Both the position numbers and the translations under genes were made by a program. A DNA stretch of 64,000 nucleotides from IMG/VR virus record IMGVR_UViG_2507262055_000001; one strand, written 5' to 3'. Positions 1 through 64,000 of the stretch are shown here, piece after piece. Position 1 is the first letter of the stretch; the number at the start of each line of letters is the position of its first letter. The notes under the pieces are model-generated. The model did not search any database. It worked only from the letters and a program-made list of their open reading frames with translations, and had not been told where the DNA came from. This DNA is from a virus (lineage: Duplodnaviria > Caudoviricetes).

Positions 1-1191
1 TTAATCGTCATCGTCGTCCTGTCCGCCCGGCGTGAACACCAGCAGGCTCATCGCGCCGCCGGCCATCAACTGCTGCTGCACGGCCTTGGTGTAAAGCTCC
101 GCTTGGGCGAGAGTCTTCCATCCGAAGATCGCCATGAGCTGATGCGGCGTCGCGCCGTTCTCCGCCGACATCGTCGCGCCGGCCTTGCGGAGCCCGTGGG
201 CGCGTCCGGGAACGCCGGCCTCCACACATCGGTCACAGAACCAGTTGCCAAGCCCCTTGGTCGTGTGCGGCTTGCCGTGGGCCGTTTCGAGGAAGGTCAT
301 CGCGCCGAGCACGCCGGCATCCTTGGCTTCGCCGAGGACCGTCTCGAGCTGCGGCAGGATCGGGATCACCAGGTCGACCGGGGCACGGTTCCGGTTTTTG
401 TGCTGGCGGAAGGCGAGCCAGCGTCCAGGGTGGATCTTGCGCAGCTTGGGCGCGATGTGCCGGGGCAGGCGGATATGCTGCCGGCCGAACTTGGCGACAT
501 CGGAGATGCGTTGCCCTAGCAGCAGGAACAGCATCAGGGCCAGATGAGCCTTGGTGCCGGGCGGATGTCGCTCGACGTAGATCTCGATCTCCGGGATTGA
601 CCATGTGTGATGGCCGGTCGATCTGGGCCGCTTCAACAGGTCGATCGCCTTCGCGCGGTTGACCTGGATCAGGGGCGGCGTCTGCTTGACTGCCCATTCC
701 GACATCTTCCGGATCGCCTTGAGCCTGGCGTTGGCGGCGTCGATCGACGTCAGTGCCTTCCGATTCACCAGTAGTTCGATCTTGTCCTGTGGAATATCGC
801 AGCCGAGCTCGCCGACGTCTTCGGGATCGTCCTCGCTTGCGGGCTCCCGACACAGGGCCGCGAGGATTCGGCGGCGGTTCTTCTGGGTCTCGATGTCATA
901 GCCGCGAAATTCGAGGCTCTCGCGCATGTACTTGGCGCACAGCCAGCGCAGCGTGTTGACCTTCACTTGCGCCGGCGGAGCGGCCTTTGTCGATGCCAGC
1001 ACGGCCTTGGCGTAGGGCCGATCGGCGAGTGCCGCGGCGTATTCCTCGAAGAACTCCGCCGAACCGACCGCTTCGCGCAGCCGTCTTTTGCGCAGCTTCT
1101 TCGTGTCGGGATTCCACTTGATGAAGTAAAGCCGGTCGTTGCCGTGCCGGTCCGGGTCGTGGTGGACGTAGCGCGGCAGGATCTCGGGCAT
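1..1191 (-). CDS. int: Tyrosine recombinase / phage integrase
   Basis: Catalytic motifs GQRISD (R), HGLRK (HxxR), GW and LYT (Y) in the C-terminal half; 396 aa. Confidence 0.95.
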   Translation of the reverse strand: MPEILPRYVHHDPDRHGNDRLYFIKWNPDTKKLRKRRLREAVGSAEFFEEYAAALADRPYAKAVLASTKAAPPAQVKVNTLRWLCAKYMRESLEFRGYDIETQKNRRRILAALCREPASEDDPEDVGELGCDIPQDKIELLVNRKALTSIDAANARLKAIRKMSEWAVKQTPPLIQVNRAKAIDLLKRPRSTGHHTWSIPEIEIYVERHPPGTKAHLALMLFLLLGQRISDVAKFGRQHIRLPRHIAPKLRKIHPGRWLAFRQHKNRNRAPVDLVIPILPQLETVLGEAKDAGVLGAMTFLETAHGKPHTTKGLGNWFCDRCVEAGVPGRAHGLRKAGATMSAENGATPHQLMAIFGWKTLAQAELYTKAVQQQLMAGGAMSLLVFTPGGQDDDDD

Positions 1192-1196
1192 GGAGC

Positions 1197-1469
1197 TTAG
1201 TTCACCTTGGCCCAGCCGCCGGCTTGAGGCTGGAGGGGGGCGTCGCTGGCGGGCGAGGGCGCGCTTTCATCCGGCAGGCTTTCGAAAGCCCTGTCAAGCT
1301 CATAGCGGTCCCATATGCGACAGCCATGCACAAGTTTACCGCGCGGCATCAGGCCTTCGGCGATAAGCTTGTCGAACGTCGATGGTTTGAATCCAACCCA
1401 GGCGGCGGCGTCCTCGCGTCGAAGTCCACGGTTGGGGTAGGGGCGATCGGAGTTATCCGGGCGGGTCAT
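1197..1469 (-). CDS. Excisionase-like / AlpA-type helix-turn-helix protein
   Basis: Directly upstream of int; GLRREDAAAWVG...FDKLIAEGLMPRG...WDRYELDRAF is a typical Xis-like winged HTH pattern. Confidence 0.8.
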   Translation of the reverse strand: MTRPDNSDRPYPNRGLRREDAAAWVGFKPSTFDKLIAEGLMPRGKLVHGCRIWDRYELDRAFESLPDESAPSPASDAPLQPQAGGWAKVN

Positions 1470-1846
1470 GCCCCTGCTCCACGATCCATGACACAGTGGG
1501 TGCGATTGTCCGCGATGAAGGCGAGCAAATCGTCGGTCAGGCGAAACCAGTCCCCCCTGATGTGACCGGCCCTGAATCGGGAGTGAAGTTGCCGTTCGCG
1601 GGCGGCGCCGCCTCGCAACACCAGCAAGGGCTCGAGAGTGAAAGGGCAGCCGGTCTGCACGTTGATCAGTCGTTGGCGCACATCGGCTGCGCTGCCGATT
1701 TTGATGAATTCACCGGCGCGTACGAAATAGACCAACGATCTGCTCTTCCGAGGCACCGCCGGGGTCGGAGGAGGGCGCGACTGATCGGGGCTGCGCACCG
1801 TAAGGGCCCATGCTCGCCGGCGGCGTTCACCTGGTGAAAGGGTCAT
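1466..1846 (-). CDS. GIY-YIG (T5orf172/MUG113-like) nuclease domain protein
   Basis: VYFVRAGEFIKIG...RQRLINVQTGCP...ERQLHSRF...GDWF motif; start chosen at MTLSPG (ATGA overlap with the upstream gene). Confidence 0.8.
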   Translation of the reverse strand: MTLSPGERRRRAWALTVRSPDQSRPPPTPAVPRKSRSLVYFVRAGEFIKIGSAADVRQRLINVQTGCPFTLEPLLVLRGGAARERQLHSRFRAGHIRGDWFRLTDDLLAFIADNRTHCVMDRGAGA

Positions 1847-2007
1847 TGGCGAGGCTCGTCGGGCGGCAGGTCTAGCAGTGTCCGGACGGCATCCATCTTC
1901 GCCAAAAGGTCGACGATCAACGGCGCCGTGTCGGCGTAGGCGTCGGGCAATTCTTTGAGATACTGCCGGATTTCTTCGGCGGCATCGTGGAGTGTATCGG
2001 AGATCAT
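1843..2007 (-). CDS. Hypothetical protein (54 aa)
   Basis: MISDTLHDAAEEIRQYLKELPDAY...; read by hand, 4-nt overlaps with both neighbours. Confidence 0.55.
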   Translation of the reverse strand: MISDTLHDAAEEIRQYLKELPDAYADTAPLIVDLLAKMDAVRTLLDLPPDEPRQ

Positions 2008-2270
2008 CGGTCAGCCTCCACTCTAAGCGCTTGGCAGCCCTCGCCCTGGATAGCGCCGCAGGCCATGCAGCTGCCGTCGAGGTCGACCTCATTCGTGGCG
2101 CAGCGCCGCGGCGGGGCGTCGTCGTCGCTGATGCGGCGTTCGATGACGCTGGTGCAATCGAGCATGCGGGCGACCATGGCCTCGCAGTCGCCGAGCTCGA
2201 CCTGCCGGATGCCGCGGGCTTGCAGGTCGCGCATCAGCACGCCGGCCATGATGATGCTGACGCCGCTCAT
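2004..2270 (-). CDS. Hypothetical protein with C-terminal Cys motif
   Basis: MSGVSIIMAG...CMACGAIQGEGC; ATGA-coupled to the upstream gene. Confidence 0.6.
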   Translation of the reverse strand: MSGVSIIMAGVLMRDLQARGIRQVELGDCEAMVARMLDCTSVIERRISDDDAPPRRCATNEVDLDGSCMACGAIQGEGCQALRVEADR

Positions 2271-2716
2271 TGCTGTTTGCTCCGCTCCGCGATCGCAACC
2301 ATCACGACGGCCCGCATCGCGACCAGATCGCCGCGCTGGGCGTAGAGCCGCGTGGTCACCCGATAGGGGTTGATCCCGAGCTGCGCCCAGAACGCTTCTT
2401 CGCCGCCGCGGTGCTGGGCGTGCTTCGCGTTCAGGTGGTCGTCGCGGCACAGCGGCAATGCGCGATCGTCGGAAACACGCTTGCCGAGCATGTTCTTCAT
2501 GCCGAAGGCGGCACAGGAATATTTGACGTGAGCTGCCTCGCCGCACGGTTCAACCCCGCAGTAAAGGCACGGCAGCTGCCGCACCTCAGCGAGGTACTTT
2601 GGGTCACCTCCTTTCGGTTCTGCCTCCACGCGCCGCGGTGCGGCCGCGGTGATGCGCTTGAGCAGCGAGCCTGGCGGCTCGGGGCGGGAAACGCGTTGCG
2701 GGCGGCTAATCGGCAT
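2267..2716 (-). CDS. DUF968-like / HNH-type zinc-binding phage protein
   Basis: YLAEVRQLPCLYCG...AAHV...ALPLCRDDH...QHRGGEEAFW pattern. Confidence 0.7.
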   Translation of the reverse strand: MPISRPQRVSRPEPPGSLLKRITAAAPRRVEAEPKGGDPKYLAEVRQLPCLYCGVEPCGEAAHVKYSCAAFGMKNMLGKRVSDDRALPLCRDDHLNAKHAQHRGGEEAFWAQLGINPYRVTTRLYAQRGDLVAMRAVVMVAIAERSKQQ

Positions 2717-2957
2717 CGATCAAGCTCCGCCGTTGCCCGCGTTCGAAGCTGACCTTGCCGTTACGACGCAGGGTCTTGATTTCGCCGTCGACGACAACGA
2801 AGCGGCCTTCCTCGTCGAATTGCGGCTGGACGACGTATCCAGCTTCGTCATCGGCCTCGATCACGGAATGCAGCTGGACGCCATCGATCCATATCTCAGG
2901 CGAGACCAGGAACACCCTACGCCAGCAATGTTCGCCATCTTCTGCGGTGATCTTCAT
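2706..2957 (-). CDS. Hypothetical protein
   Basis: ORF from MKITAEDG, overlapping neighbours in the leftward operon. Confidence 0.55.
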   Translation of the reverse strand: MKITAEDGEHCWRRVFLVSPEIWIDGVQLHSVIEADDEAGYVVQPQFDEEGRFVVVDGEIKTLRRNGKVSFERGQRRSLIDAD

Positions 2958-3523
2958 TGCCGGCTCTCTGGATCTTCGGGCGGCCGCAAGCTGTCGATGT
3001 GAACGCCACACTTCGCGCAGACCTTGGGATCGAGCGCGAGCGCTACGTGCCCCGGGCAGTTCTCTTCGCGCCCGAAGTTCTCAAACATCGAGTGAGCGGT
3101 GGCGACGCTTAGCGTCGAGGACACCTCACCATTGATATTCTCAATCACCAGTGCGAACTGGTTTCCCGATTCAACGGCAGCAAAATAATGGTCGAGCTGC
3201 AACGTATCGATGTGCACGATCACCTTGTGAAGCGCACCGGCGAGAAACATAGCGATGTCGGTTGGCGAGGCCTCCCGCTGCTGTGCCGGCTGCGAGCCAG
3301 CCTTCAGCTGAAGAACCATGTGGTGGCCGATGTAGGTCTGAAGCCGCTCGGTCAACGATTGCCCGGGAACGTCACCGAGCATATCCAACGCCCGCTGCAA
3401 TTCGTCGGCTGCCCAGCGAAGCTCATTAGCGATGCGGTCGGATGAGCGGCCGGGGATGGGCCCCATCCGAGTATCAATCTCGTTGGCGCTGGCGGTCAGA
3501 TCGGCGACCTGGATCTGTCTCAT
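2954..3523 (-). CDS. Hypothetical protein, C-terminal CxxC
   Basis: ORF from MRQIQV; ATGA coupling; CAKCG motif. Confidence 0.6.
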   Translation of the reverse strand: MRQIQVADLTASANEIDTRMGPIPGRSSDRIANELRWAADELQRALDMLGDVPGQSLTERLQTYIGHHMVLQLKAGSQPAQQREASPTDIAMFLAGALHKVIVHIDTLQLDHYFAAVESGNQFALVIENINGEVSSTLSVATAHSMFENFGREENCPGHVALALDPKVCAKCGVHIDSLRPPEDPESRQ

Positions 3524-3810
3524 GGCTCGTCCCTCCGAAACGTCGCGCCACCATCCGGGGACCAAGAGGCGATTAGGTGAGGCCGGAGCAATCCGGCTTC
3601 AGGATCTGTGAAGTTTCCGATGCCGAGATATCGAACGGTGCGCATGCAGCCTGCGCAGTGGCACGTCTGCCCGTTGCAAACCGGGCAGAGCCCGGGCGGG
3701 TCGTTTTCGCAGGGCACGAGATCCGCCCAAACGAACAACCGGAGACAGTCCTGACAAAGCGCGTGCGTTTCGCTGTCAAGCCCGGGATCGATGCCGGCCA
3801 CGTCGGTCAT
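3520..3810 (-). CDS. Cys-rich hypothetical protein (probable zinc binder)
   Basis: CQDC, CPVC and CHCAGC motifs; coupled overlaps. Confidence 0.6.
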   Translation of the reverse strand: MTDVAGIDPGLDSETHALCQDCLRLFVWADLVPCENDPPGLCPVCNGQTCHCAGCMRTVRYLGIGNFTDPEAGLLRPHLIASWSPDGGATFRRDEP

Positions 3811-4064
3811 GGCTCGCTCATCTCCATCGCCACCACATGCTCTGCGGCTGTCTGCCGGGCATCGGCAAGTAGTGCGTGAACCTCGAAGGGCGAGTAGCCG
3901 AACGAGACCAAAGTCATGATGGAATCGGAGTGGTCAACGAAGGCGCCGGTCTCGACCAGCCGCGAGGCCATCTCGGCGACCTTGGCGATGCGCTGGGCCC
4001 GGACGGCATCGAGGCAGAGTGAGCCGTCGGGGAGGGCATGGATGGTGATGGGCTGCATGTGCAT
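3807..4064 (-). CDS. Hypothetical protein
   Basis: ORF from MHMQPIT; TGATG overlap with the upstream gene. Confidence 0.6.
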   Translation of the reverse strand: MHMQPITIHALPDGSLCLDAVRAQRIAKVAEMASRLVETGAFVDHSDSIMTLVSFGYSPFEVHALLADARQTAAEHVVAMEMSEP

Positions 4065-4279
4065 CAGGCCCAAAAGATGCGCGCGCAATGGCAGCACACG
4101 ACGTCGCCGCACGATCCGATGGCATGGTGCCGACCATCCGGGCTCAACGCGCAGCGCGCGCTGGTGCCGAACGGGTCCGCGATCGTGGCAATCACGCAGC
4201 CGATCTCGCGCTCGCCGACAAAACTGATGATATTAGCAGGGCGCTCGGCGTGGCGGGCCGGCGTTCGGGCGATTTGCAT
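4064..4279 (-). CDS. Hypothetical protein (71 aa)
   Basis: ORF in the operon orientation; stop overlaps the next start. Confidence 0.5.
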   Translation of the reverse strand: MQIARTPARHAERPANIISFVGEREIGCVIATIADPFGTSARCALSPDGRHHAIGSCGDVVCCHCARIFWA

Positions 4280-4362
4280 GGCGGTGGTCCTCTGGCGGTT
4301 GAAAGAAGCGCGAGGTGGGCGGCGGCGTTACGCCACGTGCTGCCGCCCGGCCGCGCGGGTGG

Positions 4363-4785
4363 TCAGGTGAACAAGTTCTGGCTGTCGTGTCGGGCATGCG
4401 GGCTGCGATGCCCGCGGTAGAAATTCCGCTTCGTGGCCGCGCGCGCGACGGCGCGATCGAGCACCTCGCGCGTGGCCTGGTTGAACAGGGTTGGGTCGAT
4501 GAAGCGCGGATGCAGGTTCTTCGCTTCAGCGAAACTCTTGGACATCGTCGCGATCAGAATGCCGCGCTCCGAGGGCACCTCGATCGTCACCATCGCCTTC
4601 GGCACCCACACGGCCTTGGCCGCAATGCCGCAATCGGAGACGAGGATCGCCTTGGCCGTCTGGCCATGGCGGACCAGCACCAGGGCCGTCATGCCGGGGC
4701 TGGTCGGCACGACGGCCCTTCGGCCGAAACCACGAGGCGCTACGCTCGCGGCAACAGAATTGGTGAAGTGGGCAATGGTACGCAT
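4363..4785 (-). CDS. Hypothetical protein
   Basis: ORF from MRTIAHF preceded by an AAGGA ribosome-binding site. Confidence 0.6.
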   Translation of the reverse strand: MRTIAHFTNSVAASVAPRGFGRRAVVPTSPGMTALVLVRHGQTAKAILVSDCGIAAKAVWVPKAMVTIEVPSERGILIATMSKSFAEAKNLHPRFIDPTLFNQATREVLDRAVARAATKRNFYRGHRSPHARHDSQNLFT

Positions 4786-4789
4786 GACG

Positions 4790-5206
4790 CTACTTTCCTT
4801 GCACTGGTTGACGCTTGGTGGTGTCGCAGCCGGCAAGATGCTCGGCATATTCGCGAGCCTCGCCGCTGCCGAACGGAAGCGGGCGCGGGCCGTCGATCGC
4901 GCGGGCGACTGCCGCGACGATCAGGTGCTTGACCCATTCTTCCGGCGAGTGGTCGGGCGTTGGCTTGCTGGTGCTGATGAGATGGAAACGACCGGCGAGA
5001 TGCTTCGCGTCATTCAAAAGCGATGAGAGGGCTTTTGCGCCTTCGTCGGTTTCGCAATAGGTGCCGATCAGTGTGACGTCGTCGTAGCGAACGCCAGTCT
5101 TGCGCTGGACGCGTGCGCCGCAAGTGCCGTCATAGGCGGGCCGCACGACGTAGTCGCCGATAGCGGGAGCGACAGCCTGGGTGGGTTTCAGCTTGGCGGA
5201 CGGCAT
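4790..5206 (-). CDS. Hypothetical protein
   Basis: ORF from MPSAKLKP; TGATG overlap with the upstream gene. Confidence 0.6.
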   Translation of the reverse strand: MPSAKLKPTQAVAPAIGDYVVRPAYDGTCGARVQRKTGVRYDDVTLIGTYCETDEGAKALSSLLNDAKHLAGRFHLISTSKPTPDHSPEEWVKHLIVAAVARAIDGPRPLPFGSGEAREYAEHLAGCDTTKRQPVQGK

Positions 5207-5577
5207 CACGCACCCATCCGACGTTCGGCGGCGTGGATGGCGTCGCAGGCGCGACTGTCGCGCTCCTGGGCGTCGAAGGCGTTGAGCAAGATACGTTGGC
5301 GCCATCCGATGACGGCGTTGCGGTCGATCAGCTGCACGCGGCCGAGGCCATCGCAAGCCTGACATGGGACGTCATAGCGCCCGGCGAGATAATCGTCTCT
5401 GAAGTCGTCGTCCTGGTCGGCCCATTCGGAAGCCGTGAACGCACCAAGGTGCGAGCTGCTTTTGGCGGTGCCCTCACAGTGCGAGCAGATCAGCCACTTC
5501 GTGGGAAATTGCGCCTTGATCTCGTCGCGGTTGGTGAAGATCGAAACCGAGATCGTGCTGCGAGCGGCGGACGGCAT
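5206..5577 (-). CDS. Hypothetical protein with DnaJ-like CxxCxG zinc motifs (first gene of the leftward operon)
   Basis: CSHCEG and CQACDGLG motifs; GGAG upstream. Confidence 0.65.
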   Translation of the reverse strand: MPSAARSTISVSIFTNRDEIKAQFPTKWLICSHCEGTAKSSSHLGAFTASEWADQDDDFRDDYLAGRYDVPCQACDGLGRVQLIDRNAVIGWRQRILLNAFDAQERDSRACDAIHAAERRMGA

Positions 5578-5604
5578 GGAGGGCTCCGTGTGTTGACGGA
5601 GCCG

Positions 5605-5646
5605 ATAATAAGACGTTTTGTCTTTTCGTCAAGGACGATTTGTCTT
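5605..5646 (-). promoter_or_regulatory. Leftward early promoter (PL-like) overlapped by two operators
   Basis: Minus strand TTGACG (5627-5632), 16-nt spacer, TATTAT (5605-5610); operators AAGAC-N5-GTCTT at 5610-5624 and AGGAC-N5-GTCTT at 5632-5646. Confidence 0.7.
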
Positions 5647-5653
5647 ATTCCGT

Positions 5654-6139
5654 CTAGAGCCCTTTATTCGAATTTGTCAGCCTTGGGTGGTAGCTGAGAG
5701 AATAGCTCTGGTCTTCGGCAAACCCTATCCTGGTGATGTCAATCTGATCGCCGGCAGGCCGCCAAACCATGAAATCCATGATCTGGGATCTCGTGTTCGT
5801 CGCCGGCTCGCCGTATTTTGCCCTAAGAGAGCCAATCAGCTGGTTGCCCTTCGACGGATCATCGAGGCGCAGGGTAACGATCGCGAGCTTGTGAGTCTGG
5901 TTGTCGAAGAAGGCGAACGCAGTGAACGGCAAATCACCTGATTGATAGGACCCGTAGAGCAGCGCCGTTTCGTTAGCCGTCTTCTGTTTATTGCAGACCG
6001 CGCTGCATCGCTTCATCTGGCTCTTCGATGCGGCGACGACCTGATCGACGGTCATTCCCCATTTGGTGTACTGCCAATCCGCACTGGCCGCTGAGGTTGT
6101 GGCGAGAAATACGCCAATGCTCGCTGCAATCAATTTCAC
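5654..6139 (-). CDS. Exported protein co-transcribed with the repressor (superinfection-exclusion candidate)
   Basis: GTG start 13 nt after the repressor stop with AAGGA SD; signal peptide VKLIAASIGVFLATTSAASA/D. Confidence 0.65.
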   Translation of the reverse strand: MKLIAASIGVFLATTSAASADWQYTKWGMTVDQVVAASKSQMKRCSAVCNKQKTANETALLYGSYQSGDLPFTAFAFFDNQTHKLAIVTLRLDDPSKGNQLIGSLRAKYGEPATNTRSQIMDFMVWRPAGDQIDITRIGFAEDQSYSLSYHPRLTNSNKGL

Positions 6140-6152
6140 GGGTGAAATTTCC

Positions 6153-6464
6153 TTAGGCTGCTCGACGCTTGACGGTTTTCGGCTTTCTGCCCCGCTTCTC
6201 AACGGGCCGTTCGACGGCGGGTCCGCTGTAGAGCCAACCGATGGTCACGTTCGTCAGCGCGCAGAAGGAGGGAATGAGGTGATGAGGCAGGGGCGAGCGC
6301 GTTTCATATTTCTGGTAGGCGCTCGCCGCCTTCGAATCATCTTCCGCCGCAAGACCCATCTCGATCGCTATCGAGGCCTGGGTGAACCCGGCGTTGTGTC
6401 GAGCGTAGGCGGTTCTCGCCAAGAACTCCTCTTTGAAGTCGCTGACTTTGCGGGGCTTTTTCAT
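6153..6464 (-). CDS. CI-like XRE-family repressor (HTH only, no peptidase domain)
   Basis: RHNAGFTQASIAIEMG...AYQKYETRS HTH; divergent from a cro-like gene across operators. Confidence 0.8.
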   Translation of the reverse strand: MKKPRKVSDFKEEFLARTAYARHNAGFTQASIAIEMGLAAEDDSKAASAYQKYETRSPLPHHLIPSFCALTNVTIGWLYSGPAVERPVEKRGRKPKTVKRRAA

Positions 6465-6465
6465 G

Positions 6466-6537
6466 AAGACATTATGTCTTTGTGGAATACCCCCGTCGTC
6501 CGACAAGATGTCCTTGTCGTTTAAGACGATTTGTCTT
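6466..6537. promoter_or_regulatory. OR-like region: three palindromic operators with divergent promoters
   Basis: AAGAC-ATTAT-GTCTT (6466-6480), CCGAC-AAGAT-GTCCT (6500-6514), AAGAC-GATTT-GTCTT (6523-6537); same consensus as the pair at 5610-5646. Confidence 0.8.
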
Positions 6538-6549
6538 ATCTCCGTTGGT

Positions 6550-6780
6550 ATGGTTGATTCGTTCCGCTCCATCATTGATCTCTGGCCGACGCGCATCGCG
6601 ATGGCGTCGGACATCGGCGGGGACGCTGGTGAGGTCTCCAAATGGTGGCAGCGTGACAAGATACCCGACAGGTGGTGGGCACGGGTCGTTTCGACGGCGA
6701 CGGCCAATGAAAACGGCGTCACCCTAGAAGTCCTTGCCCGGCTCGCGGCCGGCGCGGATGCCGAAGGGGCCCGCGCATGA
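6550..6780 (+). CDS. Cro-like repressor
   Basis: 76 aa, SFRSIIDLWPTRIAMASDIG...VSKWWQRDKIP HTH pattern; divergent from the CI-like gene. Confidence 0.75.
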   Translation: MVDSFRSIIDLWPTRIAMASDIGGDAGEVSKWWQRDKIPDRWWARVVSTATANENGVTLEVLARLAAGADAEGARA

Positions 6781-7069
6781 CGCCGCGCAGGAAAGCGAAT
6801 TACCAAGCCCATTCCACCCGCCCCATTCTTTTTGCTTATTTTTCCTATCCTGATTGGGACCACAGGAACCTTCAACTAAAATCTGCATGTCTTCGTCAAA
6901 GTACGGAGAGGGTGTCCCGGGACGAAACAGCTTTTGCGCGCGCAGGTAGAGCAAGCCGGCATGGCCGTCATGCAGATCAGATTGCGCGCGTCCCGACAGG
7001 AATATCGCTGCGTTGCGCAAGCGGGCCTGCAGTTCAATCGACAGTGTTGCGTTGCGTAGGGGGTATGTC

Positions 7070-7342
7070 GTGTCCATTGTCGAATCGTGCACGTTGCCGC
7101 CCGTGCGGCCTAGGAGAACACTGCGAACAGTTGTTCGTAGAAAGTTCGAGAGAGAAAATCTTTCCAAGTTCGGGCGCGTCTGCGCTGAACTATGGCCGGA
7201 CCAGAAGGTCGACGTCATCCTGGCGCAGCGCATCGGCTGCACTGAACGCGCCGCTCAATTCTACATCAGCGGTGGCCGCGAGCCTTCTTATGAAGCGCTC
7301 ATGGTTGTGCTCGACGAGCTGCGCCCCCGCAAGCGGGCTTGA
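7070..7342 (+). CDS. CII-like HTH regulator
   Basis: GTG start after an AGGGGG SD; LAQRIGCTERAAQFYISGGREPS HTH; lies downstream of cro. Confidence 0.6.
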   Translation: MSIVESCTLPPVRPRRTLRTVVRRKFERENLSKFGRVCAELWPDQKVDVILAQRIGCTERAAQFYISGGREPSYEALMVVLDELRPRKRA

Positions 7343-7368
7343 GACCAATCATCAACAGGAGGAATTCC

Positions 7369-7614
7369 ATGTCGAACATTCTCGGCACGACCCGGCGCGA
7401 CAAGATCACGGGCTTTCAGGGCGTGGTGACCGGTTACTGCGAGTACATCAGCGGCTGCAACCAGGCTCTATTGGTGCCGAAGGTCGACGAGAAAGGCTCT
7501 CACGTCGAACCGCACTGGTTCGATGTGCAGCGGCTGGAGCAGGTTGGCACCGAAGTGCTCAAGCTGGACAACGGTTCATCACCGGGCTGCGATATGGCGG
7601 CGCCGAAGCGCTGA
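7369..7614 (+). CDS. Hypothetical phage protein
   Basis: Strong AGGAGG SD; DKITGFQGVVTGYCEYISGCNQALL...WFDVQRL pattern typical of small phage proteins. Confidence 0.75.
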   Translation: MSNILGTTRRDKITGFQGVVTGYCEYISGCNQALLVPKVDEKGSHVEPHWFDVQRLEQVGTEVLKLDNGSSPGCDMAAPKR

Positions 7615-8329
7615 TTGAATCCCGAGCGAAAGAACCAAAGGCAAACGCAGGATCAGCGGTCGCGACATCGGGCCGCCCTGCATGGGTTCGAGTAGGATCG
7701 TCCGTGGTCGGGTCGCGGACTGCAACGTCTGAGAGAATGGACGCGACGGGCGGAGAGAGTGCCGCACCTTTTCAGCTTTGCTCGCCCGACTGGTCAGTTG
7801 ACCCTCAAATAAACCGAGCATGGCGCGTTGCCCTTCGAACGGAAGGGCCTGCTGCATACGAGCGTCGTTACGGCGAGCGGTCCAGCATGGAAGCGGGAAT
7901 AGACGCGCCCCGGGCCCACGGCGGTAGCATCAGACGTCGCCGAACGTCAGAGAGGTTTCGTGGGACGGCGGCGCGAGGGCAGGTGTGCCTGCTCGATCGT
8001 TCGTCATCGGCTAATTTCATGCAGGGCAGAGCAGCCCGGTCAGCTCATGTGGCTCATAACCACAAGGTCGTCAGTTCGAATCTGACCCCTGCAACCAATT
8101 CAGTTTCGGACGGCGTCACAAACGGCTCTCTTCCCTCGGGAGAGAGTGAGCCTGCGGTGACGCTGGTTCTCGCGCCGTCCGAATCCAGTTCGGGCGACGG
8201 CCTTGGCATCCATCAGCCCGGGTCAATGACACGTGGGTTCGCGGTTGAGCGTCAACCTGCGTCGGGAAGGGCGCGTGATCGCGCTATGTGCCCCGCCGTC
8301 GCCCGATTCAACCAGGGGAGGGCGGCGTA
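7615..8329 (+). ncRNA. Candidate structured non-coding RNA region surrounding the tRNA
   Basis: No credible CDS; long stems, e.g. TTCGGACGGCG 8105-8115 with CGCCGTCCGAA ~8173-8183 and TCGGGCGACGG ~8190-8200 with CCGTCGCCCGA ~8296-8306. Confidence 0.35.
8020..8097 (+). tRNA. tRNA-Met (anticodon CAT), initiator (fMet)-like, with encoded CCA
   Basis: Cloverleaf: acceptor TGCAGGG/CCCTGCA, D-arm GAGC...GCTC, anticodon arm TGTGG-CTCATAA-CCACA, T-arm GTCAG-TTCGAAT-CTGAC, discriminator A then CCA. Confidence 0.92.
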
Positions 8330-8860
8330 ATGGGCAGCAAGACTAATCCAGGTCAATTCGACTGCTACGCCAGCGCGCTCCCAGACGAGCCGATGTTCAT
8401 CCTGCTCGCGCGCGACCCGATGGCGCCGGCGTTGGTCCAAATGTGGGCCATCTTGCGGAAGCAACTGATAGCGACGGGCGAGAAGCCCCTCGAAGACATG
8501 GAGTTGGCCGACGAGGCGGAGACTTGCGCCGCCGTGATGCGTGCTTGGCGCTGGAACAATGAAGGAAAATGGAGCGTGCCCGCGGACGAAGGCATCGATC
8601 CGACGACAGCCGATCTGTTCAAGCCCACAGGAAACCACGGTCTCGTCGACGCCGAGATCTGCTTCAACTCGCTACTGCTGGTCGGCGATACCGACGTCAC
8701 CGAAGAGCTGGTCGCCACCTGGACGCAAGAGCAGATGGACCGTGCGTACGACTGGGCCATGAGGGTTCATCTTCACGCCAGCGACAACCCCGGCGTTCTC
8801 GTGCCGGCTAGACCCGACTTCATTCTGAATTTCGCGAGGGCCGCCAGCACCGATAGCTGA
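8330..8860 (+). CDS. Hypothetical phage protein
   Basis: GGGAG SD; FDCYASALPDEPMFILLARDPMAPALV motif familiar from phage hypotheticals. Confidence 0.75.
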   Translation: MGSKTNPGQFDCYASALPDEPMFILLARDPMAPALVQMWAILRKQLIATGEKPLEDMELADEAETCAAVMRAWRWNNEGKWSVPADEGIDPTTADLFKPTGNHGLVDAEICFNSLLLVGDTDVTEELVATWTQEQMDRAYDWAMRVHLHASDNPGVLVPARPDFILNFARAASTDS

Positions 8861-8978
8861 CGTCCTCGCATCCAGTTCCAGTAAGCATCACTAGCGTATC
8901 CCGACATCACCTGCAGCTGCACCCGTTCGGTCATTTCCGGACGTGAGCTTCTGCGTCCCTGAACCATGGAGCTGTTCG

Positions 8979-9221
8979 ATGTCTCCGATCGTGCATCACC
9001 TGATCACCAGCCTCTTCGCCTACACCATGATCGGCTCCCTGGTGTGGATGGTGATCTACAGCTACGGCCATTTGGCGCGCGTGTACGACGAGCCCTCGGG
9101 CAGCGGCGAGGTGATCGACGGCATCGCCAACATCATCATCACCTTGACGCTGATCCTCGGCTGGCCCGGCATGCTCGGCGTCGTCCTGCACTGGGCCCGG
9201 CAGCGGAGGGCGCGCCAGTGA
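8979..9221 (+). CDS. Small membrane protein
   Basis: Two hydrophobic segments; GGAG SD. Confidence 0.55.
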   Translation: MSPIVHHLITSLFAYTMIGSLVWMVIYSYGHLARVYDEPSGSGEVIDGIANIIITLTLILGWPGMLGVVLHWARQRRARQ

Positions 9222-9550
9222 AGATCATCGACAACATGATGGTCGTGCTTCCCATCGCCGCAATAGCGATCGCGCTGCTGTTGGCGTGCGCGCTACGGAT
9301 CGTCCGCCGAGGGGCCGCGTCGTCTCCTTCGCTTTCCGCGGTGGCGGACGATCCGTTCTTTTATCCGTTCGGCGAGATGCCGACCGTCCCGCCCGAGCGC
9401 CGCCTGGTGGCACGCGACTTCCGCGCCTGGGGCATTCCACTTCGTTCGCATTCCGCCGCGGTTGCCCACCAGCGGAATGAGGGCGACGGCCGTCCTGCAT
9501 CCCTGTCGGGGACGGCCGTCGTTCTCAATTTTCCGAAGAGGAGCGCGTGA
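9218..9550 (+). CDS. Hypothetical protein with N-terminal transmembrane helix
   Basis: GTGA overlap; VLPIAAIAIALLLACAL. Confidence 0.5.
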   Translation: MKIIDNMMVVLPIAAIAIALLLACALRIVRRGAASSPSLSAVADDPFFYPFGEMPTVPPERRLVARDFRAWGIPLRSHSAAVAHQRNEGDGRPASLSGTAVVLNFPKRSA

Positions 9551-10074
9551 TGCAACTCGCAGGTTGGATTCAGACGTTCACAGGTAAAAAGTTCTGGCCG
9601 CTCGATCCACGGCCTGAGGATGTCGATATCGTCGACATCGCTCACGCCCTGGCGATGCAGTGCCGGTTTGGCGGGCACTGCCTCAAATTCTACGCCAACG
9701 CCGAGCACTCGGTTTACGTCTCGCATCACAGTGGCGCCGACGCGCTCGCCGGATTGCTGCACGATGGCAGCGAGGCCTACCTGCTCGACATGTTGTCGCC
9801 CATCAAGGCTTTCATGCCGGACTACAAGGCGGCAGAGAAGCGGTGCCAGGCCGTGGTCTACCAGGCGTTTGGCCTGCCAGACGAGACGCCGGCGAGCGTT
9901 AAGACCGCCGATCGGCGCCTGCTCAAGACTGAGCGAATGCAGATCATGGCCCCTTCGGCGGATCCGTGGGTGATCGATGCCGAGGAGACGCTGCCGATCC
10001 AGATTGGAGGCTGGTCACCCTCGACGGCCAAGGTGGCCTTTCTCGATCGGTTCGAGCAGCTGAGGAAGGCGTGA
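9547..10074 (+). CDS. HD-domain phosphohydrolase (YfbR/YfdR-like deoxynucleotidase)
   Basis: DIAHALAMQCRFGGH...AEHSV...LLHDGSEAY metal-binding motifs. Confidence 0.85.
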   Translation: MMQLAGWIQTFTGKKFWPLDPRPEDVDIVDIAHALAMQCRFGGHCLKFYANAEHSVYVSHHSGADALAGLLHDGSEAYLLDMLSPIKAFMPDYKAAEKRCQAVVYQAFGLPDETPASVKTADRRLLKTERMQIMAPSADPWVIDAEETLPIQIGGWSPSTAKVAFLDRFEQLRKA

Positions 10075-10409
10075 TGCAGCAACATCTCACCCGCGCCGAG
10101 CAGGCCAATCTGATCGCCGGCCACGCCGTCGCCTACGCGACCGCCTACCTCGATGGCCGCCACACCGCGCAGCAGCTCGCCGACAACGCCGACCGGCTGT
10201 TCCTCGACCTGCTGGTGATCGAAACCGCCGAGACCAGCACCTTCCTTATTCCGGTGCAACTGCTTGCCCTCACCATGATGCGTACCGCGCGCTGTGCGCG
10301 GGATATCTCGCAATGGCCGTCACGGGAGGATCGCTGGCAGGCCGTCATGGCCTCGCTCGTCGACCTCGTCATGAACGAAAGCCGCGAGCTCACAAAGGAC
10401 CCATCATGA
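10074..10409 (+). CDS. Hypothetical protein
   Basis: TGATG-coupled ORF from MQQHLTR. Confidence 0.65.
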   Translation: MQQHLTRAEQANLIAGHAVAYATAYLDGRHTAQQLADNADRLFLDLLVIETAETSTFLIPVQLLALTMMRTARCARDISQWPSREDRWQAVMASLVDLVMNESRELTKDPS

Positions 10410-10735
10410 AGCCGCTCTCCGAGCACATGACCGTGCTGATCGCGACCGCCGAGGACATGATGCGGCGGCCGGTCCATCAGATCCCTACTGCGCTCCCGGC
10501 TGGTTTCGCCGAGATGGCTGCGGAGATCTATCGCGCTGATGCTTCGCCTTGCGACGGGATCCGCTCAACCATCGCTGCCGTTATCATGTGCAAGGCAATC
10601 GAAGGCTTCTTCTCCGGTCAGGCCGGTGATGGACACTATCAGTCGACCATCGGCCACACGCTGCCGCGCCTTAAAACGGAGGCATGGCAGCAGATGAAGA
10701 ATGAGCGAGCGGTCTCCGAGGAGACGCGGCGATGA
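10406..10735 (+). CDS. Hypothetical protein
   Basis: ATGA-coupled ORF from MKPLSEH. Confidence 0.65.
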   Translation: MKPLSEHMTVLIATAEDMMRRPVHQIPTALPAGFAEMAAEIYRADASPCDGIRSTIAAVIMCKAIEGFFSGQAGDGHYQSTIGHTLPRLKTEAWQQMKNERAVSEETRR

Positions 10736-10896
10736 GCGTCAACAACGAAGAGATCCGCCGCGAGGTCGATCGGCGCCTCGCCGCCGCGCTTCGCGATGCG
10801 GCCGGCAGCGCGCTCGGCATGCCGGGTTCCGTCGACACCTTCAAGGCCATGCTCGAACGCGCCGATCTCGCGCTCGTCCTGAAAGAGGGGGTGTGA
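10732..10896 (+). CDS. Hypothetical protein (54 aa)
   Basis: MSVNNEEIRREVDRR..., read by hand; overlaps both neighbours. Confidence 0.55.
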   Translation: MSVNNEEIRREVDRRLAAALRDAAGSALGMPGSVDTFKAMLERADLALVLKEGV

Positions 10897-11507
10897 TGGC
10901 CGATCGCTCCACACCCCAGGCGCAGGCCTATCCCCTGCAATGGCCGTCCGGTTTCCCGCGCTGGAAGCAGGGCCGCGTCTCGGGCTCGTTCAAGACGAAC
11001 TTCGAGACGGCCTTGCGCAACGTCAAGAAAAGCCTCGAGCTGTTCGCCAAGGACAGCGGCAAGAAGATCGAATTCCCGGTTCTGTCGAGCAACATCGACA
11101 TGAACCCGCTGACCTCGAATTCCGGCAACCGCCCCGCGGATCCCGGCGTCGCGGTCTGGTTCGCCTGGGATGGGCTGCAGGTCTGCATTCCCGTCGATCG
11201 CTACGACACGCCGGCGGCCAACCTGCAGGCCATCCATCACATCATCGAGGCACGCCGCGTCGAGCTCCGCCACGGCACGCTCGCCCTGGTGCGCGCGACC
11301 TTCTCCGGCTTCCAGGCGCTGCCGGCGCCGAAGGGCAAACATTGGCGCGACATCCTGCAGGTCGGCGGCAACCCGACCAGGGCCGTGGTCGAGGCCAACT
11401 ACAAGCGCCTGGCGCAGGACTACCACCCCGACCGCGCCGGCGGCTCGATCGAGAAGATGTCCGAGCTCAACGCCGCGCGTGATGCGGCTATCGCGGAGAT
11501 CGGGTGA
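10896..11507 (+). CDS. J-domain-containing protein (C-terminal DnaJ-like domain)
   Basis: YKRLAQDYHPDRAGGSIEKMSELNAARD with intact HPD; N-terminal AYPLQWP.G.PR phage domain. Confidence 0.85.
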   Translation: MADRSTPQAQAYPLQWPSGFPRWKQGRVSGSFKTNFETALRNVKKSLELFAKDSGKKIEFPVLSSNIDMNPLTSNSGNRPADPGVAVWFAWDGLQVCIPVDRYDTPAANLQAIHHIIEARRVELRHGTLALVRATFSGFQALPAPKGKHWRDILQVGGNPTRAVVEANYKRLAQDYHPDRAGGSIEKMSELNAARDAAIAEIG

Positions 11508-12592
11508 TGGCAGACCGCTCGGCAATCGAATGGACCGACGCAACGGTTAACTTCTGGTGGGGCTGCACCAAGGTTGGGCCCGGCTGTGATCACTGCTATG
11601 CGGAGACCTGGTCGAAGCGCACCGGCGGGGCGCATTGGGGCCATGGTGTGCCGCGCCGGAAGATCGCAAGCGCCGCGAAGTTGATCCATCGGCTCGACAA
11701 CGACTACGCCGACTTCGCCGCTGATTGGCATGTGGCCGACGGCAATGCGCAAGCCTTCGGCCTTGAACGGCCGCGGCCTGGCTACAGGCGACGCGTCTTC
11801 ATTCAGTCCATGTCCGATCTCTTCGATCTGGAAGTGCCACTGGAATGGTTCGCCGAGGCCTGGGGCCTGATCAAGGTCTGCAACCGCATCGAGATCCAGA
11901 TCGTCACCAAGCGCATCAGCGCCGTCGAGAAGCGTCTCGCGGCAATAGGTGAAGATCTGAGGCGATGGCCGCAGCATGCCGGCCTCATCATCACCGTCGT
12001 CAACCAGGATGAAGCCGATCGAGATGTGCGCCGCCTTCTCGATCTCAAGGCGAAGCTCGGCATTCCCTGGGTTGGGCTCAGTTGCGAGCCTCTGCTGGGT
12101 CCCGTCGATCTGACGCGCATCTGTATCTTGCCGCAGAGGCCGGGATCGATCCGCGCCGGAATCCACCTGAATGCGCTCGCCGGCCTCTACTGCGAGAGCG
12201 GCATGCCGTACACGGGCGATTGGGACGTTTCGAAGCCAGCACCCACGATTCCGCCGGTTAGGCTCGACTGGGTGATCGTCGGCGGCGAGAGCGGCCGCGA
12301 GGCGCGCGTGATGCACCCTGACTGGGCTCGATCGCTGCGCGACCAATGCACCGCAGCCGGCGCGCCCTTCCTTTTCAAGCAATGGGGCGAATGGGCTCCG
12401 TCGACGCCGGCGGAAGCGAAAGGCAACCCGCGATCCGGATGGCAAGCGATGGCTGCACATCCGCACGTCGCCAAGGCAGCCGAACTCTATCCCGAAGCCG
12501 GCGCGAAGTTCGTCGCGCGCGTCGGCAAGAAGGCAGCCGGCCGCCTTCTCGACGGCGTCGAGCACAACGGCTTCCCGAAGGTGCCGGCATGA
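11507..12592 (+). CDS. Phage Gp37/Gp68 (DUF5131) family, radical-SAM-like
   Basis: IEWTDATVNFWWGCTKVGPGCDHCYA (CX6CX2C), SMSDLF, WVGLSCEPLLG, WVIVGGESG, FLFKQWGEW. Confidence 0.9.
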   Translation: MADRSAIEWTDATVNFWWGCTKVGPGCDHCYAETWSKRTGGAHWGHGVPRRKIASAAKLIHRLDNDYADFAADWHVADGNAQAFGLERPRPGYRRRVFIQSMSDLFDLEVPLEWFAEAWGLIKVCNRIEIQIVTKRISAVEKRLAAIGEDLRRWPQHAGLIITVVNQDEADRDVRRLLDLKAKLGIPWVGLSCEPLLGPVDLTRICILPQRPGSIRAGIHLNALAGLYCESGMPYTGDWDVSKPAPTIPPVRLDWVIVGGESGREARVMHPDWARSLRDQCTAAGAPFLFKQWGEWAPSTPAEAKGNPRSGWQAMAAHPHVAKAAELYPEAGAKFVARVGKKAAGRLLDGVEHNGFPKVPA

Positions 12593-13818
12593 CGCTCCGC
12601 GCCATCGACCCGGCGCCCTTCCGCGCCCGTTACGCCGGTCCGGCCTCGGAGGTCGGCGAGCGGCCGGAGCTGCAGTGGCTCAAGATCGCAAAACTTCGGA
12701 TCGACCCGCGCTATCAGCGCGAGATCGGCCGCCGCGGCGGCGACAACATCGTTGCGATCGCACCGGCGTTCAAATGGGCGAAGTTCGCGCCGGTGGTGGT
12801 CGCGCCGATCGACGGCGGCCTGTTTGCCATCATTGATGGTCAGCACCGCACCACAGCTGCGGCGCTGCGGGGCTTCGAGTCCGTGCCCTGCGTCATCATC
12901 CAGGTCGACGGCGCCGAGCAGGCTGACGCCTTCGTCGCCATCAATGCCAACGTCACTGCGATGTCGCCCCTGCAGCTGCACGCCGCGCGCCTGGCCGCAG
13001 GCAACAGCGACGCGGCCGATCTGACCGAAGTCTGCCGCGAGGCGGGCGTCACGATCTGCCGCTACCCGGTTCCGGCGAACAAGATGAAGCCAGGCGAAAC
13101 CCTCGCCGTGGGCATGCTGCAGTCGGTACTCGCCAAGTTCGGCCGTGAGGTGCTCATCACCGCGCTGTGCTGCATCACCAAGACCCGGCGTGGCAATCCC
13201 GGGATGATCCGCAAGCAGATCGTGCAGGCGGTGTGCGCCGTCCTCGAGGCCGAGAGCACGTGGCTTGCCGATCGCAATCGCCTGATCTTCGCCATGCAGA
13301 CCTTCGACTTCGCGGCGCAGTTTTCCGCAGCCGCGGCCAAGTCGATCGATGCAGGCGAAACCGTCTCGGCCCTTCTGGTCGAGGCGATCGCGGCCCATCT
13401 CGACGGCAAGGTCGAGACGGCGCCGCCCGCGGCCGCTCCTCCAGCCCCGGCGGCCGCGAAGTCACCCGCAGCTACGGCGACGCCGCCGGCGGCGCCGAAG
13501 CCTGCGACCAGCCCAAAGCCTGCGAGCAACGGGCGCCCGTCGGGCCCGCTCTCGATCAGCCGGGAGGAAGTCAGCTGCAATGGTCTGCGCATCCGCGTGG
13601 TCCCGCGTGCGGCACTGCTGCTGCAGGCGCTTGCGAAGGCCCAGCCGCAGTGTGTCGGCGACGAATGGCTGATCCAGAAGATCTGGAGCGTGCGGCCGAA
13701 CAATGCGGGCGAATTGCTCGACCAGCTCGTCCGTGATCTCGACGGGCTGAAGAAGCTTGGCCTCGAGGTGCGGACGCAACGGGGCATCGGCCGGCAGCTG
13801 GTGGAAATTCCGAGATGA
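12589..13818 (+). CDS. ParB N-terminal-like domain protein with Pro/Ala linker and C-terminal winged helix
   Basis: LRIDPRYQR...FAIIDGQHRTTAA; C-terminal LQALAKAQPQCV...VRTQRGIGRQL resembles an OmpR-type wHTH. Confidence 0.75.
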   Translation: MTLRAIDPAPFRARYAGPASEVGERPELQWLKIAKLRIDPRYQREIGRRGGDNIVAIAPAFKWAKFAPVVVAPIDGGLFAIIDGQHRTTAAALRGFESVPCVIIQVDGAEQADAFVAINANVTAMSPLQLHAARLAAGNSDAADLTEVCREAGVTICRYPVPANKMKPGETLAVGMLQSVLAKFGREVLITALCCITKTRRGNPGMIRKQIVQAVCAVLEAESTWLADRNRLIFAMQTFDFAAQFSAAAAKSIDAGETVSALLVEAIAAHLDGKVETAPPAAAPPAPAAAKSPAATATPPAAPKPATSPKPASNGRPSGPLSISREEVSCNGLRIRVVPRAALLLQALAKAQPQCVGDEWLIQKIWSVRPNNAGELLDQLVRDLDGLKKLGLEVRTQRGIGRQLVEIPR

Positions 13819-14870
13819 CCCAGCTCGCCGCCTACGATCGCGCCCGCGTCGCGCTTGCCGAGGCCACCCGGGTCGACCAGGTGCTCTCGATCCGCGACGA
13901 GATGCAGCACGTCAAGCTCTATGCCCGGCAGATCCAGGACAAGGCCTTGCTCGAGGACGCGATCGTTCTGCAGACCCGAACCGAACGCCGCCTGGGAATC
14001 CTGCTCGCGGCCGCCAAGGAAGCCGGCCAGATCGCGGAAGGCCGCAAGCGGAAAGACGACACGGAAGGCGAGCGCGTTACGCTGACCGAGATCGGCGTCG
14101 ACCGCAAACTGTCGGCAAGGGCACAGAAGGCCGCGGCGCTCGATGACGAGCATTTCGAGCGCTTGATCGAGCACACCCGCGAGAAAGTCCGCGGCGGCGG
14201 CGCCATCCTGGTCGATCCTGTCAGCGCCGCGACCAAGGAAGCCGAGATCGCCGATCGCCGTGCCCAGCACGCCGCCCGCACCCTCAACGGCGGCTGCATC
14301 GCGGATCTCGGCGCGCTGGCACTGACCGGCAAGCGCTTCGGTTCGATCGGTTCTGACCCGCAATGGAAGTTTTTGACCAGGTCGGCCGCCGGCGAGGGCC
14401 GGTCCGCCAACATCCATTACAAGACCGAAGAGGTCGACAAGATCAAGGACCTCCCCGTCAACGAGCTTCTCGCCGACGATGGCGCCTTCTACATGTGGAT
14501 GGTCGACTGGTGCCCGCAGGATGCGCTCGATCTGCTCGCGCATTGGGGCCTCAAGCACGTCACCACGGCCTTCACCTGGGTCAAGCAGAACGCATCCGGC
14601 GAGGGCTGGCATATGGGGCAGGGCTATTGGACCCGCGCTAATCCAGAGCAGTGCTGGCTCGCGACCAAAGGCAACCCCAAACGTCTCTACGCCGACGTGC
14701 GCCAGCTGATCGTCGCCCCGGTGATGGAGCATTCCCGCAAGCCCGACGAATGGCTCGACCGGATCGAGCGCCTCACTGAAGGCGATTACCTCGAGCTTCA
14801 GGCACGGCGGCCGCGAAAAGGATGGACGAGCTGGGGTGACGAGCTCGAATGGACGGGGGCCGCAGCATGA
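13815..14870 (+). CDS. MT-A70 family adenine-N6 methyltransferase
   Basis: SDPQW (DPPW-like), FTWVKQ, GQGYWTRANPEQCWLA, EHSRKPD, YLELQAR...GWTSWGDE. Confidence 0.9.
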   Translation: MTQLAAYDRARVALAEATRVDQVLSIRDEMQHVKLYARQIQDKALLEDAIVLQTRTERRLGILLAAAKEAGQIAEGRKRKDDTEGERVTLTEIGVDRKLSARAQKAAALDDEHFERLIEHTREKVRGGGAILVDPVSAATKEAEIADRRAQHAARTLNGGCIADLGALALTGKRFGSIGSDPQWKFLTRSAAGEGRSANIHYKTEEVDKIKDLPVNELLADDGAFYMWMVDWCPQDALDLLAHWGLKHVTTAFTWVKQNASGEGWHMGQGYWTRANPEQCWLATKGNPKRLYADVRQLIVAPVMEHSRKPDEWLDRIERLTEGDYLELQARRPRKGWTSWGDELEWTGAAA

Positions 14871-15217
14871 CGTCTCGCACCAAGGAAAACAATCGCGAGT
14901 ACATGCGCGATTACATGCGCGATCGTCGCAAGGTCAAAAAGGATGTGCGCCGGAAAGCGGCTTCAGGTCGCAACCGCGAGGCCGATCTCGCCCGCAAGCG
15001 TGACGAGTACAGGTCCGAGGCTCGTGGCATCCATACCAAGGGCGACTTCGTCCGCAGGGGCGATGCCCTTTACGATCCCCTGCGCGATGCTCCTTTGTTT
15101 TATGCCGACCTGACCGCTGCGATCCTTAAGGATCCACCGATCGGCCGGCGCGCGATCGACGAGCACATGGCGCGTTCGGCTACCCGCTCGATATCGCTGG
15201 CGGGAGATCTGCCATGA
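14867..15217 (+). CDS. Basic hypothetical protein
   Basis: ATGA-coupled; REYMRDYMRDRRK pattern. Confidence 0.6.
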   Translation: MTSRTKENNREYMRDYMRDRRKVKKDVRRKAASGRNREADLARKRDEYRSEARGIHTKGDFVRRGDALYDPLRDAPLFYADLTAAILKDPPIGRRAIDEHMARSATRSISLAGDLP

Positions 15218-15435
15218 CTTCACAGCCCCCTTTCTTCAACGCACCCAGTATCGGCATCGGAAGCTGCAAAGACCCGGCTTGCCGCTCGGTGCATGTTCAT
15301 CTGCTGGACGAGCAGGATCAAGCGCACGCACAGTTCGTGATTAACTGCGAGCACATCGAAGACGTGATCGCCGACCTGCGCACCGTGCGCGATCGGATCG
15401 TCACGGGCGGCGAAAAGAAGGGGCTCGACAATTGA
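15214..15435 (+). CDS. Hypothetical protein (73 aa)
   Basis: Coupled ORF. Confidence 0.55.
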   Translation: MTSQPPFFNAPSIGIGSCKDPACRSVHVHLLDEQDQAHAQFVINCEHIEDVIADLRTVRDRIVTGGEKKGLDN

Positions 15436-15779
15436 CCCATCGTCACCGCCTCGCCACCCGCCGGCGCCACGAAACCATCGCGATGGAGCACGAAGGCCAA
15501 CGCTACAAGGTTGGGCTCGGCCGGGAGGTCCTGTGCGACGGTAGCTGCGGCGCGACGGCGATGCGCTTCGGTCCGATCGCCGAAGTCTTTTTCAATGCCC
15601 AGAAGGTCAACTCGCCGATCGACGTGCTGGTCTCCGACAGTGCGATCCTGATGTCGATGCTGCTGCAGTACGGCTGCCCGCCCGCGGACATCTTCCACGC
15701 TATGAAGCGCAATCCGGATGGTTCGCCGGCGTCGCCGCTCGGCCGCGCCGCGGCCTACCTGGTCGAGGGCGAGCGATGA
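15432..15779 (+). CDS. Stand-alone TSCPD-like domain protein (NrdJ C-terminal-like)
   Basis: EVFFNAQKVNSPIDVLVSDSAILMSMLLQYGCP...SPASPLG pattern; TTG start. Confidence 0.6.
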   Translation: MTHRHRLATRRRHETIAMEHEGQRYKVGLGREVLCDGSCGATAMRFGPIAEVFFNAQKVNSPIDVLVSDSAILMSMLLQYGCPPADIFHAMKRNPDGSPASPLGRAAAYLVEGER

Positions 15780-15782
15780 TCC

Positions 15783-16211
15783 ATGACCGATCACGACCTC
15801 AGCGACAAGCCCGTCCGCGAGAAGGCGCGAACGATCGGCGATATGATCGCGATCACAATGCATCCGGCCTTCCGGCTGGGATTCCTGGATGCGCGCGCCG
15901 GCAGGCCGCTCGATCACGACACAATCATGGCGCGGATATTCTCCGAAACGCCGGCCGGCGCCCTGAAGCGGCTCGGCTGGTCGACACCGGATCTGTTCGA
16001 CGGGCCCGACATGTTCGGTGTCGAGAGCGCACAAGCCAAGCGCGCGGCGCTGAAGGTCGAGGTCGCCCAGTATCGCTACGAAGAAGGCCGCACGCTGTTT
16101 CTGGAATACGGCGTCCGCTGCAAGGCGTGGGGCCATCCAGACTTTCCGCCCGCGCAGGTGCGCGACTTCTGTCGAAAGCGCTTCGAAGAATTGAGGTCAG
16201 GTCATGACTGA
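15783..16211 (+). CDS. Hypothetical protein
   Basis: ORF in operon orientation. Confidence 0.65.
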   Translation: MTDHDLSDKPVREKARTIGDMIAITMHPAFRLGFLDARAGRPLDHDTIMARIFSETPAGALKRLGWSTPDLFDGPDMFGVESAQAKRAALKVEVAQYRYEEGRTLFLEYGVRCKAWGHPDFPPAQVRDFCRKRFEELRSGHD

Positions 16212-16365
16212 CATCGAGCGCCAGCTGCTGCTCAACCAGATTGCCATCATGGAGGCCTTGATCCCGCTTGGATCAAGCGGCCCGGAAGGCACGCGCGAGA
16301 TCCTGCGCCGCCGGTACCGCGAGAGCGCCGAACTCGTCCGTCAACATTCACCCCCAAAAACCTGA
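16204..16365 (+). CDS. Hypothetical protein (53 aa)
   Basis: MTDIERQLLLNQIAIMEAL..., read by hand. Confidence 0.5.
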   Translation: MTDIERQLLLNQIAIMEALIPLGSSGPEGTREILRRRYRESAELVRQHSPPKT

Positions 16366-16380
16366 AGGGATTCCGCCGCC

Positions 16381-18237
16381 ATGGATATCAAGGTGCCGTT
16401 GAAGATGCTCAAATTCGGCCACGAAGACGGCGAGGGCATCAACGCCCGCGTCGCCGGCCGCGATGACGGCATTGCCGCGCTTGCCGCCAACCTCAACGCC
16501 AACGGCCAGATCGAAAACCTCGTCGTCAAGGACGCCGGCGACGGCTTCTTTTCGGTCGCCAATGGCAACCGGCGCCTTGCCGCGTTCCGCATGATGTACG
16601 GCGACGGCTCGGACCAGCCGATCGGCTGCACCCTGCACCAGGTCGATAACGCCAAGGCCTTCGAGTATTCGCTGGCAACCGCGATCACGGCGGAGCAGCT
16701 GCATCCCGTCGACCAGTATGAGGCCTTCGCCAAGCTCAAAGAGCGCGGGCAGACGGAAGAGGAGATCGCCCAGCACTACGGCTTGACGGTCAAGTATATC
16801 CGCCAGCGGTTGGCGATGGGGTCTTTGTCGCCGCTGGTCCGTCAGGCCTGGCGATCGGGCGAGTTCGATGAAGAGGCGGCCAAGGCCTTCACGCTCGCGG
16901 CCGATCACGCGCAGCAAGAGAAGGTGTTAGAGAAGCTCCGCAAGGATATCGCCGAGCAAAGCTGGGGCGACGGCAAGATCGACGCCGACGAAGTCGAGGA
17001 CGAACTCAAGGTCGACCCCAACAACATCGGGTATCTGCTGCGCTTCGTGGGCACCGAGTCCTATGAGGCCAAAAAAGGCAAGATCATCACCCGCGATCTG
17101 TTCGGGCATCGCCACAAGGTGTCTGACGAAAAGCTTTTGAAGAAGCTTGCCGATGAAAAGCTCGAGGACGCCTGCAGGCGGCTAAAGAGCGAGGGCTGGT
17201 CTTTCGCGACCACCGGCCGCCCGAACAACTCTTGGGATTACGGCACAACGAAAATCGAACCGACACCGACGGCCGACGAAGATGCCCGGATCGAGCATCT
17301 CAATCAAATCATCGGCGACGACAACAGCCTAATGACCGGGGAGATGACCGCGGATCAAGTCCAGGCACGCACCGAGATGCAGGCGATCTGGAAGGCCATC
17401 CTCGATCGGGCTTATACTTCAGAAATGCGCGCCAAAAGCGGATGTTGGGTGGAAATCGACCATAACGGTGAGCTCAAGGTTGAGTACGGCAAGATCAAGC
17501 CGAAGGAAAAGGCAGCAGCGGCCGTCGTCGAGCGCACCGAGCGCAAGAAGGCCGCCGCGAACCAGTCCGCGGCCGAAGGCAAGCCGGCGCCGGAGTCGAA
17601 GGTCGTCTCGAACGCCCTTAGGCAGCGCCTTGAGGCGCAGCTGATCACGGCAACGCGCGATGCGATCGCCGGTGACCCGCTGCTCTCGGAATCGCCCTTG
17701 GCTGAGGTCATGGCCAAAACCATTTGCAGCATGATCACCCCCGATCGGGCTTATTCGATGCCGGATGGCGTGCGGACCAAGTTGCCGACCATCCGACAGG
17801 TGCTGGATGAGAACGTCTTCAACGCCGCGATGGCGAAGCGGTTCGATGCGAAGGACTATTTCTCCAACGCGCCGAAGCCGCTGGTGCTGAAGGCCATCAG
17901 CGAGGCGGTCAATCCAGACGAGGCCCGCAAGCTTGCCAGCAAGACGAAAGCCGACATCTGGAAGTGGGCGCTGGATAATCTGGCGAAGACCGGCTGGCTG
18001 CCAAAGGAGCTCCGCACCGTTCACTACAAGGGGCCGGGATCGGAAGGCTACAAAAAGCCAGTGACTGATGCCAAGGGCGCCAAGCCGGACATCGCGACTG
18101 CGATGCATGATGCCCTGACAAAGGCGGAGAAGGCGATGAAGCCGCTGAAACGCGCGGCCGCGGTACGAGAGTCCGCGAAGGCCGCTGCGAAGAAGGCCGC
18201 CAAGAAGCCCGTCAAAAAACCTGCGAAGAAGAAGTAA
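16381..18237 (+). CDS. ParB/RepB/Spo0J-family protein with Lys/Ala-rich C-terminal tail
   Basis: GQIENLVV...VANGNRRLAAF, LHPVDQYEAFAKL, HTH EEEIAQHYGLTVKYIRQRL; tail AAAKKAAKKPVKKPAKKK. Confidence 0.85.
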   Translation: MDIKVPLKMLKFGHEDGEGINARVAGRDDGIAALAANLNANGQIENLVVKDAGDGFFSVANGNRRLAAFRMMYGDGSDQPIGCTLHQVDNAKAFEYSLATAITAEQLHPVDQYEAFAKLKERGQTEEEIAQHYGLTVKYIRQRLAMGSLSPLVRQAWRSGEFDEEAAKAFTLAADHAQQEKVLEKLRKDIAEQSWGDGKIDADEVEDELKVDPNNIGYLLRFVGTESYEAKKGKIITRDLFGHRHKVSDEKLLKKLADEKLEDACRRLKSEGWSFATTGRPNNSWDYGTTKIEPTPTADEDARIEHLNQIIGDDNSLMTGEMTADQVQARTEMQAIWKAILDRAYTSEMRAKSGCWVEIDHNGELKVEYGKIKPKEKAAAAVVERTERKKAAANQSAAEGKPAPESKVVSNALRQRLEAQLITATRDAIAGDPLLSESPLAEVMAKTICSMITPDRAYSMPDGVRTKLPTIRQVLDENVFNAAMAKRFDAKDYFSNAPKPLVLKAISEAVNPDEARKLASKTKADIWKWALDNLAKTGWLPKELRTVHYKGPGSEGYKKPVTDAKGAKPDIATAMHDALTKAEKAMKPLKRAAAVRESAKAAAKKAAKKPVKKPAKKK

Positions 18238-18242
18238 CGGTC

Positions 18243-18497
18243 ATGCACATCGGGCGCATCAAGGACACCACGCGCGTGATCGGTCAGCGGCAGGGCTATC
18301 TCGGCCTGCCCCTGCGCGACATCACGATCGACTGTTCGGTCAACGGACCGCGCACGCCGGCGATGGAGACGGCCTGGCTGCCGACTCCGGAGGAGATCGC
18401 CGCGATCGTCTGCGGCGCGCCCGTGGTGCTGCGCATTCTCGGCAATCAGCATCCGCCGGTCGCGGTCTATGTCGGCGACATTCCGAGGCAGGACTAG
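18243..18497 (+). CDS. Hypothetical phage protein
   Basis: METAWLPTPEEIAAIVCGAPVVLRILG...HPPV pattern. Confidence 0.7.
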   Translation: MHIGRIKDTTRVIGQRQGYLGLPLRDITIDCSVNGPRTPAMETAWLPTPEEIAAIVCGAPVVLRILGNQHPPVAVYVGDIPRQD

Positions 18498-18499
18498 CC

Positions 18500-18808
18500 A
18501 TGGCAGGCGAGGCACATGAGGGCGTGGTGTCGTTCGAGCCACTGACGCTCGGCCGCGAGGCCGTGATGCTCGGCAAGGTTCGGGTCGGCGAGATCAGCCC
18601 GCTCGACGGCAGCCGCTACCGGGCGTGCTTTCGCCTGAGTCTCCCCGAGGCCTCGGCCACCAGCTGGCGCCCTGCAAGCGATATCGACGACGCCAGGCGC
18701 CTTACCCTGATCAAGATCAACGACTGGCTCAATGCCGCAGGGGTCGTGCCGATCGGCGCGGGCGCCGGGCAGATGATTGCCTGTCACCAGCCGGAGGGAG
18801 AGCGATGA
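18500..18808 (+). CDS. Hypothetical protein
   Basis: ORF in operon orientation. Confidence 0.55.
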   Translation: MAGEAHEGVVSFEPLTLGREAVMLGKVRVGEISPLDGSRYRACFRLSLPEASATSWRPASDIDDARRLTLIKINDWLNAAGVVPIGAGAGQMIACHQPEGER

Positions 18809-19236
18809 ATTTACCACCGAGCAGCGGCAAACCCTTCGGATACGGCGTGCGTGAAGCGTCCGGCGAAACCCGACAATCGCCGACGCAAACCGTGTCGCAC
18901 GCACTGCCAACCCTCGGCTCGGCAGACACGGCAGCAGAGACGCTTGTCGAACGATCGCGGCGGCTTTTGCAGCGGGAAGCGTCGCTGGAGTTCCGCATCA
19001 GCCGGGCCGCACTAGAAGTTCTGGTGACGGATAGCGAACGATACGCGGAGCTTAACCAGCGCGTATCCGCTGCAATCCCAGTCGCGCAATCACTGCGACA
19101 AGATGGACTTCGCATAACGGGCGAGAGCTACACCATTCGCGAGACCTGCGAACGGGTTTGGAAGCTCGTCTCGTTCATCCTGAATGACGATCAGCGGCAG
19201 CTAAACACGTCTCACCGGCCGGAGGGCGGCTCCTGA
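18805..19236 (+). CDS. Hypothetical protein
   Basis: ATGA-coupled ORF from MNLPPSSG. Confidence 0.55.
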   Translation: MNLPPSSGKPFGYGVREASGETRQSPTQTVSHALPTLGSADTAAETLVERSRRLLQREASLEFRISRAALEVLVTDSERYAELNQRVSAAIPVAQSLRQDGLRITGESYTIRETCERVWKLVSFILNDDQRQLNTSHRPEGGS

Positions 19237-19697
19237 TGGTCGCCTATTCCTACAAAGGTCGCTTCGTCGCTCCGATCCGCGTCGGCCTCGGCCTTCCCGT
19301 GCTCGACGTGCATTACGAGCTTGGCGGCTATCTCCCCGGCCAGCCGATCCGCCCGAAACGCCAGACCATCCGCGCCAACGGCCGACGCCGGCATGCCCGG
19401 CCTGGTGAGACGCTGCAGCACTATCACAGCATGCGGACGACCAAGTGTTTCAAGATCGGCGACGCACACTGCAGTGCCGTGAGCATGATCCGGGTGTTCG
19501 TTCACGACGGGCGAGTCTTGATCAACCAGCGCGGGCGCCTGATCGAATATCGAAAGCCGAGAGATCTCGACATGTTTGCTCGTGATGACGGCTTCGAAGA
19601 CTGGGCTGGAATGCGCAACTTTTGGCTCGATGAGCACGACGGGAAGCACCTCGGACCCTTTGTCGGCGTCCTGGTCCAGTGGGAGGCGCTGCCGTGA
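19236..19697 (+). CDS. ASCH-like domain protein
   Basis: KRQTIR...RPGETLQHY...FARDDGFEDWAGMRNFW pattern. Confidence 0.65.
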   Translation: MVAYSYKGRFVAPIRVGLGLPVLDVHYELGGYLPGQPIRPKRQTIRANGRRRHARPGETLQHYHSMRTTKCFKIGDAHCSAVSMIRVFVHDGRVLINQRGRLIEYRKPRDLDMFARDDGFEDWAGMRNFWLDEHDGKHLGPFVGVLVQWEALP

Positions 19698-19981
19698 CCT
19701 TGAACATCGATCTTCCACGTCATGCTGCCGAAAAGGTCACGCGTGCCCTTAAGGACGTCCTGCAGCTGACCAAGGATCCGGGCGATCATTTGCGCATTTG
19801 CTTGCTCGCTTCGGGAGTCTGCATAGGCGGCGCCGGCCAGGCCTTTGCGCAGATGGCGAAGAATGATGGCGAGCAGCTTTCGGAAGTCGACGCCAAGCTG
19901 GAGATCGTGAAGCTGCTCGAGGTGCTCGTCTCCAAGGGCGCCGATGCGGCCATAAGATATTTGGATGGCGAAAGAGAATGA
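19694..19981 (+). CDS. Hypothetical protein
   Basis: GTGA-coupled ORF. Confidence 0.55.
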   Translation: MTLNIDLPRHAAEKVTRALKDVLQLTKDPGDHLRICLLASGVCIGGAGQAFAQMAKNDGEQLSEVDAKLEIVKLLEVLVSKGADAAIRYLDGERE

Positions 19982-20286
19982 AGCCGCCCGGCAAAACCAC
20001 GCTCGTCCGCATGCAGCGCACTGCCATGATCGAGGCCGAGCGCATCGAGATCACCCAGGACTACTGGGTCGGCGAGGGCCGCATCAAGCAGCCTGAGCCA
20101 GACTTCGTTGCTCGCCGCGACGACTTCGCGGGCATCGTTCGGATGATCGACGCGATCGAGAGTGACGAACGGCTCAAGGAGCGTGTCATCGAGCGGATGG
20201 CAGCGCGGGCCAAGATTGCAGTCGTCGCACCGATCGCGCCGGTCAATGCCGAGGGCGATGTTGAAATTCCGGAAGCAACCGACTGA
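19978..20286 (+). CDS. Hypothetical protein
   Basis: ATGA-coupled ORF. Confidence 0.65.
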   Translation: MKPPGKTTLVRMQRTAMIEAERIEITQDYWVGEGRIKQPEPDFVARRDDFAGIVRMIDAIESDERLKERVIERMAARAKIAVVAPIAPVNAEGDVEIPEATD

Positions 20287-21482
20287 TGGCCCGCATCACC
20301 GACGACGAGCTCGACGACATCCGCGCCCGCAACCCGATCGCGGACGTCGCCAGTGGCTACACCAAGCTGCGCCGCGCCGGCGGCCGGCTGGTCGGTCCAT
20401 GCCCGATCTGCGGCGGGCGCACCAGCTCGCAGCGTTTCGAGGTGATCGAGAAGGAGGGCACTTGGCTCTGTGCCGTGTGTCCAGACGGCGGCGACGTGAT
20501 CCGCCTGGTCGAGAAGGTCGAGGGCTGCGACTTCCGCGCCGCGATCGAGAAGCTCGGCGGCCGTACCGCGATCGATGCGGCCCGCGCCAAGGAATTGTTC
20601 GAGGAACGGGAGCGCAAGCGCCTGGCGCGCGAGAAGACCTCGGCCGACTACCGCGAGGCCGAGCGCAAGCGGCTGTTCCGGACGTGGAAAGGCGCACTGC
20701 CGATTCACGACACCGTCGCCGCGCGCTATCTCGAGGGCCGGGGCCTGGCGCTGCCTGATCATTGCCCCGGCCTGCGCTTTATGCCCACAATGTCCTATTG
20801 GCACGGCGAGACGATCGACGAGCGCGGCCGCAAGGCGCCGCGGCAGATCTATGCGGGCCCGGCGATGTGCGGCGCCTTCATACGGCCGGACGGAAAGTTC
20901 GGCGGGCTTCACCTGACCTGGCTGAACGTCGCTACGTCACCTGATGACGTAACCGCGCCGGCGCCGGTGAAAGCCGAGATCCTCGATCCGGATTCCGGCG
21001 AGGTCCTCAACTCAAAGAAGATGCGCGGATCCAAGACCGGCGCCTATATCGCCATCGTGATGCACGACGCGCCGCGGCGCCTGGTGATCGGCGAGGGGAT
21101 CGAAACGGTGCTGTCGGTCTGGACCGCGATGCACCAGGCCGGCCGGCCGCTCGATGACATGGCCTTCTGGGCCGCCGGCGACCTGGGCAATCTCGCCGGC
21201 CGAGCGAACAAGACGGTCAACCACCCGACCTTGAAGCGGCCGAACGGTCAGCCCCAGAAGGTGCCCGATCGCTTCCCCGACCTCGACGATCTCGGCCTGT
21301 CGATCCCCGATTCCGTGGAGGAACTGATCCTGCTCGGCGACGGCGACAGCGAAAAGGTGCTGACCGAGAACGCCATGGAACGCGCAGCGCGCCGCTACGC
21401 GCGGCAAGGGCGCGTGATCCGGATTGCGTTTGCGCCGTCCGGGCTCGATTTCAATGACCTGCTGAAGGCGGAGGCGGCGTGA
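20286..21482 (+). CDS. DNA primase: CHC2 zinc finger plus TOPRIM domain
   Basis: GPCPICGG...WLCAVC..GGDVIRLV zinc finger; IGEGIET and LILLGDGD...DFND TOPRIM motifs. Confidence 0.88.
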   Translation: MARITDDELDDIRARNPIADVASGYTKLRRAGGRLVGPCPICGGRTSSQRFEVIEKEGTWLCAVCPDGGDVIRLVEKVEGCDFRAAIEKLGGRTAIDAARAKELFEERERKRLAREKTSADYREAERKRLFRTWKGALPIHDTVAARYLEGRGLALPDHCPGLRFMPTMSYWHGETIDERGRKAPRQIYAGPAMCGAFIRPDGKFGGLHLTWLNVATSPDDVTAPAPVKAEILDPDSGEVLNSKKMRGSKTGAYIAIVMHDAPRRLVIGEGIETVLSVWTAMHQAGRPLDDMAFWAAGDLGNLAGRANKTVNHPTLKRPNGQPQKVPDRFPDLDDLGLSIPDSVEELILLGDGDSEKVLTENAMERAARRYARQGRVIRIAFAPSGLDFNDLLKAEAA

Positions 21483-21718
21483 GCGTGAAGTTGACCGATG
21501 CGCAGCGCCGCATGCTGCTGGAAAGCAAGCCCGACGATCGCACGGGTGATGAGGGATGTGGTGTCGAGCTGCGTACAGGGGCCGATTATGCAGCAGCTAA
21601 GGCGCTGCAGCGTCGTGGCCTTGGCTCTGTGACCGGGCCCGACGGAAGTCTGCCTGGAATGTATTGGAGCAACAGCGCTGGCCTGCAGCGCCGTTCTGAG
21701 CTGATCGAGTCCGCATGA
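21479..21718 (+). CDS. Hypothetical protein (79 aa)
   Basis: GTGA/ATGA overlaps with the primase and helicase genes. Confidence 0.6.
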   Translation: MSVKLTDAQRRMLLESKPDDRTGDEGCGVELRTGADYAAAKALQRRGLGSVTGPDGSLPGMYWSNSAGLQRRSELIESA

Positions 21719-23979
21719 CCCTCGAAGCCGTCCTCGACCTGGTCGACAACGCTCCCGCGTTCGTCGACGTCGACCCCGCAACCCTCGCACAGGCTGAGCG
21801 CAAGTTCGGACTCGAGCAGCTGAACGCCGGCCTGGCGCAGATCCGCGCAGCCGAGGGCGTCGATCGCGCGCCCATGCTGGCGTCGATCGCCGAGCAGCTC
21901 GGCGAGCTCGCGGGCGCCGGCGCGATCGACGAGCGCTTCGCCAAGGCCTCGCTCGAGGATGCGGCCGCCGGCGTCGGTCTGATCCGCGATCTGGGTGCGA
22001 AGGCCGTCAAGAGCGCGATCGCCGCCGGCCTGAAGCTTGGCCGGAAGTCGCCCCGGGATTTAACCGAGGTGCGACGCGCCGCTTCTTCAGCGGCGCTTGG
22101 AGCACCTCATGATGATGGGCGCCCGCGAGAGGCGGGCGACAATGTGATCTCTTTCCCGGCCGATCGGCCGGACCTTGCGTTTTCTTCTTTCGCTTCGTCC
22201 TCCCCCCGCACCCCCTCGGGGGAAGAAGAGAGTCAGAATGAAACCCTCACAAACGAGGATAAGGATCAGGGACCGCCGGACGACGAAATCAGCGACCAGA
22301 CGTTCCGGGACTGCGCGGAGCTCGATCAATCCGACGTCGACAACGGCAAGCGCCTGATTGCCTATTTCGGGCGCGACCTGATGGTGAGGCAGGAAGACGA
22401 TGTTGCGGCCGGCCAGATGCTGGCCTGGACCGGCACGCATTGGGATCTCGCCGGCGGCGAAGCGCTCGCACATCTGATCGGCCAGCGCGTCGGCGACCTG
22501 ATCAAGCTGGAAGCGGCCTACATCGAGTTTTCGAATTCGGAGGCCCGCGCGGTCAACGCGGCCGAGGCGGCGGCCAAGGAGCTCAAAGACCTCGTCCCGG
22601 ATACGCCCGAGCAATTTGCGAGGGTTGAGGAGCTCGGCGCGATCGTCGCTGCGGGGAAAAAGGCGCGGACAGCGCTCTCGACGCGGCGCGCCAATCGCAA
22701 GAAATGGGGCATCGCCACCAAGAACGCCGGGCGCATCGCCGCCATGATCAAATGCGCAGCGCCACATCTGCGCCGGCATCCCGATGCCTTCAACGCGGAT
22801 CCGCTCAAGGTCGCGACTTTGACGCACACACTGTCGTTCGTGCCCATGCTCGATCCTGAAAATCCAGACCCCGACGGCAAGCGCCAGCTGGTGGTCGACG
22901 GCCGCGTTCAGTACGAGATGGTCGCCAAGCCCGGCCACGAACGCGAGGACCTGCTCACGGCCGTGATACCCTACGCCTACAAGAAGGGTGCGACGGCGCG
23001 CGAGTTCAACGTCTTCCTCGATCTGTTCCAGCCGGAAGCCAAGAAGCGCCGAACCGTGCAGCAATACTCCGGCATGAGCCTCACGGCCCAGCCGGTGCAG
23101 CGGGTCATGTTCCACACCGGCACCGGCGGCAACGGCAAGAGCGTCTTCCTCGAGGTGCTGGCGCGCGTGTTCGGCGACGGCCTGTCCGTCGGCGTGCCCG
23201 CGGAAACGGTCTCGGGCGTGGTCGCGAACAATCCAAGCGCGCCGACGCCCGACATCGCCCGCTGCTACGCCAAGCGCTACCTGCGCATTGCCGAGCTGCC
23301 GAAGGATGCTCCGCTCAAGATGGAGACCATCAAGAAGCTGACCGGCGGCGAACGCTGGCCGGTGCGCACGATGTACAAGGGCTATTTCGAGTTCAAGCCG
23401 ACGGCCAAGCCGCACATGAGCGGCAACGGCGAGCCGAAGTTCGATGGCTCCGACGGCGGCATGAAGCGGCGCCTGGCGATCGTGGAATGGTCGGTGACGC
23501 TGCCGCCGGAAAAGCATCGCGACTTCGAGGACGTCGTCACCGAGATCGTTGCCGAAGGCTCCGGCATCCTGAACTGGCTGATCGCCGGCGCCCTCGACTT
23601 TCTCAACAACGGCTTCATCCTCTCCGAGGACGTGCTGCAGACCACCGCAGAGCACTTCGCCGAGATGGATCCTGTCGGCCAGTTTGCCGACGCACATGTG
23701 AAACCTGACGCCGGCGGACCAGGCGTGCCGGCACGCGCGATGTTTCTTGCCTACAAGGCCTGGAGCGAAGCCAACGGCAAGGCGCACATGCACGAGACCC
23801 GGTTCGGCCGCACCATGAAGAAGAAGTTCAAGCGCGACGACAGCGGCCGCATCCACCGCTATGTCGACGTCGCGTTGCACGACGTGCCGGAGAGCCCACA
23901 CCAGCAGAGTACACCATCCTCACCGCCGGACGACGGCTACCAACCGCCGACCCGCCACCCTGGCGATGACGAAATCTGA
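21715..23979 (+). CDS. P4/D5-family primase-helicase (SF3 ATPase with C-terminal winged helix)
   Basis: Walker A GTGGNGKS, AEL, IKKLTGGE...R.MY, KPHMSGN, DGGMKRRL; D5_N-like region. Confidence 0.92.
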   Translation: MTLEAVLDLVDNAPAFVDVDPATLAQAERKFGLEQLNAGLAQIRAAEGVDRAPMLASIAEQLGELAGAGAIDERFAKASLEDAAAGVGLIRDLGAKAVKSAIAAGLKLGRKSPRDLTEVRRAASSAALGAPHDDGRPREAGDNVISFPADRPDLAFSSFASSSPRTPSGEEESQNETLTNEDKDQGPPDDEISDQTFRDCAELDQSDVDNGKRLIAYFGRDLMVRQEDDVAAGQMLAWTGTHWDLAGGEALAHLIGQRVGDLIKLEAAYIEFSNSEARAVNAAEAAAKELKDLVPDTPEQFARVEELGAIVAAGKKARTALSTRRANRKKWGIATKNAGRIAAMIKCAAPHLRRHPDAFNADPLKVATLTHTLSFVPMLDPENPDPDGKRQLVVDGRVQYEMVAKPGHEREDLLTAVIPYAYKKGATAREFNVFLDLFQPEAKKRRTVQQYSGMSLTAQPVQRVMFHTGTGGNGKSVFLEVLARVFGDGLSVGVPAETVSGVVANNPSAPTPDIARCYAKRYLRIAELPKDAPLKMETIKKLTGGERWPVRTMYKGYFEFKPTAKPHMSGNGEPKFDGSDGGMKRRLAIVEWSVTLPPEKHRDFEDVVTEIVAEGSGILNWLIAGALDFLNNGFILSEDVLQTTAEHFAEMDPVGQFADAHVKPDAGGPGVPARAMFLAYKAWSEANGKAHMHETRFGRTMKKKFKRDDSGRIHRYVDVALHDVPESPHQQSTPSSPPDDGYQPPTRHPGDDEI

Positions 23980-24013
23980 CAATGGAAAGGCGCATCTGTT
24001 GCAAATAGATCAC

Positions 24014-24344
24014 CGAGGGTCTCGGATTTTCGAGGGTTTGTCGAGGGTCCAAGTTTTAACCCTCGTCACGCGATATGTGCCTGTGTCGCAATGGCTTTTG
24101 CACTCGCGTCGAGGGTTTCGAGGGTCTCGCGCGCGCATACACATGCGAGAGGGGAAAGCGGACGCACATGGTGTCCGTGTTGGCGGAGGTCACCTGCTTT
24201 CTGTGAAGGGTACAAAATCCTAGATCATGTAAGACAAACTCTCGAAACCCTCGAAAATATTGAAGAAAACACTGTAGATATAGCATTCGCGAGGGTTTTC
24301 TGATTCAATTTCTATACTATCGCAAACTCTCGAAACCCTCGAAA
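24014..24344. repeat. Iteron-like repeats: putative replication origin
   Basis: CGAGGGT at 24014, 24031, 24042, 24110, 24119, 24290; inverted ACCCTCG at 24059; exact 22-bp direct repeat CAAACTCTCGAAACCCTCGAAA at 24235 and 24323; AT-rich stretch between them. Confidence 0.7.
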
Positions 24345-24354
24345 GGACGGTTCG

Positions 24355-25026
24355 ATGTCGGCAAGGTTGAAATCTGACGGGAGCTTGGTGGACGTGAAAA
24401 TGCCGAGCGGTGCCCGGCCTGAACGGCGTCGAGTGCCGGTAGCGAGAAAACCTCGCGATCTCAGCCGCGGATCTAAGATCTATTTCATTCTTTGTCAGGC
24501 GACAGGCCGTGTGAAATGTGGCGTGGCGAATGATCCGCGGGCGAGACTTTCGGGGTTGCAGGTTGGATCACCGACGCCCTTGAAGCTGATTGCAGAGATC
24601 GACGGTGACGACGCGAAGGAGAAGTTGATCCATAGGCGGTTGGATCCATGGCACATCCACGGCGAATGGTTTCACTACGTGCCAGATGTGTGCGGCATTA
24701 TCGTTGACGAGATTTCCTCGTTTTTTAAGAGGTTGTACCTAGGTGATGATATTGTCCGGACGTTTGCAGCTGATGGCATTCCGCAGCACACCAGGCCGAC
24801 AGACCCACGCATACACCGCTTCATCGCCGACTATACCGTCAGCAGCCCTGGCGCCCGCACGCAGTCCAGCAACCTCTACAAGGCATTCGAGGTGTGGTGC
24901 GGATCGGCGGGAATAATTGCTTGCAGCCAAAAAGCGTTCACGATGGCCATGGCAAACGCCGGTTATCGCCGCATCACATCCAGCGTCGTGTTCTTCCTCG
25001 ACATTGCGCTGAAAGCACATCCATAG
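24355..25026 (+). CDS. GIY-YIG (T5orf172-like) nuclease fused to a D5/P4-type winged-helix domain
   Basis: IYFI...VKCGVANDPRARLSGLQVGSP...EKLIH...GEWF; C-terminus FIADY...SSNLYKAFEVWC...SQKAF resembles the helicase C-terminus. Confidence 0.75.
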   Translation: MSARLKSDGSLVDVKMPSGARPERRRVPVARKPRDLSRGSKIYFILCQATGRVKCGVANDPRARLSGLQVGSPTPLKLIAEIDGDDAKEKLIHRRLDPWHIHGEWFHYVPDVCGIIVDEISSFFKRLYLGDDIVRTFAADGIPQHTRPTDPRIHRFIADYTVSSPGARTQSSNLYKAFEVWCGSAGIIACSQKAFTMAMANAGYRRITSSVVFFLDIALKAHP

Positions 25027-25162
25027 AGGGAGTAGCGACGGGATGATGTTCTAAGGGGCTCTGGGCAAGCTCCCGACCATTCTGCGAGAAACTGTACCCG
25101 GTTGGTACAGTTTCTGACGACCAGCAAATCGACAGGGAAAATCGAGATGTTGGAGCTACCGA

Positions 25163-25738
25163 ATGAAGCCGCTGTCGACCGCACCACTTCCGGATCCACA
25201 ATTGGTCCGCAAGACGCGATCCCAACTGTTCCGCGAAGCAGAGATTGCCGTCGCCGAGATGACGAAACGGTTCGACGTCTCAAAGCTGCGCAACGCTGAG
25301 ATCGTCGAAGGTGAACTGGCTAAATGGTATGTGGTCGAGGTGTATGCATCCGAACAGCATGACGTTGCCGTTGAACTGGCAAAGCATCGGTTCGGCGTCT
25401 ACGTTCCAGTGATCAGCGAAACCGTAATCCTGCGGGGACGCAAGATCGACCGGCGCATTCCGTTGTTGTCGGGCTACGTCTTCGTCTTCATGTGGTTTAA
25501 CGACAGACACTGGCGCTGGATCTCGGACACACCTGGCGTCGTCAGCATTCTTGGATGGATCGATGACAGAGAGATCCACCGTGTTCGATTTGAGGAAAGC
25601 TGCGAACAGTTGAGCGCGGAGGATCGCAGGAAGGTAGAGCAACGCGTGCTGAGCAAGCTGCATAAGCGGGCAGGATCGTCGCGCCGGAAGAAGCGGCGAT
25701 CGAAAAAGGGCAACCTCAAAACTCAGGAGGCCGCTTGA
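25163..25738 (+). CDS. NusG-family (NGN domain) transcription antiterminator, probable late-gene activator
   Basis: KWYVVEV...FGVYVP...IPLLSGYVFV...DTPGVVSILG; sits between replication and packaging modules. Confidence 0.85.
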   Translation: MKPLSTAPLPDPQLVRKTRSQLFREAEIAVAEMTKRFDVSKLRNAEIVEGELAKWYVVEVYASEQHDVAVELAKHRFGVYVPVISETVILRGRKIDRRIPLLSGYVFVFMWFNDRHWRWISDTPGVVSILGWIDDREIHRVRFEESCEQLSAEDRRKVEQRVLSKLHKRAGSSRRKKRRSKKGNLKTQEAA

Positions 25739-25892
25739 CGCGGTCTCTTAGAATCAGCCATTGGCGTTGGTGGCTGATTGCCTCGCTTCATTTGAGCTCA
25801 CCGAATTGGGGGTTGGTGCTCTGAGCGATGGTGGACCGAAGCGGATTTATCCCTTCACCAGCCGGAACTGTGCCCAAAGCAAATCGACCCTG

Positions 25893-25924
25893 AGCCCGGA
25901 CACGGAAACGTGCCGGGCTTTTGT
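25893..25924 (+). terminator. Intrinsic terminator ahead of the late operon
   Basis: AGCCCGG-A-CACG-GAAA-CGTG-CCGGGCT followed by TTTGTGTTT. Confidence 0.75.
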
Positions 25925-26069
25925 GTTTGCATAGGGTGTGCGGTCGCGCACCTGTGCGTTGCCGCTGCCCTCCTTGGGCGTTTCCTCCTTAGACTTGGCC
26001 GCGCCGCCTGCATTGACTGCATCATGCAGGCGGCGGCCCTTTCCCACGGTGGTCGATGTGGCGTTACGG

Positions 26070-26411
26070 GTGTTGGGCCACAAGCTGAGACCGCCAGCGC
26101 GCAATACGCTCATCTCGGTAAGGCCGAAGGAAGCGCTGCCGTTCTACCTGTCGCCTGAGTGGAAGGCCCTGATGAGACAGATCATCAAGGTTAGGGGCAG
26201 GCGATGCGAAGATCCGCAGCATGACATAGCCAAGCCGCGCGATGGCATTCGGCTCTACGGTGACCACATCATCGAGCTTGCTGATCGTGGACCCAAGCTC
26301 GATCCATCCAACGTGCTGCTGCGTTGCGGTCCGTGCCACGGTCGCAAGACGGCCGAAGCCAGGGCCGCTCGCGCCCAAGGCCGAGGGGGGCCTTCAATCT
26401 CTGGCGCGTAA
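26070..26411 (+). CDS. HNH endonuclease (packaging-associated); start uncertain
   Basis: FYLSPEWKALM...RC...DHIIEL...DPSNVLLRCGPCHGRKT directly upstream of terS. Confidence 0.85.
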   Translation: MLGHKLRPPARNTLISVRPKEALPFYLSPEWKALMRQIIKVRGRRCEDPQHDIAKPRDGIRLYGDHIIELADRGPKLDPSNVLLRCGPCHGRKTAEARAARAQGRGGPSISGA

Positions 26412-26500
26412 GGAGCGGGAACCGCATGGTTCGTCATACGCGGAAATTTTTTCTGGGCCCAGAGCGTTGATTTAATCGAAGCCCAATCAAAGAAATCAAA
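26383..26500. other. Probable cos packaging region
   Basis: G-run, then CGCGGAAATTTTTT, then repeated AATCAA/TTGATT boxes between HNH and terS, the usual cos position in HK97-like phages. Confidence 0.5.
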
Positions 26501-26506
26501 CGGCCC

Positions 26507-27136
26507 ATGAGTTTTGGCGACGAGACGGCTCCGAAGTCCAAGCGCGGCGGCAAACGCCCTGGCGCTGGCCGGAAGCCGAAGGGTCACAAGGCGACTTCGG
26601 CGCTGCCGGCACTCGATCTCGAGGCGGCCTTGGCGGCGCCGGCGCCCGACGACATCGAGTCGACCGCGCAGGCCTATTCCCGCGGCGCGATCGCCTCGCT
26701 GGTGAAGCAGCTCTGCCACGGCAAGAGCGAGTCCTCGAAGGTGAACGCGGCGAACGCCATCCTCGATCGAGGTTACGGCAAACCGTCAGTCGACATCGGC
26801 GGCCTCTCGCAGCTGTCGCTGTTCGGCGGCATTCGGCCGGCGGCCGTCGTCGGCGACGAGATCCGCGTCGAGGCGCGCAAGTACGCCAACCTGGCGATCG
26901 AGGTGCTGGGTTCGATCGCCACGCGCGGTGAAACCGAGAGCGCGAGGGTTTCGGCCGCGAAGTCGCTCCTCGATCGAGGAGTGGGAACGGTGCAGGTGGC
27001 CAAGGTGCCGGAAGGCTTGCAGCCAAAGGCGTTGGGTAAGAAGGAAGAGGCCGCCGTCGCCGCCCGCAATGCTGCGGCCGGGAAATATGCTCCGCCTGCT
27101 GCGCCGGGCTCACGTAGGGTTGAGACCGTTCAGTGA
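26507..27136 (+). CDS. terS: Terminase small subunit (internally duplicated)
   Basis: N-terminal RGGKRPGAGRKPKG; lies directly upstream of terL with an overlap. Confidence 0.75.
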   Translation: MSFGDETAPKSKRGGKRPGAGRKPKGHKATSALPALDLEAALAAPAPDDIESTAQAYSRGAIASLVKQLCHGKSESSKVNAANAILDRGYGKPSVDIGGLSQLSLFGGIRPAAVVGDEIRVEARKYANLAIEVLGSIATRGETESARVSAAKSLLDRGVGTVQVAKVPEGLQPKALGKKEEAAVAARNAAAGKYAPPAAPGSRRVETVQ

Positions 27137-29076
27137 ACATGATGCCGACGTGGTCGACCGCGTGCCTCGACTGGAAGGAACGCATCGTCAACCGGCAATC
27201 GCTGGTGACGTTCGACGCCCTCTTCCCGGATGAAGCGGAAGCAGCTCTGTCGATCTTTCGGGATCTGATCCTGGTCGACGTGCCTGGTCGACCGACGATC
27301 GGCGAATGTTGCCTGCCGTGGGTCTATGATCTCCCGCGCATCCTGTTCGGCTCATACGATGCCGAGGGGATCTCCGACCCGGCTAATCTCGGCCGCCGAC
27401 TGATCCGCTATTTTCTTCTTCACGTTGCGAAGAAGAACACCAAGTCCACACTGGCCGCCGGCGTGATGGTCACAGCACTCCTGCGCAACTGGCGCGAGAG
27501 CGGCGAGTTCTACATCCTGGCGCCGACCAAGGAAGTTGCCGACAACTCGTTTTTCCCCGCGCGCGACATGATCCGCGCCGACGAGGAACTGCTCAAGCTT
27601 CTGCACGTCCAGGACAGCCAGCGGCTGATCACACACAGGACGACGGGCGCGTTTCTGAAGGTCGCCGCGGCCGACAGCGAAACGGTGTCCGGCAAGAAGA
27701 CGATCGGGCTCCTGATCGACGAACTCTGGCTGTTCGGGCAGCGCGCCAATGCTGAATCGATGATCCGTGAGGCCGAGGGCGGTCTCAACTCGCGACCCGA
27801 GGGCTTCGTGATCTATCTGACGACGCAATCGCCGAAGCCGCCCGCCGGCATCTTCGATCAGAAGCTGAAGGACTTCCGCGACATCCGCGACGGCAAACTG
27901 GTCGATCCGCAGAGCCTGCCGATCATCTACGAGTTCCCCGAGGAGATGATCAAGTCGAAGGCTTACGAGAAGCCTGAGAACTGGTTCATCCCGAATCCCA
28001 ACTGGGGCAAGTCGGTCGACCCGAACTTTCTGATCGGCAAGCGCGCCGAGGCTGCCCGCAGCGGCAAGGCCTCGCTGATCGACTGGGACGCGAAGTTTCT
28101 CAACGTCCAGGCCGGCATGTCGCAGCGTGCCGATGGCTGGGCTGGCGCCGAGCTCTGGGATCGCGGCATCGACCGATCGCTCACATTGGACACGGTCCTC
28201 GAGCGGAGCGAGGTCGTGACGATGGGCCTCGACGGCGGCGGCCTCGACGATCTGCTTGGCGCCGGCGTGGTCGGACGCGAGAAGGTAACGAAGCGCTGGC
28301 TCGGTTGGGCTTGCGCCCTGATTTCGACGATCGGTCTTTATCGCCGGAAGGCAAACCTGACGGAGTACAAGAAGTTCATCGCATCCGGTGATCTGATCGT
28401 GTTCCGCTTTCATAGCAAAGATGCCGAGGAAGCCGAGAGCGATCCGGACGTGGCCGCGCTGCTGGCCGAATTTCCGCCGGCCATCAGCATCGAGGGCGAA
28501 CTTCCATTCGACATCAAGTTCGTTGTCGACCTGGTGGCGAAGATCCGGGACGTCGGCTTGCTTGCCCAGGTCGGCGTCGACGCCGCCGGCATCGGCGCCA
28601 TCGTCGACGCGCTCGCCGGGATCGACATCACGCAGGACGCCGAGACGCTCGACGCCGTGCGGCAGGGCATCGGCCTGATGGGTGCCTACAAGACTGTCGA
28701 GCGCAAGCTTGGCGATCGGACATTCCTTCACTGTGGGTCCGAGCTTCTCAACTGGTGTGTCGGCAATGCACGCGTGGTGCTGACGACGACCGCGTCGCGG
28801 ATTGCGCGTGAAGAAGCCGGCTTTGGAAAGATCGACCCGTTGATCGCGCTGTTCAATGCGGCCCACTTGATGACGCTCAACCCCGAAGCGAGCGGGCTGT
28901 CCGTTTTCGACACCATGGGCGACGGCGAAGACCCGCAATCGGATGCCGAGTCCGCGCAAGACGTTGCCGAAGAGGCGGCGATCCTCCGCGATCCGCAGCA
29001 TCCTCGCTTCGAAGAGATGCGCGAGCGTTTCAACGCGCGCCTGGCCGCCAACGATCAGGACGATCTGTATGCGTAA
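27133..29076 (+). CDS. terL: Terminase large subunit
   Basis: Walker A-like AKKNTKST, Walker B LLIDELW, nuclease GLDGGGLDDL, KIDPLIALFNA. Confidence 0.95.
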   Translation: MNMMPTWSTACLDWKERIVNRQSLVTFDALFPDEAEAALSIFRDLILVDVPGRPTIGECCLPWVYDLPRILFGSYDAEGISDPANLGRRLIRYFLLHVAKKNTKSTLAAGVMVTALLRNWRESGEFYILAPTKEVADNSFFPARDMIRADEELLKLLHVQDSQRLITHRTTGAFLKVAAADSETVSGKKTIGLLIDELWLFGQRANAESMIREAEGGLNSRPEGFVIYLTTQSPKPPAGIFDQKLKDFRDIRDGKLVDPQSLPIIYEFPEEMIKSKAYEKPENWFIPNPNWGKSVDPNFLIGKRAEAARSGKASLIDWDAKFLNVQAGMSQRADGWAGAELWDRGIDRSLTLDTVLERSEVVTMGLDGGGLDDLLGAGVVGREKVTKRWLGWACALISTIGLYRRKANLTEYKKFIASGDLIVFRFHSKDAEEAESDPDVAALLAEFPPAISIEGELPFDIKFVVDLVAKIRDVGLLAQVGVDAAGIGAIVDALAGIDITQDAETLDAVRQGIGLMGAYKTVERKLGDRTFLHCGSELLNWCVGNARVVLTTTASRIAREEAGFGKIDPLIALFNAAHLMTLNPEASGLSVFDTMGDGEDPQSDAESAQDVAEEAAILRDPQHPRFEEMRERFNARLAANDQDDLYA

Positions 29077-29272
29077 GGCACTTGCAGCGGTGGGCGTCTG
29101 GGTCCGCGCGAACATCGACGCGCGTGATGTCATGCTGGCGTCCGGCCTGACGCTCCTGGCCTTGGGCCTCTGGCAGGTCTGGCCGCCGGCGGCACTGATC
29201 GTGCCAGGCGTAATCATCTCGGCGGTGGCGATCTTCGCCGGCCGCATCAACGGCAGCGCAGGGGAGGGCTGA
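29069..29272 (+). CDS. Small membrane protein between terL and portal
   Basis: 67 aa with two hydrophobic helices; overlaps the terL stop. Confidence 0.65.
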   Translation: MRKALAAVGVWVRANIDARDVMLASGLTLLALGLWQVWPPAALIVPGVIISAVAIFAGRINGSAGEG

Positions 29273-29273
29273 C

Positions 29274-30659
29274 ATGGGAATCCTCGCGCGCGTGACGTCC
29301 GACCAGCGCTATCCTGGTGCTGCTCGCGTCTCGAATCCCATCCGCACGCTTGCTGGCGTCGCGATCACGCCGGACACCGCAATCACCAGCGCGACCGTTT
29401 GGGCATGCATCCGCTATCTGTCGCAGACGGTGGCTGTGCCGCCGTGGCACGTAAAGAAGGATGGGAAGAACGGCCCGGAGATCCAGTCCTCGCACGGCGT
29501 CGACTACCTGTTGTGGAAGCGGCCGAGCAGAGAGTGGTCTTCGTTCCAGTTCAGAGAGACGCTGACGCATTGGGCACTCCGCTGGGGAAACGGTTATGGG
29601 GAAATCGAGCCTGATCAGCTTGGGCGTCCGTTTGCGATGTGGCCCATCCATCCCGAGCGGGTCACGGTCTACCGGGCAATCGAACCTGCCGAAGATGCAT
29701 ATGGCACGGTTATTGAGACCGGGGATCTGTACTACGAGGTCGACACCCGCGGCGAGACGCAGGGTCCGCGGACGATCCTCGCCGCTGCCAACATGTTCCA
29801 TATCCGCGGCTTTGGCGAAGGCCCCGTCGGCGTCAACGTAATTTCCTATGCGGCGCAGTCGCTCGGTTGGGCCCGGGCGGCGCAGTTGTTCGGCGCATCC
29901 TTCTTCGGCAACGGCATGAATCCCGCCGGCGTGGTCGTCAACAAGAAGCCATTGAAGCCGGATGGATTGAAGCGCCAGAAAGCGGAATTCGAGCAGCTCT
30001 ACAAGGGCCCGAACAATGCCAACCGCACGGCATTCCTCGATAACGATGCCGACTGGAAAGCGATCGGCTTCAACGCGCGTGATGCGCAGCTGATCGACGT
30101 TCACCAGTTCCTGATCGAAGAACAATGTCGATGGTTCGGTGTGCCGCCGCACAAGGTCATGCACCTGTTGCGCGCGACCTTCACCAACATCGAGAGCCAG
30201 GGCATCGAAGTCGTGGTCGATTCCATCTCCCCTTGGGTGAAGCGCTTCGAGGATGAGGCCGAATACAAATTGTTCGGCCAGAACCGCCAGAGGCTTTACA
30301 CCAAGATCGACATGCGGGGCCTGATGCGGGGCGACATGGCGGCGCGCGTAGCCTACTACCAGGCCATGGTCGGCATCGGGGCCTATTCGCCGAACCGCGT
30401 GCTCGAGCTCGAGGACGAGAACACGATCGGGGCGGATGGCGATATCCACGTGATGCAGTCGCAGAACGTGACGCTGGAGCGCATCGCCGATGGCACTGCG
30501 ACGGCCGCGGCCGCACCTGGTTCAACGCCAGCTGAGCCGGCCGAGCCAGATGATCCGGCGACGCCGCCAGAAGTCGGCGAGGATGAAGAAACGCAGGCGC
30601 GGATGGCCCGGAGGCTTTACGCGATCGAGCAGCTGATGGGCGAGCCCACGCATGTCTAA
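29274..30659 (+). CDS. HK97-family portal protein
   Basis: VWACIRYLS, LRWGNGY, WPIHPERV, FHIRG, FFGNG, GVPPHK, NIESQ, SPNRVLELED. Confidence 0.95.
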   Translation: MGILARVTSDQRYPGAARVSNPIRTLAGVAITPDTAITSATVWACIRYLSQTVAVPPWHVKKDGKNGPEIQSSHGVDYLLWKRPSREWSSFQFRETLTHWALRWGNGYGEIEPDQLGRPFAMWPIHPERVTVYRAIEPAEDAYGTVIETGDLYYEVDTRGETQGPRTILAAANMFHIRGFGEGPVGVNVISYAAQSLGWARAAQLFGASFFGNGMNPAGVVVNKKPLKPDGLKRQKAEFEQLYKGPNNANRTAFLDNDADWKAIGFNARDAQLIDVHQFLIEEQCRWFGVPPHKVMHLLRATFTNIESQGIEVVVDSISPWVKRFEDEAEYKLFGQNRQRLYTKIDMRGLMRGDMAARVAYYQAMVGIGAYSPNRVLELEDENTIGADGDIHVMQSQNVTLERIADGTATAAAAPGSTPAEPAEPDDPATPPEVGEDEETQARMARRLYAIEQLMGEPTHV

Positions 30660-31719
30660 GGTCCCCGTCATGCTCGCGCGCGGCGAAACGCCGCCGCTCG
30701 AGAAGCCGGTCTCGCTGCTTGAGCGCACTATCGCTCTGGTGGAGCGGCTCGTCGGCCGCGTCAGTGCGCTCGAGCAGAAGCCGCTCGGCCGCGATGGTCG
30801 CGATGGTATCCAGGGCGAACGCGGCGCCGCGGGCGAAGCAGGACCGCGCGGCGAGGCCGGGCCGATCGGCGAGCGTGGTGAGCAAGGCCCGCGCGGCGAG
30901 GCCGGTCCAGCCGGTGAACAGGGGCTGGCCGGCGACCGCGGCGAAGCCGGTCCGCAAGGTGATCACGGTCCCGCTGGCGAGCCCGGCGAAGCTGGTCCGC
31001 AGGGCGCGCGCGGCGAGCCAGGTGAGCGTGGTGAGACCGGACCGCAGGGTGATCAGGGCCCGGCCGGTGAACGCGGCGAAGCCGGCCGGCAGGGTGAGCG
31101 CGGCGAGGCAGGCGAGCGTGGTGAGGCCGGACCGCAGGGCGACGCCGGACCAGCCGGTGAGCGCGGCGAAGTCGGTCCGCAAGGCGAAGCTGGCCCGCGT
31201 GGCGAGCGTGGCGACATCGGTCCTCGGGGCGAGATCGGCCCTGTCGGCGAACGAGGTACGGCCGGAGAAGCTGGCCCGACCGGCGAGCAGGGTCCCGAAG
31301 GCCAAATCGGCCGCGACGGTCGCGACGGTTTGCCGGGCATCCAGGGCGAGCGAGGCCCCCATGGCGAGGCCGGCGCGATCGGCCCGCAAGGTGAAGCCGG
31401 TCCGCGCGGTGAAACCGGCGAGCCTGGTCCGCGTGGTGAAGGCGGTCCGATGGGCCCGCAAGGCGATCAAGGACTCCCGGGCCCGCGCGGCGAGCGCGGC
31501 GAGGCCGGTCCCCGCGGTGAACAGGGATTGCAGGGCCCGATCGGCAAGCAAGGCCCGCGCGGCGAGGCTGGTCCGATCGGCCAGCGGGGCGAGCCTGGTG
31601 CGAACATCGAGATCGGCGACGTCTTCCGTGCCGGCATCACGTCGAAGGACCTGGATCGCCTTATGGTCCGCGAGATCACCGTCAATGGCGAGACCTTTCA
31701 GGTCCTCGTTCCGAATTGA
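30652..31719 (+). CDS. Collagen-like protein (~90 uninterrupted Gly-X-Y triplets)
   Basis: Gly every third residue from GRDGRD to GEPGA; short coiled-coil N-terminus and short globular C-terminus. Confidence 0.9.
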   Translation: MSKVPVMLARGETPPLEKPVSLLERTIALVERLVGRVSALEQKPLGRDGRDGIQGERGAAGEAGPRGEAGPIGERGEQGPRGEAGPAGEQGLAGDRGEAGPQGDHGPAGEPGEAGPQGARGEPGERGETGPQGDQGPAGERGEAGRQGERGEAGERGEAGPQGDAGPAGERGEVGPQGEAGPRGERGDIGPRGEIGPVGERGTAGEAGPTGEQGPEGQIGRDGRDGLPGIQGERGPHGEAGAIGPQGEAGPRGETGEPGPRGEGGPMGPQGDQGLPGPRGERGEAGPRGEQGLQGPIGKQGPRGEAGPIGQRGEPGANIEIGDVFRAGITSKDLDRLMVREITVNGETFQVLVPN

Positions 31720-31727
31720 GGTCTGAT

Positions 31728-32465
31728 ATGAGCAAGCGCTTTCCGATCTTCAACGCCGTCGTGCCGATCAAGGCCAAGCCAACCGCCGGCGCCAAGCCGA
31801 GCGGCTATCGCGTTGTCGCCAACAAGGCGACCAATAGCGCCGAGATCTACGTCTACGGCGTGATCGGCGGCGACTGGTTCGGAGAGGGCGTGACCGCCAA
31901 GCAGTTTGCCGACGATCTCAAGGCGCTCGGCAACGTCAAGACCATCGACCTTCGGATCAACTCCGAAGGCGGTTCAGTGTTCGACGGCAAGGCGATGTAC
32001 TCGCTCCTCAACGAGCACAAGGCCAAGAAGATCGTGCACATTGACGGGCTGGCGGCGAGCGCTGCCTCGTTCCTGGCGATGGCCGGCGACGAGATCGAGA
32101 TTGCCGAAGGCGCCTTCGTGATGATCCACAACGCCTACACCATTGCGATGGGCGATGCGCGCGAGCTGCGACGCTCGGCCGAGATGCTCGACACCGTCAA
32201 CAACACCATCATCGACGTCTATGCGGCGCGCACCAAGGGCGATCGCAAGAAGATCACGCAAATGATGAACGACGAGACCTGGATGACCGGTGCGGAAGCC
32301 GTCGAGAACGGCTTTGCCGATCGCATGGTCGAGAATCTGAAGATCGCCGCCTGCGTCAGCAACGCAAAGGCGCTCGAGACCTTCAAGAAGGTCCCAGCAT
32401 CGCTGAAGCCGAACAACCGCCGCGCCGCTGCCGCCTTTGCGCGCATCGCGGCGCTGAAGACCTGA
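31728..32465 (+). CDS. ClpP-type (S14) prohead maturation protease
   Basis: INSEGGSVFDG, GLAASAASF (Ser), MIHNA (His), ETWMTGAEAVENGFAD. Confidence 0.93.
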   Translation: MSKRFPIFNAVVPIKAKPTAGAKPSGYRVVANKATNSAEIYVYGVIGGDWFGEGVTAKQFADDLKALGNVKTIDLRINSEGGSVFDGKAMYSLLNEHKAKKIVHIDGLAASAASFLAMAGDEIEIAEGAFVMIHNAYTIAMGDARELRRSAEMLDTVNNTIIDVYAARTKGDRKKITQMMNDETWMTGAEAVENGFADRMVENLKIAACVSNAKALETFKKVPASLKPNNRRAAAAFARIAALKT

Positions 32466-32593
32466 TCACGAGATTCCGTCTGCAGACGGATACGCGCCGC
32501 AGTGATGCGCCGCGTCAATCGCGACCGATGTGAGATCGGCCGCATCATAGGTCCCGTCGTGAGACGAGACAGCCCATAGAAGGACAGAATTCT

Positions 32594-34063
32594 ATGACCA
32601 TGAAGAGCGCCCTTCTGGGCGAAACGAGAATGCTCGCTTTGCTGTCGACCTCGCGCCTGGCCGCACTTGCGGCGGTCGGTGCGATGTCGATCGGCATGAT
32701 CCGGATGGACACCGCCGGCAACACGCTTCCCGAGCTCGAGGCGCGCGCCGTCGAGATCAACGCGGCGCTCGATGCCTTCCGCGTTCGCGCTGAGGCCGGC
32801 GAGGATCTCACCGACGAAGAGACCGACGAGATTGAGGCCACCGCCGGTGAGCTCGAGAAGCTCAACAAGAAGATCAAGGCGATGAAGCTGCTGCAGCCCA
32901 CGGGTCAGGGCCGCCGCAGCTCGCCGGAGGCGCGGACCGAACCTGCCGCCGGCGGCCGCCGCACCGTGCCGGCCGAGCCGCGGCAGGATGCCCAGCGCAT
33001 GGGCTTCCGCTCGTTCGGCGAGTTCGCGCAGACGGTGCAGAACCATTACCGCGGTAACGTGAATGATCAAGTCACGCGCCTCCGCAACGCCGCGACAACC
33101 TTCGGCAATGAAGGTGTCGGCGCCGATGGCGGCTTCCTGATCCCCCCGTCGTTCTCCGCCAACATCTGGCAGAAGGTCAACGGCATCGAGAGCCTGCTGT
33201 CGCGTTGCACGCCGCTGACCACTGACGGGAACAGCCTCACGATTCCGAAGGACGAGGTCACGCCTTGGGACACCACCAAGGGTGTGCAGGTCTACTGGGA
33301 GGGTGAGGGCCAGCAGATCCCGCAGTCCAAGGGCCTTTACGAAATGGGCCAGCTGCGTCTCTCCAAGCTGTCGGCCCTGGTGCCGATCAGCGAAGAGATG
33401 ATGCAGGACGCTTCGGGCCTCGAGTCCTGGCTGAATGCCAAGGCGCCGCAGAAGATGACCTCGAAGATCAACACCGCGATCGTCGCCGGCACCGGCGCCG
33501 GTCAGCCGCTCGGCATGATCCCGGGCTATGGTGCGGTCGGTGCGTCCGTCATCCAGGTCTCGAAGGAAACCTCGCAGCCCGCTGCTACCGTCTGGTTCGC
33601 CAACATCAACAAGATGTGGGGCCGGATGTACGCCGGGTGGCGCAGCAACGCGATCTGGCTGGTCAACCAGGACGTCGAGCCGCAGCTCGAAGGCATGGCG
33701 TTTGTCGGCAACGGCATCACGCCGACGGCGGCGTCGTCGACGCCGGTCTATCTGCCGCCCGGTGGCCTCAACGACGCGCCGTATGCGCGCCTCAAGGGCC
33801 GTCCGGTCGTGCCGATCGAGGCGTGCTCCGCACTCGGCAATCTGGGCGACATCATCCTCTGCGATCTGAGCCAGTACTGGGCCCTGACCAAGGCGGGTGG
33901 TGCGATCCAGACCGACACCAGCATCCATCTCTACTTCGACCAGGCGCTGACGGCGTTCCGCTTCATCTTCCGGGTGAACGGTCAGCCCGCCTGGTCGGCG
34001 CCGATCACGCGCCAGAACGGCAGCAACACGCTGTCCTGGGCCGTCACGCTGCAGGCGCGCTGA
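32594..34063 (+). CDS. HK97-fold major capsid protein
   Basis: Coiled-coil delta domain, DGGFLIP, WEGEG, KLSALVPISEEMMQD, LKGRPVV, GDIILCDLSQY. Confidence 0.93.
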   Translation: MTMKSALLGETRMLALLSTSRLAALAAVGAMSIGMIRMDTAGNTLPELEARAVEINAALDAFRVRAEAGEDLTDEETDEIEATAGELEKLNKKIKAMKLLQPTGQGRRSSPEARTEPAAGGRRTVPAEPRQDAQRMGFRSFGEFAQTVQNHYRGNVNDQVTRLRNAATTFGNEGVGADGGFLIPPSFSANIWQKVNGIESLLSRCTPLTTDGNSLTIPKDEVTPWDTTKGVQVYWEGEGQQIPQSKGLYEMGQLRLSKLSALVPISEEMMQDASGLESWLNAKAPQKMTSKINTAIVAGTGAGQPLGMIPGYGAVGASVIQVSKETSQPAATVWFANINKMWGRMYAGWRSNAIWLVNQDVEPQLEGMAFVGNGITPTAASSTPVYLPPGGLNDAPYARLKGRPVVPIEACSALGNLGDIILCDLSQYWALTKAGGAIQTDTSIHLYFDQALTAFRFIFRVNGQPAWSAPITRQNGSNTLSWAVTLQAR

Positions 34064-34151
34064 TCCGACTGAGCCTGCGCCTTACCCGGCGCAGGCCTCC
34101 CCGCAATCCTCGCGCCCCGCGCGGCGCCATTTCTCGAAGGGACCACCCCAA

Positions 34152-34694
34152 ATGGACTTCAACCAGCACTTCTGTGAAAAGAACCAGATCGCGCAGGGCT
34201 TGCTGCCGGTTCTGATGAACACCGCGGCCAACAACGGCGACTGGGTCAGCATGAAGGGCTACGGCCGCATGGCGATCCTGGTCTTCAAGGCCGTCGGCAC
34301 CGCCGGCGACGATCCCACCATCACCATCAAGCAGGCGACCGACGTATCCGGTACCGGCGCGAAGGCGCTCGGCTTCACCGAGGTCCGCAAGAAGCAGGCC
34401 ACGCCGAATCTGCTGGCGGTCGACCAGTTCACCAAGTCCACCGTCGCGTCTCCCGCGACCAACGACACCTTCAACACGACGAACGGCACCTGGACGAATA
34501 CGGATCTCGCCGAGCAGGCCGCGATCATCGTCATCGACATCAAGGCCGAGGATCTCGACGTCAACGGCGGCTTTGACTGCATCCAGGTCTCGATCGCCGA
34601 CATTGGCACCAACGCCCAGCTCGGCTCCGCGCTCTACTTCGGGCACGAGCCGCGCTACCCGAAGGATGCACTCGACTCCATGATCGTCGACTGA
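34152..34694 (+). CDS. Probable head decoration/cement protein
   Basis: Directly after the capsid gene; beta-rich NNGDWVSMKGY...DLDVNGGFDCIQVSIAD pattern. Confidence 0.6.
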   Translation: MDFNQHFCEKNQIAQGLLPVLMNTAANNGDWVSMKGYGRMAILVFKAVGTAGDDPTITIKQATDVSGTGAKALGFTEVRKKQATPNLLAVDQFTKSTVASPATNDTFNTTNGTWTNTDLAEQAAIIVIDIKAEDLDVNGGFDCIQVSIADIGTNAQLGSALYFGHEPRYPKDALDSMIVD

Positions 34695-34723
34695 TCGGTC
34701 TCCCTTGATCGACAAGTAGCTGG

Positions 34724-34751
34724 AAAGCCCCGCCATCGCGCGGGGCTTTTT
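34724..34751 (+). terminator. Intrinsic (bidirectional-type) terminator after the capsid and decoration genes
   Basis: AAAGCCCCGC-CATCGC-GCGGGGCTTTTT. Confidence 0.85.
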
Positions 34752-34793
34752 CGCGTCTAGGGTATAGGGCAGTTTTCAAAACCGGAGCCGATC

Positions 34794-35174
34794 ATGAAGA
34801 TCCAGTTCGTTCAGCAGCACATCCTCCGCGGCGAAACGCGCGACAAGGACGTTGTCTTTGAGAAAGACCAGGTGGTCGATTTCGGCAAGGACCGCGTCGA
34901 AAACAGCTACGCGCAGGCGTACATCGATCGCGGCTATGCCGTCGAGTTCGACGAAGCTGGCGATCGCGTGCGCGAGAAGGGCAAGGCCGATACCACCAGG
35001 GCCGCAGCGAGGCTCGAAGCCCGCGGCAAGATCGTAATTCCGGACGATCTGTCGACGTTGGCCGATGCTGATCTGATCAATCTCGGCCGATCGGTCAGCG
35101 ACGACCAGGTCAAGACCAAGGATGATGCGCTGAAGGCGATCGAGACCGAGAAGGCTCGCCGCAACCCTACGTGA
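34794..35174 (+). CDS. Hypothetical head-region protein
   Basis: GGAG SD; C-terminal helix-extended-helix-like LSTLADADLINLG...KDDALKAI. Confidence 0.7.
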   Translation: MKIQFVQQHILRGETRDKDVVFEKDQVVDFGKDRVENSYAQAYIDRGYAVEFDEAGDRVREKGKADTTRAAARLEARGKIVIPDDLSTLADADLINLGRSVSDDQVKTKDDALKAIETEKARRNPT

Positions 35175-35509
35175 CGCCGGAAGGCGATCGGCTCGATCGC
35201 CACCTCCGGACCTCCATCACCGAGCTCTCCAAACCGAGCGAGCAAGCAACCATGCGCGGCATTCAGCGGCTGGCCAACGCGGCAGGCAATCTGATGAAGC
35301 AAGCGGACGCCGAGGCTGATGCCGCGGCGTCCGAGCTCGAGGCCGCCTATGCCGAGCAGGCCAGCGTCGCGAAGCGCTATTCGGCCTTCGCCAAGCAGGT
35401 CTCGCAGGCTTCGAAAGAGGCGCTCGATAATCTGAACCAGATCAGCAACGTCCCTTTGCCGGATGGGGACGGCTCCGAGAAGCCGCCCGGTTCGACGCCG
35501 GGCTCCTGA
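35171..35509 (+). CDS. Coiled-coil hypothetical protein
   Basis: Ala/Glu-rich heptads; GTGA overlap. Confidence 0.6.
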   Translation: MTPEGDRLDRHLRTSITELSKPSEQATMRGIQRLANAAGNLMKQADAEADAAASELEAAYAEQASVAKRYSAFAKQVSQASKEALDNLNQISNVPLPDGDGSEKPPGSTPGS

Positions 35510-35512
35510 TCC

Positions 35513-36055
35513 ATGATCGACCCGTCTGCGTTCATCCATGAGCGGGCGCTGGCCGATGCGAGCGTCAGCATCGGTGCGCGCAGTCGCGTCTGGCAGTTCG
35601 CGAGCGTCATTCGCGGGACCGTGCTGGGTGAGGACTGCACCGTGGCGTCCAGCGCCACGCTCGACGGGCCGGTGTTCGGGGATCGCTGCATCATCTCGCA
35701 GGGTGTGGCGATGGGGCCGGGGTTTCTGATCGGCGACGATGTCTTCATCGGCCCGAACGTCACGGTCTGCAACGACCGCTGGCCACGGACCTACAAAACG
35801 GGCTTCGACCTCAAGAAGTTTCAGTCCGGCTTCGTCACGGTGCGGATCCACAATTGGGTGAGCATCGGCGCCAATGCCGTCATCCTGCCGGGCGTCGTGC
35901 TCGGAAAGCGCGTGATGGTCGCTGCCGGCGCCGTAGTCGACCGCAATGTGCCGGCGGATTGTCTCTATACCCGCGGGGGCAAGATGCTGCCGCTGTCCGA
36001 GAAGCATGAGACCCGCTACGCGCGGGCGCGGATGCGCAAGGCACTCGAATGCTGA
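35513..36055 (+). CDS. Hexapeptide-repeat (left-handed beta-helix) sugar N/O-acyltransferase, WbpD/FdtC-like
   Basis: IHERALADASVSIGARSRVWQFA, IGDDVFIGPNVTVCND..P, SIGANAVILPGVVLGKRVMVAAGAVVDRNVP. Confidence 0.85.
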   Translation: MIDPSAFIHERALADASVSIGARSRVWQFASVIRGTVLGEDCTVASSATLDGPVFGDRCIISQGVAMGPGFLIGDDVFIGPNVTVCNDRWPRTYKTGFDLKKFQSGFVTVRIHNWVSIGANAVILPGVVLGKRVMVAAGAVVDRNVPADCLYTRGGKMLPLSEKHETRYARARMRKALEC

Positions 36056-36663
36056 CGGTCGCAACGTTGCTGTGGGATGCGAACGACGCCTCGCTGCCGT
36101 TCTCGCGATGCTACAACGAATCCTGGGTGCGCAAGCTCCACGACGGCTTCGACCGGAACCTGACGCAGCCGTTCCGCTTCGTGCTGTTTACCGATCGGGA
36201 ACGGCCGCTTCCGGCTCATATCGAGCAGGTCCGGATGAAGTCGAAGATGCCGGATTATTCGTCCTGCATCGAGCCGTATCGTTTTGGGGTGCCGATGATC
36301 CTGGTCGGGCTCGACACGATCGTCACCGGTAGCATCGACCACCTGGCGGACTATTGCCTGAACGCAGACACCATCGCGCTGCCGCGGGATCCGTTCTTTC
36401 CGGAGCATGCATGCAACGGCGTCGCACTGATCCCGGAGGGTCAACAGCACGTCTGGCGCAACCATCGCGGCGAAAACGACATGGATTGGATGCGGGCGCA
36501 GGATCACGTCTTCATCGACGACCTGTTTCCGGGGCAGGTCGTCAGCTTTAAGGGTCATGTCCGCGATCACGGACTTGGGGATGCCCGCATCGTCTATTTC
36601 CACGGCAACGACAAGCCGCACCAGCTGCCCAACGTGCCGTGGATCCAGGAGCATTGGCGATGA
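36049..36663 (+). CDS. GT-A fold glycosyltransferase-like protein (GT8-like)
   Basis: W..KL...FDRNLTQPFRFVLFTD, LDTIVTGSIDHL (DxD-region variant), C-terminal IVYFHGNDKPH. Confidence 0.75.
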   Translation: MLTVATLLWDANDASLPFSRCYNESWVRKLHDGFDRNLTQPFRFVLFTDRERPLPAHIEQVRMKSKMPDYSSCIEPYRFGVPMILVGLDTIVTGSIDHLADYCLNADTIALPRDPFFPEHACNGVALIPEGQQHVWRNHRGENDMDWMRAQDHVFIDDLFPGQVVSFKGHVRDHGLGDARIVYFHGNDKPHQLPNVPWIQEHWR

Positions 36664-36977
36664 TCACCTATATGCAGAATTCTCATCTGCGTGATCGCAG
36701 GGCGGTAGTCGAGATTAATCCGACTCTTATCGCCGAATGCGTTCCGGTCTTAGTCGATGCGGGCTTCAAGATCGTCGGCAGCGCGACGTCTCGCGGCCTG
36801 CCCATCGAAGTCGTTCGTCTCATCATTGAGGGCGACGCACTGCCGGCCGAGTGTGATGGCGCGCATGGCTTGCTACTGGTTAGCCTGACCGTGCAGCAGG
36901 AGCAGTATGGCCGCCAGCGGATCACGCGCGTAAAGGATGTCGCCCTCGTCAGGGGCGCCGAGGCCGTCACCGCATGA
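36660..36977 (+). CDS. Hypothetical protein (AT-richer insert)
   Basis: ATGA-coupled on both sides. Confidence 0.6.
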   Translation: MITYMQNSHLRDRRAVVEINPTLIAECVPVLVDAGFKIVGSATSRGLPIEVVRLIIEGDALPAECDGAHGLLLVSLTVQQEQYGRQRITRVKDVALVRGAEAVTA

Positions 36978-37630
36978 CCGTGGCTGCCTCACGCGAATTC
37001 GAATACTGGTCGCCCGAGCCCCTGTTCAAGGGCGAGACGATCTTCTGCCTGGCGTCGGGCCCGGGCCTGACCGCGGAGATATGCCAGCGGATCCGCGGGC
37101 GCCGGGCCATTGCCATCAATTCGAGCGCCGTGCTTGCGCCCTGGGCCAGCGTGCTGTTCTTCACCGATTCCGGCTGGTACGAGCCGCGGCGCGAGCTGGT
37201 GGCGAACTGGGCCGGCCTGGTGGTGTCGATGTCGCGGACTGCGAAGCGCGAGCTTCCCGACAAGGTCAAGCGGGTGCAGGGGGAGGGCGACCCCCAGGCG
37301 CTGCCGGGCTTCAGCCGCGGCCCTCACGTCATCCAGCAGGGCCGATCGAGCGGTCATACCGCGGTGAGCCTGGCGATCGCGCTGGGCGCTTCGCGAGTGG
37401 TGTTGCTCGGCTATGACATGCGCTTCGTCGGCGGCCGCGAGCACTGCCACGACGAGTACAAGGGGGCGGCTCGCGATGTCGAAATCTACAGCCGCGAGTT
37501 CGTACCGGGCTTTGCCGGCTGGGATGAGGCCGCGCGCGCAGTCGGCGTCGAGGTCGTCAACGCGACCGAGGGCAGCGCGGTGAAGGAATTTCGGTTTGCC
37601 AAGCTCGAGGAGATCTTGAATGCCCCGTAG
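36974..37630 (+). CDS. DUF115/Maf-like (sialyltransferase-type fold) glycosyltransferase-like protein
   Basis: TIFCLASGPGL, IAINSS...LFFTD, SSGHTAVSLAIALGASRVVLLGYDM, VEVVNAT. Confidence 0.7.
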   Translation: MTVAASREFEYWSPEPLFKGETIFCLASGPGLTAEICQRIRGRRAIAINSSAVLAPWASVLFFTDSGWYEPRRELVANWAGLVVSMSRTAKRELPDKVKRVQGEGDPQALPGFSRGPHVIQQGRSSGHTAVSLAIALGASRVVLLGYDMRFVGGREHCHDEYKGAARDVEIYSREFVPGFAGWDEAARAVGVEVVNATEGSAVKEFRFAKLEEILNAP

Positions 37631-37997
37631 TCTCGCTCTTCTCGCTTCCGCGGCTTGCATTGCGCTCCTGTCGACTGAAGCGTTCGCCGCCAAATGCTAT
37701 GTGAGGGAATACGCGGCCGTCGGCGCCGTGACGCGCCAGGGCGGCGTCGCCTTGCAGGCTGCGGCCGAGCCGCCGATCGTCGATCAGGCCGCCGTCGACT
37801 TCACCAGCGGCCACGCGGAGTCGGCGGCCTTCAATTCCGAAACCCGCTACATCCGCGTGTGGTGCGATGCTCAGGCTTCGTACCAGACAGGGGCAGCTCC
37901 GGTCGCGACCAACGCGATGTCGCCCCTCACGGCGGCGTTTCCGGAGTATTTCGGCGTGACGCCGGGCCACAAGATCTCCGTCGTCGCCAATCCCTGA
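37620..37997 (+). CDS. Small beta-rich virion-type protein with signal peptide
   Basis: MPRSLALLASAACIALLSTEAFA/A; SAAFNSETRYIRV...EYFGVTPGHKISV pattern. Confidence 0.7.
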   Translation: MPRSLALLASAACIALLSTEAFAAKCYVREYAAVGAVTRQGGVALQAAAEPPIVDQAAVDFTSGHAESAAFNSETRYIRVWCDAQASYQTGAAPVATNAMSPLTAAFPEYFGVTPGHKISVVANP

Positions 37998-38006
37998 CGC
38001 CATCCG

Positions 38007-38255
38007 ATGAACTTGAAGCAATTACTCGCCGCCACGATCGGCGTCGCGCTGCTCCTGGGCGCGCTCAAGGCGCCCGAGGTCTATGCGTTCGGCATGGGCC
38101 GCGAAGGCGCGAGCTTTGGCAGGATGGGTGCGATCGTGAAGAAGCAGAGCGGCGGAGCTGGCGCGAACACCGGCAGCATCCTGCTGGTCGATGGATCGTC
38201 GTTCCTGCTGCAGGTCGACGGGACGAGCCGTGTCTGCCTAGCTGGAGGCTGCTGA
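38007..38255 (+). CDS. Small signal-peptide protein
   Basis: MNLKQLLAATIGVALLLGALKAPEVYA/F; C-terminal ILLVDGSSFLLQVDG repeat and a Cys pair. Confidence 0.7.
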   Translation: MNLKQLLAATIGVALLLGALKAPEVYAFGMGREGASFGRMGAIVKKQSGGAGANTGSILLVDGSSFLLQVDGTSRVCLAGGC

Positions 38256-38258
38256 GCC

Positions 38259-40076
38259 ATGAGATTATCCTGGAAATCGCTTGCGGTCGCAACCGCGCTG
38301 ATCGGGCTGTCGCCAGCGGCTCATGCCGCGAATAGTGCCGTGCCGGCTATGACCGCCGCGACTTCCGTGGTCGGGACGGATCTGCTCTACTGCATCCAGT
38401 CGAGCGGCACCCTAGATCGAAAGTGCACGCCAGCCCAGATGGCCGCGTACATCTACGGCCTGACCAGCGGCGACGCGACGATCAACGGCACGGGCGCGGT
38501 GACGTTCGCCACGGTGAACGCCAACGTCGGTGCGTTCGGGTCTGCCACGCAATGCGTCGCTCACACGGTGAACGCCAAGGGCCTGATCACGGCCACTTCG
38601 GCGGTGACCTGCACGCCTGCAATTGGCAGCCTGACCGGCACGGGTACTGGCGTTATCACTGCCCTGGGTGTCAACGTGGGCACCGCAGGCTCTGTCGTCG
38701 TCAACGGCGGCGCGCTCGGCACGCCGTCCTCCGGCACTGCCACGAACCTGACGGGCACCGCCGCTGGCCTCACGGCCGGCAACGTCACGACCAACGCAAA
38801 CCTGACCGGCGCTGTGACATCGAGCGGCAACGCTACCTCGCTCGGATCGTTCACTAGCGCGCAACTCCTTGCCGCCCTGACGACCAAAACCGGCAGTGGT
38901 AGCGCTGTGTTCGGTACCGCGCCGACGATTGACAGCCTGAACGCCACGACCGCCATGACGCTGGCATGGATCACGGGCTCGACGCAGTGTTTGCAGGTCA
39001 ACACGTCCGGCGTTGTGAGCGGCACCGGCTCGGGTTGCGGCGGCTCCGGCTCGACCGGCGCGAACCCGACCGCTACCGCCGGCCCTACGGCCAACAACGG
39101 CGTCGCCACCACATTCATGCGGTCGGATGCTAGCCCTGCTGTGCAGCAGGGCAGCGCCTCGCAAAAGGGCATCGTTCAGGTTGACGGCACGACACTCCTG
39201 GCTTCGTCCGGCGTCATCAGCGCCGCGCCAACGACGGTCGCAACCAGCGTCCAGACTGGTGCGAATTATCCGTTCTTGACGGGCGACCAAGCGAAGCTTG
39301 TCTACCTCAACAACGCCAGCAATCAGGTGCCGACAATTCCGCAGGCCGGCACCACTGGCTTTGCTGCAAGCTGGTTTGTTCAAGTCTGCAACATCGGCGC
39401 AGGCACTCAGACAATCACACCGACCATCTCAACCATAGGGGGCGCAGCCAGCTATCTGTTGCCGGCGGCATCCGCGGCTGATCCTGCTTGCGTCGCCGTC
39501 GTGTCTGATGGCAGCAACTACGTGATAGCTCCTGACTTCACAAAGGATGCCTCCAGGTTTTCTGCGGGTGTGTTGGCCGCCGCGCGAGGCGGTGCCGGTA
39601 CTATTACTGGCGCTCTGAAGGCGAACGGTTCGGGCGTTGTCTCCCAGGCAGCCTGCGCCGATCTGTCGAATGCACAGACCGGCTGCTCCACTGCGACCGG
39701 CACGTCTGGCGGGACGCTGCCGCTGCTCAATGGCGCGAACACTTGGTCCGCTACGCAAACCTTCGGGCCGGTGGTCGGTACCGTCACTACGCAATCGGGC
39801 ACCACCTACACCTTCGCATCGAGCGATTGCGGCACAACGGTTCGCTTCTCCAATGCAGGCGCAGTGACTGCGACGATTCCTCAAGGCTTGCCTGTGGGTT
39901 GCAACATCGCCGTCATGCAGGCCGCAGCCGGTCAGGTGTCTGTCAACGGCTCTGCGGTAACCCCTGCCACGTTGCAGAGCGCGCACAGCTACACCAAGAC
40001 ATTCGGGGCAGGCGCAATCATCGGCCTCTTCAATGACGCCACCAATCATGTGGTGTTGACGGGGGATGGCGCATGA
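38259..40076 (+). CDS. Fibre-like Thr/Gly/Ser/Ala-rich protein with signal peptide (putative head fibre)
   Basis: MRLSWKSLAVATALIGLSPAAHA/A; LGTPSSGTATNLTG repeat; 12 Cys in six local pairs. Confidence 0.75.
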   Translation: MRLSWKSLAVATALIGLSPAAHAANSAVPAMTAATSVVGTDLLYCIQSSGTLDRKCTPAQMAAYIYGLTSGDATINGTGAVTFATVNANVGAFGSATQCVAHTVNAKGLITATSAVTCTPAIGSLTGTGTGVITALGVNVGTAGSVVVNGGALGTPSSGTATNLTGTAAGLTAGNVTTNANLTGAVTSSGNATSLGSFTSAQLLAALTTKTGSGSAVFGTAPTIDSLNATTAMTLAWITGSTQCLQVNTSGVVSGTGSGCGGSGSTGANPTATAGPTANNGVATTFMRSDASPAVQQGSASQKGIVQVDGTTLLASSGVISAAPTTVATSVQTGANYPFLTGDQAKLVYLNNASNQVPTIPQAGTTGFAASWFVQVCNIGAGTQTITPTISTIGGAASYLLPAASAADPACVAVVSDGSNYVIAPDFTKDASRFSAGVLAAARGGAGTITGALKANGSGVVSQAACADLSNAQTGCSTATGTSGGTLPLLNGANTWSATQTFGPVVGTVTTQSGTTYTFASSDCGTTVRFSNAGAVTATIPQGLPVGCNIAVMQAAAGQVSVNGSAVTPATLQSAHSYTKTFGAGAIIGLFNDATNHVVLTGDGA

Positions 40077-40966
40077 TCCGAGCAATTCTAGCGTGGCTCA
40101 TGCTGTGTTCGGGGGCTGCCGCGCAAGTTGGGCAGATGCCGAACATTGCTCAGTTGCAGCCTGCATCGGCCGCATATGCCGGGCCGGGCGATGTCGTCGC
40201 GAGCGCCTCCGGGTGGTGGGGCTTTCGAGCCTACAGCGCCGCCAAAAAGGGCACCAAGGCGATAAACGTCTGCAACGTGAGTGACGTTGCTTGCGCCGAC
40301 ATGAACACGGACGCCATAACTGGCGCGCTCGTCATCACCCTTGTGGGCGGGTCAGATTGCAGTTCTGTCACGTGCACGATCAAGACCGTTTATGACCAGA
40401 GCGGCGGCACGAATTGCAGCGCTGCGGCTTGCGATCTGACCAATTCGACGATCGCCAATCGGCCCACGCTGCAAACAAACTGCGCCAACGGTCAGCCTTG
40501 CGCTGTGTGCAATGGCGCGTCCTCGCAAAAGCTAGCGAACACATCGGCGCCGACGCTCGCGCAGCCTATCAGTGGTGCCTATGTTGGTGCTCGGACGGGC
40601 ACGTTTACGACGGGAGGCGGCTTGCTCTCTTCCGCCTCGACAGGTTTAATCGCTGGCTTCGCGCCAAGCACAAATACATTCCGGATCTTCAACGGAACGT
40701 CTCTACCGGCGACGGCGTCAGACTCTACTGTCCATTCGTTTCAGACGGTTTCAAATAACACGTCGAGCGTCGTAGTTGTCGATGGATCGGCAACTAGCGG
40801 TACGTCCAGCACTGGCGGCATCGCTACAAATCTGGATATCTGCAATTCAAATGGAAGTTTTCTGACCGGCCAATGGATGGAGGCCGGCTTCTGGACTGTT
40901 GCGTTCACCAGCACGCAATACGGAAACTTGCGGCTAAACCAGAAGGGATTTTGGAATACGCCATGA
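40073..40966 (+). CDS. Concanavalin/arabinofuranosidase-B-like beta-sandwich (lectin-like) protein with signal peptide
   Basis: MIRAILAWLMLCSGAAA/Q; GWWGFRAYSAA...KTVYDQSG...RPTL pattern; 10 Cys in the mature part. Confidence 0.65.
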   Translation: MIRAILAWLMLCSGAAAQVGQMPNIAQLQPASAAYAGPGDVVASASGWWGFRAYSAAKKGTKAINVCNVSDVACADMNTDAITGALVITLVGGSDCSSVTCTIKTVYDQSGGTNCSAAACDLTNSTIANRPTLQTNCANGQPCAVCNGASSQKLANTSAPTLAQPISGAYVGARTGTFTTGGGLLSSASTGLIAGFAPSTNTFRIFNGTSLPATASDSTVHSFQTVSNNTSSVVVVDGSATSGTSSTGGIATNLDICNSNGSFLTGQWMEAGFWTVAFTSTQYGNLRLNQKGFWNTP

Positions 40967-43900
40967 AGAAAGTAGTAGCTGTACTTTTTAGCGCTGTGCT
41001 TGTCGTGCTGCTGCTGTCGCCCGCGCTTGCGTTTATACGCGGCCAGCAGTCAGGGTTCAGCGGTGGCCGCACGCAGATTGGGCTCAATGGCATCGGCTTC
41101 ACCGGCGAGGGGATGTACCTGAACATCCTTAAAATATCCGGCAATTGGAACTGGGCAGACAACGCGAGCGGTGGCCCCGGCCCCGACATGCTGGACTCGA
41201 ACGGTTATCCGATTTTCAAATCGACGTACCTGGGGAATAGTTGCGGGTCTGGTGGCATCTGCCACGGCGGCATCAAGACCGTCACGGAGGTGCCCCCGTG
41301 TGCGACGCGTTCATGCTCCTATGTGCCGATCTCTACAGGGACGTGCACCTGGTCGGTCTCAGGTTCCGGCAGCATGTCGGTGAGCGGTGTTAACACGGTT
41401 GGGGCGACCTTCACTGCAACACCAACATTCCTAAGCAATCTGAACGCGTCGCAGGTTACGTTCCAGATTACGGCGACCGACGCCACCACGCCATGCACGA
41501 GCCTGGCCGTCGTCCATGTCGATGACGTGGTAGGAGCCGATTTCACCAACTATACGACCAAGGCCGGCACTGCGGTCGGCAAGTTCGGCTCGAAATTTTT
41601 GTCGCGGTTAGTCCAGGCAAAATTTGCCGTGATCCGTTTCATGAACTCGCAGAACACAAATGCGTCGAACGTGACCAGATGGGAAGATCGGACCCCGCAG
41701 AACTACGTTTTTTACAACGCCTACACGTACAATGCCGCCTATTACACAGGGGCCTCGACCAACAGCGGCACTTTGGGGAACGACTTTGCGGTCTCGCTTG
41801 GAAGCGGAGGCCCGGTCGATAAGCAGCCCTTGCACGTTCTCATAGGGCCCGATGGCAAGGCGACTTCTACGGGATCGACGATCTCCGGCAGCGTTCTGAC
41901 CGTGGCTGGCTACACTGGCGGGACGTATGCCGTAGGCCAGCGTCTATCAGGGACTGGCGTTGACGCAAATCTTTATATTGCTTCCCTCGGAACGGGCACC
42001 GGCCAAAATGGCACGTACAACCTCTCGCAATCCGCCAGCACGGTTGCCGTGGGGCAGAGCATCACAGGTTGGTACGGAACGAGAGTGGTCGGAACGACGG
42101 CTGCAAGCTGCTCTTTGTCGTGGCCTGCACATGGCGTAAGCGTAAACGACCCGATAGGGTTTTATTCCAGCGGCACCATTGCCGACAGCCTGCCCTTTTA
42201 TTCCGGTGGCAATTATTACGTCGTGAGCGTGCCTGACGCTGACCACGTTACCGTATCGAACACGGTTGGAGGTACGTGTCTCCAGGCCGCTGTAACCAGA
42301 CCTTCATCCACAATCGCGATCAGACAACCGACGCTGAGCCTCAACGGCTCGACCCCGATCACCATTAAGAATATGTACAGCAATACGCTGACAGGGCCGA
42401 ACGCAATCTCGGGCGCGAACACGGAAAATCCGGAGAGTGGTCGAATCGGAACCTTTGTCTACGATGACGATCTGAAGTCTTATTTGATGTTCGGCGGGAC
42501 ACAGGGTGACGGGCTTTTCAACCAAGGCATCATCAACGGCATTCCGATCGAAGACTGTCTGCTGCTCGCCACATACGTGGGCGCTCATCCATGGTTTGTG
42601 CAGCCGTTTTTGACGTCGAACGCATCTGCGGGGGCGGCGTATCCGAACTGGATCAATGGCCTCGCTACGTACCTGAAGGCCAATATGCCGGCTTGGATGA
42701 TTCCGCGCATCGAGCCCGTCGTTAATGAGGACTGGAACTCGCTTTTCTATGGCACCAGCTACTCCAACAACAAAGCCAGTGTCTACTGGGGAACGCCAAC
42801 GTCTCCTAACCTGAACGATTACAATAACTATTATGGATACGCCGCGTCTTTGAGTGGGCAGGCAGTCAATGCTGTTTTCGGTGGCTCAGTGCCTAGGGAC
42901 GGCAAGAGATACCAAGTCCCGATTGGCGTGCAGCAGACTAGCAGCCCGTCATCGAATGACGCGCGCCTTGCGTCTACCAAGTTTCTAAGCTCCGGCCCAA
43001 CGCCGCCAGCAGGGTTTGTTCAAGAGGCCGCCTACAAGTGGGTTACGCATGAGGCCCCCGCGAATTACTACGGTCTTAGCCTCGGTGCCGCTGCTCTTGT
43101 CCAGACGGCTTACCTATACAGCACGGGCGACGCCACCCAACTCACGTCCTATGTGGCCAGCACCGGGTTGAGCAACCCGCCTAACGGCGGATCGATCCCG
43201 GTCAAAGTTGCTTCTTTCCTTGACCATTATCAGTGGGGGCAGGGCACCGGAGCCTACACAGGCAAGCCATGGGCACTTGACGGAATCGCTATTCGACAGA
43301 CCGCTTATGAAGGCGGCTGGTCTCCCCCTTATGTGCAAAACACCGTGCCTGGCACGCTGGATTTCACAACCAGTTCGGCCAGCGTCAATTCATCCTCCCC
43401 GGTCACATCGGTCAGCAAAGCGGCAGCAGCCGTGCTCGCGATGCCGACGACAACGACTCCTTTCGGCACGGTCCCAAATACCGGCAACGGCGCCGTGGTG
43501 GGAATGCCCATCCGCATCGTCAATGCGGCCGGCGGCGACTTCACCAAGCTGAACAGTTCGCGCCAGACCGTCACATTCACAAACAGCTCGTGCGATATTT
43601 CGCTGACGGCGAACGGGTACGTTGCCAACGAGGCGGCTGTGTTCAACACCAGCGGTTCGCTGGGAGCGTCGCTGACTGCTGGAGCGGCCTATTTCATCGT
43701 TAACCCGACGACCAATGCTTTCCAAGTGTCGCTCACAAAGGGGGGCTCGTGCATCTCGATCAACACAGCGGGAATATCTGGAAGCAATCAGGTGACGCCC
43801 GGCTGGTTTGTCAATGGCGTTGGCGGCGCGCTCGGTGCGAACAATATCAGCCTTGATGTCGATACCAGCGCGTACACCGGGACTTACGCTGCCAGCAGCG

Positions 43901-44160
43901 CGTCGGCGGTCTACATCAACGATGGCAACAACAATTCGATGATAATGTTGGCGTCGCTGTCAGCCAGCAACGCCGGCTCATTCTTGGCGGGGAATGGCTC
44001 TGCATTCTACGATCAGCTTATTGCCAACGGATGCGAATTTCCGTCTCAGTTCGATATGGCGGGCAACAACGCCACGTTACCGTGGTCCCCGCTTTATCCG
44101 AACGTCTACGTGACACCCGACCCGTCCTATTGGACTGCGATCTCAGCCTACAATCACTGA
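40963..44160 (+). CDS. Large signal-peptide protein with clan GH-A-like glycoside hydrolase motifs and inserted beta-repeat domains
   Basis: MKKVVAVLFSAVLVVLLLSPALA/F; IRFMN..NTN, GIPIE, HPWF, VNEDWN (acid/base-like) and AYEGG (nucleophile-like). Confidence 0.65.
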   Translation: MKKVVAVLFSAVLVVLLLSPALAFIRGQQSGFSGGRTQIGLNGIGFTGEGMYLNILKISGNWNWADNASGGPGPDMLDSNGYPIFKSTYLGNSCGSGGICHGGIKTVTEVPPCATRSCSYVPISTGTCTWSVSGSGSMSVSGVNTVGATFTATPTFLSNLNASQVTFQITATDATTPCTSLAVVHVDDVVGADFTNYTTKAGTAVGKFGSKFLSRLVQAKFAVIRFMNSQNTNASNVTRWEDRTPQNYVFYNAYTYNAAYYTGASTNSGTLGNDFAVSLGSGGPVDKQPLHVLIGPDGKATSTGSTISGSVLTVAGYTGGTYAVGQRLSGTGVDANLYIASLGTGTGQNGTYNLSQSASTVAVGQSITGWYGTRVVGTTAASCSLSWPAHGVSVNDPIGFYSSGTIADSLPFYSGGNYYVVSVPDADHVTVSNTVGGTCLQAAVTRPSSTIAIRQPTLSLNGSTPITIKNMYSNTLTGPNAISGANTENPESGRIGTFVYDDDLKSYLMFGGTQGDGLFNQGIINGIPIEDCLLLATYVGAHPWFVQPFLTSNASAGAAYPNWINGLATYLKANMPAWMIPRIEPVVNEDWNSLFYGTSYSNNKASVYWGTPTSPNLNDYNNYYGYAASLSGQAVNAVFGGSVPRDGKRYQVPIGVQQTSSPSSNDARLASTKFLSSGPTPPAGFVQEAAYKWVTHEAPANYYGLSLGAAALVQTAYLYSTGDATQLTSYVASTGLSNPPNGGSIPVKVASFLDHYQWGQGTGAYTGKPWALDGIAIRQTAYEGGWSPPYVQNTVPGTLDFTTSSASVNSSSPVTSVSKAAAAVLAMPTTTTPFGTVPNTGNGAVVGMPIRIVNAAGGDFTKLNSSRQTVTFTNSSCDISLTANGYVANEAAVFNTSGSLGASLTAGAAYFIVNPTTNAFQVSLTKGGSCISINTAGISGSNQVTPGWFVNGVGGALGANNISLDVDTSAYTGTYAASSASAVYINDGNNNSMIMLASLSASNAGSFLAGNGSAFYDQLIANGCEFPSQFDMAGNNATLPWSPLYPNVYVTPDPSYWTAISAYNH

Positions 44161-44175
44161 GTCCGGAGATAGTTC

Positions 44176-44397
44176 TCACCCAAAGGTTCGGGCGATGAAC
44201 TTTGCGATCCTGACGGTCGGGCGGCTTTTCACGTCGATACGGTTTGCGAAGACACCAATCCCGAGCGGGATGTCGCCTTCAAGCTCAAACAAACCTTCTT
44301 TGGTAACGGAGAATTCGAGCTTCTTGCCGTCGACCTCGAAACTGTAGATCCCAGCACGTGTGAAATAGCTGTCGCGTAGTCGCCATTGTGATTTCAT
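44176..44397 (-). CDS. Hypothetical protein (possible small moron gene)
   Basis: ORF from MKSQWRL just downstream of the PEP-CTERM gene; protein-like composition. Confidence 0.35.
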   Translation of the reverse strand: MKSQWRLRDSYFTRAGIYSFEVDGKKLEFSVTKEGLFELEGDIPLGIGVFANRIDVKSRPTVRIAKFIARTFG

Positions 44398-44411
44398 GCA
44401 ACCCAATTCCC

Positions 44412-45125
44412 TTAAGAGAAGTTCTCCGCGCGCCTGTTCCTCGCGACTGAAATACCAATTGTCGAGAAGCCTAGGATCAGCATCACCCAAGTTGTCGGCT
44501 CAGGGACGCTTGTGATCGGCGCGGATAGTCCATCGACCACAATATCAACAGAGGAGATCGAAAGGGCGTAACCCACTGTCCCACCCCCTTCACCACGCGT
44601 GCCATACCAGTAGGTGAGCCCGCCTGATCCAACGAAGTCTTTGATGCTGACCGGTGTGAGGATATCGCTCGGAAGCAAAGGGTTATCACCAGTTATCCAG
44701 AGATGAACGGCTTGGCCGTAAGCCCCTTCTAGGCTGTTGATGTACCCCAGAGCTGTGAAGATATGACCATTGTTGATCGTCAAGGTGGCGTCGGACCAGA
44801 AAAATTCGTCGAACATGCCGGTGGCGAAGCCAGGTGCTCGTTCCGGCTGGGAGTTGCAGGAGCAACCTGGATCGGTAGTATAGAACGCGGTGGGACTGAC
44901 AATAGCTCTGGCATCATTGGTATCGAAGACGAAGCCAAAGACGCCCCGTCCTGAACCTAAAGCGCCTTCTCCAAATCCGCCGGGAGCCGTTTGGCCCGTC
45001 CTAGGGTCGTAGTTACCAGACCAAGAGGCAGCATAAGTGCCAGTGTAGTTCACTTGGATAATGGCCGCTTGGGCGCTGAAGTTGACGCTGACAAACGCGG
45101 CGACCAGCAATAAGAACTTGAGCAT
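44412..45125 (-). CDS. PEP-CTERM (PEPxxW-type) exosortase substrate
   Basis: Signal peptide MLKFLLLVAAFVSVNFSAQA/A; C-terminal VPEPTTWVMLILGFSTIG + basic RNRR; AGGAG SD. Confidence 0.9.
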   Translation of the reverse strand: MLKFLLLVAAFVSVNFSAQAAIIQVNYTGTYAASWSGNYDPRTGQTAPGGFGEGALGSGRGVFGFVFDTNDARAIVSPTAFYTTDPGCSCNSQPERAPGFATGMFDEFFWSDATLTINNGHIFTALGYINSLEGAYGQAVHLWITGDNPLLPSDILTPVSIKDFVGSGGLTYWYGTRGEGGGTVGYALSISSVDIVVDGLSAPITSVPEPTTWVMLILGFSTIGISVARNRRAENFS

Positions 45126-45265
45126 ACTATGACACTCCTAAAGGGCAGGCATTCCACCGTTCGCGCGGGGATTGAGTCAATCGCGGAAGCCAAAAAAACT
45201 CTGTTTGACTTCCTTATGTTCGCTAGGCGTTCTCCGGCCCGCCTAGCCCAGAAAGAAAGTTATAG

Positions 45266-45802
45266 TCAAAATTCGGGGACTCTTAAGGTTGGGCCACACA
45301 GAAGCCCCATCAGCATAATAAGTATCTGTACTGTCATCAGAAAGAGGTCTCTATTATTCGTTGGGGCACTAACCGGAGGCCCCCCGGCCAAAAACGCTTC
45401 AAAGGGTGTTGCCCCTCCATGGAGGACACCATCAATTTCGAGGCGAGCGATAGATTTGAGCGATCGCATGTGGTCAGAAATAGGGGGCTTATCGAAAGTC
45501 AGGGGTTCCGGACGGTGTGCAAACTCGTTCCGGATATCCCTAATGCGATCGAGGTCCCATCTTACATCGGCACTATAGAGCTGCAACAGATAGCCAAGAG
45601 TTATGTTGCGGGCGAAGGCCGTATCAACGAACACGCGGGCTGCTTTTTCATCCGATGATAGTACTCGCTTAAGCGCATGCTTCAACCCGTCTTCAATGAA
45701 CGAGCCGGCCATGATGGCTAGCGCTCGATCGGAGTGCTTTCCGTTTTCAAGGTCTTCGATGATCTCGCGATCACGATCATCTCTAATGAACCATTGCGGC
45801 AT
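45266..45802 (-). CDS. MtlR-like / HEPN-fold protein
   Basis: SDRALAIMAGSFIEDGL...DLDRIRDIRNEFAH (RxxxxH). Confidence 0.7.
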   Translation of the reverse strand: MPQWFIRDDRDREIIEDLENGKHSDRALAIMAGSFIEDGLKHALKRVLSSDEKAARVFVDTAFARNITLGYLLQLYSADVRWDLDRIRDIRNEFAHRPEPLTFDKPPISDHMRSLKSIARLEIDGVLHGGATPFEAFLAGGPPVSAPTNNRDLFLMTVQILIMLMGLLCGPTLRVPEF

Positions 45803-46089
45803 GCATTACCTTCTTTCGTTTCCGGAAGGAATTGGGGAGGGCGTCAGAACTTCTTCAGCAGCCGAGCGGCTTCCTCTGCCTTCAGACAAGTAATAGACGA
45901 CTTCACGTGCGAGGCGGCGGCCAATTAGCTGCACGATCGTGCATTTTTACCCGCGATCTGGACCGGTCGGTACCGGTAGAGGATTGGTGTCCTCGAGACC
46001 GCGGGCTCACCGCTCGGCCGCCTTGGATAGAGGCATGAGATTCCGGTTAGTGCCGGCTCACCCGGTAAGGTTCAGAGGAAGTCCCGAAA

Positions 46090-46214
46090 ATGAGGTCAAT
46101 CGTCACGGTGGCATGCCCGCCTCGGATACGGCGCTGACGACGCTTGAGTTGGTGAAGCTTCAGCTCGGGCATCAACGGTGCCGACTGCAACAACGACGAG
46201 GTACTGCAGCAAAG
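46090..46214 (+). pseudogene. Frameshifted duplicate of the 5' end of the head-tail connector gene
   Basis: ATGAGGTCAATCGTCACGGTGGCA...GCGCTGACGACGCTTGAG...GTGAAGCTT aligns with 47170 onward (MRSIVTVA...TALTTLE.VKL.LG), with two indels. Confidence 0.8.
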
Positions 46215-46233
46215 AGAGAGGCATGACAAAATG

Positions 46234-46257
46234 AGAGACCGCCCGAAGGCGGTCTCT
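46234..46257 (-). terminator. Terminator for the antisense PEP-CTERM gene (UUCG tetraloop on the minus strand)
   Basis: AGAGACCGCC-CGAA-GGCGGTCTCT; CATTTTGT follows on the minus strand. Confidence 0.7.
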
Positions 46258-46277
46258 GTACTCTTCTATGATGGCGA

Positions 46278-47015
46278 TCAGGCGGCGTCGAGCGCGGTTG
46301 ATCGATTGCGGCGGCGATAAGCCATGAAGCCAACGCCGGAGAAACCGAGGATCATCATCGCCCAGGTTGAGGGCTCAGGCACTCCGCCGATCGTACCCGA
46401 TGTGTCGCTGGTCACTTCAGCGTAGAGATCGGCGGTTGCTGTCAGGCCTTCGCGAACGTGAAGTTGGGAGCCACTCGAGGCCAGAAAGCCATCGCCTACA
46501 ACGTTTTCGAAGCCGACCAATTTGACCGTGTAGTTGGTGCCGCCGACATTGAAGATAGTCGGAGTGAAGGTCGAAGGAAGGTTGACGTAATCTGCATCAG
46601 CGTCGGGATCAACGTTGCCATTTGTAGTGATCACCAAGCCCAGGCTGAAAATAGTCTGGATCAAGCCGAGCGCCGGATTCGTGAAGTTGGTGGCCAAGTT
46701 AAAATCGATCGAGTTCGGAGTGGTCCCGACCGCGGTCGTCCCATTGAAATAGGTCAGCGTTCCTACTTTAAATGGCGTCTCGAAAGCGCTTGAGAACCCG
46801 ACACCTGCAAACGTCAGGGAATTGGGCCCGGTGCCGAAACCAGCGCTGTCGCCGTAAGTGAAGGCGTTTGTACCGACGCCCGTGACCGTCGCACCGCCGG
46901 GCTGGGGGTTAACGAAGCTCGCATCAGCAGATCCGATAACGTCGGCAGCGAACGTTGGGACGGCGCTGATTGCGGTGAGGAGAGCGGCGAGACCAAGTGA
47001 TTTTAATTGATGCAC
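46278..47015 (-). CDS. PEPxxWA-CTERM exosortase substrate (choice-of-anchor K-like domain)
   Basis: Signal peptide ...[13 protein letters not shown]; [25 protein letters not shown]; GTG start chosen from GGGAG SD spacing. Confidence 0.92.
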
Positions 47016-47169
47016 TTTCAAACTCCCAATTTAAATTAACAATAGTTAATTCTTTACCCGCCACGCCCGCGCGTCAATACGCTTTCCGCCTCTCCTGGAT
47101 GGAATTCAGAGTGACCAAGCTCACACGCCTTCCCGTCGCCATTCACTGCTTTGCCGCCCCGGAGCCCGC

Positions 47170-47811
47170 ATGAGATCGATCGTTACGGTTGCCAGTCCAG
47201 CTTCGGACACGGCGTTGACAACGCTGGAGCGGGTGAAGCTCGAGCTCGGCATCCCGGATTCCAATACCGCCAGCAACGAGGTCCTGCAGGAGAAGATCGA
47301 CGAGGCCTCGGATGATATCGAGGCCGCTCTCGGCTTCCGCCTGGTGCGGGAGACCGCGGTGGAGACCTTCTGGCACGAGCAATATGACAGCGCGCCGGAG
47401 AAGCTCGTCCTGGACCGGACGCCGGTGGCTTCGATCACGAGCGTGGTGGTCGATGGGGTCGCGATCGACGCCTCGACCTGGCGGCTCGATCCGAACACGG
47501 GTGAGCTGTTTGCGCTCTGCAACGGCTATCCGAGCGTCTGGTTGTTCTTGCAGAGCATCGTCGTGAGCTATGGTGGTGGGTATATCCTGCCGCCGGCGAG
47601 CAACCGGACTTTGCCGAAGGGGATCGAGGGTGCGTGCGTGGCGCTGGTGTCGAGCTTCTGGGCGGCGCGTGGGCGGGATCCGACGCTGCGGTCCGAAGAG
47701 ATTCCGGATCTGATCAGCGCGACGTACTGGGTCGGGGCCGTCGGCGAAGATGGCGAGCTGCCGCCCGACATCGTCGCCAAGCTGGCGCCGTTCCGCAGGG
47801 CGATCGCATGA
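47170..47811 (+). CDS. Head-tail connector (gp6-like adaptor)
   Basis: LTTLERVKLELG...IDEASDDIE, LDRTPVASITSV, VSYGGGY...IEGACVALV. Confidence 0.85.
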   Translation: MRSIVTVASPASDTALTTLERVKLELGIPDSNTASNEVLQEKIDEASDDIEAALGFRLVRETAVETFWHEQYDSAPEKLVLDRTPVASITSVVVDGVAIDASTWRLDPNTGELFALCNGYPSVWLFLQSIVVSYGGGYILPPASNRTLPKGIEGACVALVSSFWAARGRDPTLRSEEIPDLISATYWVGAVGEDGELPPDIVAKLAPFRRAIA

Positions 47812-48158
47812 CGCCGGAGATGGCACGGCAGCGCTATGCGATCGCGCTCAGTCGCTTCAGCCAGGTGACGATCCGTCGCTACTACGGCGCGGGCAGCCCG
47901 CGGGCGCACTATGAGAAGGCCTGCCGCGGTCGCGAATTACAGTATTCGCCAAACGAGATCGTCGGGCCGATCCTGCAGGGGGACTGGAAGATCATCCTGC
48001 TGGCTGAAGATCTCGAGAGCGGCGCCGTGAGCCTGCCGCTGTTGTCGACCGACAAGGCGGTCGTGCGCGGCAAGGAGCTGACCATCGCCGGCATCGACGA
48101 CAAGACACGTCGGTTCGGCGACGTGTTGGTGGCCTATGTGTTGCAGGTGAGGGGATGA
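47808..48158 (+). CDS. Head closure/stopper protein
   Basis: Position after the connector; ILQGDWKIILLA...DK..V.GKELTI pattern. Confidence 0.7.
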   Translation: MTPEMARQRYAIALSRFSQVTIRRYYGAGSPRAHYEKACRGRELQYSPNEIVGPILQGDWKIILLAEDLESGAVSLPLLSTDKAVVRGKELTIAGIDDKTRRFGDVLVAYVLQVRG

Positions 48159-48613
48159 GCACCACCGAAGCCCAGGCCCGCGCCGCGGTCCGTGCGCAGC
48201 TGCCCGGAAGCGCCTTCGCGTTCCCGATCTATTGGCAGGGTGATGACGCACCGACCTTGCCGGACACGCCGGCGGCGTTCGCGTTCGTGGTGTTCAACAA
48301 TGAGGGCTCCGGCGGGCGGCCGGCAGCGTTCGGCGGCGGCCGCGGCCGCAATCTGTTTCGCAACCGCGCCCTGGTCGAGGCCTACGTGTTCTCGCCGATC
48401 GGCGCGGAGACCGGCGCCGATGCCGCCTCAGGCCGGGCCGAGCTGATCGCGGCGCGGCTGCGCGGCTTCCGTGACAACGATATCAGCGTGTTCAGCGCCG
48501 ACGTGATCTTCATCGGACCGGGGTCATCGATCTCGGTGCCGGGCGTGACGGCGCCGAACAGCTATCAGTGCGCGGTCGCCGAGATCGTGCTCACGTTCGA
48601 CCAGATCGGCTAG
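48155..48613 (+). CDS. Tail terminator protein
   Basis: Position before the tail tube; beta-rich, ends EIVLTFDQIG. Confidence 0.65.
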   Translation: MSTTEAQARAAVRAQLPGSAFAFPIYWQGDDAPTLPDTPAAFAFVVFNNEGSGGRPAAFGGGRGRNLFRNRALVEAYVFSPIGAETGADAASGRAELIAARLRGFRDNDISVFSADVIFIGPGSSISVPGVTAPNSYQCAVAEIVLTFDQIG

Positions 48614-48668
48614 AGCCGCAACCGCACCGTCGAGACGACGGCGCACTCCATCTCGAAAGGACCATGCC

Positions 48669-49919
48669 ATGCCCTTGGCCGAAGGCGTATCAGCCAGTAT
48701 CCGCTACAAAGCCTATTCGACCGGCGTCATCACGTCGAACGTCGAGCCGGTGCCGGCGGTGGACCCTGCCGTCACAGGCGGCCAGATTCTGCGGCGCGTC
48801 TCGTCGTCGCTGAAGCTTGGCAAGGATACCTATCAGTCGAACGAGATCCGGACCGATCGGCAGATTGCCGATTTCCGGCACGGCAAGCGCAGCGTCTCGG
48901 GATCGATTACGGGCGAGCTCTCGCCGGCGACATGGTTCGACTTCATCGAGGCGTCGTGCCGCGGCACGAAGTCGGCTGCGTTGATCGCGCTGGGGCCGTC
49001 GGCGCTGACCAGCATCGCCGCCGACAATGCGACCAGCAAGTTCATCGCCGCCGGCGGCGACCCCGTGGCACTCGGCTGGCGCATCGGCGACATCCTGCGC
49101 GGGACCAACCTGTCGGACCCCGACAACAATGCGAAGAACTTCATGGTGACCGGCTTTGGTGGCACCAGCAACCGCAATATCTCGGTCTATCCGGCGCCGG
49201 ATACGATGACGGCGGACACGTCGTTTTCGCTGACGAACACGGGCAAATCCATCTTTGTGCCGTCGTCCAGCTTCGTGTCGCGCAAGTTCGGGATCGAGAT
49301 CTACAACTCCGATATCGACGTCTCGCGGCTGTTCACGGAATGCCGCGCGGCGGGGTTCACGCTGAACCTGCCCGCAAGCGGCATGGCAACGATGGAAGTG
49401 CCGTTCATGGGCCGCGACATGGTTGTCGGCTCCGGCGCGTCGGCGCCGTTCTATACGGCGCCCGCGGCCGAGACCACGACCGGCCTGATCGCGGCAGTGA
49501 ACGGCCTGTTGATGGTGTCGGGCGCGGCTGTCGGCGTGGTCACCGGCCTCAACATCAAGATGGATCTGAGTCCGTCGGTCGATGCCGTCGTCGGTCAGAA
49601 CTTCGTGCCTGAGGTCTTCCTCGGACGCGCCAACGTGACCGGCCAGGCCACGGCATTCTTCCAGGACTCGACGCTGATCGGGGACTTCATCAACGAAAGC
49701 GAGGTCTCGATCCTCGCCTATTTGACGACAACCTCGGCGCTGAATTCGCCGGCGATGTCTATCTATTTGCCGCGCGTCAAGTTCGGTGATGCGGACGTCG
49801 CGACCTCGGGCGAGGGCGGCCAGGCCATCACCATGCCGTTCCAGGCATTGAAGGCCGATGGCACGACCGCGGGCGACGAGGCGACCACGATCCGCATCGT
49901 GGACACCCAGGCGACCTGA
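48669..49919 (+). CDS. Major tail tube protein
   Basis: RRVSSSLKL.KDTYQSNEIR.DRQ..DFRHG.RSV.G.I.GELS, GRANVTGQATAFF, IYLPRVK pattern. Confidence 0.85.
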   Translation: MPLAEGVSASIRYKAYSTGVITSNVEPVPAVDPAVTGGQILRRVSSSLKLGKDTYQSNEIRTDRQIADFRHGKRSVSGSITGELSPATWFDFIEASCRGTKSAALIALGPSALTSIAADNATSKFIAAGGDPVALGWRIGDILRGTNLSDPDNNAKNFMVTGFGGTSNRNISVYPAPDTMTADTSFSLTNTGKSIFVPSSSFVSRKFGIEIYNSDIDVSRLFTECRAAGFTLNLPASGMATMEVPFMGRDMVVGSGASAPFYTAPAAETTTGLIAAVNGLLMVSGAAVGVVTGLNIKMDLSPSVDAVVGQNFVPEVFLGRANVTGQATAFFQDSTLIGDFINESEVSILAYLTTTSALNSPAMSIYLPRVKFGDADVATSGEGGQAITMPFQALKADGTTAGDEATTIRIVDTQAT

Positions 49920-50059
49920 CACACATCCACAGTTCCCCGCCGCACACGGGGATCCTCGCACGGGCTGGCCGCAGTGATGCGCCCTGACCGGGCGGTGACG
50001 TCACCGAGCGGCCTCGCTGGCGGGCGAGGCCGTTCACCCTTCCGCCAAAGGAAATCAGC

Positions 50060-50533
50060 ATGAGCAAGTTCGGCAATCTCGCCGCGAACACGTCCGAGGT
50101 ATTCAAGGTCGAAATCATCGACGCCACCACCGATGAGGTGCTGCGCGACAAGGAGGGCAAGGCCTCTTACATCGAGGTGCTCGCCGCCGACAGCGTCGAG
50201 GGCAGGGCCTTCGATCGCGATCGCCAGCAGGTGTTCCGCAAGAAGGCCGCGCGCACCCGCGGCGGCATGCCGGACTTTGATCAGCTCGAGGAGAACGTCG
50301 CCAAGTGTGCGGCGCTCACCAAGGGCTGGTACCTAGTCGATCCCGTCACGCGCGAAAAGATCGATGTCGACTGCACCCGCGCCAACGCGCTGGAGCTGTA
50401 TTCGGCGCCGGGCATGCACTGGCTGTTCATCCAGCCGTGGGTTGCACTCAATGATGCTGCAAATTTTATTCGGAGCTCGTCGAGGAACTCTACGCCTTCG
50501 CCGAGCACGAATTCCGCAACCAGAGAAAGCTGA
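50060..50533 (+). CDS. Tail assembly chaperone (gpG-like)
   Basis: Between tail tube and tape measure; slippery site near the 3' end. Confidence 0.8.
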   Translation: MSKFGNLAANTSEVFKVEIIDATTDEVLRDKEGKASYIEVLAADSVEGRAFDRDRQQVFRKKAARTRGGMPDFDQLEENVAKCAALTKGWYLVDPVTREKIDVDCTRANALELYSAPGMHWLFIQPWVALNDAANFIRSSSRNSTPSPSTNSATRES

Positions 50534-50877
50534 GCGACTGCGCGACAGTCGGCGATCACGCCGAGTCGGCGGCGCGCCAGTTCGCCGCCCTCGGCAAGAA
50601 GGTCAAGGTTGCCGCGATCGACGATGCCGCCGAATGCCCGGAGGCGCTGGCGTATCTCTGGCGCTTCTTCGCCGAACTGTCGATGGGGCTGGCGTCGAAC
50701 GGCTTTGGGCCGGCGCTGGTGACATGGGAAGCATTGCGGGCATGGTCCGAGTTCATGGCTGTCAGCCTGGAGCCTTGGGAGGCGAAGGTGCTGGTCACTC
50801 TTGGATACCGGCGGGCCGTGATCGCCGACGAAGAGCAGGCAAAAAAGGCGCAGCGTGGCGGTCAGAACAAGAATTGA
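50461..50877 (+). CDS. gpT-like extension reached by -1 frameshift (gpGT, ~272 aa)
   Basis: Heptamer A AAT TTT (50461-50467) in the G frame; -1 frame open to TGA 50875-50877 (YSELVEEL...LWRFF...WEALRAWS...EPWEAKVL). Confidence 0.8.
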   Translation, partial: KFYSELVEELYAFAEHEFRNQRKLSDCATVGDHAESAARQFAALGKKVKVAAIDDAAECPEALAYLWRFFAELSMGLASNGFGPALVTWEALRAWSEFMAVSLEPWEAKVLVTLGYRRAVIADEEQAKKAQRGGQNKN

Positions 50878-51565
50878 TTCCATCGCAACCGACATCAACC
50901 TCATCGTCAGCCGCGATCTTTCGCCGACAGGCCAGAGCCGCGCGATCGCCGACTACGCGCGGACTGAAATTGCCCGCGCCGACGACAAGAACAAGCGCAT
51001 CTTGGGCCGCGTCCCGCCCAGGGTGATCACGGTCGACGGGCGCAAGGGCGGCCAGCTTGAGGATGTCCGGCCGAATGGCGGGTCGATCATTACCGAGTGG
51101 GAAATCGTCAGCGACGTCCTGGTATGGATCGGCGATACGCTAAGGGATCGCTCGCCATTTGTCTCCGGCGATTTCCGTGAGGGATGGATGCTGCTGGCCG
51201 ACGGTCAGGTTGTCGAGTTGGGCGGACAGATCCCGCCGGCGGACGTGTACACCTTCGTCAACGTCGTGCCGTATGCGCGGAAGATCGAGGTGGGCAAGAC
51301 GACTTCGGGGCGCGACTTCGTCGTTCAGGTCCCGAACAGAATTGCCGAGCGCACGGCCAAGGATGCAACGGCGAGGTTCGGCAATATTGCCAAGATCAGG
51401 TCGGTCTGGATATCGCTTGCCAATCCATACACTCTGAAGAACGACCAGGTCTCACGCTCGTTCGCCGGCGGCAAGATCCGCATCAGTAAGCGGCAGCGCC
51501 CCGATCGCGTCCGGGGCAGTGCGATCACCTATCCCGCCATCACTGTCACCCTGAAGGCTGCATAA
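50855..51565 (+). CDS. Tail completion protein (HK97 gp10-like)
   Basis: RSPFVSGDFREGW, FVNVVPYARKIEVG pattern. Confidence 0.7.
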   Translation: MAVRTRIDSIATDINLIVSRDLSPTGQSRAIADYARTEIARADDKNKRILGRVPPRVITVDGRKGGQLEDVRPNGGSIITEWEIVSDVLVWIGDTLRDRSPFVSGDFREGWMLLADGQVVELGGQIPPADVYTFVNVVPYARKIEVGKTTSGRDFVVQVPNRIAERTAKDATARFGNIAKIRSVWISLANPYTLKNDQVSRSFAGGKIRISKRQRPDRVRGSAITYPAITVTLKAA

Positions 51566-54132
51566 TGGCTGATGTGCAAGAGGCCGTCCGGCGTTTGTCA
51601 ATCCAGACGACTGAGACCGGTACGGCCGACGCAACAAAAAAACTGAACGACCTTGCCAAGGCGCAAGGCGGCGTTGCCGTGGCATCTGCGAACACCGAGA
51701 AGGCGACGCTGTCGCTCGACAAGAGCTTTACCTCGATCGAGCGCAAGTATGTCGCAGGGGTTCGCGCCCAGCAGGACTATGAGAAGATCCAACGTCAGGT
51801 AAATGCGGCAGTATCGCAGAACCCCGCGCTGCAGGAGCGGGCGAACGTCGTCCTGGCAGCTGCACGTGAGCGGCATGACCAGCTTGCTGGCTCGCAGCGG
51901 GCGTTGAGCGTGATCGCGTCCGACCTTAACGGCAGGGTGCAGGCACAGGCAGGTTCGTTCGGCGTGGTGGGGCAGGCCCTGACGGCGTTAGGTCCGGCGG
52001 GCCTCGCGACGGCGGCTACCCTTGGCAGTTTGGCTGCGGCATTCTATCTTGCGTCTGCGGGGGCACATGAACTCGCGGCGAAGGCTCGTGAGCTAAAGGA
52101 TTTCAGTGAAGCGACAGGCCTGACGGTCAACCAGGTGCAGGCGCTACGCTCGGAGGCAACCAAGTTCGGGGTCGACTCTGATACGCTGCAGGCGGGCCTG
52201 CAGAAGTTCACGACGGGGTTTCAGGAGCTCCGGCTGGGTACCGGGGATCTGCTGACGCAGGTTCGGCGCATCAATCCTGCTCTCGCCGATCAGATGGCGC
52301 TCGCAACCGATACCGCTACGGCTTTTACGCTGTACGGCCAGGCGGTCGCCCAGACAACCAACATCTTCGAGCGAAACGCGCTGGCACGGGCGGGCCTCGG
52401 CAAGGGCGGCCCGACGGTTGCTGAATTTCTCGGCAAGGTTGGCGACGTCAAGGCGTTGGCTGATGCCTACGAAGCGGCCGGCAAGGGCCTGCAGAGGAAC
52501 ATGATCGACAAAGTGTCGGAGCTGGATCTGCAGATTGCCAAGACGACCGGCAAAGCCAGGGAAAATTTCTCGTCGATCTTCGCAGAGCCGGTGCTGCAGG
52601 CCGAGCTGACGTTTGCAAAGGCCTTCCTCAGCGTCTCGGAGATCGCGAAGAACTTCTCAATGTCGGAGGACTTGAAGCGGTATTTACAGACGTATCTGCG
52701 GATCGCAACAGCGCCGATTCCGGTCGTTGGCCTCGCGGTCTCGGCCGGACTTGGTCTGGCCGGTTCGGGCGGCGGACGTCCGAGCACGTCGATCGACGAT
52801 GCTCACCGGCAGGCATCGATGGCCGAGGCGCTTGCCATTTCGGATGCCGTTCCCCGGACGCGACCTTCATCCGGAGGCAGCACCGAAACGCCGGAGTCGC
52901 TGGCGGCCAAATGGCGGAACTACGTGTCAGTGCTGGGTACCGCGGCTACGCCGAGCGAACGGCTCAATGCCGCGATCTCGGAGCTGGGGGTCAAGGCGAA
53001 AGAGGCGGGCGTCGATGCAGACGTGTTGGCGCGTGGAATCGCAGGACTGAAGCTGGACGACGCGATTGCGCGCCAGAGCGCACACAATTCCGCGCTGGGC
53101 GCTGCCGCATCTCAGGCTGATCTTCTCCGGGCAAAGACGTTGGAGCTTGTCAAGGCCCAACAACAGGGAGCCGGCCTTACCGATCAGCAGATTGCAAAGA
53201 TCAAGGAAGTGACCGCGGCGCAGGCGCTCGGAACCTACCAGATCGATGCTGCAACTGCCGCGGAAGAGCTTCGCATCAAAACGCTGTTGATGGGCTCGGA
53301 AGCGGCGTTGTCCTACGCGACCTCGCAGGACATCATCAACAAGAAACTGCAGGCGGGCGAGCCGCTCAATGAAGACCAGATCAAGCAGATCAGGGCTTCA
53401 GCCGATGCCTATGCGAAGGTCAAGACGCAGGCCGACCTCTATAGCGAGGCGCTCAATGGCATAGCCTCGTCGATGTCCAGTACGCTGACAACCGGGATCA
53501 CCGACATTCTGGATGGGACCAAGTCAATAGGGCAGGGCTTCCAGGACATGAGCAAGATGATCGTTCGCGCCATCGAGGAGGCGATCGTTAAGCTCCTGAT
53601 CGTCGGTCCGCTCATCAATGCGCTAAAGGGAAGCCTTGGCGCGGGCGGCGGCTTCGATCTCTCCAGCTTGTTTGGGGGCGGCGCGGGATCGATCAATGCG
53701 AACGGCTCGATCGCGGGCGCCGTCGGGGCAACATCGGTCGGCGGCGCGCCGCTGGTTGGCCTGCACAGTGGCGGCATCGTGGGCGCGGAGGCGACGTTCC
53801 ACCGCTACGTCCATCCGGCTCATTTCAATGACGCCATGCGCTACCATACCGGCGGCATCGCCGGCGACGAGGTCCCGATCATCGCCAAGCGCGGCGAGGG
53901 CGTGTTCACGCAAGGGCAGATGGCTGCCATGGGCGGCGCGTCTTCGCCGAAGGTCAGCGTGACCGTGAACAACTTCGGAAGTGAGCAGGCGACGGTGAAC
54001 CGGAAGCAGAGCGCCAACGGCGATATCGATTTCGAGGTGATCATCGGGGCAGCCGCGGCCAAGCAGGCCGGTAACCCCGGCTCGTCTCTCAGCCGCGTGC
54101 TTGATCAGCGCGGCAGATTGGCGTCGCGCTGA
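51565..54132 (+). CDS. Tape measure protein
   Basis: 855 aa, Ala-rich helical; C-terminal LHSGGIVG...HTGG...DEVPIIAKRGEGVFT. Confidence 0.92.
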   Translation: MADVQEAVRRLSIQTTETGTADATKKLNDLAKAQGGVAVASANTEKATLSLDKSFTSIERKYVAGVRAQQDYEKIQRQVNAAVSQNPALQERANVVLAAARERHDQLAGSQRALSVIASDLNGRVQAQAGSFGVVGQALTALGPAGLATAATLGSLAAAFYLASAGAHELAAKARELKDFSEATGLTVNQVQALRSEATKFGVDSDTLQAGLQKFTTGFQELRLGTGDLLTQVRRINPALADQMALATDTATAFTLYGQAVAQTTNIFERNALARAGLGKGGPTVAEFLGKVGDVKALADAYEAAGKGLQRNMIDKVSELDLQIAKTTGKARENFSSIFAEPVLQAELTFAKAFLSVSEIAKNFSMSEDLKRYLQTYLRIATAPIPVVGLAVSAGLGLAGSGGGRPSTSIDDAHRQASMAEALAISDAVPRTRPSSGGSTETPESLAAKWRNYVSVLGTAATPSERLNAAISELGVKAKEAGVDADVLARGIAGLKLDDAIARQSAHNSALGAAASQADLLRAKTLELVKAQQQGAGLTDQQIAKIKEVTAAQALGTYQIDAATAAEELRIKTLLMGSEAALSYATSQDIINKKLQAGEPLNEDQIKQIRASADAYAKVKTQADLYSEALNGIASSMSSTLTTGITDILDGTKSIGQGFQDMSKMIVRAIEEAIVKLLIVGPLINALKGSLGAGGGFDLSSLFGGGAGSINANGSIAGAVGATSVGGAPLVGLHSGGIVGAEATFHRYVHPAHFNDAMRYHTGGIAGDEVPIIAKRGEGVFTQGQMAAMGGASSPKVSVTVNNFGSEQATVNRKQSANGDIDFEVIIGAAAAKQAGNPGSSLSRVLDQRGRLASR

Positions 54133-54488
54133 TGGTGGACGCGTGGCCCGGGACGCTGCCACAAGTCGTCTTGGTGGACGGCTTCAGCCAGACTATCGGC
54201 GACGGCCGGATTCGGATGAAGCCAGATGCAGGGCCGGCGCTGGTTCGTCGCCGCTCGAGTGCCATGCCGAAGGCGATGCCGTGCAACATCGATGTCGACG
54301 ACGATCAATGGGATGATCTCATGACGTTCGGAGAGACGACTTTGATCGGCTGGACGCTGCCGTTCACGTTTCCGGATCCCGCGGGCGGCGCTGACCTGCT
54401 CGTGCGGTTTGCCGACAATCTGCCGTCGCGCAGCGAGGTCGTCACCGGCGTATGGCGGGTTGCGCTCGATCTGGAGATTTTGCCTTGA
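54132..54488 (+). CDS. Distal tail protein (gpM-like)
   Basis: AWPGTLP, GPA..RRRSSA, GWTLPFTFPDP; follows the tape measure gene. Confidence 0.75.
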   Translation: MVDAWPGTLPQVVLVDGFSQTIGDGRIRMKPDAGPALVRRRSSAMPKAMPCNIDVDDDQWDDLMTFGETTLIGWTLPFTFPDPAGGADLLVRFADNLPSRSEVVTGVWRVALDLEILP

Positions 54489-54988
54489 GGGTCTTATCCC
54501 TGAACTTCCGCCAGGCCCTGTTTGCGCAGCAGTCGGGCGAGGTCCCGATTTTCCTGCTGACCATCACGCATCCGCAGCTTGCGAATCCGATCCTCTTGAC
54601 GACCGATCCGACGACGCGGATCACGACAGATCCGCTGGTTTACGGCACGGTGTCGCGCGGCGAGACCTATCTCTTTGCCGGCGTCGACATCACCTTGCCG
54701 GACGAGCAGGACAAGTCGCCACCGGCCTCGAAGCTGTCGATCCAGAACGTCACGCGCGACCTGATCCCGCTGGCGCGCTCGGTCGCGACGCCGCCGCAGG
54801 TACTGATCGAGGCCGTCCTGGCCTCAGCCCCCGATACGGTCGAGACCACTTTTGCGACGTTCGACATGGCCAATCTGGTCGCGGACGCCGCCATGCTGAA
54901 TTTCGACCTGACCATCGACGCGCTGGCGACCGAGCCGTACCCGTCCGGCACGTTCTCGCCGGCCTCGTTTCCCGGACTGTTCTATTGA
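54485..54988 (+). CDS. DUF1833 / gpL-like tail tip protein
   Basis: LLTITHP, LPDEQDKSPPASKLSIQNV, LATEPYPSGTFSPASFPGLF; TTG start. Confidence 0.75.
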   Translation: MRVLSLNFRQALFAQQSGEVPIFLLTITHPQLANPILLTTDPTTRITTDPLVYGTVSRGETYLFAGVDITLPDEQDKSPPASKLSIQNVTRDLIPLARSVATPPQVLIEAVLASAPDTVETTFATFDMANLVADAAMLNFDLTIDALATEPYPSGTFSPASFPGLFY

Positions 54989-55389
54989 GCAAGGCGTTCG
55001 AGCCCTATGTCGGCATTCCCTATCTCGAGCGCGGCCGGAGCATCTCCGGCTGCGATTGCTACGGCCTGGTGCGACTGGTGCTGGCCGAGCTGCGGGGCGC
55101 CGAGCTGCCGTCCTTTGTCGAGGCCTACGTCTCAGCAACCGACCGCGCCGCGCTGGCGCGGTTGATCGCAGGCGAGATCGCGCCATGGCAGCCCGTTGCG
55201 TTCGGCGAGGAGCGGCCCTTCGACGGCGTGCTGATGCGGGCAGGGCGGCTGTTGTCCCATATCGGCCTGGTGGTCGAGCCGGGGCGGCTGCTGCACGTCA
55301 GCGAGGGCGAAGAGTCCAGGATCGAGCGCTATCGTGCACCGCCGCTCAGCCATCGCGTCGTCGGGTTCTACAGGTGGCAGGCCGTATGA
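54985..55389 (+). CDS. NlpC/P60 (gpK-like) tail tip peptidase
   Basis: YVGIPY..RGRS..GCDCYGLV (Cys) and SHIGLVV...LLHV (His). Confidence 0.88.
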   Translation: MSKAFEPYVGIPYLERGRSISGCDCYGLVRLVLAELRGAELPSFVEAYVSATDRAALARLIAGEIAPWQPVAFGEERPFDGVLMRAGRLLSHIGLVVEPGRLLHVSEGEESRIERYRAPPLSHRVVGFYRWQAV

Positions 55390-58300
55390 TGCTTCCGGTT
55401 CGGCAGCTGCACCAGGGCGAGATCCTGTCGCCGGCGGCGACCGTGCGCGTCATCGGGCGGACCCATCCGCTCGCCGGCGAGCGCGTGGTGCGCGACGTCG
55501 CGGCCGGGCTGTCGATTGCCGAGATCCTCGCGCTTTGCGCCGGTGAGAGCTATGCCGGCGGCTTTATCGTTCATATCAACGGGCACGCGGTCCCGCCGGA
55601 GCATTTTCGAAAGGTGCGGGTCAAGGCGGGCGCGACCGTTACGTTCATGCCGCGGCTGCAGGGCGGCGGCAACGTCTGGCGCACCGTCCTGTCGGCGGTC
55701 ATCGCGGTCACGGCGCTGGTGGTTGCGCCTTATTTGGCGCCCTTCCTTGTCCCGTTGGGGCTGTCGCTCGGTGTTGCCACCGCTCTTGTCGCCGGTGGCA
55801 TCATGCTGGCCGGCACGCTGGCGCTCAACGCGCTGTTTCCGGTGCGGCCGCCGCAGCTCGGCGACAACACCGCTTCGGCCTCGCTCAATTCGATCCAGGG
55901 CGCGCAGAACCAGGCTGCGCCGTTCGGCGCGGTGCCGGTGGTGCTGGGCCGTCACCGCCAGTCGCCGTTCTATGCCGCCAAGCCCTACACCGAGATTGTC
56001 GGCGAGGATCAATATCTCCGGCTGCTGTTCTGTCCCGGCTATGGCCCGCTCGCGATCGACGACTTGCAGATCGGCGAGACGCTGCTGTCGTCCTATTCCA
56101 ATTACGATATCGAGGTGCGCCAGGGCCTTGTCTCGGATGCGGCGGTGACGCTCTATCCCGGTACCGTCGACGAGGTCGCGCTGTCGATCACGCTGGCCAA
56201 TGGCAATGATCCTGCCGGCTCGGATACCGGCACCGGCGGCCCATGGCAGAGCCTGACCACGCCGCCCGACACCGACGAGATCTCGCTCGATTTCGTCGCG
56301 CCGCAGGGCTGCTACCAGGTCAACAGCAACAGCGGCAATGCCGACGAATATCGCGTCACCATCAAGTGCCAGTATCGGCCGGTGGGGACGGTCAGCTGGT
56401 TCAACATGTCGGACGCCGTCTTCAATCGCTCGACCAGCCCGATCAGGCGCGGCGTGCGCGAGGTGGTTGCGCGCGGACAGTACGAGGTGCGCGCCAAGAA
56501 ACAGACCGGCGATGGCCGTGACGACAAGATCAAGGACGAGGTGGCGTGGACCGCGATCCGCTCGCTCAAGAACGCGGCGCCGATCGGCTTTGCCAAGCCG
56601 CTGGCCTTGATCGCCCTGCGGATCCGCGCCAGCGATCAGCTGTCCGGCGTCATCAGCACCCTGAACTGTATCACCACCTCGCTGGTCAAGGCCTATTCCG
56701 GCGCTGGCAATGTGTGGAGCGACGACACCGCCTCGCAATGGCCGCCGGATCTGTTCCGGCATGTGCTGCAGGGCCCGGCCAATGCGCGGCCGGTTGCCGA
56801 TGCCGGCATTGATCTCGGCAATCTGCAGGAATGGTGGGTCTACTGCGTCGCCAACGGTTTCAAATTCAACCAGGTGCTGACATCGGCAGGCTCGGTCTAT
56901 GACAAGCTTGCCGACATCGCCGCAGCTGGCCGCGCCGTTCCGACTTTCATCAACGGCAAATGGGGCGTGATCTGGGACCGGCCGGATGATGCCATCGTGC
57001 AGCACTTCACCCCGCGTAACTCCTGGGGTTTCCAGCTGCAGCACCCCTATGCCCAGCAGCCGCACGGCTGGCGAGTCAGCTTCATCAACGAGGACAACGG
57101 CTTCACGCAGGACGAGCGCATCGTCTACGACGACGGCTACGATGCCACCAATGCGACCCTGTTTGAGGGGTTACAGTTTCCCGGTGTCACCGATCCTGAC
57201 GGCATCTGGAAGCACGGCCGGTTTCATATCGCGCAGTCCCGGCTGCGGCCGGAGAAGATCTCGCTCAATGTCGGCTGGGAGCATCTTGTCTGCACCCGCG
57301 GCGATCGCGTCCGGGTCACTCACGACGTGCTGCTGATCGGGCTCGCTGCGGCCCGGGTCAAGGCAGTTCCGGGTCAGACCATAATGGTGGATGGAATTGA
57401 GGTGACGCTCGGCGCGCAGGAGATCGTGATCGATGAGACCGTCACGATTGAGGCCGGCAAGACCTACGGCATGACCTTCCGCGTCCCCGACGACGTTCGC
57501 ACCATCACCCGCGCCGTCGATGCGGTGATGACGGCTGGCGACTATACCGCGCTGACGCTGGTCGGGGACCTCTCCGGCATTGCCGACGGCGTCCTGGTCG
57601 CCTTCGGCGAGACCGACCGCGCCAGTGCCAATTATCGCGTCCAGGGGATCGCGCACCAGAAAGACCTGATCGCAACCCTGACCCTGGTCGACGATGCCCC
57701 GGAAATATCGCAGGCCGATCAGGGCGAGATCCCGGCCTACAATCCGAACGTCACAATCCCGGCCGATCCGTTCTCGCTGCCTCCGCGCGACCTGCAGTAT
57801 CTCGAGGTGATCGACGGCTATGGTGCTTCGGTCCGCGCCCTTGTGCACCTGTCCTGGCAACTGCCGCGCTTCGGCAATGTCGCATCCTTCGAGGTGCAGC
57901 AGCAGGATAACGATGGCGGCGCGGCCTGGGTGACGGTTGCGTCCGTGCTGCCGCCGAACATGTCGGCGGACGTACCGATTATCGCGGCTGGTGCATGGAG
58001 CTTTCGGGTTCGCTGCGTCTTCACCAACGGCACGGTGTCGGCGTGGACGGCGCTCAACGGGCTGGCTCTGCTCGGACTGTCGTCTGTTCCGGGCGACATC
58101 GTCAACCTGCACCAGCACAGCGTCGATGGCCAGACCGTGCTGGATTGGGACGATGTCACCGATCACCGCCTGGTCTATTACGAGGTCCGCAAAGGCACTT
58201 CGTGGGACACCGGCCTGGTCGTCGGCGATGTCGTCACCCAGCCGCCATGGCCCACCACGGGCGACGGCACCTATCACGTCAGGGCCTATGTGCTGTCGCC

Positions 58301-59219
58301 GTTCGGCGTGCGGATCTACAGCGCTTCCACAGCCTCGATCGCGATCGCCGATTCCATCATCTCGCGCAACATCATCGTCTCCAACGATGAGCAGGCTGCG
58401 GGATGGCCGGGTGGGCTCGATGGCGGCGTCATCGCCGGCAGCTTCATCCGCACCGACGTCGGCGCGGCGATCTCGATGCCTTGGGCGCAGGAGATCGTCG
58501 ACCAGCTCAGCCTCGATGGCCTGCACATCGCGGTCTATCTCTCTTCGGTGATCGTGGACATCGGTCGCGCCGCCGAGTGCCGGTTCTGGACCGAGTACGA
58601 GGCCTCCGGTGTGCTGCAAGGCGAGGATTTTCTGGCGCAGCCGGACGTCCTTGGATCGGGCGATATTCTCGGGACCTCGCCAACACGCTTCATCCAGGCG
58701 TTCCCGATCTGGCGGTTTGCATCCTCGGGCACCAACGACGTCTTTACGCCGACGGACGTGTTTGCGCCGACCGACGTGTTCACGGCGGATGTTGTTTGGG
58801 GGGATTTCGTTGCGATCGCGTCGGGCACGCGGGTCGGTCGGTACTTTCGCGCGGGCTTGGTGCTGATCACCAACGACGCAACCACGGACGCGACCGGCAC
58901 GAAGTTCAGTTGGTTCGTCGACGTGCCCGATCGCAATGACGACTACACCGAGCTCGCCGTGCCGAACACCGGGCTCGAGGTCACCTTCTATAGCGGCGGC
59001 TATGACGCCACGCCCGCGGGCGGGGCCACGCCGGTGCCGTTCAATGGTGGCCCGAACGGGTCAACCGTGCCGCACGTGCAGCGCGCCATCATCAACGGCA
59101 GCAACGGCGACGAGGTCAAGGTCACCAACCTCACGCTGGCGGGCTGCACCGTCCATGTCGTCAACGCCGGCTCCAACGTGACGCGCAGCGGCGTCAATCT
59201 TCTGGTTCGCGGCTTTTAG
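55386..59219 (+). CDS. Central tail fibre / host-specificity protein J (with gpI-like N-terminus)
   Basis: Ubiquitin-like N-terminus plus hydrophobic patch, GAVPVVLGRHRQSP, FNQVL, putative phage tail domain, FnIII repeats (YEVRKGTSW). Confidence 0.9.
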   Translation: MMLPVRQLHQGEILSPAATVRVIGRTHPLAGERVVRDVAAGLSIAEILALCAGESYAGGFIVHINGHAVPPEHFRKVRVKAGATVTFMPRLQGGGNVWRTVLSAVIAVTALVVAPYLAPFLVPLGLSLGVATALVAGGIMLAGTLALNALFPVRPPQLGDNTASASLNSIQGAQNQAAPFGAVPVVLGRHRQSPFYAAKPYTEIVGEDQYLRLLFCPGYGPLAIDDLQIGETLLSSYSNYDIEVRQGLVSDAAVTLYPGTVDEVALSITLANGNDPAGSDTGTGGPWQSLTTPPDTDEISLDFVAPQGCYQVNSNSGNADEYRVTIKCQYRPVGTVSWFNMSDAVFNRSTSPIRRGVREVVARGQYEVRAKKQTGDGRDDKIKDEVAWTAIRSLKNAAPIGFAKPLALIALRIRASDQLSGVISTLNCITTSLVKAYSGAGNVWSDDTASQWPPDLFRHVLQGPANARPVADAGIDLGNLQEWWVYCVANGFKFNQVLTSAGSVYDKLADIAAAGRAVPTFINGKWGVIWDRPDDAIVQHFTPRNSWGFQLQHPYAQQPHGWRVSFINEDNGFTQDERIVYDDGYDATNATLFEGLQFPGVTDPDGIWKHGRFHIAQSRLRPEKISLNVGWEHLVCTRGDRVRVTHDVLLIGLAAARVKAVPGQTIMVDGIEVTLGAQEIVIDETVTIEAGKTYGMTFRVPDDVRTITRAVDAVMTAGDYTALTLVGDLSGIADGVLVAFGETDRASANYRVQGIAHQKDLIATLTLVDDAPEISQADQGEIPAYNPNVTIPADPFSLPPRDLQYLEVIDGYGASVRALVHLSWQLPRFGNVASFEVQQQDNDGGAAWVTVASVLPPNMSADVPIIAAGAWSFRVRCVFTNGTVSAWTALNGLALLGLSSVPGDIVNLHQHSVDGQTVLDWDDVTDHRLVYYEVRKGTSWDTGLVVGDVVTQPPWPTTGDGTYHVRAYVLSPFGVRIYSASTASIAIADSIISRNIIVSNDEQAAGWPGGLDGGVIAGSFIRTDVGAAISMPWAQEIVDQLSLDGLHIAVYLSSVIVDIGRAAECRFWTEYEASGVLQGEDFLAQPDVLGSGDILGTSPTRFIQAFPIWRFASSGTNDVFTPTDVFAPTDVFTADVVWGDFVAIASGTRVGRYFRAGLVLITNDATTDATGTKFSWFVDVPDRNDDYTELAVPNTGLEVTFYSGGYDATPAGGATPVPFNGGPNGSTVPHVQRAIINGSNGDEVKVTNLTLAGCTVHVVNAGSNVTRSGVNLLVRGF

Positions 59220-59231
59220 GAGCATCACGAA

Positions 59232-60677
59232 ATGAAGCGTCAACTTCACCTGATCGCCATCGCGGCGATCGCGGGATCGATCGCGGCCGGCGCCGTGCAG
59301 TCGCTGATCTCGGCCTGGGCCGTGCAGAACGAGTTGGTGCCGCCGACGTCCGGCATCTACACCGGCGTGCAGTACTCGCAAAAGATCGGCGATGCTTTTC
59401 GATCGCTCGCGAGCTGCAACAAAGGCGCAACCGCGCCGGCCAATGTTGGCGGCGCGACGGTCGACGGCCTTTGTTGGATCGACGATTCCCTGACGCCGTG
59501 GAGCGTCAAGCAATATGTCAACGGCGGCTGGGCCGTCACCGGCTACCTCGATCCCTCCAACAGCAGTTTTTCGGGCGTCGTCGGCGGCGGGCTTGGTTCG
59601 ATCGCCTCGGCCTCGACCACGGATCTCGGCTCGGTGCCGCAAGCCAGCGTGACCATCACGGGCACCGCGACGATCTCCGCGTTCGGTTCGGCCGCGCCAG
59701 ATGGTACGATCAAGTTCATTCGGTTTGCTGGCGCGTTGAAGCTTGCCAATTCTGCCGCGCTTGCGGTCCCTGGCGGCTATGACCTGGTCACGGCGGCCGG
59801 CGACCGCGCGATCGTCACACATCTCGGCAGCGGCAGCTGGGAAATTACGCAATACACCCGTGCCAATGGCATTCCGGTCGACGTCGCGTCGGTCGGAAAG
59901 ATCGAGTACGGCAATTTCGAAAGCATCCCGCCGAATAGCGTTTCCGGCTACGGCCAGGCGCTGTCCAGGGCGAGCTATCCGGTTTACCTGGCAAAGGTGA
60001 CGCGGGCGCAGAACGGCACCCGTACCTCCGGCAATGCGACGATCACGGGCATCGCCAACACGGAAGGGTTCGGCCCCGGCATGCCGGTCGAGGGCACCGG
60101 CATCAATGCCGGCTGCATCATCGCGAGCTTCGTTCAGAACACCTCGATCACTCTCAACTCGTCCTCTTGCGTTACTGCGTCGGGGACATCGGCCGTTACT
60201 GTGTTTCTGACGGGCTACGGCGTTTCGGGGAACTCCACCACGGTCGGTGTCAAGGATTGCCGCGGCCGAGCCCTTGCGGGGCGTGATCTCTTCAGAAACG
60301 GCGCTTGGGCAAACCGGCTGACCCCGTCCTATTTTGGTGTGGACTCATCGATATCTGGCATCGCCAATGGTTCGGAATTTCAGACGCTGACCCTCGGCCA
60401 GCTCCCGACTGGGATTACCGTCGCCGGGACCATTCACGTCACCTCGGATCAGGGCAACATCCCGTCGAGCACAACCCAATCGGGTGCGGTCGATGCCACC
60501 AGTGGCACTCGCTGGGGCATCATCGGGCCGGCCTCAGGCACCACGCCTGCGACGATCGGCGACATCACGTCGACCGGTACGGCGCAAACCATGACGTCGA
60601 CGAACACCAGCGGCAATTCGCATCCGATCGTACCTCCGACGCTGATCGCCGACTGCGTCGTTCGCGTGACGCCGTAA
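59232..60677 (+). CDS. Tail fibre with tail-collar-like domain and signal peptide
   Basis: MKRQLHLIAIAAIAGSIAAGAVQSLISAWA/V; YGQALSRASYP...DCRGRALAG collar motif; HPIVPPTL. Confidence 0.7.
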   Translation: MKRQLHLIAIAAIAGSIAAGAVQSLISAWAVQNELVPPTSGIYTGVQYSQKIGDAFRSLASCNKGATAPANVGGATVDGLCWIDDSLTPWSVKQYVNGGWAVTGYLDPSNSSFSGVVGGGLGSIASASTTDLGSVPQASVTITGTATISAFGSAAPDGTIKFIRFAGALKLANSAALAVPGGYDLVTAAGDRAIVTHLGSGSWEITQYTRANGIPVDVASVGKIEYGNFESIPPNSVSGYGQALSRASYPVYLAKVTRAQNGTRTSGNATITGIANTEGFGPGMPVEGTGINAGCIIASFVQNTSITLNSSSCVTASGTSAVTVFLTGYGVSGNSTTVGVKDCRGRALAGRDLFRNGAWANRLTPSYFGVDSSISGIANGSEFQTLTLGQLPTGITVAGTIHVTSDQGNIPSSTTQSGAVDATSGTRWGIIGPASGTTPATIGDITSTGTAQTMTSTNTSGNSHPIVPPTLIADCVVRVTP

Positions 60678-60705
60678 AGCGCCCTCTGGAAAAGGAACAC
60701 TTCGC

Positions 60706-62742
60706 ATGAAGCTGCAACGCCTTCTCGGCGCGGTCTGCGCTGCGCTGCTGCTTGTCGCGCCGCTGCGCGCGGCCGAGCAGTCGAGCTATGTCACGCCGAC
60801 CGCCGGGCCGATGAGCATGGCCACGTTCACGGCGACCTATCTCAATCCGGCACTCCGGGCGCTGGCGGCATGCCACAACGGTTCATCGGCGCCGGCAAAC
60901 GGGCCGAGCAGTGCGCCGATGGCCTATCAGGTCTGGTGCGACACCACGACCAACCCGGCGATCGTCAAGCGCTATGACGGCGCGTCCTGGGTGGCCATCG
61001 GTGCGCTCGATACCGTCTCCCACGCTTGGACGCCGTACCTCACCGGTGGCACCTCCGGCGGCCTGCCTTACTTCTCGAGCACGGGGGTGATGGCGTCCTC
61101 GGCCTTGCTGGCGCAGAACGGTTTTGTCGTCGGCGGTGGCGCTGGTGCGGCGCCGGCCTCGATCGCGGCGTGCACGGCCGACCAGATCGCGTTCGGCCGG
61201 ACCGGAAGCGCGCCGCTGTGCCGCACGGTGACCGGTGACATCAGCTTTGCGACTGGCGTCAGCGCGGTCGGCGCCTCCAAGGTCACCTCGGCGATGCTCA
61301 ATGCCGACGTATTCTCGACCGCGCATAGCTGGTCCGGCCAGCAGACTTTGGTGGCGCCGATCCTGGGCACGCCGGCCTCCGGGACGCTCACCAACGCCAC
61401 GGGCCTGCCGATCGCGACGGGCGTCTCCGGGCTTGGCACCGGCGTCGCTGCGGCGCTCGCGGTCAATACCGGCTCTGCCGGCGCGCCGGTGTTGTTCAAT
61501 GGCGCGTTGGGAGCGCCATCGTCGGGCACGCTGACCAATGCGACGGGGCTGCCGGTGGCGAGCGGCGTCAGTGGGCTTGGGACCGGGGTTGCGACATTTC
61601 TGGCGACGCCGTCCAGCGCGAATCTGCGTGCGGCGTTGACCGACGAGGTCGGGACCGGGGCGGCGTATTTCATCGGCGGCGCGCTGGGCACGCCGGCCTC
61701 GGGCACAGCAACCAATCTGACTGGGCTTCCGATATCGAGCGGACTGACCGGAGCCGGGACGGGGGTTCTCACGGCGCTCGGCACCAACGTCGGCTCCGCC
61801 GGCTCGGTCATCGTGAATGGTGGTGCGCTGGGGACGCCGTCCTCGGGAACGCTAACCAGCGCGACCGGCTTGCCGCTGTCGACCGGCGTCACCGGAACGC
61901 TGCCGCTCAGCAATGGCGGCACCGGCCAGACCACGGCAGCGGCGGCGCGCGCCTCGTCCGGCCTCAATGTCGAGAGCTTCACCGGCCACGGCGACTCCAT
62001 CTACACGATCCTGGCGACCGATCGCACCGTTGGCACCAACGCGGCCTTTACGGCCTCGCGCACCTGGACTCTGCCGGCCGCCAGCGTCGTCAATCCCGGC
62101 CAGGACCTTGTTGTTGCCGACTTCCAGGGCACGGTGACGGGAACCAATACGCTGGTGATCCAGCGCGCCGGCTCTGACACCGTCAACGGCGGCAGTGCGG
62201 TCACGATCTCGGTTGCGAACGGCGCCTATCTCTTCAAGAGCGACGGCGTCTCGAAATGGACCGCGCAATCGATGGGCGCGGCCTCAGGCGGCGGCGTTTC
62301 CAGCGTGACGTGCTTTGGCGTGGCGATAACGAGCTCCGGCACCTGTGCGACGGCCGCAACGAAGTCGGATCAGCAGACCGGCACTTCGACGACGGCGATC
62401 GTCACGCCATCGCAGCAGCAAAGTCATGATAGTGCGCTGAAGGCCTCGGCCGTTATCACGCAGTCTGCCGGGACATACACCCTGGTCGCCGCTCCCGTCA
62501 GCTACGGCGTCGCGTCGATCTCAAAATCATCGACAGGCATCGTGGTGGTGACGCTGAGCACGGCGATGGCGAGTGCTAACTACAAGGTGTTGTGCATGGC
62601 CACCCAGACCACGCCAGTCACCGTCCAGGAAGCGGGCGGAAACAGAACGACGACCACATTCGAGATAAGAATCCAGAGCGTCGGGGCAACCCCCGCCGCA
62701 ACCGACAGTGGATTTTCCTGCGACGTTTCCGGGCGTCAGTGA
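60706..62742 (+). CDS. Side tail fibre with signal peptide and four LGTPxSGTxTNxTGLP repeats
   Basis: MKLQRLLGAVCAALLLVAPLRA/A; Gly/Thr/Ser-rich repeats; RTWTLPAAS...IQRAGSDTVNG fibre motif. Confidence 0.8.
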   Translation: MKLQRLLGAVCAALLLVAPLRAAEQSSYVTPTAGPMSMATFTATYLNPALRALAACHNGSSAPANGPSSAPMAYQVWCDTTTNPAIVKRYDGASWVAIGALDTVSHAWTPYLTGGTSGGLPYFSSTGVMASSALLAQNGFVVGGGAGAAPASIAACTADQIAFGRTGSAPLCRTVTGDISFATGVSAVGASKVTSAMLNADVFSTAHSWSGQQTLVAPILGTPASGTLTNATGLPIATGVSGLGTGVAAALAVNTGSAGAPVLFNGALGAPSSGTLTNATGLPVASGVSGLGTGVATFLATPSSANLRAALTDEVGTGAAYFIGGALGTPASGTATNLTGLPISSGLTGAGTGVLTALGTNVGSAGSVIVNGGALGTPSSGTLTSATGLPLSTGVTGTLPLSNGGTGQTTAAAARASSGLNVESFTGHGDSIYTILATDRTVGTNAAFTASRTWTLPAASVVNPGQDLVVADFQGTVTGTNTLVIQRAGSDTVNGGSAVTISVANGAYLFKSDGVSKWTAQSMGAASGGGVSSVTCFGVAITSSGTCATAATKSDQQTGTSTTAIVTPSQQQSHDSALKASAVITQSAGTYTLVAAPVSYGVASISKSSTGIVVVTLSTAMASANYKVLCMATQTTPVTVQEAGGNRTTTTFEIRIQSVGATPAATDSGFSCDVSGRQ

Positions 62743-62936
62743 GTTTGGGCGCACCGAAGCGCGGCGGCTGCTCCGGCGAACTGACAGAAATGCGCGGTCG
62801 CGGTGGCGCTTCCATAGGTGGTCGTGGGTGCGAATGCTGCGAGGGACATCGTGAGCAAAAGCGGAAGGCATATTCCGCAGGCCGCTGCCGCCAGCCCGAC
62901 AACGGCTCCCGTCAATATTGCAGCTTGCTCGTCCAT
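62736..62936 (-). CDS. Small hydrophobic antisense protein (possible moron)
   Basis: MDEQAAILTGAVVGLAAAACGICLPLLLTMSLAAF with G-rich SD. Confidence 0.35.
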   Translation of the reverse strand: MDEQAAILTGAVVGLAAAACGICLPLLLTMSLAAFAPTTTYGSATATAHFCQFAGAAAALRCAQTH

Positions 62937-63093
62937 GTTGTCCCCCCAGCCGCGCGCAACCTGAATCGGAATGGCCTGAAAGTCAAGGGTTGGTCGGGAA
63001 AACCCGCCAGACCAAGTGGCGCGCCGACGCTGTTCCAGCTCAGGGAACTCTCGATATGCCGCCATCGCGGCATCTTCAGAAGGAGCTAAACCA

Positions 63094-63873
63094 ATGACCT
63101 ACAGCCTGACCTGGCTGCCCGGCGTGCTGCGCGACGCTGGCCTCGAGGTGCTCGAACATCCCGGCTGGCAAACCCGCGGCCATGGCGATATGGGCAAGGT
63201 GCAGGGCGTGTTGTGCCACCACACCTGCGGGCCGCTGCATGGCGATCTGCCCGACATCAATGTGCTGGTCGACGGCCGGCCGGATCTCGGCGGCCCGCTC
63301 TGCAATCTCGGCCTCGGCCGTTCGGGAAAGGTCTACATGATCGCGGCCGGCAAGGGCTGGCACGCCGGCGCCGGATCCTGGCAGGGCGTCACCGACGGCA
63401 ATTCACACTTCATCGGCATCGAGGCCGAGAACACCGGCGAGACCAAGGGCCCGCGCGCCGAGGCGTGGCCCGACGTGCAGATGACGGCCTATATGCGGGT
63501 CTGCGCCGCGATCATCACGCACATCGGCGCCGGTGTGGGCATGGTCGCTGGCCACAAGGAATATGCACGTCCGCTCGGCCGCAAGGACGACCCCAGCTTC
63601 GACATGGTGATGTTCCGCGCCGGCGTTGCCCAGAAGGTCGCGAACAAGCCGGTCGCGGCGCAGGTGCCGCACCAGGCCGCAGGCGCCGGCACCGTCAACA
63701 TCGACGGCCTCAACGTCCGCTCCAACGCTTCGGCGGCCTCGACCATCGTCGGCGTGCTGTTCAAGGGCGACAAAGTCGAGGTCAGCGGCGAGGTGATGAA
63801 CGGCACCAGCAAATGGCTGCGCGTCGCCGGCGGCTACGTCGCCGCGCGCTATGTGGACGTTGCGGCGGGCTGA
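63094..63873 (+). CDS. Endolysin: N-acetylmuramoyl-L-alanine amidase (Amidase_2) with C-terminal SH3 domain
   Basis: LCHHT, AGKGWHAG, IGIEAEN, GHKEYARP.GRKDDP; LNVRS...GYVAARYV SH3b. Confidence 0.93.
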   Translation: MTYSLTWLPGVLRDAGLEVLEHPGWQTRGHGDMGKVQGVLCHHTCGPLHGDLPDINVLVDGRPDLGGPLCNLGLGRSGKVYMIAAGKGWHAGAGSWQGVTDGNSHFIGIEAENTGETKGPRAEAWPDVQMTAYMRVCAAIITHIGAGVGMVAGHKEYARPLGRKDDPSFDMVMFRAGVAQKVANKPVAAQVPHQAAGAGTVNIDGLNVRSNASAASTIVGVLFKGDKVEVSGEVMNGTSKWLRVAGGYVAARYVDVAAG

Positions 63874-64000
63874 TGGAAACCTGGCTCAACCTGTTCCGCC
63901 GGACCCGGCGGGAATATTTCGCGGACTTCTTCATCACGCCGCCGCTCACGCTCGGCCTGGTGCTGATCTCGCTGGCGCAGGCTGATTGGTGGTGGCCGGT
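63873..64000 (+). CDS. Partial membrane protein coupled to the endolysin (fatty-acid hydroxylase-like N-terminus or holin)
   Basis: TGATG overlap; METWLNLFRRTRREYFADFFITPPLTLGLVLISL; truncated by the window. Confidence 0.4.
   Translation, partial: METWLNLFRRTRREYFADFFITPPLTLGLVLISLAQADWWWP

Follow-up and report, generated by a model that had tools for sequence, protein, structure and literature searches.

To our knowledge, virion glycosylation is so far documented for no phages other than a few actinobacteriophages, whose particles it shields from antibodies. In Che8 and other cluster F1 mycobacteriophages, phage-encoded glycosyltransferases decorate subunits of the capsid and the tail tube with shielding glycans; these are attached to C-terminal tails, and the glycosyltransferase genes are located towards the right end of the genome (as summarised in PMC11256854 and PMC12619734). 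The present analysis concerns a cassette of sugar-modifying genes in a Bradyrhizobium prophage, contained in a stretch of 64,000 nucleotides (the window). Judged by gene order, the cassette lies between the capsid genes and the head-tail joining gene of the late structural operon, in the following setting.

34152..34694, + strand: g180, a conserved post-capsid protein, found after the capsid gene in ~60 viral loci
34724..34752, + strand: intrinsic terminator 3' of the capsid and g180 unit, aaagccccgc...gcggggcttttt
34794..35509, + strand: two small ORFs of 126 and 112 aa (g126 and g112a), between terminator and cassette
35513-37630, + strand: the cassette, three soluble sugar-modifying enzyme genes
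35513-36055, + strand: AcT, 180 aa, a left-handed beta-helix N-acetyltransferase like QdtC, FdtD and WlbB
36049-36663, + strand: GT, 204 aa, a GT-A glycosyltransferase with the GT8 (glycogenin/LgtC) fold
36639-36977, + strand: a 112-aa ORF between GT and the Maf-like gene
36974-37630, + strand: the Maf-like protein (MafL), 218 aa, a single domain with the Maf/CstII/MptE fold
37620-44160, + strand: five ORFs after the cassette, Ser/Thr-rich in part, all with signal-peptide-like N-terminal leaders (judged by eye)
47170..47811, + strand: head-tail adaptor gene (phrog_442, 1.1e-28)

The layout of the junctions indicates that the three cassette genes are translationally coupled. Specifically, the AcT and GT genes overlap by 7 nt, the 3' end of the GT gene overlaps the 112-aa ORF, and this ORF shares 4 nt (ATGA) with the Maf-like gene, such that all junctions overlap or abut on the late strand. 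Neither promoter-like nor terminator-like sites were found within 35.1-37.7 kb, the GC content resembles that of the head genes, and the translations of AcT, GT and MafL, read by eye, show neither signal peptides nor membrane segments. An earlier note on this DNA had placed the three genes exactly where they are found and had described them as chained by overlaps inside the head operon; they are indeed embedded among late structural genes, with the 112-aa ORF as a link that the note left out. This ORF has no match in Pfam, PHROG or NCBIfam and a homologue in the closest relative only (L014/L186), the GT gene directly abutting the Maf-like gene elsewhere; because of this restriction it is placed outside the conserved core. 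Upstream, g126 and g112a, which occur in 11 and 5 related loci, respectively, are coupled translationally to the cassette through stops and starts that overlap or abut. Rfam also matches, weakly, a hairpin of terminator type at this site, and since the cassette lies downstream of the terminator, expression together with the capsid unit needs read-through; a strong terminator at this place counts against the mechanism proposed below. A tRNA-Trp called by ARAGORN at 35617-35697 within the AcT gene is probably a false positive, as no Rfam tRNA is found there at E <= 1.

AcT matches Pfam Hexapep (1.5e-20) and phrog_5353 (1.8e-29), and a PDB sequence search returns solved relatives, namely 7s3u (8.9e-28), FdtD 4mzu (2.5e-27), WlbB 3mqg (3.2e-16) and 3fs8 (4.5e-8). 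By these matches it is closest to 3-amino-sugar N-acetyltransferases, and it probably N-acetylates a nucleotide-linked amino sugar at its 3-amino position. With QdtC, FdtC-FdtD and WlbB it shares clear sequence homology (~140 residues, 1e-27 to 3e-16) and the hexapeptide beta-helix, but it differs from them in that its gene lies in a phage head module with no accompanying genes for an isomerase and an aminotransferase. The FdtA/QdtA isomerase was not found in the host genome either, which makes dTDP-Qui3N or dTDP-Fuc3N improbable as the substrate. The lipid A backbone of Bradyrhizobium is GlcpN3N, made via GnnA/GnnB (PMC7663294), and its precursor UDP-GlcNAc3N is a plausible substrate of AcT in this host. 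The host further encodes six DegT aminotransferases in large polysaccharide loci; an attempt to name them was given up, as none of the six reached the NCBIfam equivalog cut-off.

GT belongs to phrog_1962 'glycosyltransferase' (2.4e-54), and no Pfam family, hence no Glyco_transf_8, matches it at E <= 0.1. Its AlphaFold model (pLDDT 96.3) aligns to glycogenin with Z 16.9 (rmsd 2.7 A, 184/204 residues) and to LgtC with Z 15.7; 3tzt, LgtC, GlyE and AgtA all score Z >= 15.6. By sequence, neither GT nor MafL matches a solved structure (phmmer and profile search of PDB). A BFVD fold search gave uncharacterised viral proteins only. The invariant columns G87-L88-D89-T90 fall at the expected place of the DxD motif, a position judged by eye, with the second Asp alone retained; this apparent lack of a canonical DxD is a further point against the mechanism. 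The family alignment also shows an invariant C-terminal H185-G-x-x-K189-P. GT thus resembles the GT8 enzymes glycogenin, LgtC, GlyE and Skp1 AgtA in its GT-A fold and C-terminal H-G-x-x-K-P, whereas it departs from them in its low identity (~16%), the missing Pfam GT8 match, an apparent G-L-D in place of DxD, and its constant pairing with an N-acetyltransferase gene upstream. Several GT8 enzymes of the group comprising glycogenin, LgtC, GlyE and AgtA modify proteins or protein-linked glycans.

MafL belongs to phrog_4603 (4.4e-52), and its only Pfam match, to MptE-like PF01973, reaches 24.9 bits, below the gathering cut-off of 34.6; many homologues carry a precomputed PF01973 match. The model (pLDDT 93.9) fits residues 253-513 of Maf 5mu5 with Z 15.7 (rmsd 3.7 A, 191/218 residues), followed by the sialyltransferases CstII (Z 12.0) and Cst-I (Z 11.5). 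The motifs SGPS, PWAD, D..WW, NSG, GxD, a His pair (H157/H159) and an Asn are conserved, also in distant and fused members; the His pair is a candidate counterpart of the catalytic His of CstII. Like the Maf protein of Magnetospirillum magneticum (5mu5), MafL is cytoplasmic and soluble and has the central Maf_flag10 fold, but it consists of this domain only (218 versus 632 aa) and lacks the N-terminal Rossmann-like and C-terminal helical domains, an absence that also speaks against the mechanism; a flagellar gene neighbourhood is likewise missing. The CAZy GT42 lipooligosaccharide sialyltransferases CstII and Cst-I are alike in fold and similar in size, without detectable sequence similarity, and probably share with MafL an N-terminal G-P-S motif of nucleotide-binding-like type. 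These results bear out what the earlier note had read from the sequence, namely a hexapeptide acyltransferase, a GT8-like GT-A enzyme and a DUF115/Maf-like protein with a sialyltransferase fold, since the structure comparison it had proposed matches GT to GT8 structures and MafL to Maf and GT42 structures. For its 'acylated sugar', in turn, AcT's solved relatives make a 3-amino sugar that is N-acetylated at the nucleotide-sugar level the better reading.

The sugar supply of the host narrows the possible donors. The NeuB family (PF03102) has no match in the complete 8.05-Mb host genome, which makes a nonulosonic-acid donor unlikely; CMP-Neu5Ac, the donor of CstII, is unavailable in this host, and the transfer of nonulosonic acids as by true Maf, invoked in the earlier note, is accordingly improbable. 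There is, on the other hand, one and only one full CTP_transf_3 (KdsB-type) cytidylyltransferase gene, and two reports describe Maf enzymes that can accept CMP-Kdo (PMC11339370; bioRxiv 10.1101/2020.06.03.131540). CMP-Kdo is therefore the likely donor for the Maf-like enzyme.

The available data are compatible with a late-expressed, cytoplasmic phage glycosylation system of two separable modules and a probable virion-protein acceptor, a model to which we give roughly an even chance. In the first module, AcT would N-acetylate a host-made, nucleotide-linked 3-amino sugar, which GT would subsequently pass to the acceptor. In the second, the Maf-like enzyme would use a CMP-activated donor to add another sugar, probably an acidic one. 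The acceptor would most likely be a co-produced virion protein, either the capsid or a capsid-accessory protein, and the released particle would bear a glycan coat. The enzyme folds, the gene order, the recurrence in head modules and the lack of NeuB in the host are established here, while we infer the donors, the acceptor and the formation of any glycan at all; that such a coat might mask the particle or mimic host glycans is speculation.

The genes also occur in other phages. AcT lies directly upstream of GT as an adjacent pair in 80/80 viral loci; the pair stands 3' of a phrog_145-type portal gene in 20 loci, adjoins the Maf-like gene in 22, follows g180 or small ORFs in 9, and is found in other module types amid major-head, scaffold and virion-structural genes. 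The Maf-like gene occurs on at least 540 viral contigs (IMG/VR), its typical place being between capsid and head-tail adaptor genes, as in ~25 related loci and in phage D3. Its presence in only 3/151 Bradyrhizobium species genomes marks it as a mobile rather than a host housekeeping gene; it is the conserved core gene of the region. In relatives, the adaptor gene follows directly 3' of the Maf-like gene, while in the window a 9.5-kb insertion has moved it away (synteny table). Homologues of MafL include orf7 of Pseudomonas phage D3 (34.5% identity) and PmgO of coliphage P1 (25.9%), each over ~89% of the query; P1 pmgO is nonessential and dispensable for plaque formation (PMC10695390), as expected of an accessory modification.

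The first alternative, which we consider unlikely, is that the cassette acts on the cytoplasmic side of the inner membrane and modifies an envelope glycan of the host, be it the LPS core, the O-antigen or an exopolysaccharide. It could do so during lysogeny, as serotype conversion, or at a late stage of infection, thereby blocking superinfection or keeping progeny from adsorbing to cell debris. This alternative draws on the nearest characterised relatives, which are LPS/LOS enzymes (WlbB, QdtC and FdtD; LgtC and WbbM; CstII and Cst-I); that the closest among them, WlbB, LgtC and CstII, make LPS, LOS or O-antigen (the acceptor of CstII being lipooligosaccharide) rather than protein glycans also weighs against a protein-directed mechanism. 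PHROG moreover files GT under 'moron, auxiliary metabolic gene and host takeover', the host has large polysaccharide loci with the six DegT aminotransferases, and genes for exported proteins come after the cassette. Against this stands the recurrence of both modules in head-morphogenesis modules of unrelated phages, where they are consistently linked to genes for the portal, the capsid or the adaptor, while the downstream exported genes are not conserved together with the cassette. Serotype-converting prophages (Gtr, Oac, Wzy-beta), furthermore, encode membrane-embedded enzymes beside integrase and att and express them in the lysogen, whereas the cassette proteins lack membrane segments and Gtr/Oac/Wzy-type membrane-anchored partners, and their genes lie between capsid and adaptor genes, away from integrase and immunity genes and with no promoter of their own detected. 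This placement among head genes favours a virion-linked role over serotype conversion.

A second alternative, quite improbable in our estimate, holds that MafL is not a glycosyltransferase but either a kinase or pyrophosphokinase of the MptE/TPK type or a non-catalytic domain for head assembly or fibre anchoring, which would leave the handling of sugars to AcT and GT alone. The same fold does match MptE HPPK (Z 10.9), SteA (Z 10.5) and thiamin pyrophosphokinase (Z 8.9), an ambiguity that counts against the preferred mechanism as well; the Pfam match stays below threshold, and the Maf-like gene occurs in many phages without the AcT-GT pair, as does the pair without it. In other phages, the domain forms the N-terminus of collagen/PKD fibre-like proteins, a position suited to an anchor; a viral-contig scan for the genomic context of these MafL-collagen-PKD fusions returned relatives of the C-terminal domain only. 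However, the Maf catalytic domain clearly outscores all other structural matches, with the GT42 sialyltransferases next, and the domain is also joined repeatedly to a PF04765 glycosyltransferase-like domain, to methyltransferases and, as a neighbouring gene, to the AcT-GT pair. Fused copies and very distant members retain the polar motifs of the family, a pattern to be expected of an active site and not of a scaffold. That the enzymes instead glycosylate the downstream exported proteins (38259-44160) before or during export, possibly yielding prophage surface or secreted glycoproteins, is very improbable, since these proteins, despite lying after the cassette on the same strand with 21-25% Ser/Thr and 8-17 N-x-S/T sequons, are absent even from the closest cassette-bearing relatives, carry Sec-type leaders, which would oblige soluble cytoplasmic transferases to work on the unfolded chains ahead of their export through Sec, and show a GC content of 0.53-0.58 from 40 kb onward that suggests separate acquisition.

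Returning to a virion-linked glycosylation system, the question is which protein might be its target. The recurrence in unrelated head modules favours the virion-linked function that the earlier note had proposed; the targets it named fared less well. Specifically, it had the cassette run directly into fibre genes, and partly Ser/Thr-rich ORFs do come next, but all five bear leaders and are missing from the closest relatives, in which the Maf-like gene abuts the adaptor gene. The 9.5-kb stretch containing them is an insertion specific to this lineage that encodes morons and proteins predicted to be exported, and it gives no support to fibre proteins as targets; in the survey of viral loci, a synteny comparison that the note had suggested for prophages, head modules repeatedly contain both modules of the cassette, but conservation does not extend to the 'fibre' genes downstream. 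The collagen-like protein, also named in the note, contains 4% Ser/Thr. Its raw association with the Maf-like gene (26/8/3/6) disappears on the capsid tree, where the gains and losses of the two genes are uncoupled in 5-6 independent pairs, so that it was rejected as an obligate acceptor; this uncoupling is also a point against the mechanism, as is the occurrence of g180 without the Maf-like gene. A Ser/Thr-rich tail like that of the mycobacteriophages is missing from the capsid protein, which likewise counts against the mechanism. The remaining candidate is g180, probably a capsid accessory protein by its conserved position, whose Thr/Asn-rich loop (residues 94-113, three N-x-T) is the densest Ser/Thr window among the conserved head proteins; as a candidate acceptor this loop is only a lead. 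AcT and GT are present in 10/15 loci with a long g180 loop versus 1/~30 with a short one, the long-loop set being essentially one clade, and one locus (L115) has the long loop without any cassette enzyme; the association was therefore dropped as acceptor evidence. A proposed identity of g180 with Bbp16-type cement proteins (Atlas lead 0.85) was rejected too, having no Pfam support on 23 members and an hhalign probability of 0.1 against BPP-1 Bbp16.

If true, the model would imply that virion glycosylation is common in phages of Gram-negative bacteria and relies on a different enzyme set, composed of a Maf-like enzyme, a GT8-like enzyme and a 3-N-acetyltransferase. This would matter to phage therapy, through immune recognition and the stability of particles, to the way phages and hosts recognise each other in soil and rhizobial systems, and to the annotation of head-module genes, hundreds of which are now labelled 'hypothetical'. 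A more specific and more daring version, which we regard as a long shot, is that in many Gram-negative phages, including this prophage, D3 and P1, the single-domain Maf-like enzyme attaches Kdo to the phage's own head proteins, while the subset with AcT and the GT8-like enzyme adds a 2,3-diacetamido sugar. The Kdo would come from the universal CMP-Kdo pool of the host and the diacetamido sugar would be diverted from the lipid A precursor pool, which together would amount to a class of protein glycosylation by viruses that is widespread, has not been described and is built from LPS precursors. Given the homologues in P1 and D3, the question is directly testable in standard laboratory systems.

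In D3, the Maf-like homologue gene (orf6.5/orf7) lies between the major head protein and the head-tail adaptor Ad1; in both D3 and P1 the AcT-GT pair is absent at that place. The mycobacteriophages, in turn, share with this prophage phage-encoded glycosyltransferases, here presumably expressed with the structural genes, as judged by gene order and coupling inside the late operon, and differ from it in host phylum, in enzyme families, in the location of the cassette within the head module, and in the C-terminal capsid tail that the prophage capsid does not have.

Since the acetyltransferase-glycosyltransferase (AcT-GT) pair and the Maf-like gene occur in varied head-gene contexts, the cassette is composed of two modules, each found repeatedly within head-morphogenesis gene sets of differing ancestry and sometimes joined. 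The window is a Bradyrhizobium prophage, with homologues assigned to Bradyrhizobium sp., and its late operon is arranged as follows:

26507-27136, +, small terminase
27133-29076, +, large terminase (TerL)
29274-30659, +, portal
30652-31719, +, collagen-like protein
31716-32465, +, ClpP-type protease
32594-34063, +, HK97-type capsid protein
34152-34694, +, g180, a conserved 180-aa protein
34724-34752, +, strong intrinsic terminator (10-bp GC-rich stem and T run) directly after the capsid and g180 unit
35513-36055, +, AcT, a hexapeptide beta-helix enzyme
36049-36663, +, GT, matching phrog_1962
36639-36977, +, 112-aa ORF between GT and Maf-like gene, no detectable family
36974-37630, +, Maf-like protein, phrog_4603, Pfam MptE-like score just below cut-off
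37620-37997 (g125), 38007-38255, 38259-40076, 40073-40966 and 40963-44160, +, leader-bearing ORFs
47170 (start), +, head-tail adaptor, phrog_442, followed by tail genes

After the terminator come two small ORFs, the cassette, the five leader-bearing ORFs, three minus-strand morons and the adaptor, so that the cassette and the tail genes downstream would need read-through or antitermination. The cassette genes overlap one another and share the GC content of the head genes. A tRNA-Trp called by ARAGORN within the AcT gene (35617-35697, +) is probably a false positive, as Rfam has no tRNA there.

The three genes that the earlier note placed at 35513-37630 are indeed present, and its fold assignments stand. 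Specifically, the nearest solved relatives of AcT (the acetyltransferase 7s3u, FdtD (4mzu), WlbB (3mqg) and QdtC (3fs8)) modify nucleotide sugars at the 3-amino position. GT has no Pfam match; its predicted model (pLDDT 96.3) superposes on glycogenin (Z 16.9, rmsd 2.7 Å, 184/204 residues) and further on LgtC, GlyE, AgtA and a GT8 structural-genomics protein, in agreement with the proposed GT8-like GT-A enzyme. Across its alignment, G-L-D is invariant at the GT8 DxD position, as matched by eye, and H-G-x-x-K-P near the C-terminus. The Maf-like model (pLDDT 93.9) best matches Maf, in its central catalytic domain (Z 15.7 over 191 residues), followed by CstII (Z 12.0), Cst-I (11.5), MptE HPPK (10.9) and SteA (10.5), which bears out the proposed Maf-like, sialyltransferase-type fold. 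No signal peptide or membrane segment was seen in the three sequences when read by eye. The 112-aa ORF, absent from the earlier note, has a homologue only in the closest viral contig (L014/L186).

In a search seeded with GT, AcT lies directly upstream of GT in all 80 of 80 viral loci, and the Maf-like gene adjoins the pair in only about 30 of them. The pair is immediately preceded by an unrelated phrog_145-type portal gene in 20 loci, by the Maf-like gene in 22, and by g180 or the small ORFs in 9. PHROG checks identified three contexts: TerL, portal, AcT, GT and scaffold; a different major head protein, then AcT, GT and a virion structural protein; and head-morphogenesis and scaffold genes. 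In an unrelated phage lineage (loci L175:3288-8019, L228:4300-10052 and L207:4230-8459), the pair directly follows the portal with 4-nt overlaps and without a Maf-like gene.

At least 540 IMG/VR contigs carry relatives of the Maf-like gene. Of 151 Bradyrhizobium species genomes, just 3 have the gene. Within this phage lineage, about 25 loci share the order TerL, portal, (collagen-like), protease, capsid, g180, (small ORFs), optional AcT and GT, Maf-like gene, head-tail adaptor and tail. This arrangement recurs in Pseudomonas phage D3, with its major head protein, orf6.5/orf7 and adaptor Ad1; orf6.5 and orf7 form one continuous frame (D3 record L106, 5400-6043) encoding a single Maf-like protein, and their separation in the published annotation looks artefactual. 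Further homologues are found in Caulobacter and Brevundimonas jumbo phages, in Xanthomonas phage XacN1 and in coliphage P1, whose pmgO proved dispensable in screens by CRISPRi and by deletion (PMC10695390). In XacN1 (L105 ORF373-ORF375, record 261719-264341), Maf-like ORF375 is accompanied by a 226-aa ORF and a 438-aa protein two genes away, the C-terminal half of which is a GT homologue. These genes are followed by three that encode proteins longer than 1000 aa. A literature search found nothing on these enzyme families in phages.

Longer relatives carry a second Maf-like domain in tandem (homologous clusters P0241-P0247) or are fused to a PF04765 glycosyltransferase-like domain (P0249, P0252-P0254) or to methyltransferases (P0260). 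In about a dozen clusters outside the window (P0256-P0258, P0261-P0269, from contigs of up to 45 kb), an N-terminal Maf-like domain precedes collagen G-X-Y repeats together with PKD or laminin-G-like domains. When fused, the Maf-like domain retains the family-wide motifs (SGPS, PWAD, D..WW, NSG, GxD, a His pair and an Asn), which argues for an active enzyme physically tied to fibre-like proteins.

Virion glycosylation is the best-supported reading, with roughly an even chance of being correct, on the basis of conserved placement rather than of the targets named earlier. That the cassette instead modifies an envelope glycan is unlikely: repeated embedding in head-gene sets of different ancestry is hard to square with lysogenic conversion genes, which normally adjoin integrase or immunity genes and have their own promoters, whereas no promoter-like or terminator-like site was seen inside 35.1-37.7 kb. 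A non-glycosyltransferase role of the Maf-like protein is more improbable still.

For virion glycosylation, the acceptors proposed by the earlier note fare less well. Ser/Thr makes up 4% of the collagen-like protein, the gene of which is not coupled to the Maf-like gene in phylogenetically independent comparisons, and the capsid protein lacks a Ser/Thr tail. A 9.5-kb insertion separates the window's Maf-like gene from the adaptor, and its genes were not found even in the closest relatives, except for the small g125 domain. As they are missing there and five consecutive ORFs (37620-44160, +) have Sec-type signal-peptide-like leaders, the Ser/Thr-rich "fibre" genes do not form a conserved partnership with the cassette, and their products look exported rather than built into virions. 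Homologues of g125 in other phages begin exactly after its predicted signal cleavage site (AFA|AK), as if the leader had been added in this phage. As a lead only, g180 is a candidate acceptor. Its gene, upstream of the terminator, is predicted to be co-transcribed with the capsid gene, and of the conserved head proteins g180 has the highest local Ser/Thr density, in a window at residues 94-113 with three N-x-T. These three tandem sequons lie in a Thr-rich loop created by an insertion of 10 residues (SPATNDTFNTT), which one clade of relatives has and others lack. Most loci with the loop carry the AcT-GT pair as well, a set that is largely one clade; one locus has it without any enzyme, and g180 is also found without the Maf-like gene.

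The donors of true Maf and CstII enzymes are CMP-nonulosonic acids. The complete genome of the Bradyrhizobium host (8.05 Mb, one contig) yielded no NeuB-family synthase and one full KdsB-type cytidylyltransferase gene. Kdo transfer by Maf enzymes is reported (PMC11339370; bioRxiv 10.1101/2020.06.03.131540), and CMP-Kdo would be a candidate donor if the donor class is conserved. Separately, a 577-aa open frame in the host has a weak N-terminal PF02348 cytidylyltransferase match (7e-7; G000:C1:5903947-5904294, locus L109) and could encode a second CMP-sugar-type enzyme. No FdtA/QdtA isomerase was found in the host genome, which has six DegT aminotransferases, none of them reaching an NCBIfam equivalog cut-off. 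As lipid A is built on 2,3-diamino-2,3-dideoxyglucose via GnnA/GnnB in most Bradyrhizobium and all Mesorhizobium (PMC7663294), UDP-GlcNAc3N is a plausible AcT substrate, the acetylation of which would give a 2,3-diacetamido sugar donor for GT.

Taken together, the comparative anatomy of the Maf-like gene provides the main new evidence for virion glycosylation, for which mycobacteriophages are the sole demonstrated precedent found, as summarised in PMC11256854 and PMC12619734.

What the first reader, a model, noticed from the sequence alone, without database searches (positions are those of the whole stretch)
37620..62742. Seven late-operon fibre/appendage proteins carry Sec-type signal peptides, most with paired cysteines: possible periplasm-matured virion parts
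Seen: the ORFs at 37620, 38007, 38259, 40073, 40963, 59232 and 60706 all begin with a basic-hydrophobic-AxA-type signal peptide (e.g. LSPAAHA/A, LSPALA/F, APLRA/A, SAWA/V). The 38259 protein has 12 Cys in six local pairs, the mature 40073 protein has 10 and the 40963 protein has 12. All are co-oriented, and most overlap or abut their neighbours, in the structural operon. Known: tailed-phage virions assemble in the reducing cytoplasm, so fibres normally lack signal peptides and disulfides. Inference: this phage may export its receptor-binding or decorating subunits for Dsb-dependent folding and add them to particles during or after lysis. Alternatively the leaders are cleavable assembly tags, or the proteins decorate the lysogen surface.
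Basis: partly seen in the sequence, partly recalled or inferred. Interest (0 to 1): 0.88.

Follow-up and report, generated by a model that had tools for sequence, protein, structure and literature searches.

The report
Phage tail fibres carrying export signals
A lambda-like prophage of a Bradyrhizobium-type soil bacterium puts ordinary bacterial secretion signals and paired cysteines on its side tail fibres and on a five-gene fibre-like cassette, so these proteins almost certainly fold outside the cytoplasm where tailed-phage particles are built; I found no published description of this route for tailed phages.

Summary
All seven ORFs start with a basic, hydrophobic, AxA-type leader, and every predicted mature protein has an even number of cysteines (2, 2, 12, 10, 12, 6, 8).

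The seven fall into two units.
- **Side-fibre pair:** 59232 and 60706 sit directly after gpJ. Their shared N-terminal domain belongs to a family with 1093 cluster representatives. At least 141 of the best 150 keep a leader. Leaderless relatives, including the gene after J in Rhizobium phage RHph_Y3_1, begin within a few residues of the predicted cleavage site and never carry the cysteine pair.
- **Mobile cassette:** 37620-44160 holds five exported proteins: two small ones, a fibre-like one, a LamG-like one and a large one. The cassette recurs in at least five other phage contigs, after the head genes or after the lysis genes. Some orthologues use Tat signals instead of Sec signals.

Export is therefore very well supported (about 0.9). 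Incorporation into virions is not shown. It is plausible for the pair after J and weaker for the cassette.

A particle-producing relative, Bradyrhizobium phage ppBdUSDA122-1, carries both leader-bearing genes after J, so the question is directly testable.

Earlier agents of this scan noted the same phenomenon on other DNA, in Acidobacteriota, Mu-like and lambda-like phages. Eight literature searches found no published precedent.

The parts
37620..37997 (+). Cassette gene 1: small exported protein (125 aa; leader about 1-23; 2 Cys in the mature part)
   Evidence: Leader seen. Its start overlaps the end of the upstream Maf-like gene. Leader-bearing counterparts of 124-141 aa sit at the same cassette position in L009, L094 and L095. 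No family hit.
38007..38255 (+). Cassette gene 2: very small exported protein (82 aa; leader about 1-27; LLVDGSSFLL-type motif; Cys77/Cys82)
   Evidence: Counterparts of 64-81 aa with a leader and the same motif occur in L009, L094 and L095. L010 has a leaderless 53-aa form.
38259..40076 (+). Cassette gene 3: exported fibre-like protein (605 aa; leader 1-23; 12 Cys in six local pairs)
   Evidence: Of 119 homologues, 93 pass the crude leader rule. About 17 more carry a longer membrane-segment-plus-leader N-terminus. About 9 are leaderless or truncated. 91 of the 93 have an even Cys count in the mature part. It shares repeats with the 60706 fibre. The mature N-terminus aligns with the N-terminus of leaderless phage fibres (hhalign probability 90%, E = 1.4e-6).
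40073..40966 (+). Cassette gene 4: exported LamG / GH54-catalytic-domain-like beta-sandwich protein (297 aa; 10 Cys in the mature part)
   Evidence: Atlas feature score 0.99 and TM 0.79 to clusters that are 100% viral. The counterpart in L009 is homologous by BLASTP (38% over 179 residues). Those in L010 and L094 carry the same LamG-type Pfam domain and a shared mature N-terminal motif. The rest are matched by cassette position. The L010 and L094 counterparts carry RRxF Tat motifs. 4-base overlap with both neighbours.
40963..44160 (+). Cassette gene 5: large exported protein (1065 aa; leader 1-23; 12 Cys); function unknown, possibly glycan-active
   Evidence: Only two distant homologues were found. 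An invariant N588-E589-x-W591-N592 lies after a predicted strand, but the model is unusable (pLDDT 28). The proteins at this position in other cassettes are divergent; all carry Sec or Tat signals. Local GC is lower, 0.58.
55056..59219 (+). gpJ central tail fibre with a fused lambda I-like domain: anchor and context for the next two genes
   Evidence: phrog_31 E = 1e-121, PF24801 and PF06805. Only its C-terminal part (from residue 417-1014 onward to 1387) still matches in about nine of the more distant phages that carry the N-domain fibres.
59232..60677 (+). Leader-bearing tail-fibre/collar-type protein (481 aa; leader about 1-30, SAWA/V; 6 Cys)
   Evidence: Starts 12 nt after J, with an SD-like sequence. 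Its N-domain is paralogous to that of 60706. Residues 129-479 match tail collar and tail fibre proteins of isolated Rhizobium, Pseudomonas and Ralstonia phages. Leader-bearing orthologues follow J in 12 or more viral contigs, in L006 and in ppBdUSDA122-1.
60706..62742 (+). Leader-bearing side tail fibre (678 aa; leader 1-22/23, APLRA/A; 8 Cys in the mature part, as pairs 56/78, 156/172, 536/547, 630/672)
   Evidence: 7692 homologues, among them fibres with Collar, S74 and Gly-rich tips. The N-domain family has 1093 representatives, almost all with a leader. The Cys pair co-varies. Leaderless relatives start at the predicted cleavage site. The N-domain model has pLDDT 85-96, and its nearest shapes are viral tail fibres.

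Best explanation
These are canonical phage fibre proteins re-routed to the periplasm.

**Export (inferred from sequence, very likely).** Each protein is made late with a Sec signal peptide, translocated unfolded and cut by signal peptidase I at the AxA site. The cut leaves an N-terminus within a few residues of the one that leaderless relatives have at their start. The proteins are then folded and disulfide-bonded by the host Dsb system.

**The pair after J, 59232 and 60706 (inference).** They are most likely still the phage's side fibres. Their shared, disulfide-stapled N-domain is the docking module. It meets the J tail tip only when holin and endolysin breach the envelope, or in the lysate. 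This is comparable to the way free T4 long fibres join finished particles in vitro.

**The five genes 37620-44160 (inference).** They form a separate, mobile, all-exported cassette: two small proteins, a fibre-like protein, a LamG-type lectin-like protein and a large, possibly glycan-active protein. The cassette works in or beyond the periplasm late in infection. It most likely acts on envelope polysaccharide or decorates released particles.
For: **Leaders**
- Present on 7 of 7 ORFs.
- Kept in 141 of the best 150 of 1093 N-domain representatives. Most of the nine misses are visibly leaders or truncated gene calls.
- Kept in 93 of 119 homologues of 38259 by the crude rule, with about 17 more carrying a longer membrane-segment-plus-leader form.
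- The leader is the least conserved segment. Conservation starts at the predicted cut, with logo P-A-x-A-(A/T)-E-Q and a median of 24 residues before the conserved Q.

**Tat signals**
- Orthologous LamG proteins (L010, L094) and the large protein of L011 carry Tat motifs (RRRFLK, RRQFIR, RRSFI).

**Cysteines**
- Leader-bearing homologues of 60706 have 1.22 Cys per 100 aa against 0.18 for leaderless ones (P = 3e-15).
- 91 of 93 members of the 38259 family have an even count.
- Cys56/Cys78 are both present in 139, both absent in 10 and split in 1.
- Among 102 N-domain instances in viral contigs, 25 of 27 leader-bearing ones have a Cys pair. Of the 75 the rule called leaderless, 2 have a pair, and both in fact have obvious leaders that the rule missed (Fisher P = 3e-19, not corrected for relatedness).

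**Leaderless relatives start at the cut**
- 60706 residue 24 aligns with residue 3 of the protein after J in RHph_Y3_1.
- Mature positions 4-42 of the 38259 family align with positions 6-42 of leaderless fibres.
- From the J stop to the mature N-terminus is 83-120 nt in 13 of 16 leader-type loci (332-971 nt in the other three). It is 8-16 nt in two of three leaderless loci.

**Position**
- The genes come after the gpJ homologue in all 19 viral contigs with upstream sequence, directly after it in most. The same holds in Devosia, in Bradyrhizobium CCBAU 11386 and in ppBdUSDA122-1.
- Leader status agrees among paralogues in 14 of 14 loci.
- No leaderless fibre gene follows J in this prophage.

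**Fibre identity**
-.

**A relative makes siphophage particles**
- PMC10127595.
Against: - There is no experimental evidence of export, cleavage, disulfides or presence in virions.
- SignalP was unavailable, so my rule is crude.
- Tailed-phage virions assemble in the cytoplasm, and attachment during or after lysis has to compete with dilution.
- Disulfides occur in cytoplasm-assembled virions such as phage Milano (PMC10811340). Cysteines alone therefore prove nothing.
- Lambda-type phages can infect with J alone, so side fibres are dispensable and the genes could have been put to another use.
- The cassette sits at different places in different phages, has lower GC and is flanked by moron-like genes. 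That fits an accessory role better than a virion role.
- Some leader-bearing N-domains, such as the Devosia one, lack the Cys pair.
Confidence: 0.5

Rival explanations
1. The proteins are exported but never become part of the virion. They act on the dying cell's envelope late in infection. Possible roles are masking or destroying the receptor polysaccharide so that progeny are not lost on debris, or opening EPS, capsule, LPS or the outer membrane for release, alongside the lysis genes.
For: - The cassette lies right after lysis genes in L009, L011 and L095.
- It contains a LamG-type sugar-binding fold and a large protein with an NE-type motif.
- The neighbours are surface-polysaccharide genes: acyltransferase, methyltransferase, GDSL esterase and glycosyltransferases.
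- Exported late proteins are known among lysis functions: SP and SAR endolysins (PMC6116005), and XepA as an earlier-scan lead.
Against: - The pair after J keeps the modular architecture of receptor-binding fibres: a conserved N-anchor, a repeat shaft and swappable tips such as Collar and S74.
- It replaces, rather than accompanies, the leaderless fibres in the J-distal slot.
- No catalytic domain was detected in either protein.
Confidence: 0.25
2. The proteins are cell-surface fibres, as in Bdellovibrio. After Sec export the conserved N-domain anchors them on the producer's surface. There they act as adhesins, or as a superinfection or receptor block for the lysogen or the induced cell.
For: - Bdellovibrio MAT fibres have the same layout: a signal peptide, a conserved N-domain of about 130 aa, a trimeric beta-helical shaft, variable tips and S74 in some. 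They are displayed on the cell surface (PMC10769870).
- The cassette is adjacent to PEP-CTERM surface-protein morons.
- From my own knowledge, the Streptococcus mitis phage SM1 tail proteins PblA and PblB double as cell-surface adhesins.
Against: - The pair after J starts 12 and 28 nt after the preceding genes, with no room for a promoter. The same tight coupling to J holds in most related loci, so expression should be late, not in the lysogen.
- No sigma-70-like promoter was found on the + strand in 34-47.4 kb (a weak test).
- No route across the outer membrane is encoded.
- The N-domain is homologous to leaderless virion fibres, not detectably to MAT N-domains.
Confidence: 0.15
3. The leaders do not drive export. 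They could be uncleaved N-terminal tethers or assembly tags used in the cytoplasm, or artefacts of start-codon choice.
For: - No experiment has been done.
- 59232 has an unusually long hydrophobic stretch of about 26 residues.
- An upstream ATG at 40873 could extend the 40963 ORF.
Against: - The leaders are conserved as a physicochemical pattern over more than 1000 diverged clusters.
- SD-like sequences sit before the leader ATGs of both genes after J and of two cassette genes.
- Tat motifs replace Sec leaders in orthologues.
- Leaders and Cys pairs are strictly coupled.
- Leaderless relatives start at the predicted cut.
- The database's own gene call for the large protein is 1065 aa.
Confidence: 0.05

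Closest known systems
Leaderless J-distal side tail fibres of lambda-like siphophages (for example the gene after J in Rhizobium phage RHph_Y3_1, EVB59_049; lambda Stf as the concept)
   Same: They occupy the same slot after gpJ and have a homologous N-terminal domain (BLASTP E = 2e-5; PHROG tail-fibre families). They share the modular layout of shaft plus variable tip.
   Different: Here a Sec leader of about 22-30 residues precedes the domain, and a cysteine pair has been added inside it. None of the truly leaderless instances has the pair. No downstream fibre-assembly gene is present.
Mosaic adhesive trimer (MAT) fibres of Bdellovibrio bacteriovorus (PMC10769870)
   Same: Both have a signal peptide, a conserved N-domain of about 100-130 aa, a phage-like trimeric fibre and swappable tips. 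Some homologues here also carry Peptidase_S74.
   Different: MATs are cellular genes and are displayed on the predator's surface. The proteins here are encoded in a prophage late operon directly after J. No N-domain similarity was detected; there were only weak shaft-type matches at Z about 3.
Filamentous-phage g3p (Ff/M13) receptor-binding protein
   Same: It is a phage receptor-binding protein made with a Sec signal peptide, disulfide-bonded in the periplasm and then built into the virion (PMC8310372 appeared; the rest is my own knowledge).
   Different: Inoviruses assemble at the membrane by extrusion, and g3p keeps a C-terminal membrane anchor. The phage here is a tailed, lytic-release siphophage, and no anchor is present.
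Signal-peptide and SAR endolysins (fOg44 Lys44, P1 Lyz)
   Same: They are late proteins of tailed phages that use the host Sec system and wait in the envelope until the holin fires (PMC6116005).
   Different: Those are lysis enzymes. The proteins here are fibre homologues with no detected catalytic domain.
Disulfide-crosslinked virions assembled in the cytoplasm (Agrobacterium phage Milano, PMC10811340)
   Same: It is a phage of a rhizobial-type host whose virion proteins are stabilised by disulfides.
   Different: The paper does not mention signal peptides or the periplasm, so Milano is taken here as cytoplasm-assembled. Its bonds are inter-subunit in the sheath and baseplate. Here the cysteines track with export signals.
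XepA / YomS exported late proteins of Bacillus prophages (lead from earlier scan notes)
   Same: They are exported late prophage proteins of unknown role next to lysis genes, like the cassette in L009, L011 and L095.
   Different: The similarity was not tested here, because no usable model of the cassette proteins was obtained. The host is Gram-positive.

Membership tests
Sec-type (signal peptidase I) signal peptides | Positive n-region, an uncharged hydrophobic h-region of 7-15 residues, small residues at -3 and -1, within about the first 35 residues | tested here: met
   7 of 7 ORFs pass my rule. The family logo is P-A-x-A-(A/T)-E-Q, with a median of 24 residues before the conserved Q. SignalP was not available.
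Sec-type (signal peptidase I) signal peptides | Actual translocation and cleavage | not testable with these tools
   This needs PhoA or BlaM fusions, fractionation or N-terminal sequencing.
Lipoprotein (signal peptidase II) signals | A lipobox, L-[AS]-[GA]-C, at the cleavage site | tested here: not met
   No lipobox is present. The Cys residues in the leaders of 37620, 40073 and 60706 lie in the h-region without the required context.
Tat signal peptides | A twin-arginine S/T-R-R-x-F-L-K motif before the h-region | tested here: not met
   The motif is absent from the window's seven proteins. It is present in the orthologous LamG proteins of L010 and L094 and in the large protein of L011.
Phage side tail fibres (J-distal) | Gene located after the central fibre gene J in the tail module | tested here: met
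   59232 starts 12 nt after J, and 60706 starts 28 nt after 59232. The same order is seen in all 19 viral contigs with upstream sequence and in L004, L006 and L008.
Phage side tail fibres (J-distal) | Sequence homology to recognised tail-fibre proteins (N-anchor, shaft, tip) | tested here: met
   The nearest structures are viral tail fibres (BFVD E = 7.7e-5; Atlas).
Phage side tail fibres (J-distal) | Physical presence on the virion and a role in adsorption | not testable with these tools
   No proteomics exists for this phage or for ppBdUSDA122-1.
Bdellovibrio MAT fibres | The conserved MAT N-terminal domain and display on the cell surface | tested here: inconclusive
   The architecture is parallel. 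The structure search gave only Z about 3 to MAT C-terminal beta-helix fragments. No MAT N-domain structure or sequence was at hand.
Morons / lysogenic-conversion envelope proteins (lom, bor, cor, Llp type) | An autonomous transcription unit (own promoter and terminator) expressed in the lysogen | tested here: inconclusive
   The gaps of 12 and 28 nt leave no room for a promoter before the pair after J. No + strand promoter-like site was found in 34-47.4 kb, but the scan is weak.
Clan GH-A glycoside hydrolases (for 40963) | A (beta/alpha)8 barrel with an Asn-Glu acid/base after strand 4 and a nucleophile Glu after strand 7 | tested here: inconclusive
   N588-E589 is invariant in a 4-sequence alignment. 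The model has pLDDT 28. There is no Pfam or PDB hit.
XepA / YomS exported prophage proteins | The XepA two-domain fold | not tested
   This is a lead from earlier notes only. No model of the cassette proteins was available to compare.

The most novel reading that the evidence does not exclude
A widespread group of soil tailed phages matures its host-recognition fibres in the periplasm. The steps would be Sec or Tat export, leader removal and Dsb-made disulfides. The fibres would be added to cytoplasm-built particles only when the envelope is breached. This would be a two-compartment assembly pathway that I have not found described for Caudoviricetes.
Probability: 0.4. Interest if true: 0.9.

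Novelty: new variant of a known kind. Interest (0 to 1): 0.8.

Why it matters
Tailed-phage assembly is taught as a purely cytoplasmic process. Fibres that must pass through the periplasm would add a second compartment and a dependence on host Sec, signal peptidase and Dsb to phage morphogenesis.

If that holds, several things follow.
- It would explain disulfide-rich receptor-binding proteins in soil viromes.
- It would change how receptor-binding proteins are predicted and expressed. Recombinant fibres would need periplasmic expression.
- It would offer new host factors that limit phage production.

If the proteins are not in the virion, they define a large class of late, exported, fibre-derived phage proteins of unknown role. 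The N-domain family alone has 1093 clusters at 50% identity.

Bradyrhizobium strains that shed such phages spontaneously give a ready test system in an agriculturally important symbiont.

Tried and rejected
**Searches and models that gave nothing usable**
- Pfam, NCBIfam and PDB sequence searches gave no hits for the seven proteins.
- AlphaFold2 of the 1065-aa protein with 4 sequences failed (pLDDT 28), so its fold is unknown.
- For the N-domain model, Foldseek against PDB found nothing and VIA-align wide gave a best Z of 4.3, not convincing.
- The Atlas feature search for 40963 gave no usable hit.
- tblastn of 40073 against isolated phages found no match. Megablast of 36-48 kb against phages found no match.
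- BLASTP did not align the extreme N-terminus of 38259 to a leaderless fibre. Only the profile comparison did.

The planned J C-terminus with N-domain test was not run.

**Distribution**
- 61 relatives were searched with 38259 and 300 genomes of the order with the N-domain profile. Only the window's own genome hit (few candidates are scored per genome).
- Scans of genome contigs found only Bradyrhizobium sp. CCBAU 11386.
- The element is therefore patchy among species representatives, although it is common in metagenomes.

**Ideas considered and rejected**
- Count-based enrichment: 7 of 31 is not above the host baseline.
- Mis-called starts, rejected.
- Lipoproteins, rejected because there is no lipobox.

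**Literature**
- Eight full-text searches found no report of signal peptides on tailed-phage fibres. This is not proof of absence.

Full report
**Context.** The window lies in an 8.05-Mb single-contig genome. Its closest named relatives are Bradyrhizobium. It holds a lambda/HK97-like siphovirus prophage with this gene order:
- integrase at 1-1191 (minus strand), ParB-like, methylase and primase genes;
- small and large terminase, portal, protease and major capsid protein at 26.5-34 kb;
- an acyltransferase and two glycosyltransferase-like genes at 35.5-37.6 kb;
- five leader-bearing ORFs at 37620-44160;
- two minus-strand PEP-CTERM genes in a low-GC stretch at 44.4-47.0 kb;
- head-tail adaptor, tail tube, chaperone, tape measure, minor tail proteins and gpJ at 47.2-59.2 kb;
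- two leader-bearing ORFs at 59232 and 60706;
- an amidase endolysin at 63016, followed beyond the window by holin-like and lipoprotein genes.

The relative Bradyrhizobium phage ppBdUSDA122-1 has the same backbone. It lacks the block of about 12 kb between the capsid and adaptor genes.

**The observation.** All seven N-termini have the Sec pattern, and the quoted cleavage contexts are present. My crude rule flags 7 of 7, against 1 weak hit among 24 other prophage ORFs. SD-like sequences precede the leader ATGs of 37620, 38259, 59232 and 60706. The match is weak before 40073 and 40963, and none is visible before 38007. Gaps to the preceding genes run from -11 to +28 nt. Mature cysteine counts are 2, 2, 12, 10, 12, 6 and 8, all even and mostly in local pairs. 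By number alone this is not remarkable. 18.5% of host ORFs pass the same rule (P = 0.35), and 68% of such host proteins have an even Cys count. The interest lies in which proteins these are.

**The pair after J.** 59232 and 60706 share an N-terminal domain that begins right after the leader.
- *Family size and leaders.* A search with residues 1-140 of 60706 against 1.84 billion cluster representatives found 1093 proteins at E <= 1e-3 and 435 at E <= 1e-10. The match nearly always runs from residue 1. Of the best 150, 141 pass the leader rule. Five more have evident leaders and four are truncated calls.
- *Conservation pattern.* The leader is the least conserved part. Strong conservation begins at the predicted cut, with logo P-A-x-A-(A/T)-E-Q and a median of 24 residues before the conserved Q.
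- *Cysteine pair.* Cys56 and Cys78 are both present in 139 sequences, both absent in 10 and split in 1.
- *Position.* In IMG/VR, the 19 best loci that have upstream sequence all place these genes after a gpJ homologue, directly after it in most. The usual order is J, a 59232-like gene, then a 60706-like gene. The same holds in a Devosia prophage, in Bradyrhizobium sp. CCBAU 11386 and in ppBdUSDA122-1.

**Leaderless relatives.** The same domain also exists without a leader.
- *Example.* In Rhizobium phage RHph_Y3_1, whose J is 37% identical, the gene after J starts MTQATTFSVPTTGP. Residue 24 of 60706 aligns with its residue 3 (E = 2e-5), and it has no cysteine at either position.
- *Survey.* Among 102 instances of the domain in viral contigs, 27 have a leader by my rule and 25 of those have a Cys pair. 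Of the other 75, only 2 have a pair, and both in fact have leaders that the rule missed (Fisher P = 3e-19; the sequences are related, so this overstates).
- *Independent gains.* The pairs sit at more than one set of positions. An example is CMP...DCS in some 59232-type proteins. This suggests repeated gain.
- *Spacing.* From the J stop to the mature N-terminus is 83-120 nt in 13 of 16 leader-type loci, and 332-971 nt in the other three. It is 8-16 nt in two of three leaderless loci. Leader status agrees among paralogues in 14 of 14 loci.
- *Annotation and structure.* Leaderless relatives fall in PHROG tail-fibre families. Residues 129-479 of 59232 match tail collar and tail fibre proteins of isolated phages. 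An AlphaFold2 model of the domain has pLDDT 85-96 for residues 31-110. It shows one helix and five strands, with the leader as a separate helix. It has no convincing PDB neighbour. Its nearest predicted structures are viral tail fibres (BFVD E = 7.7e-5; nine of the ten nearest Atlas cluster types are 100% viral, TM 0.35-0.40).
- *Link to J.* Only the C-terminal part of J (from residue 417-1014 onward to 1387) still matches in about nine of the more distant phages that carry this fibre domain. The J of ppBeUSDA76-1 lacks that part and is followed by a different fibre type.

**The cassette 37620-44160.**
- *Leaders and cysteines.* Of 119 homologues of the 605-aa protein, 93 pass the leader rule. 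About 17 more have a longer form with an extra membrane segment before the leader, and about 9 are leaderless or truncated. 91 of the 93 have an even Cys count, and the pairs co-vary by eye (LLYC..RKC against LLYV..RKG).
- *Origin of the fibre-like protein.* Its mature N-terminus aligns with the first residues of leaderless phage fibres of the MADARISQLP type (hhalign probability 90%, E = 1.4e-6).
- *Conserved gene order.* The same order recurs in five other phage contigs: a small exported protein of about 125 aa (absent from some), a very small one of about 80 aa with an LLVDGSS motif (absent from some), the fibre-like protein, a LamG-type protein, then one or two large proteins. The cassette lies after the head genes in L010 and L094, as here. 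It lies after the lysis genes at the end of the late operon in L009, L011 and L095.
- *Export signals.* Every member there has an export signal, apart from the smallest protein in L010. The LamG proteins of L010 and L094 and the large protein of L011 have twin-arginine motifs. Orthologues that use two different export pathways are the strongest argument that location, not a tag function, is selected.
- *Individual members.* 40073 is a LamG / GH54-catalytic-like beta sandwich whose Atlas clusters are entirely viral. The 1065-aa protein has only two distant homologues and could not be modelled. An invariant NE.WN motif after a predicted strand is compatible with a clan GH-A enzyme but does not establish one.

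**Mechanism.**
- *Shown computationally:* the leaders, their conservation, the Tat substitutions, the coupling of leader and cysteines, the descent from leaderless fibres, and the linkage to J.
- *Inferred:* translocation, cleavage by signal peptidase I (which leaves roughly the canonical fibre N-terminus), and Dsb-dependent disulfides.
- *Further inferred for the pair after J:* docking on the J tip once holin and endolysin open the envelope. Side fibres are late, separable additions in known systems. T4 fibreless particles accept free fibres in vitro (my own knowledge), so the step is biochemically plausible.
- *Rivals:* an envelope-directed late function without incorporation into the virion, and MAT-like surface display (PMC10769870). 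Disulfides alone do not imply export (phage Milano, PMC10811340).

**Novelty.** Exported late proteins of tailed phages are known as endolysins, spanins and exclusion lipoproteins (PMC6116005). Exported, disulfide-bonded receptor-binding proteins are known in filamentous phages. I found no report of signal peptides on tailed-phage fibres in eight searches. Earlier agents of this scan recorded the same pattern in other phage groups. This case adds three things: the natural leaderless-versus-leader comparison at one locus, the Tat variants, and a cultured, particle-shedding relative in which virion mass spectrometry would settle the question (PMC10127595).

Noticed in passing
window 44412-45125 (-) and 46278-47021 (-): Two minus-strand PEP-CTERM / PEPxxWA-CTERM surface proteins, one with a choice-of-anchor K domain, lie in a low-GC (0.53) island between the cassette and the head-tail adaptor gene. 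They are moron-like cargo inside the late region.
   Followed up: partly
window 35513-37630: A hexapeptide acyltransferase-like gene, a glycosyltransferase (phrog_1962) and a Maf / sialyltransferase-like gene (phrog_4603) are chained directly upstream of the exported cassette. Their substrate is unknown. Sec substrates cross the membrane unfolded, so these enzymes probably act on something else.
   Followed up: partly
window 55056-59219; L006 4753-8526: The J ORF carries a lambda tail assembly protein I-like domain (PF06805) fused at its N-terminus, here and in Bradyrhizobium CCBAU 11386. The TTG start at 55056 gives an implausible Arg-rich N-terminus, so the true start is probably further downstream.
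   Followed up: no
This is a recurrent and unexplained member of these lysis cassettes.
   Followed up: no
P0133, P0134, P0140-P0142, P0150, P0157, P0159 and others; L011 10001-11671; L095 10001-12310: About 17 of 119 homologues of the 605-aa fibre-like protein have a conserved extra N-terminal segment before the usual leader and AYA cleavage site. The segment has an MFL.HL..MGGFEL.H.WHG motif, a membrane helix and a basic loop. It looks like a two-segment export signal of unknown meaning.
   Followed up: no
L008 26235-26594; L011 8935-9348; genome just past the window (about window coordinate 65932): Leader-bearing RlpA / DPBB-like proteins occur in the lysis regions of ppBdUSDA122-1 and L011. 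A further leader-bearing 224-aa ORF of unknown family lies after the holin and lipoprotein genes of this prophage.
   Followed up: no
window 30719-31726: A 335-aa ORF between portal and protease has no PHROG hit.
   Followed up: no
L007 10001-11539: A third, unrelated leader-bearing fibre N-terminus (mature start QNAGTVTNHAFAIGKG, with a Cys pair) sits just before the lysis cassette of a P22-like podophage contig. Export signals on fibres are therefore not confined to siphophages.
   Followed up: partly
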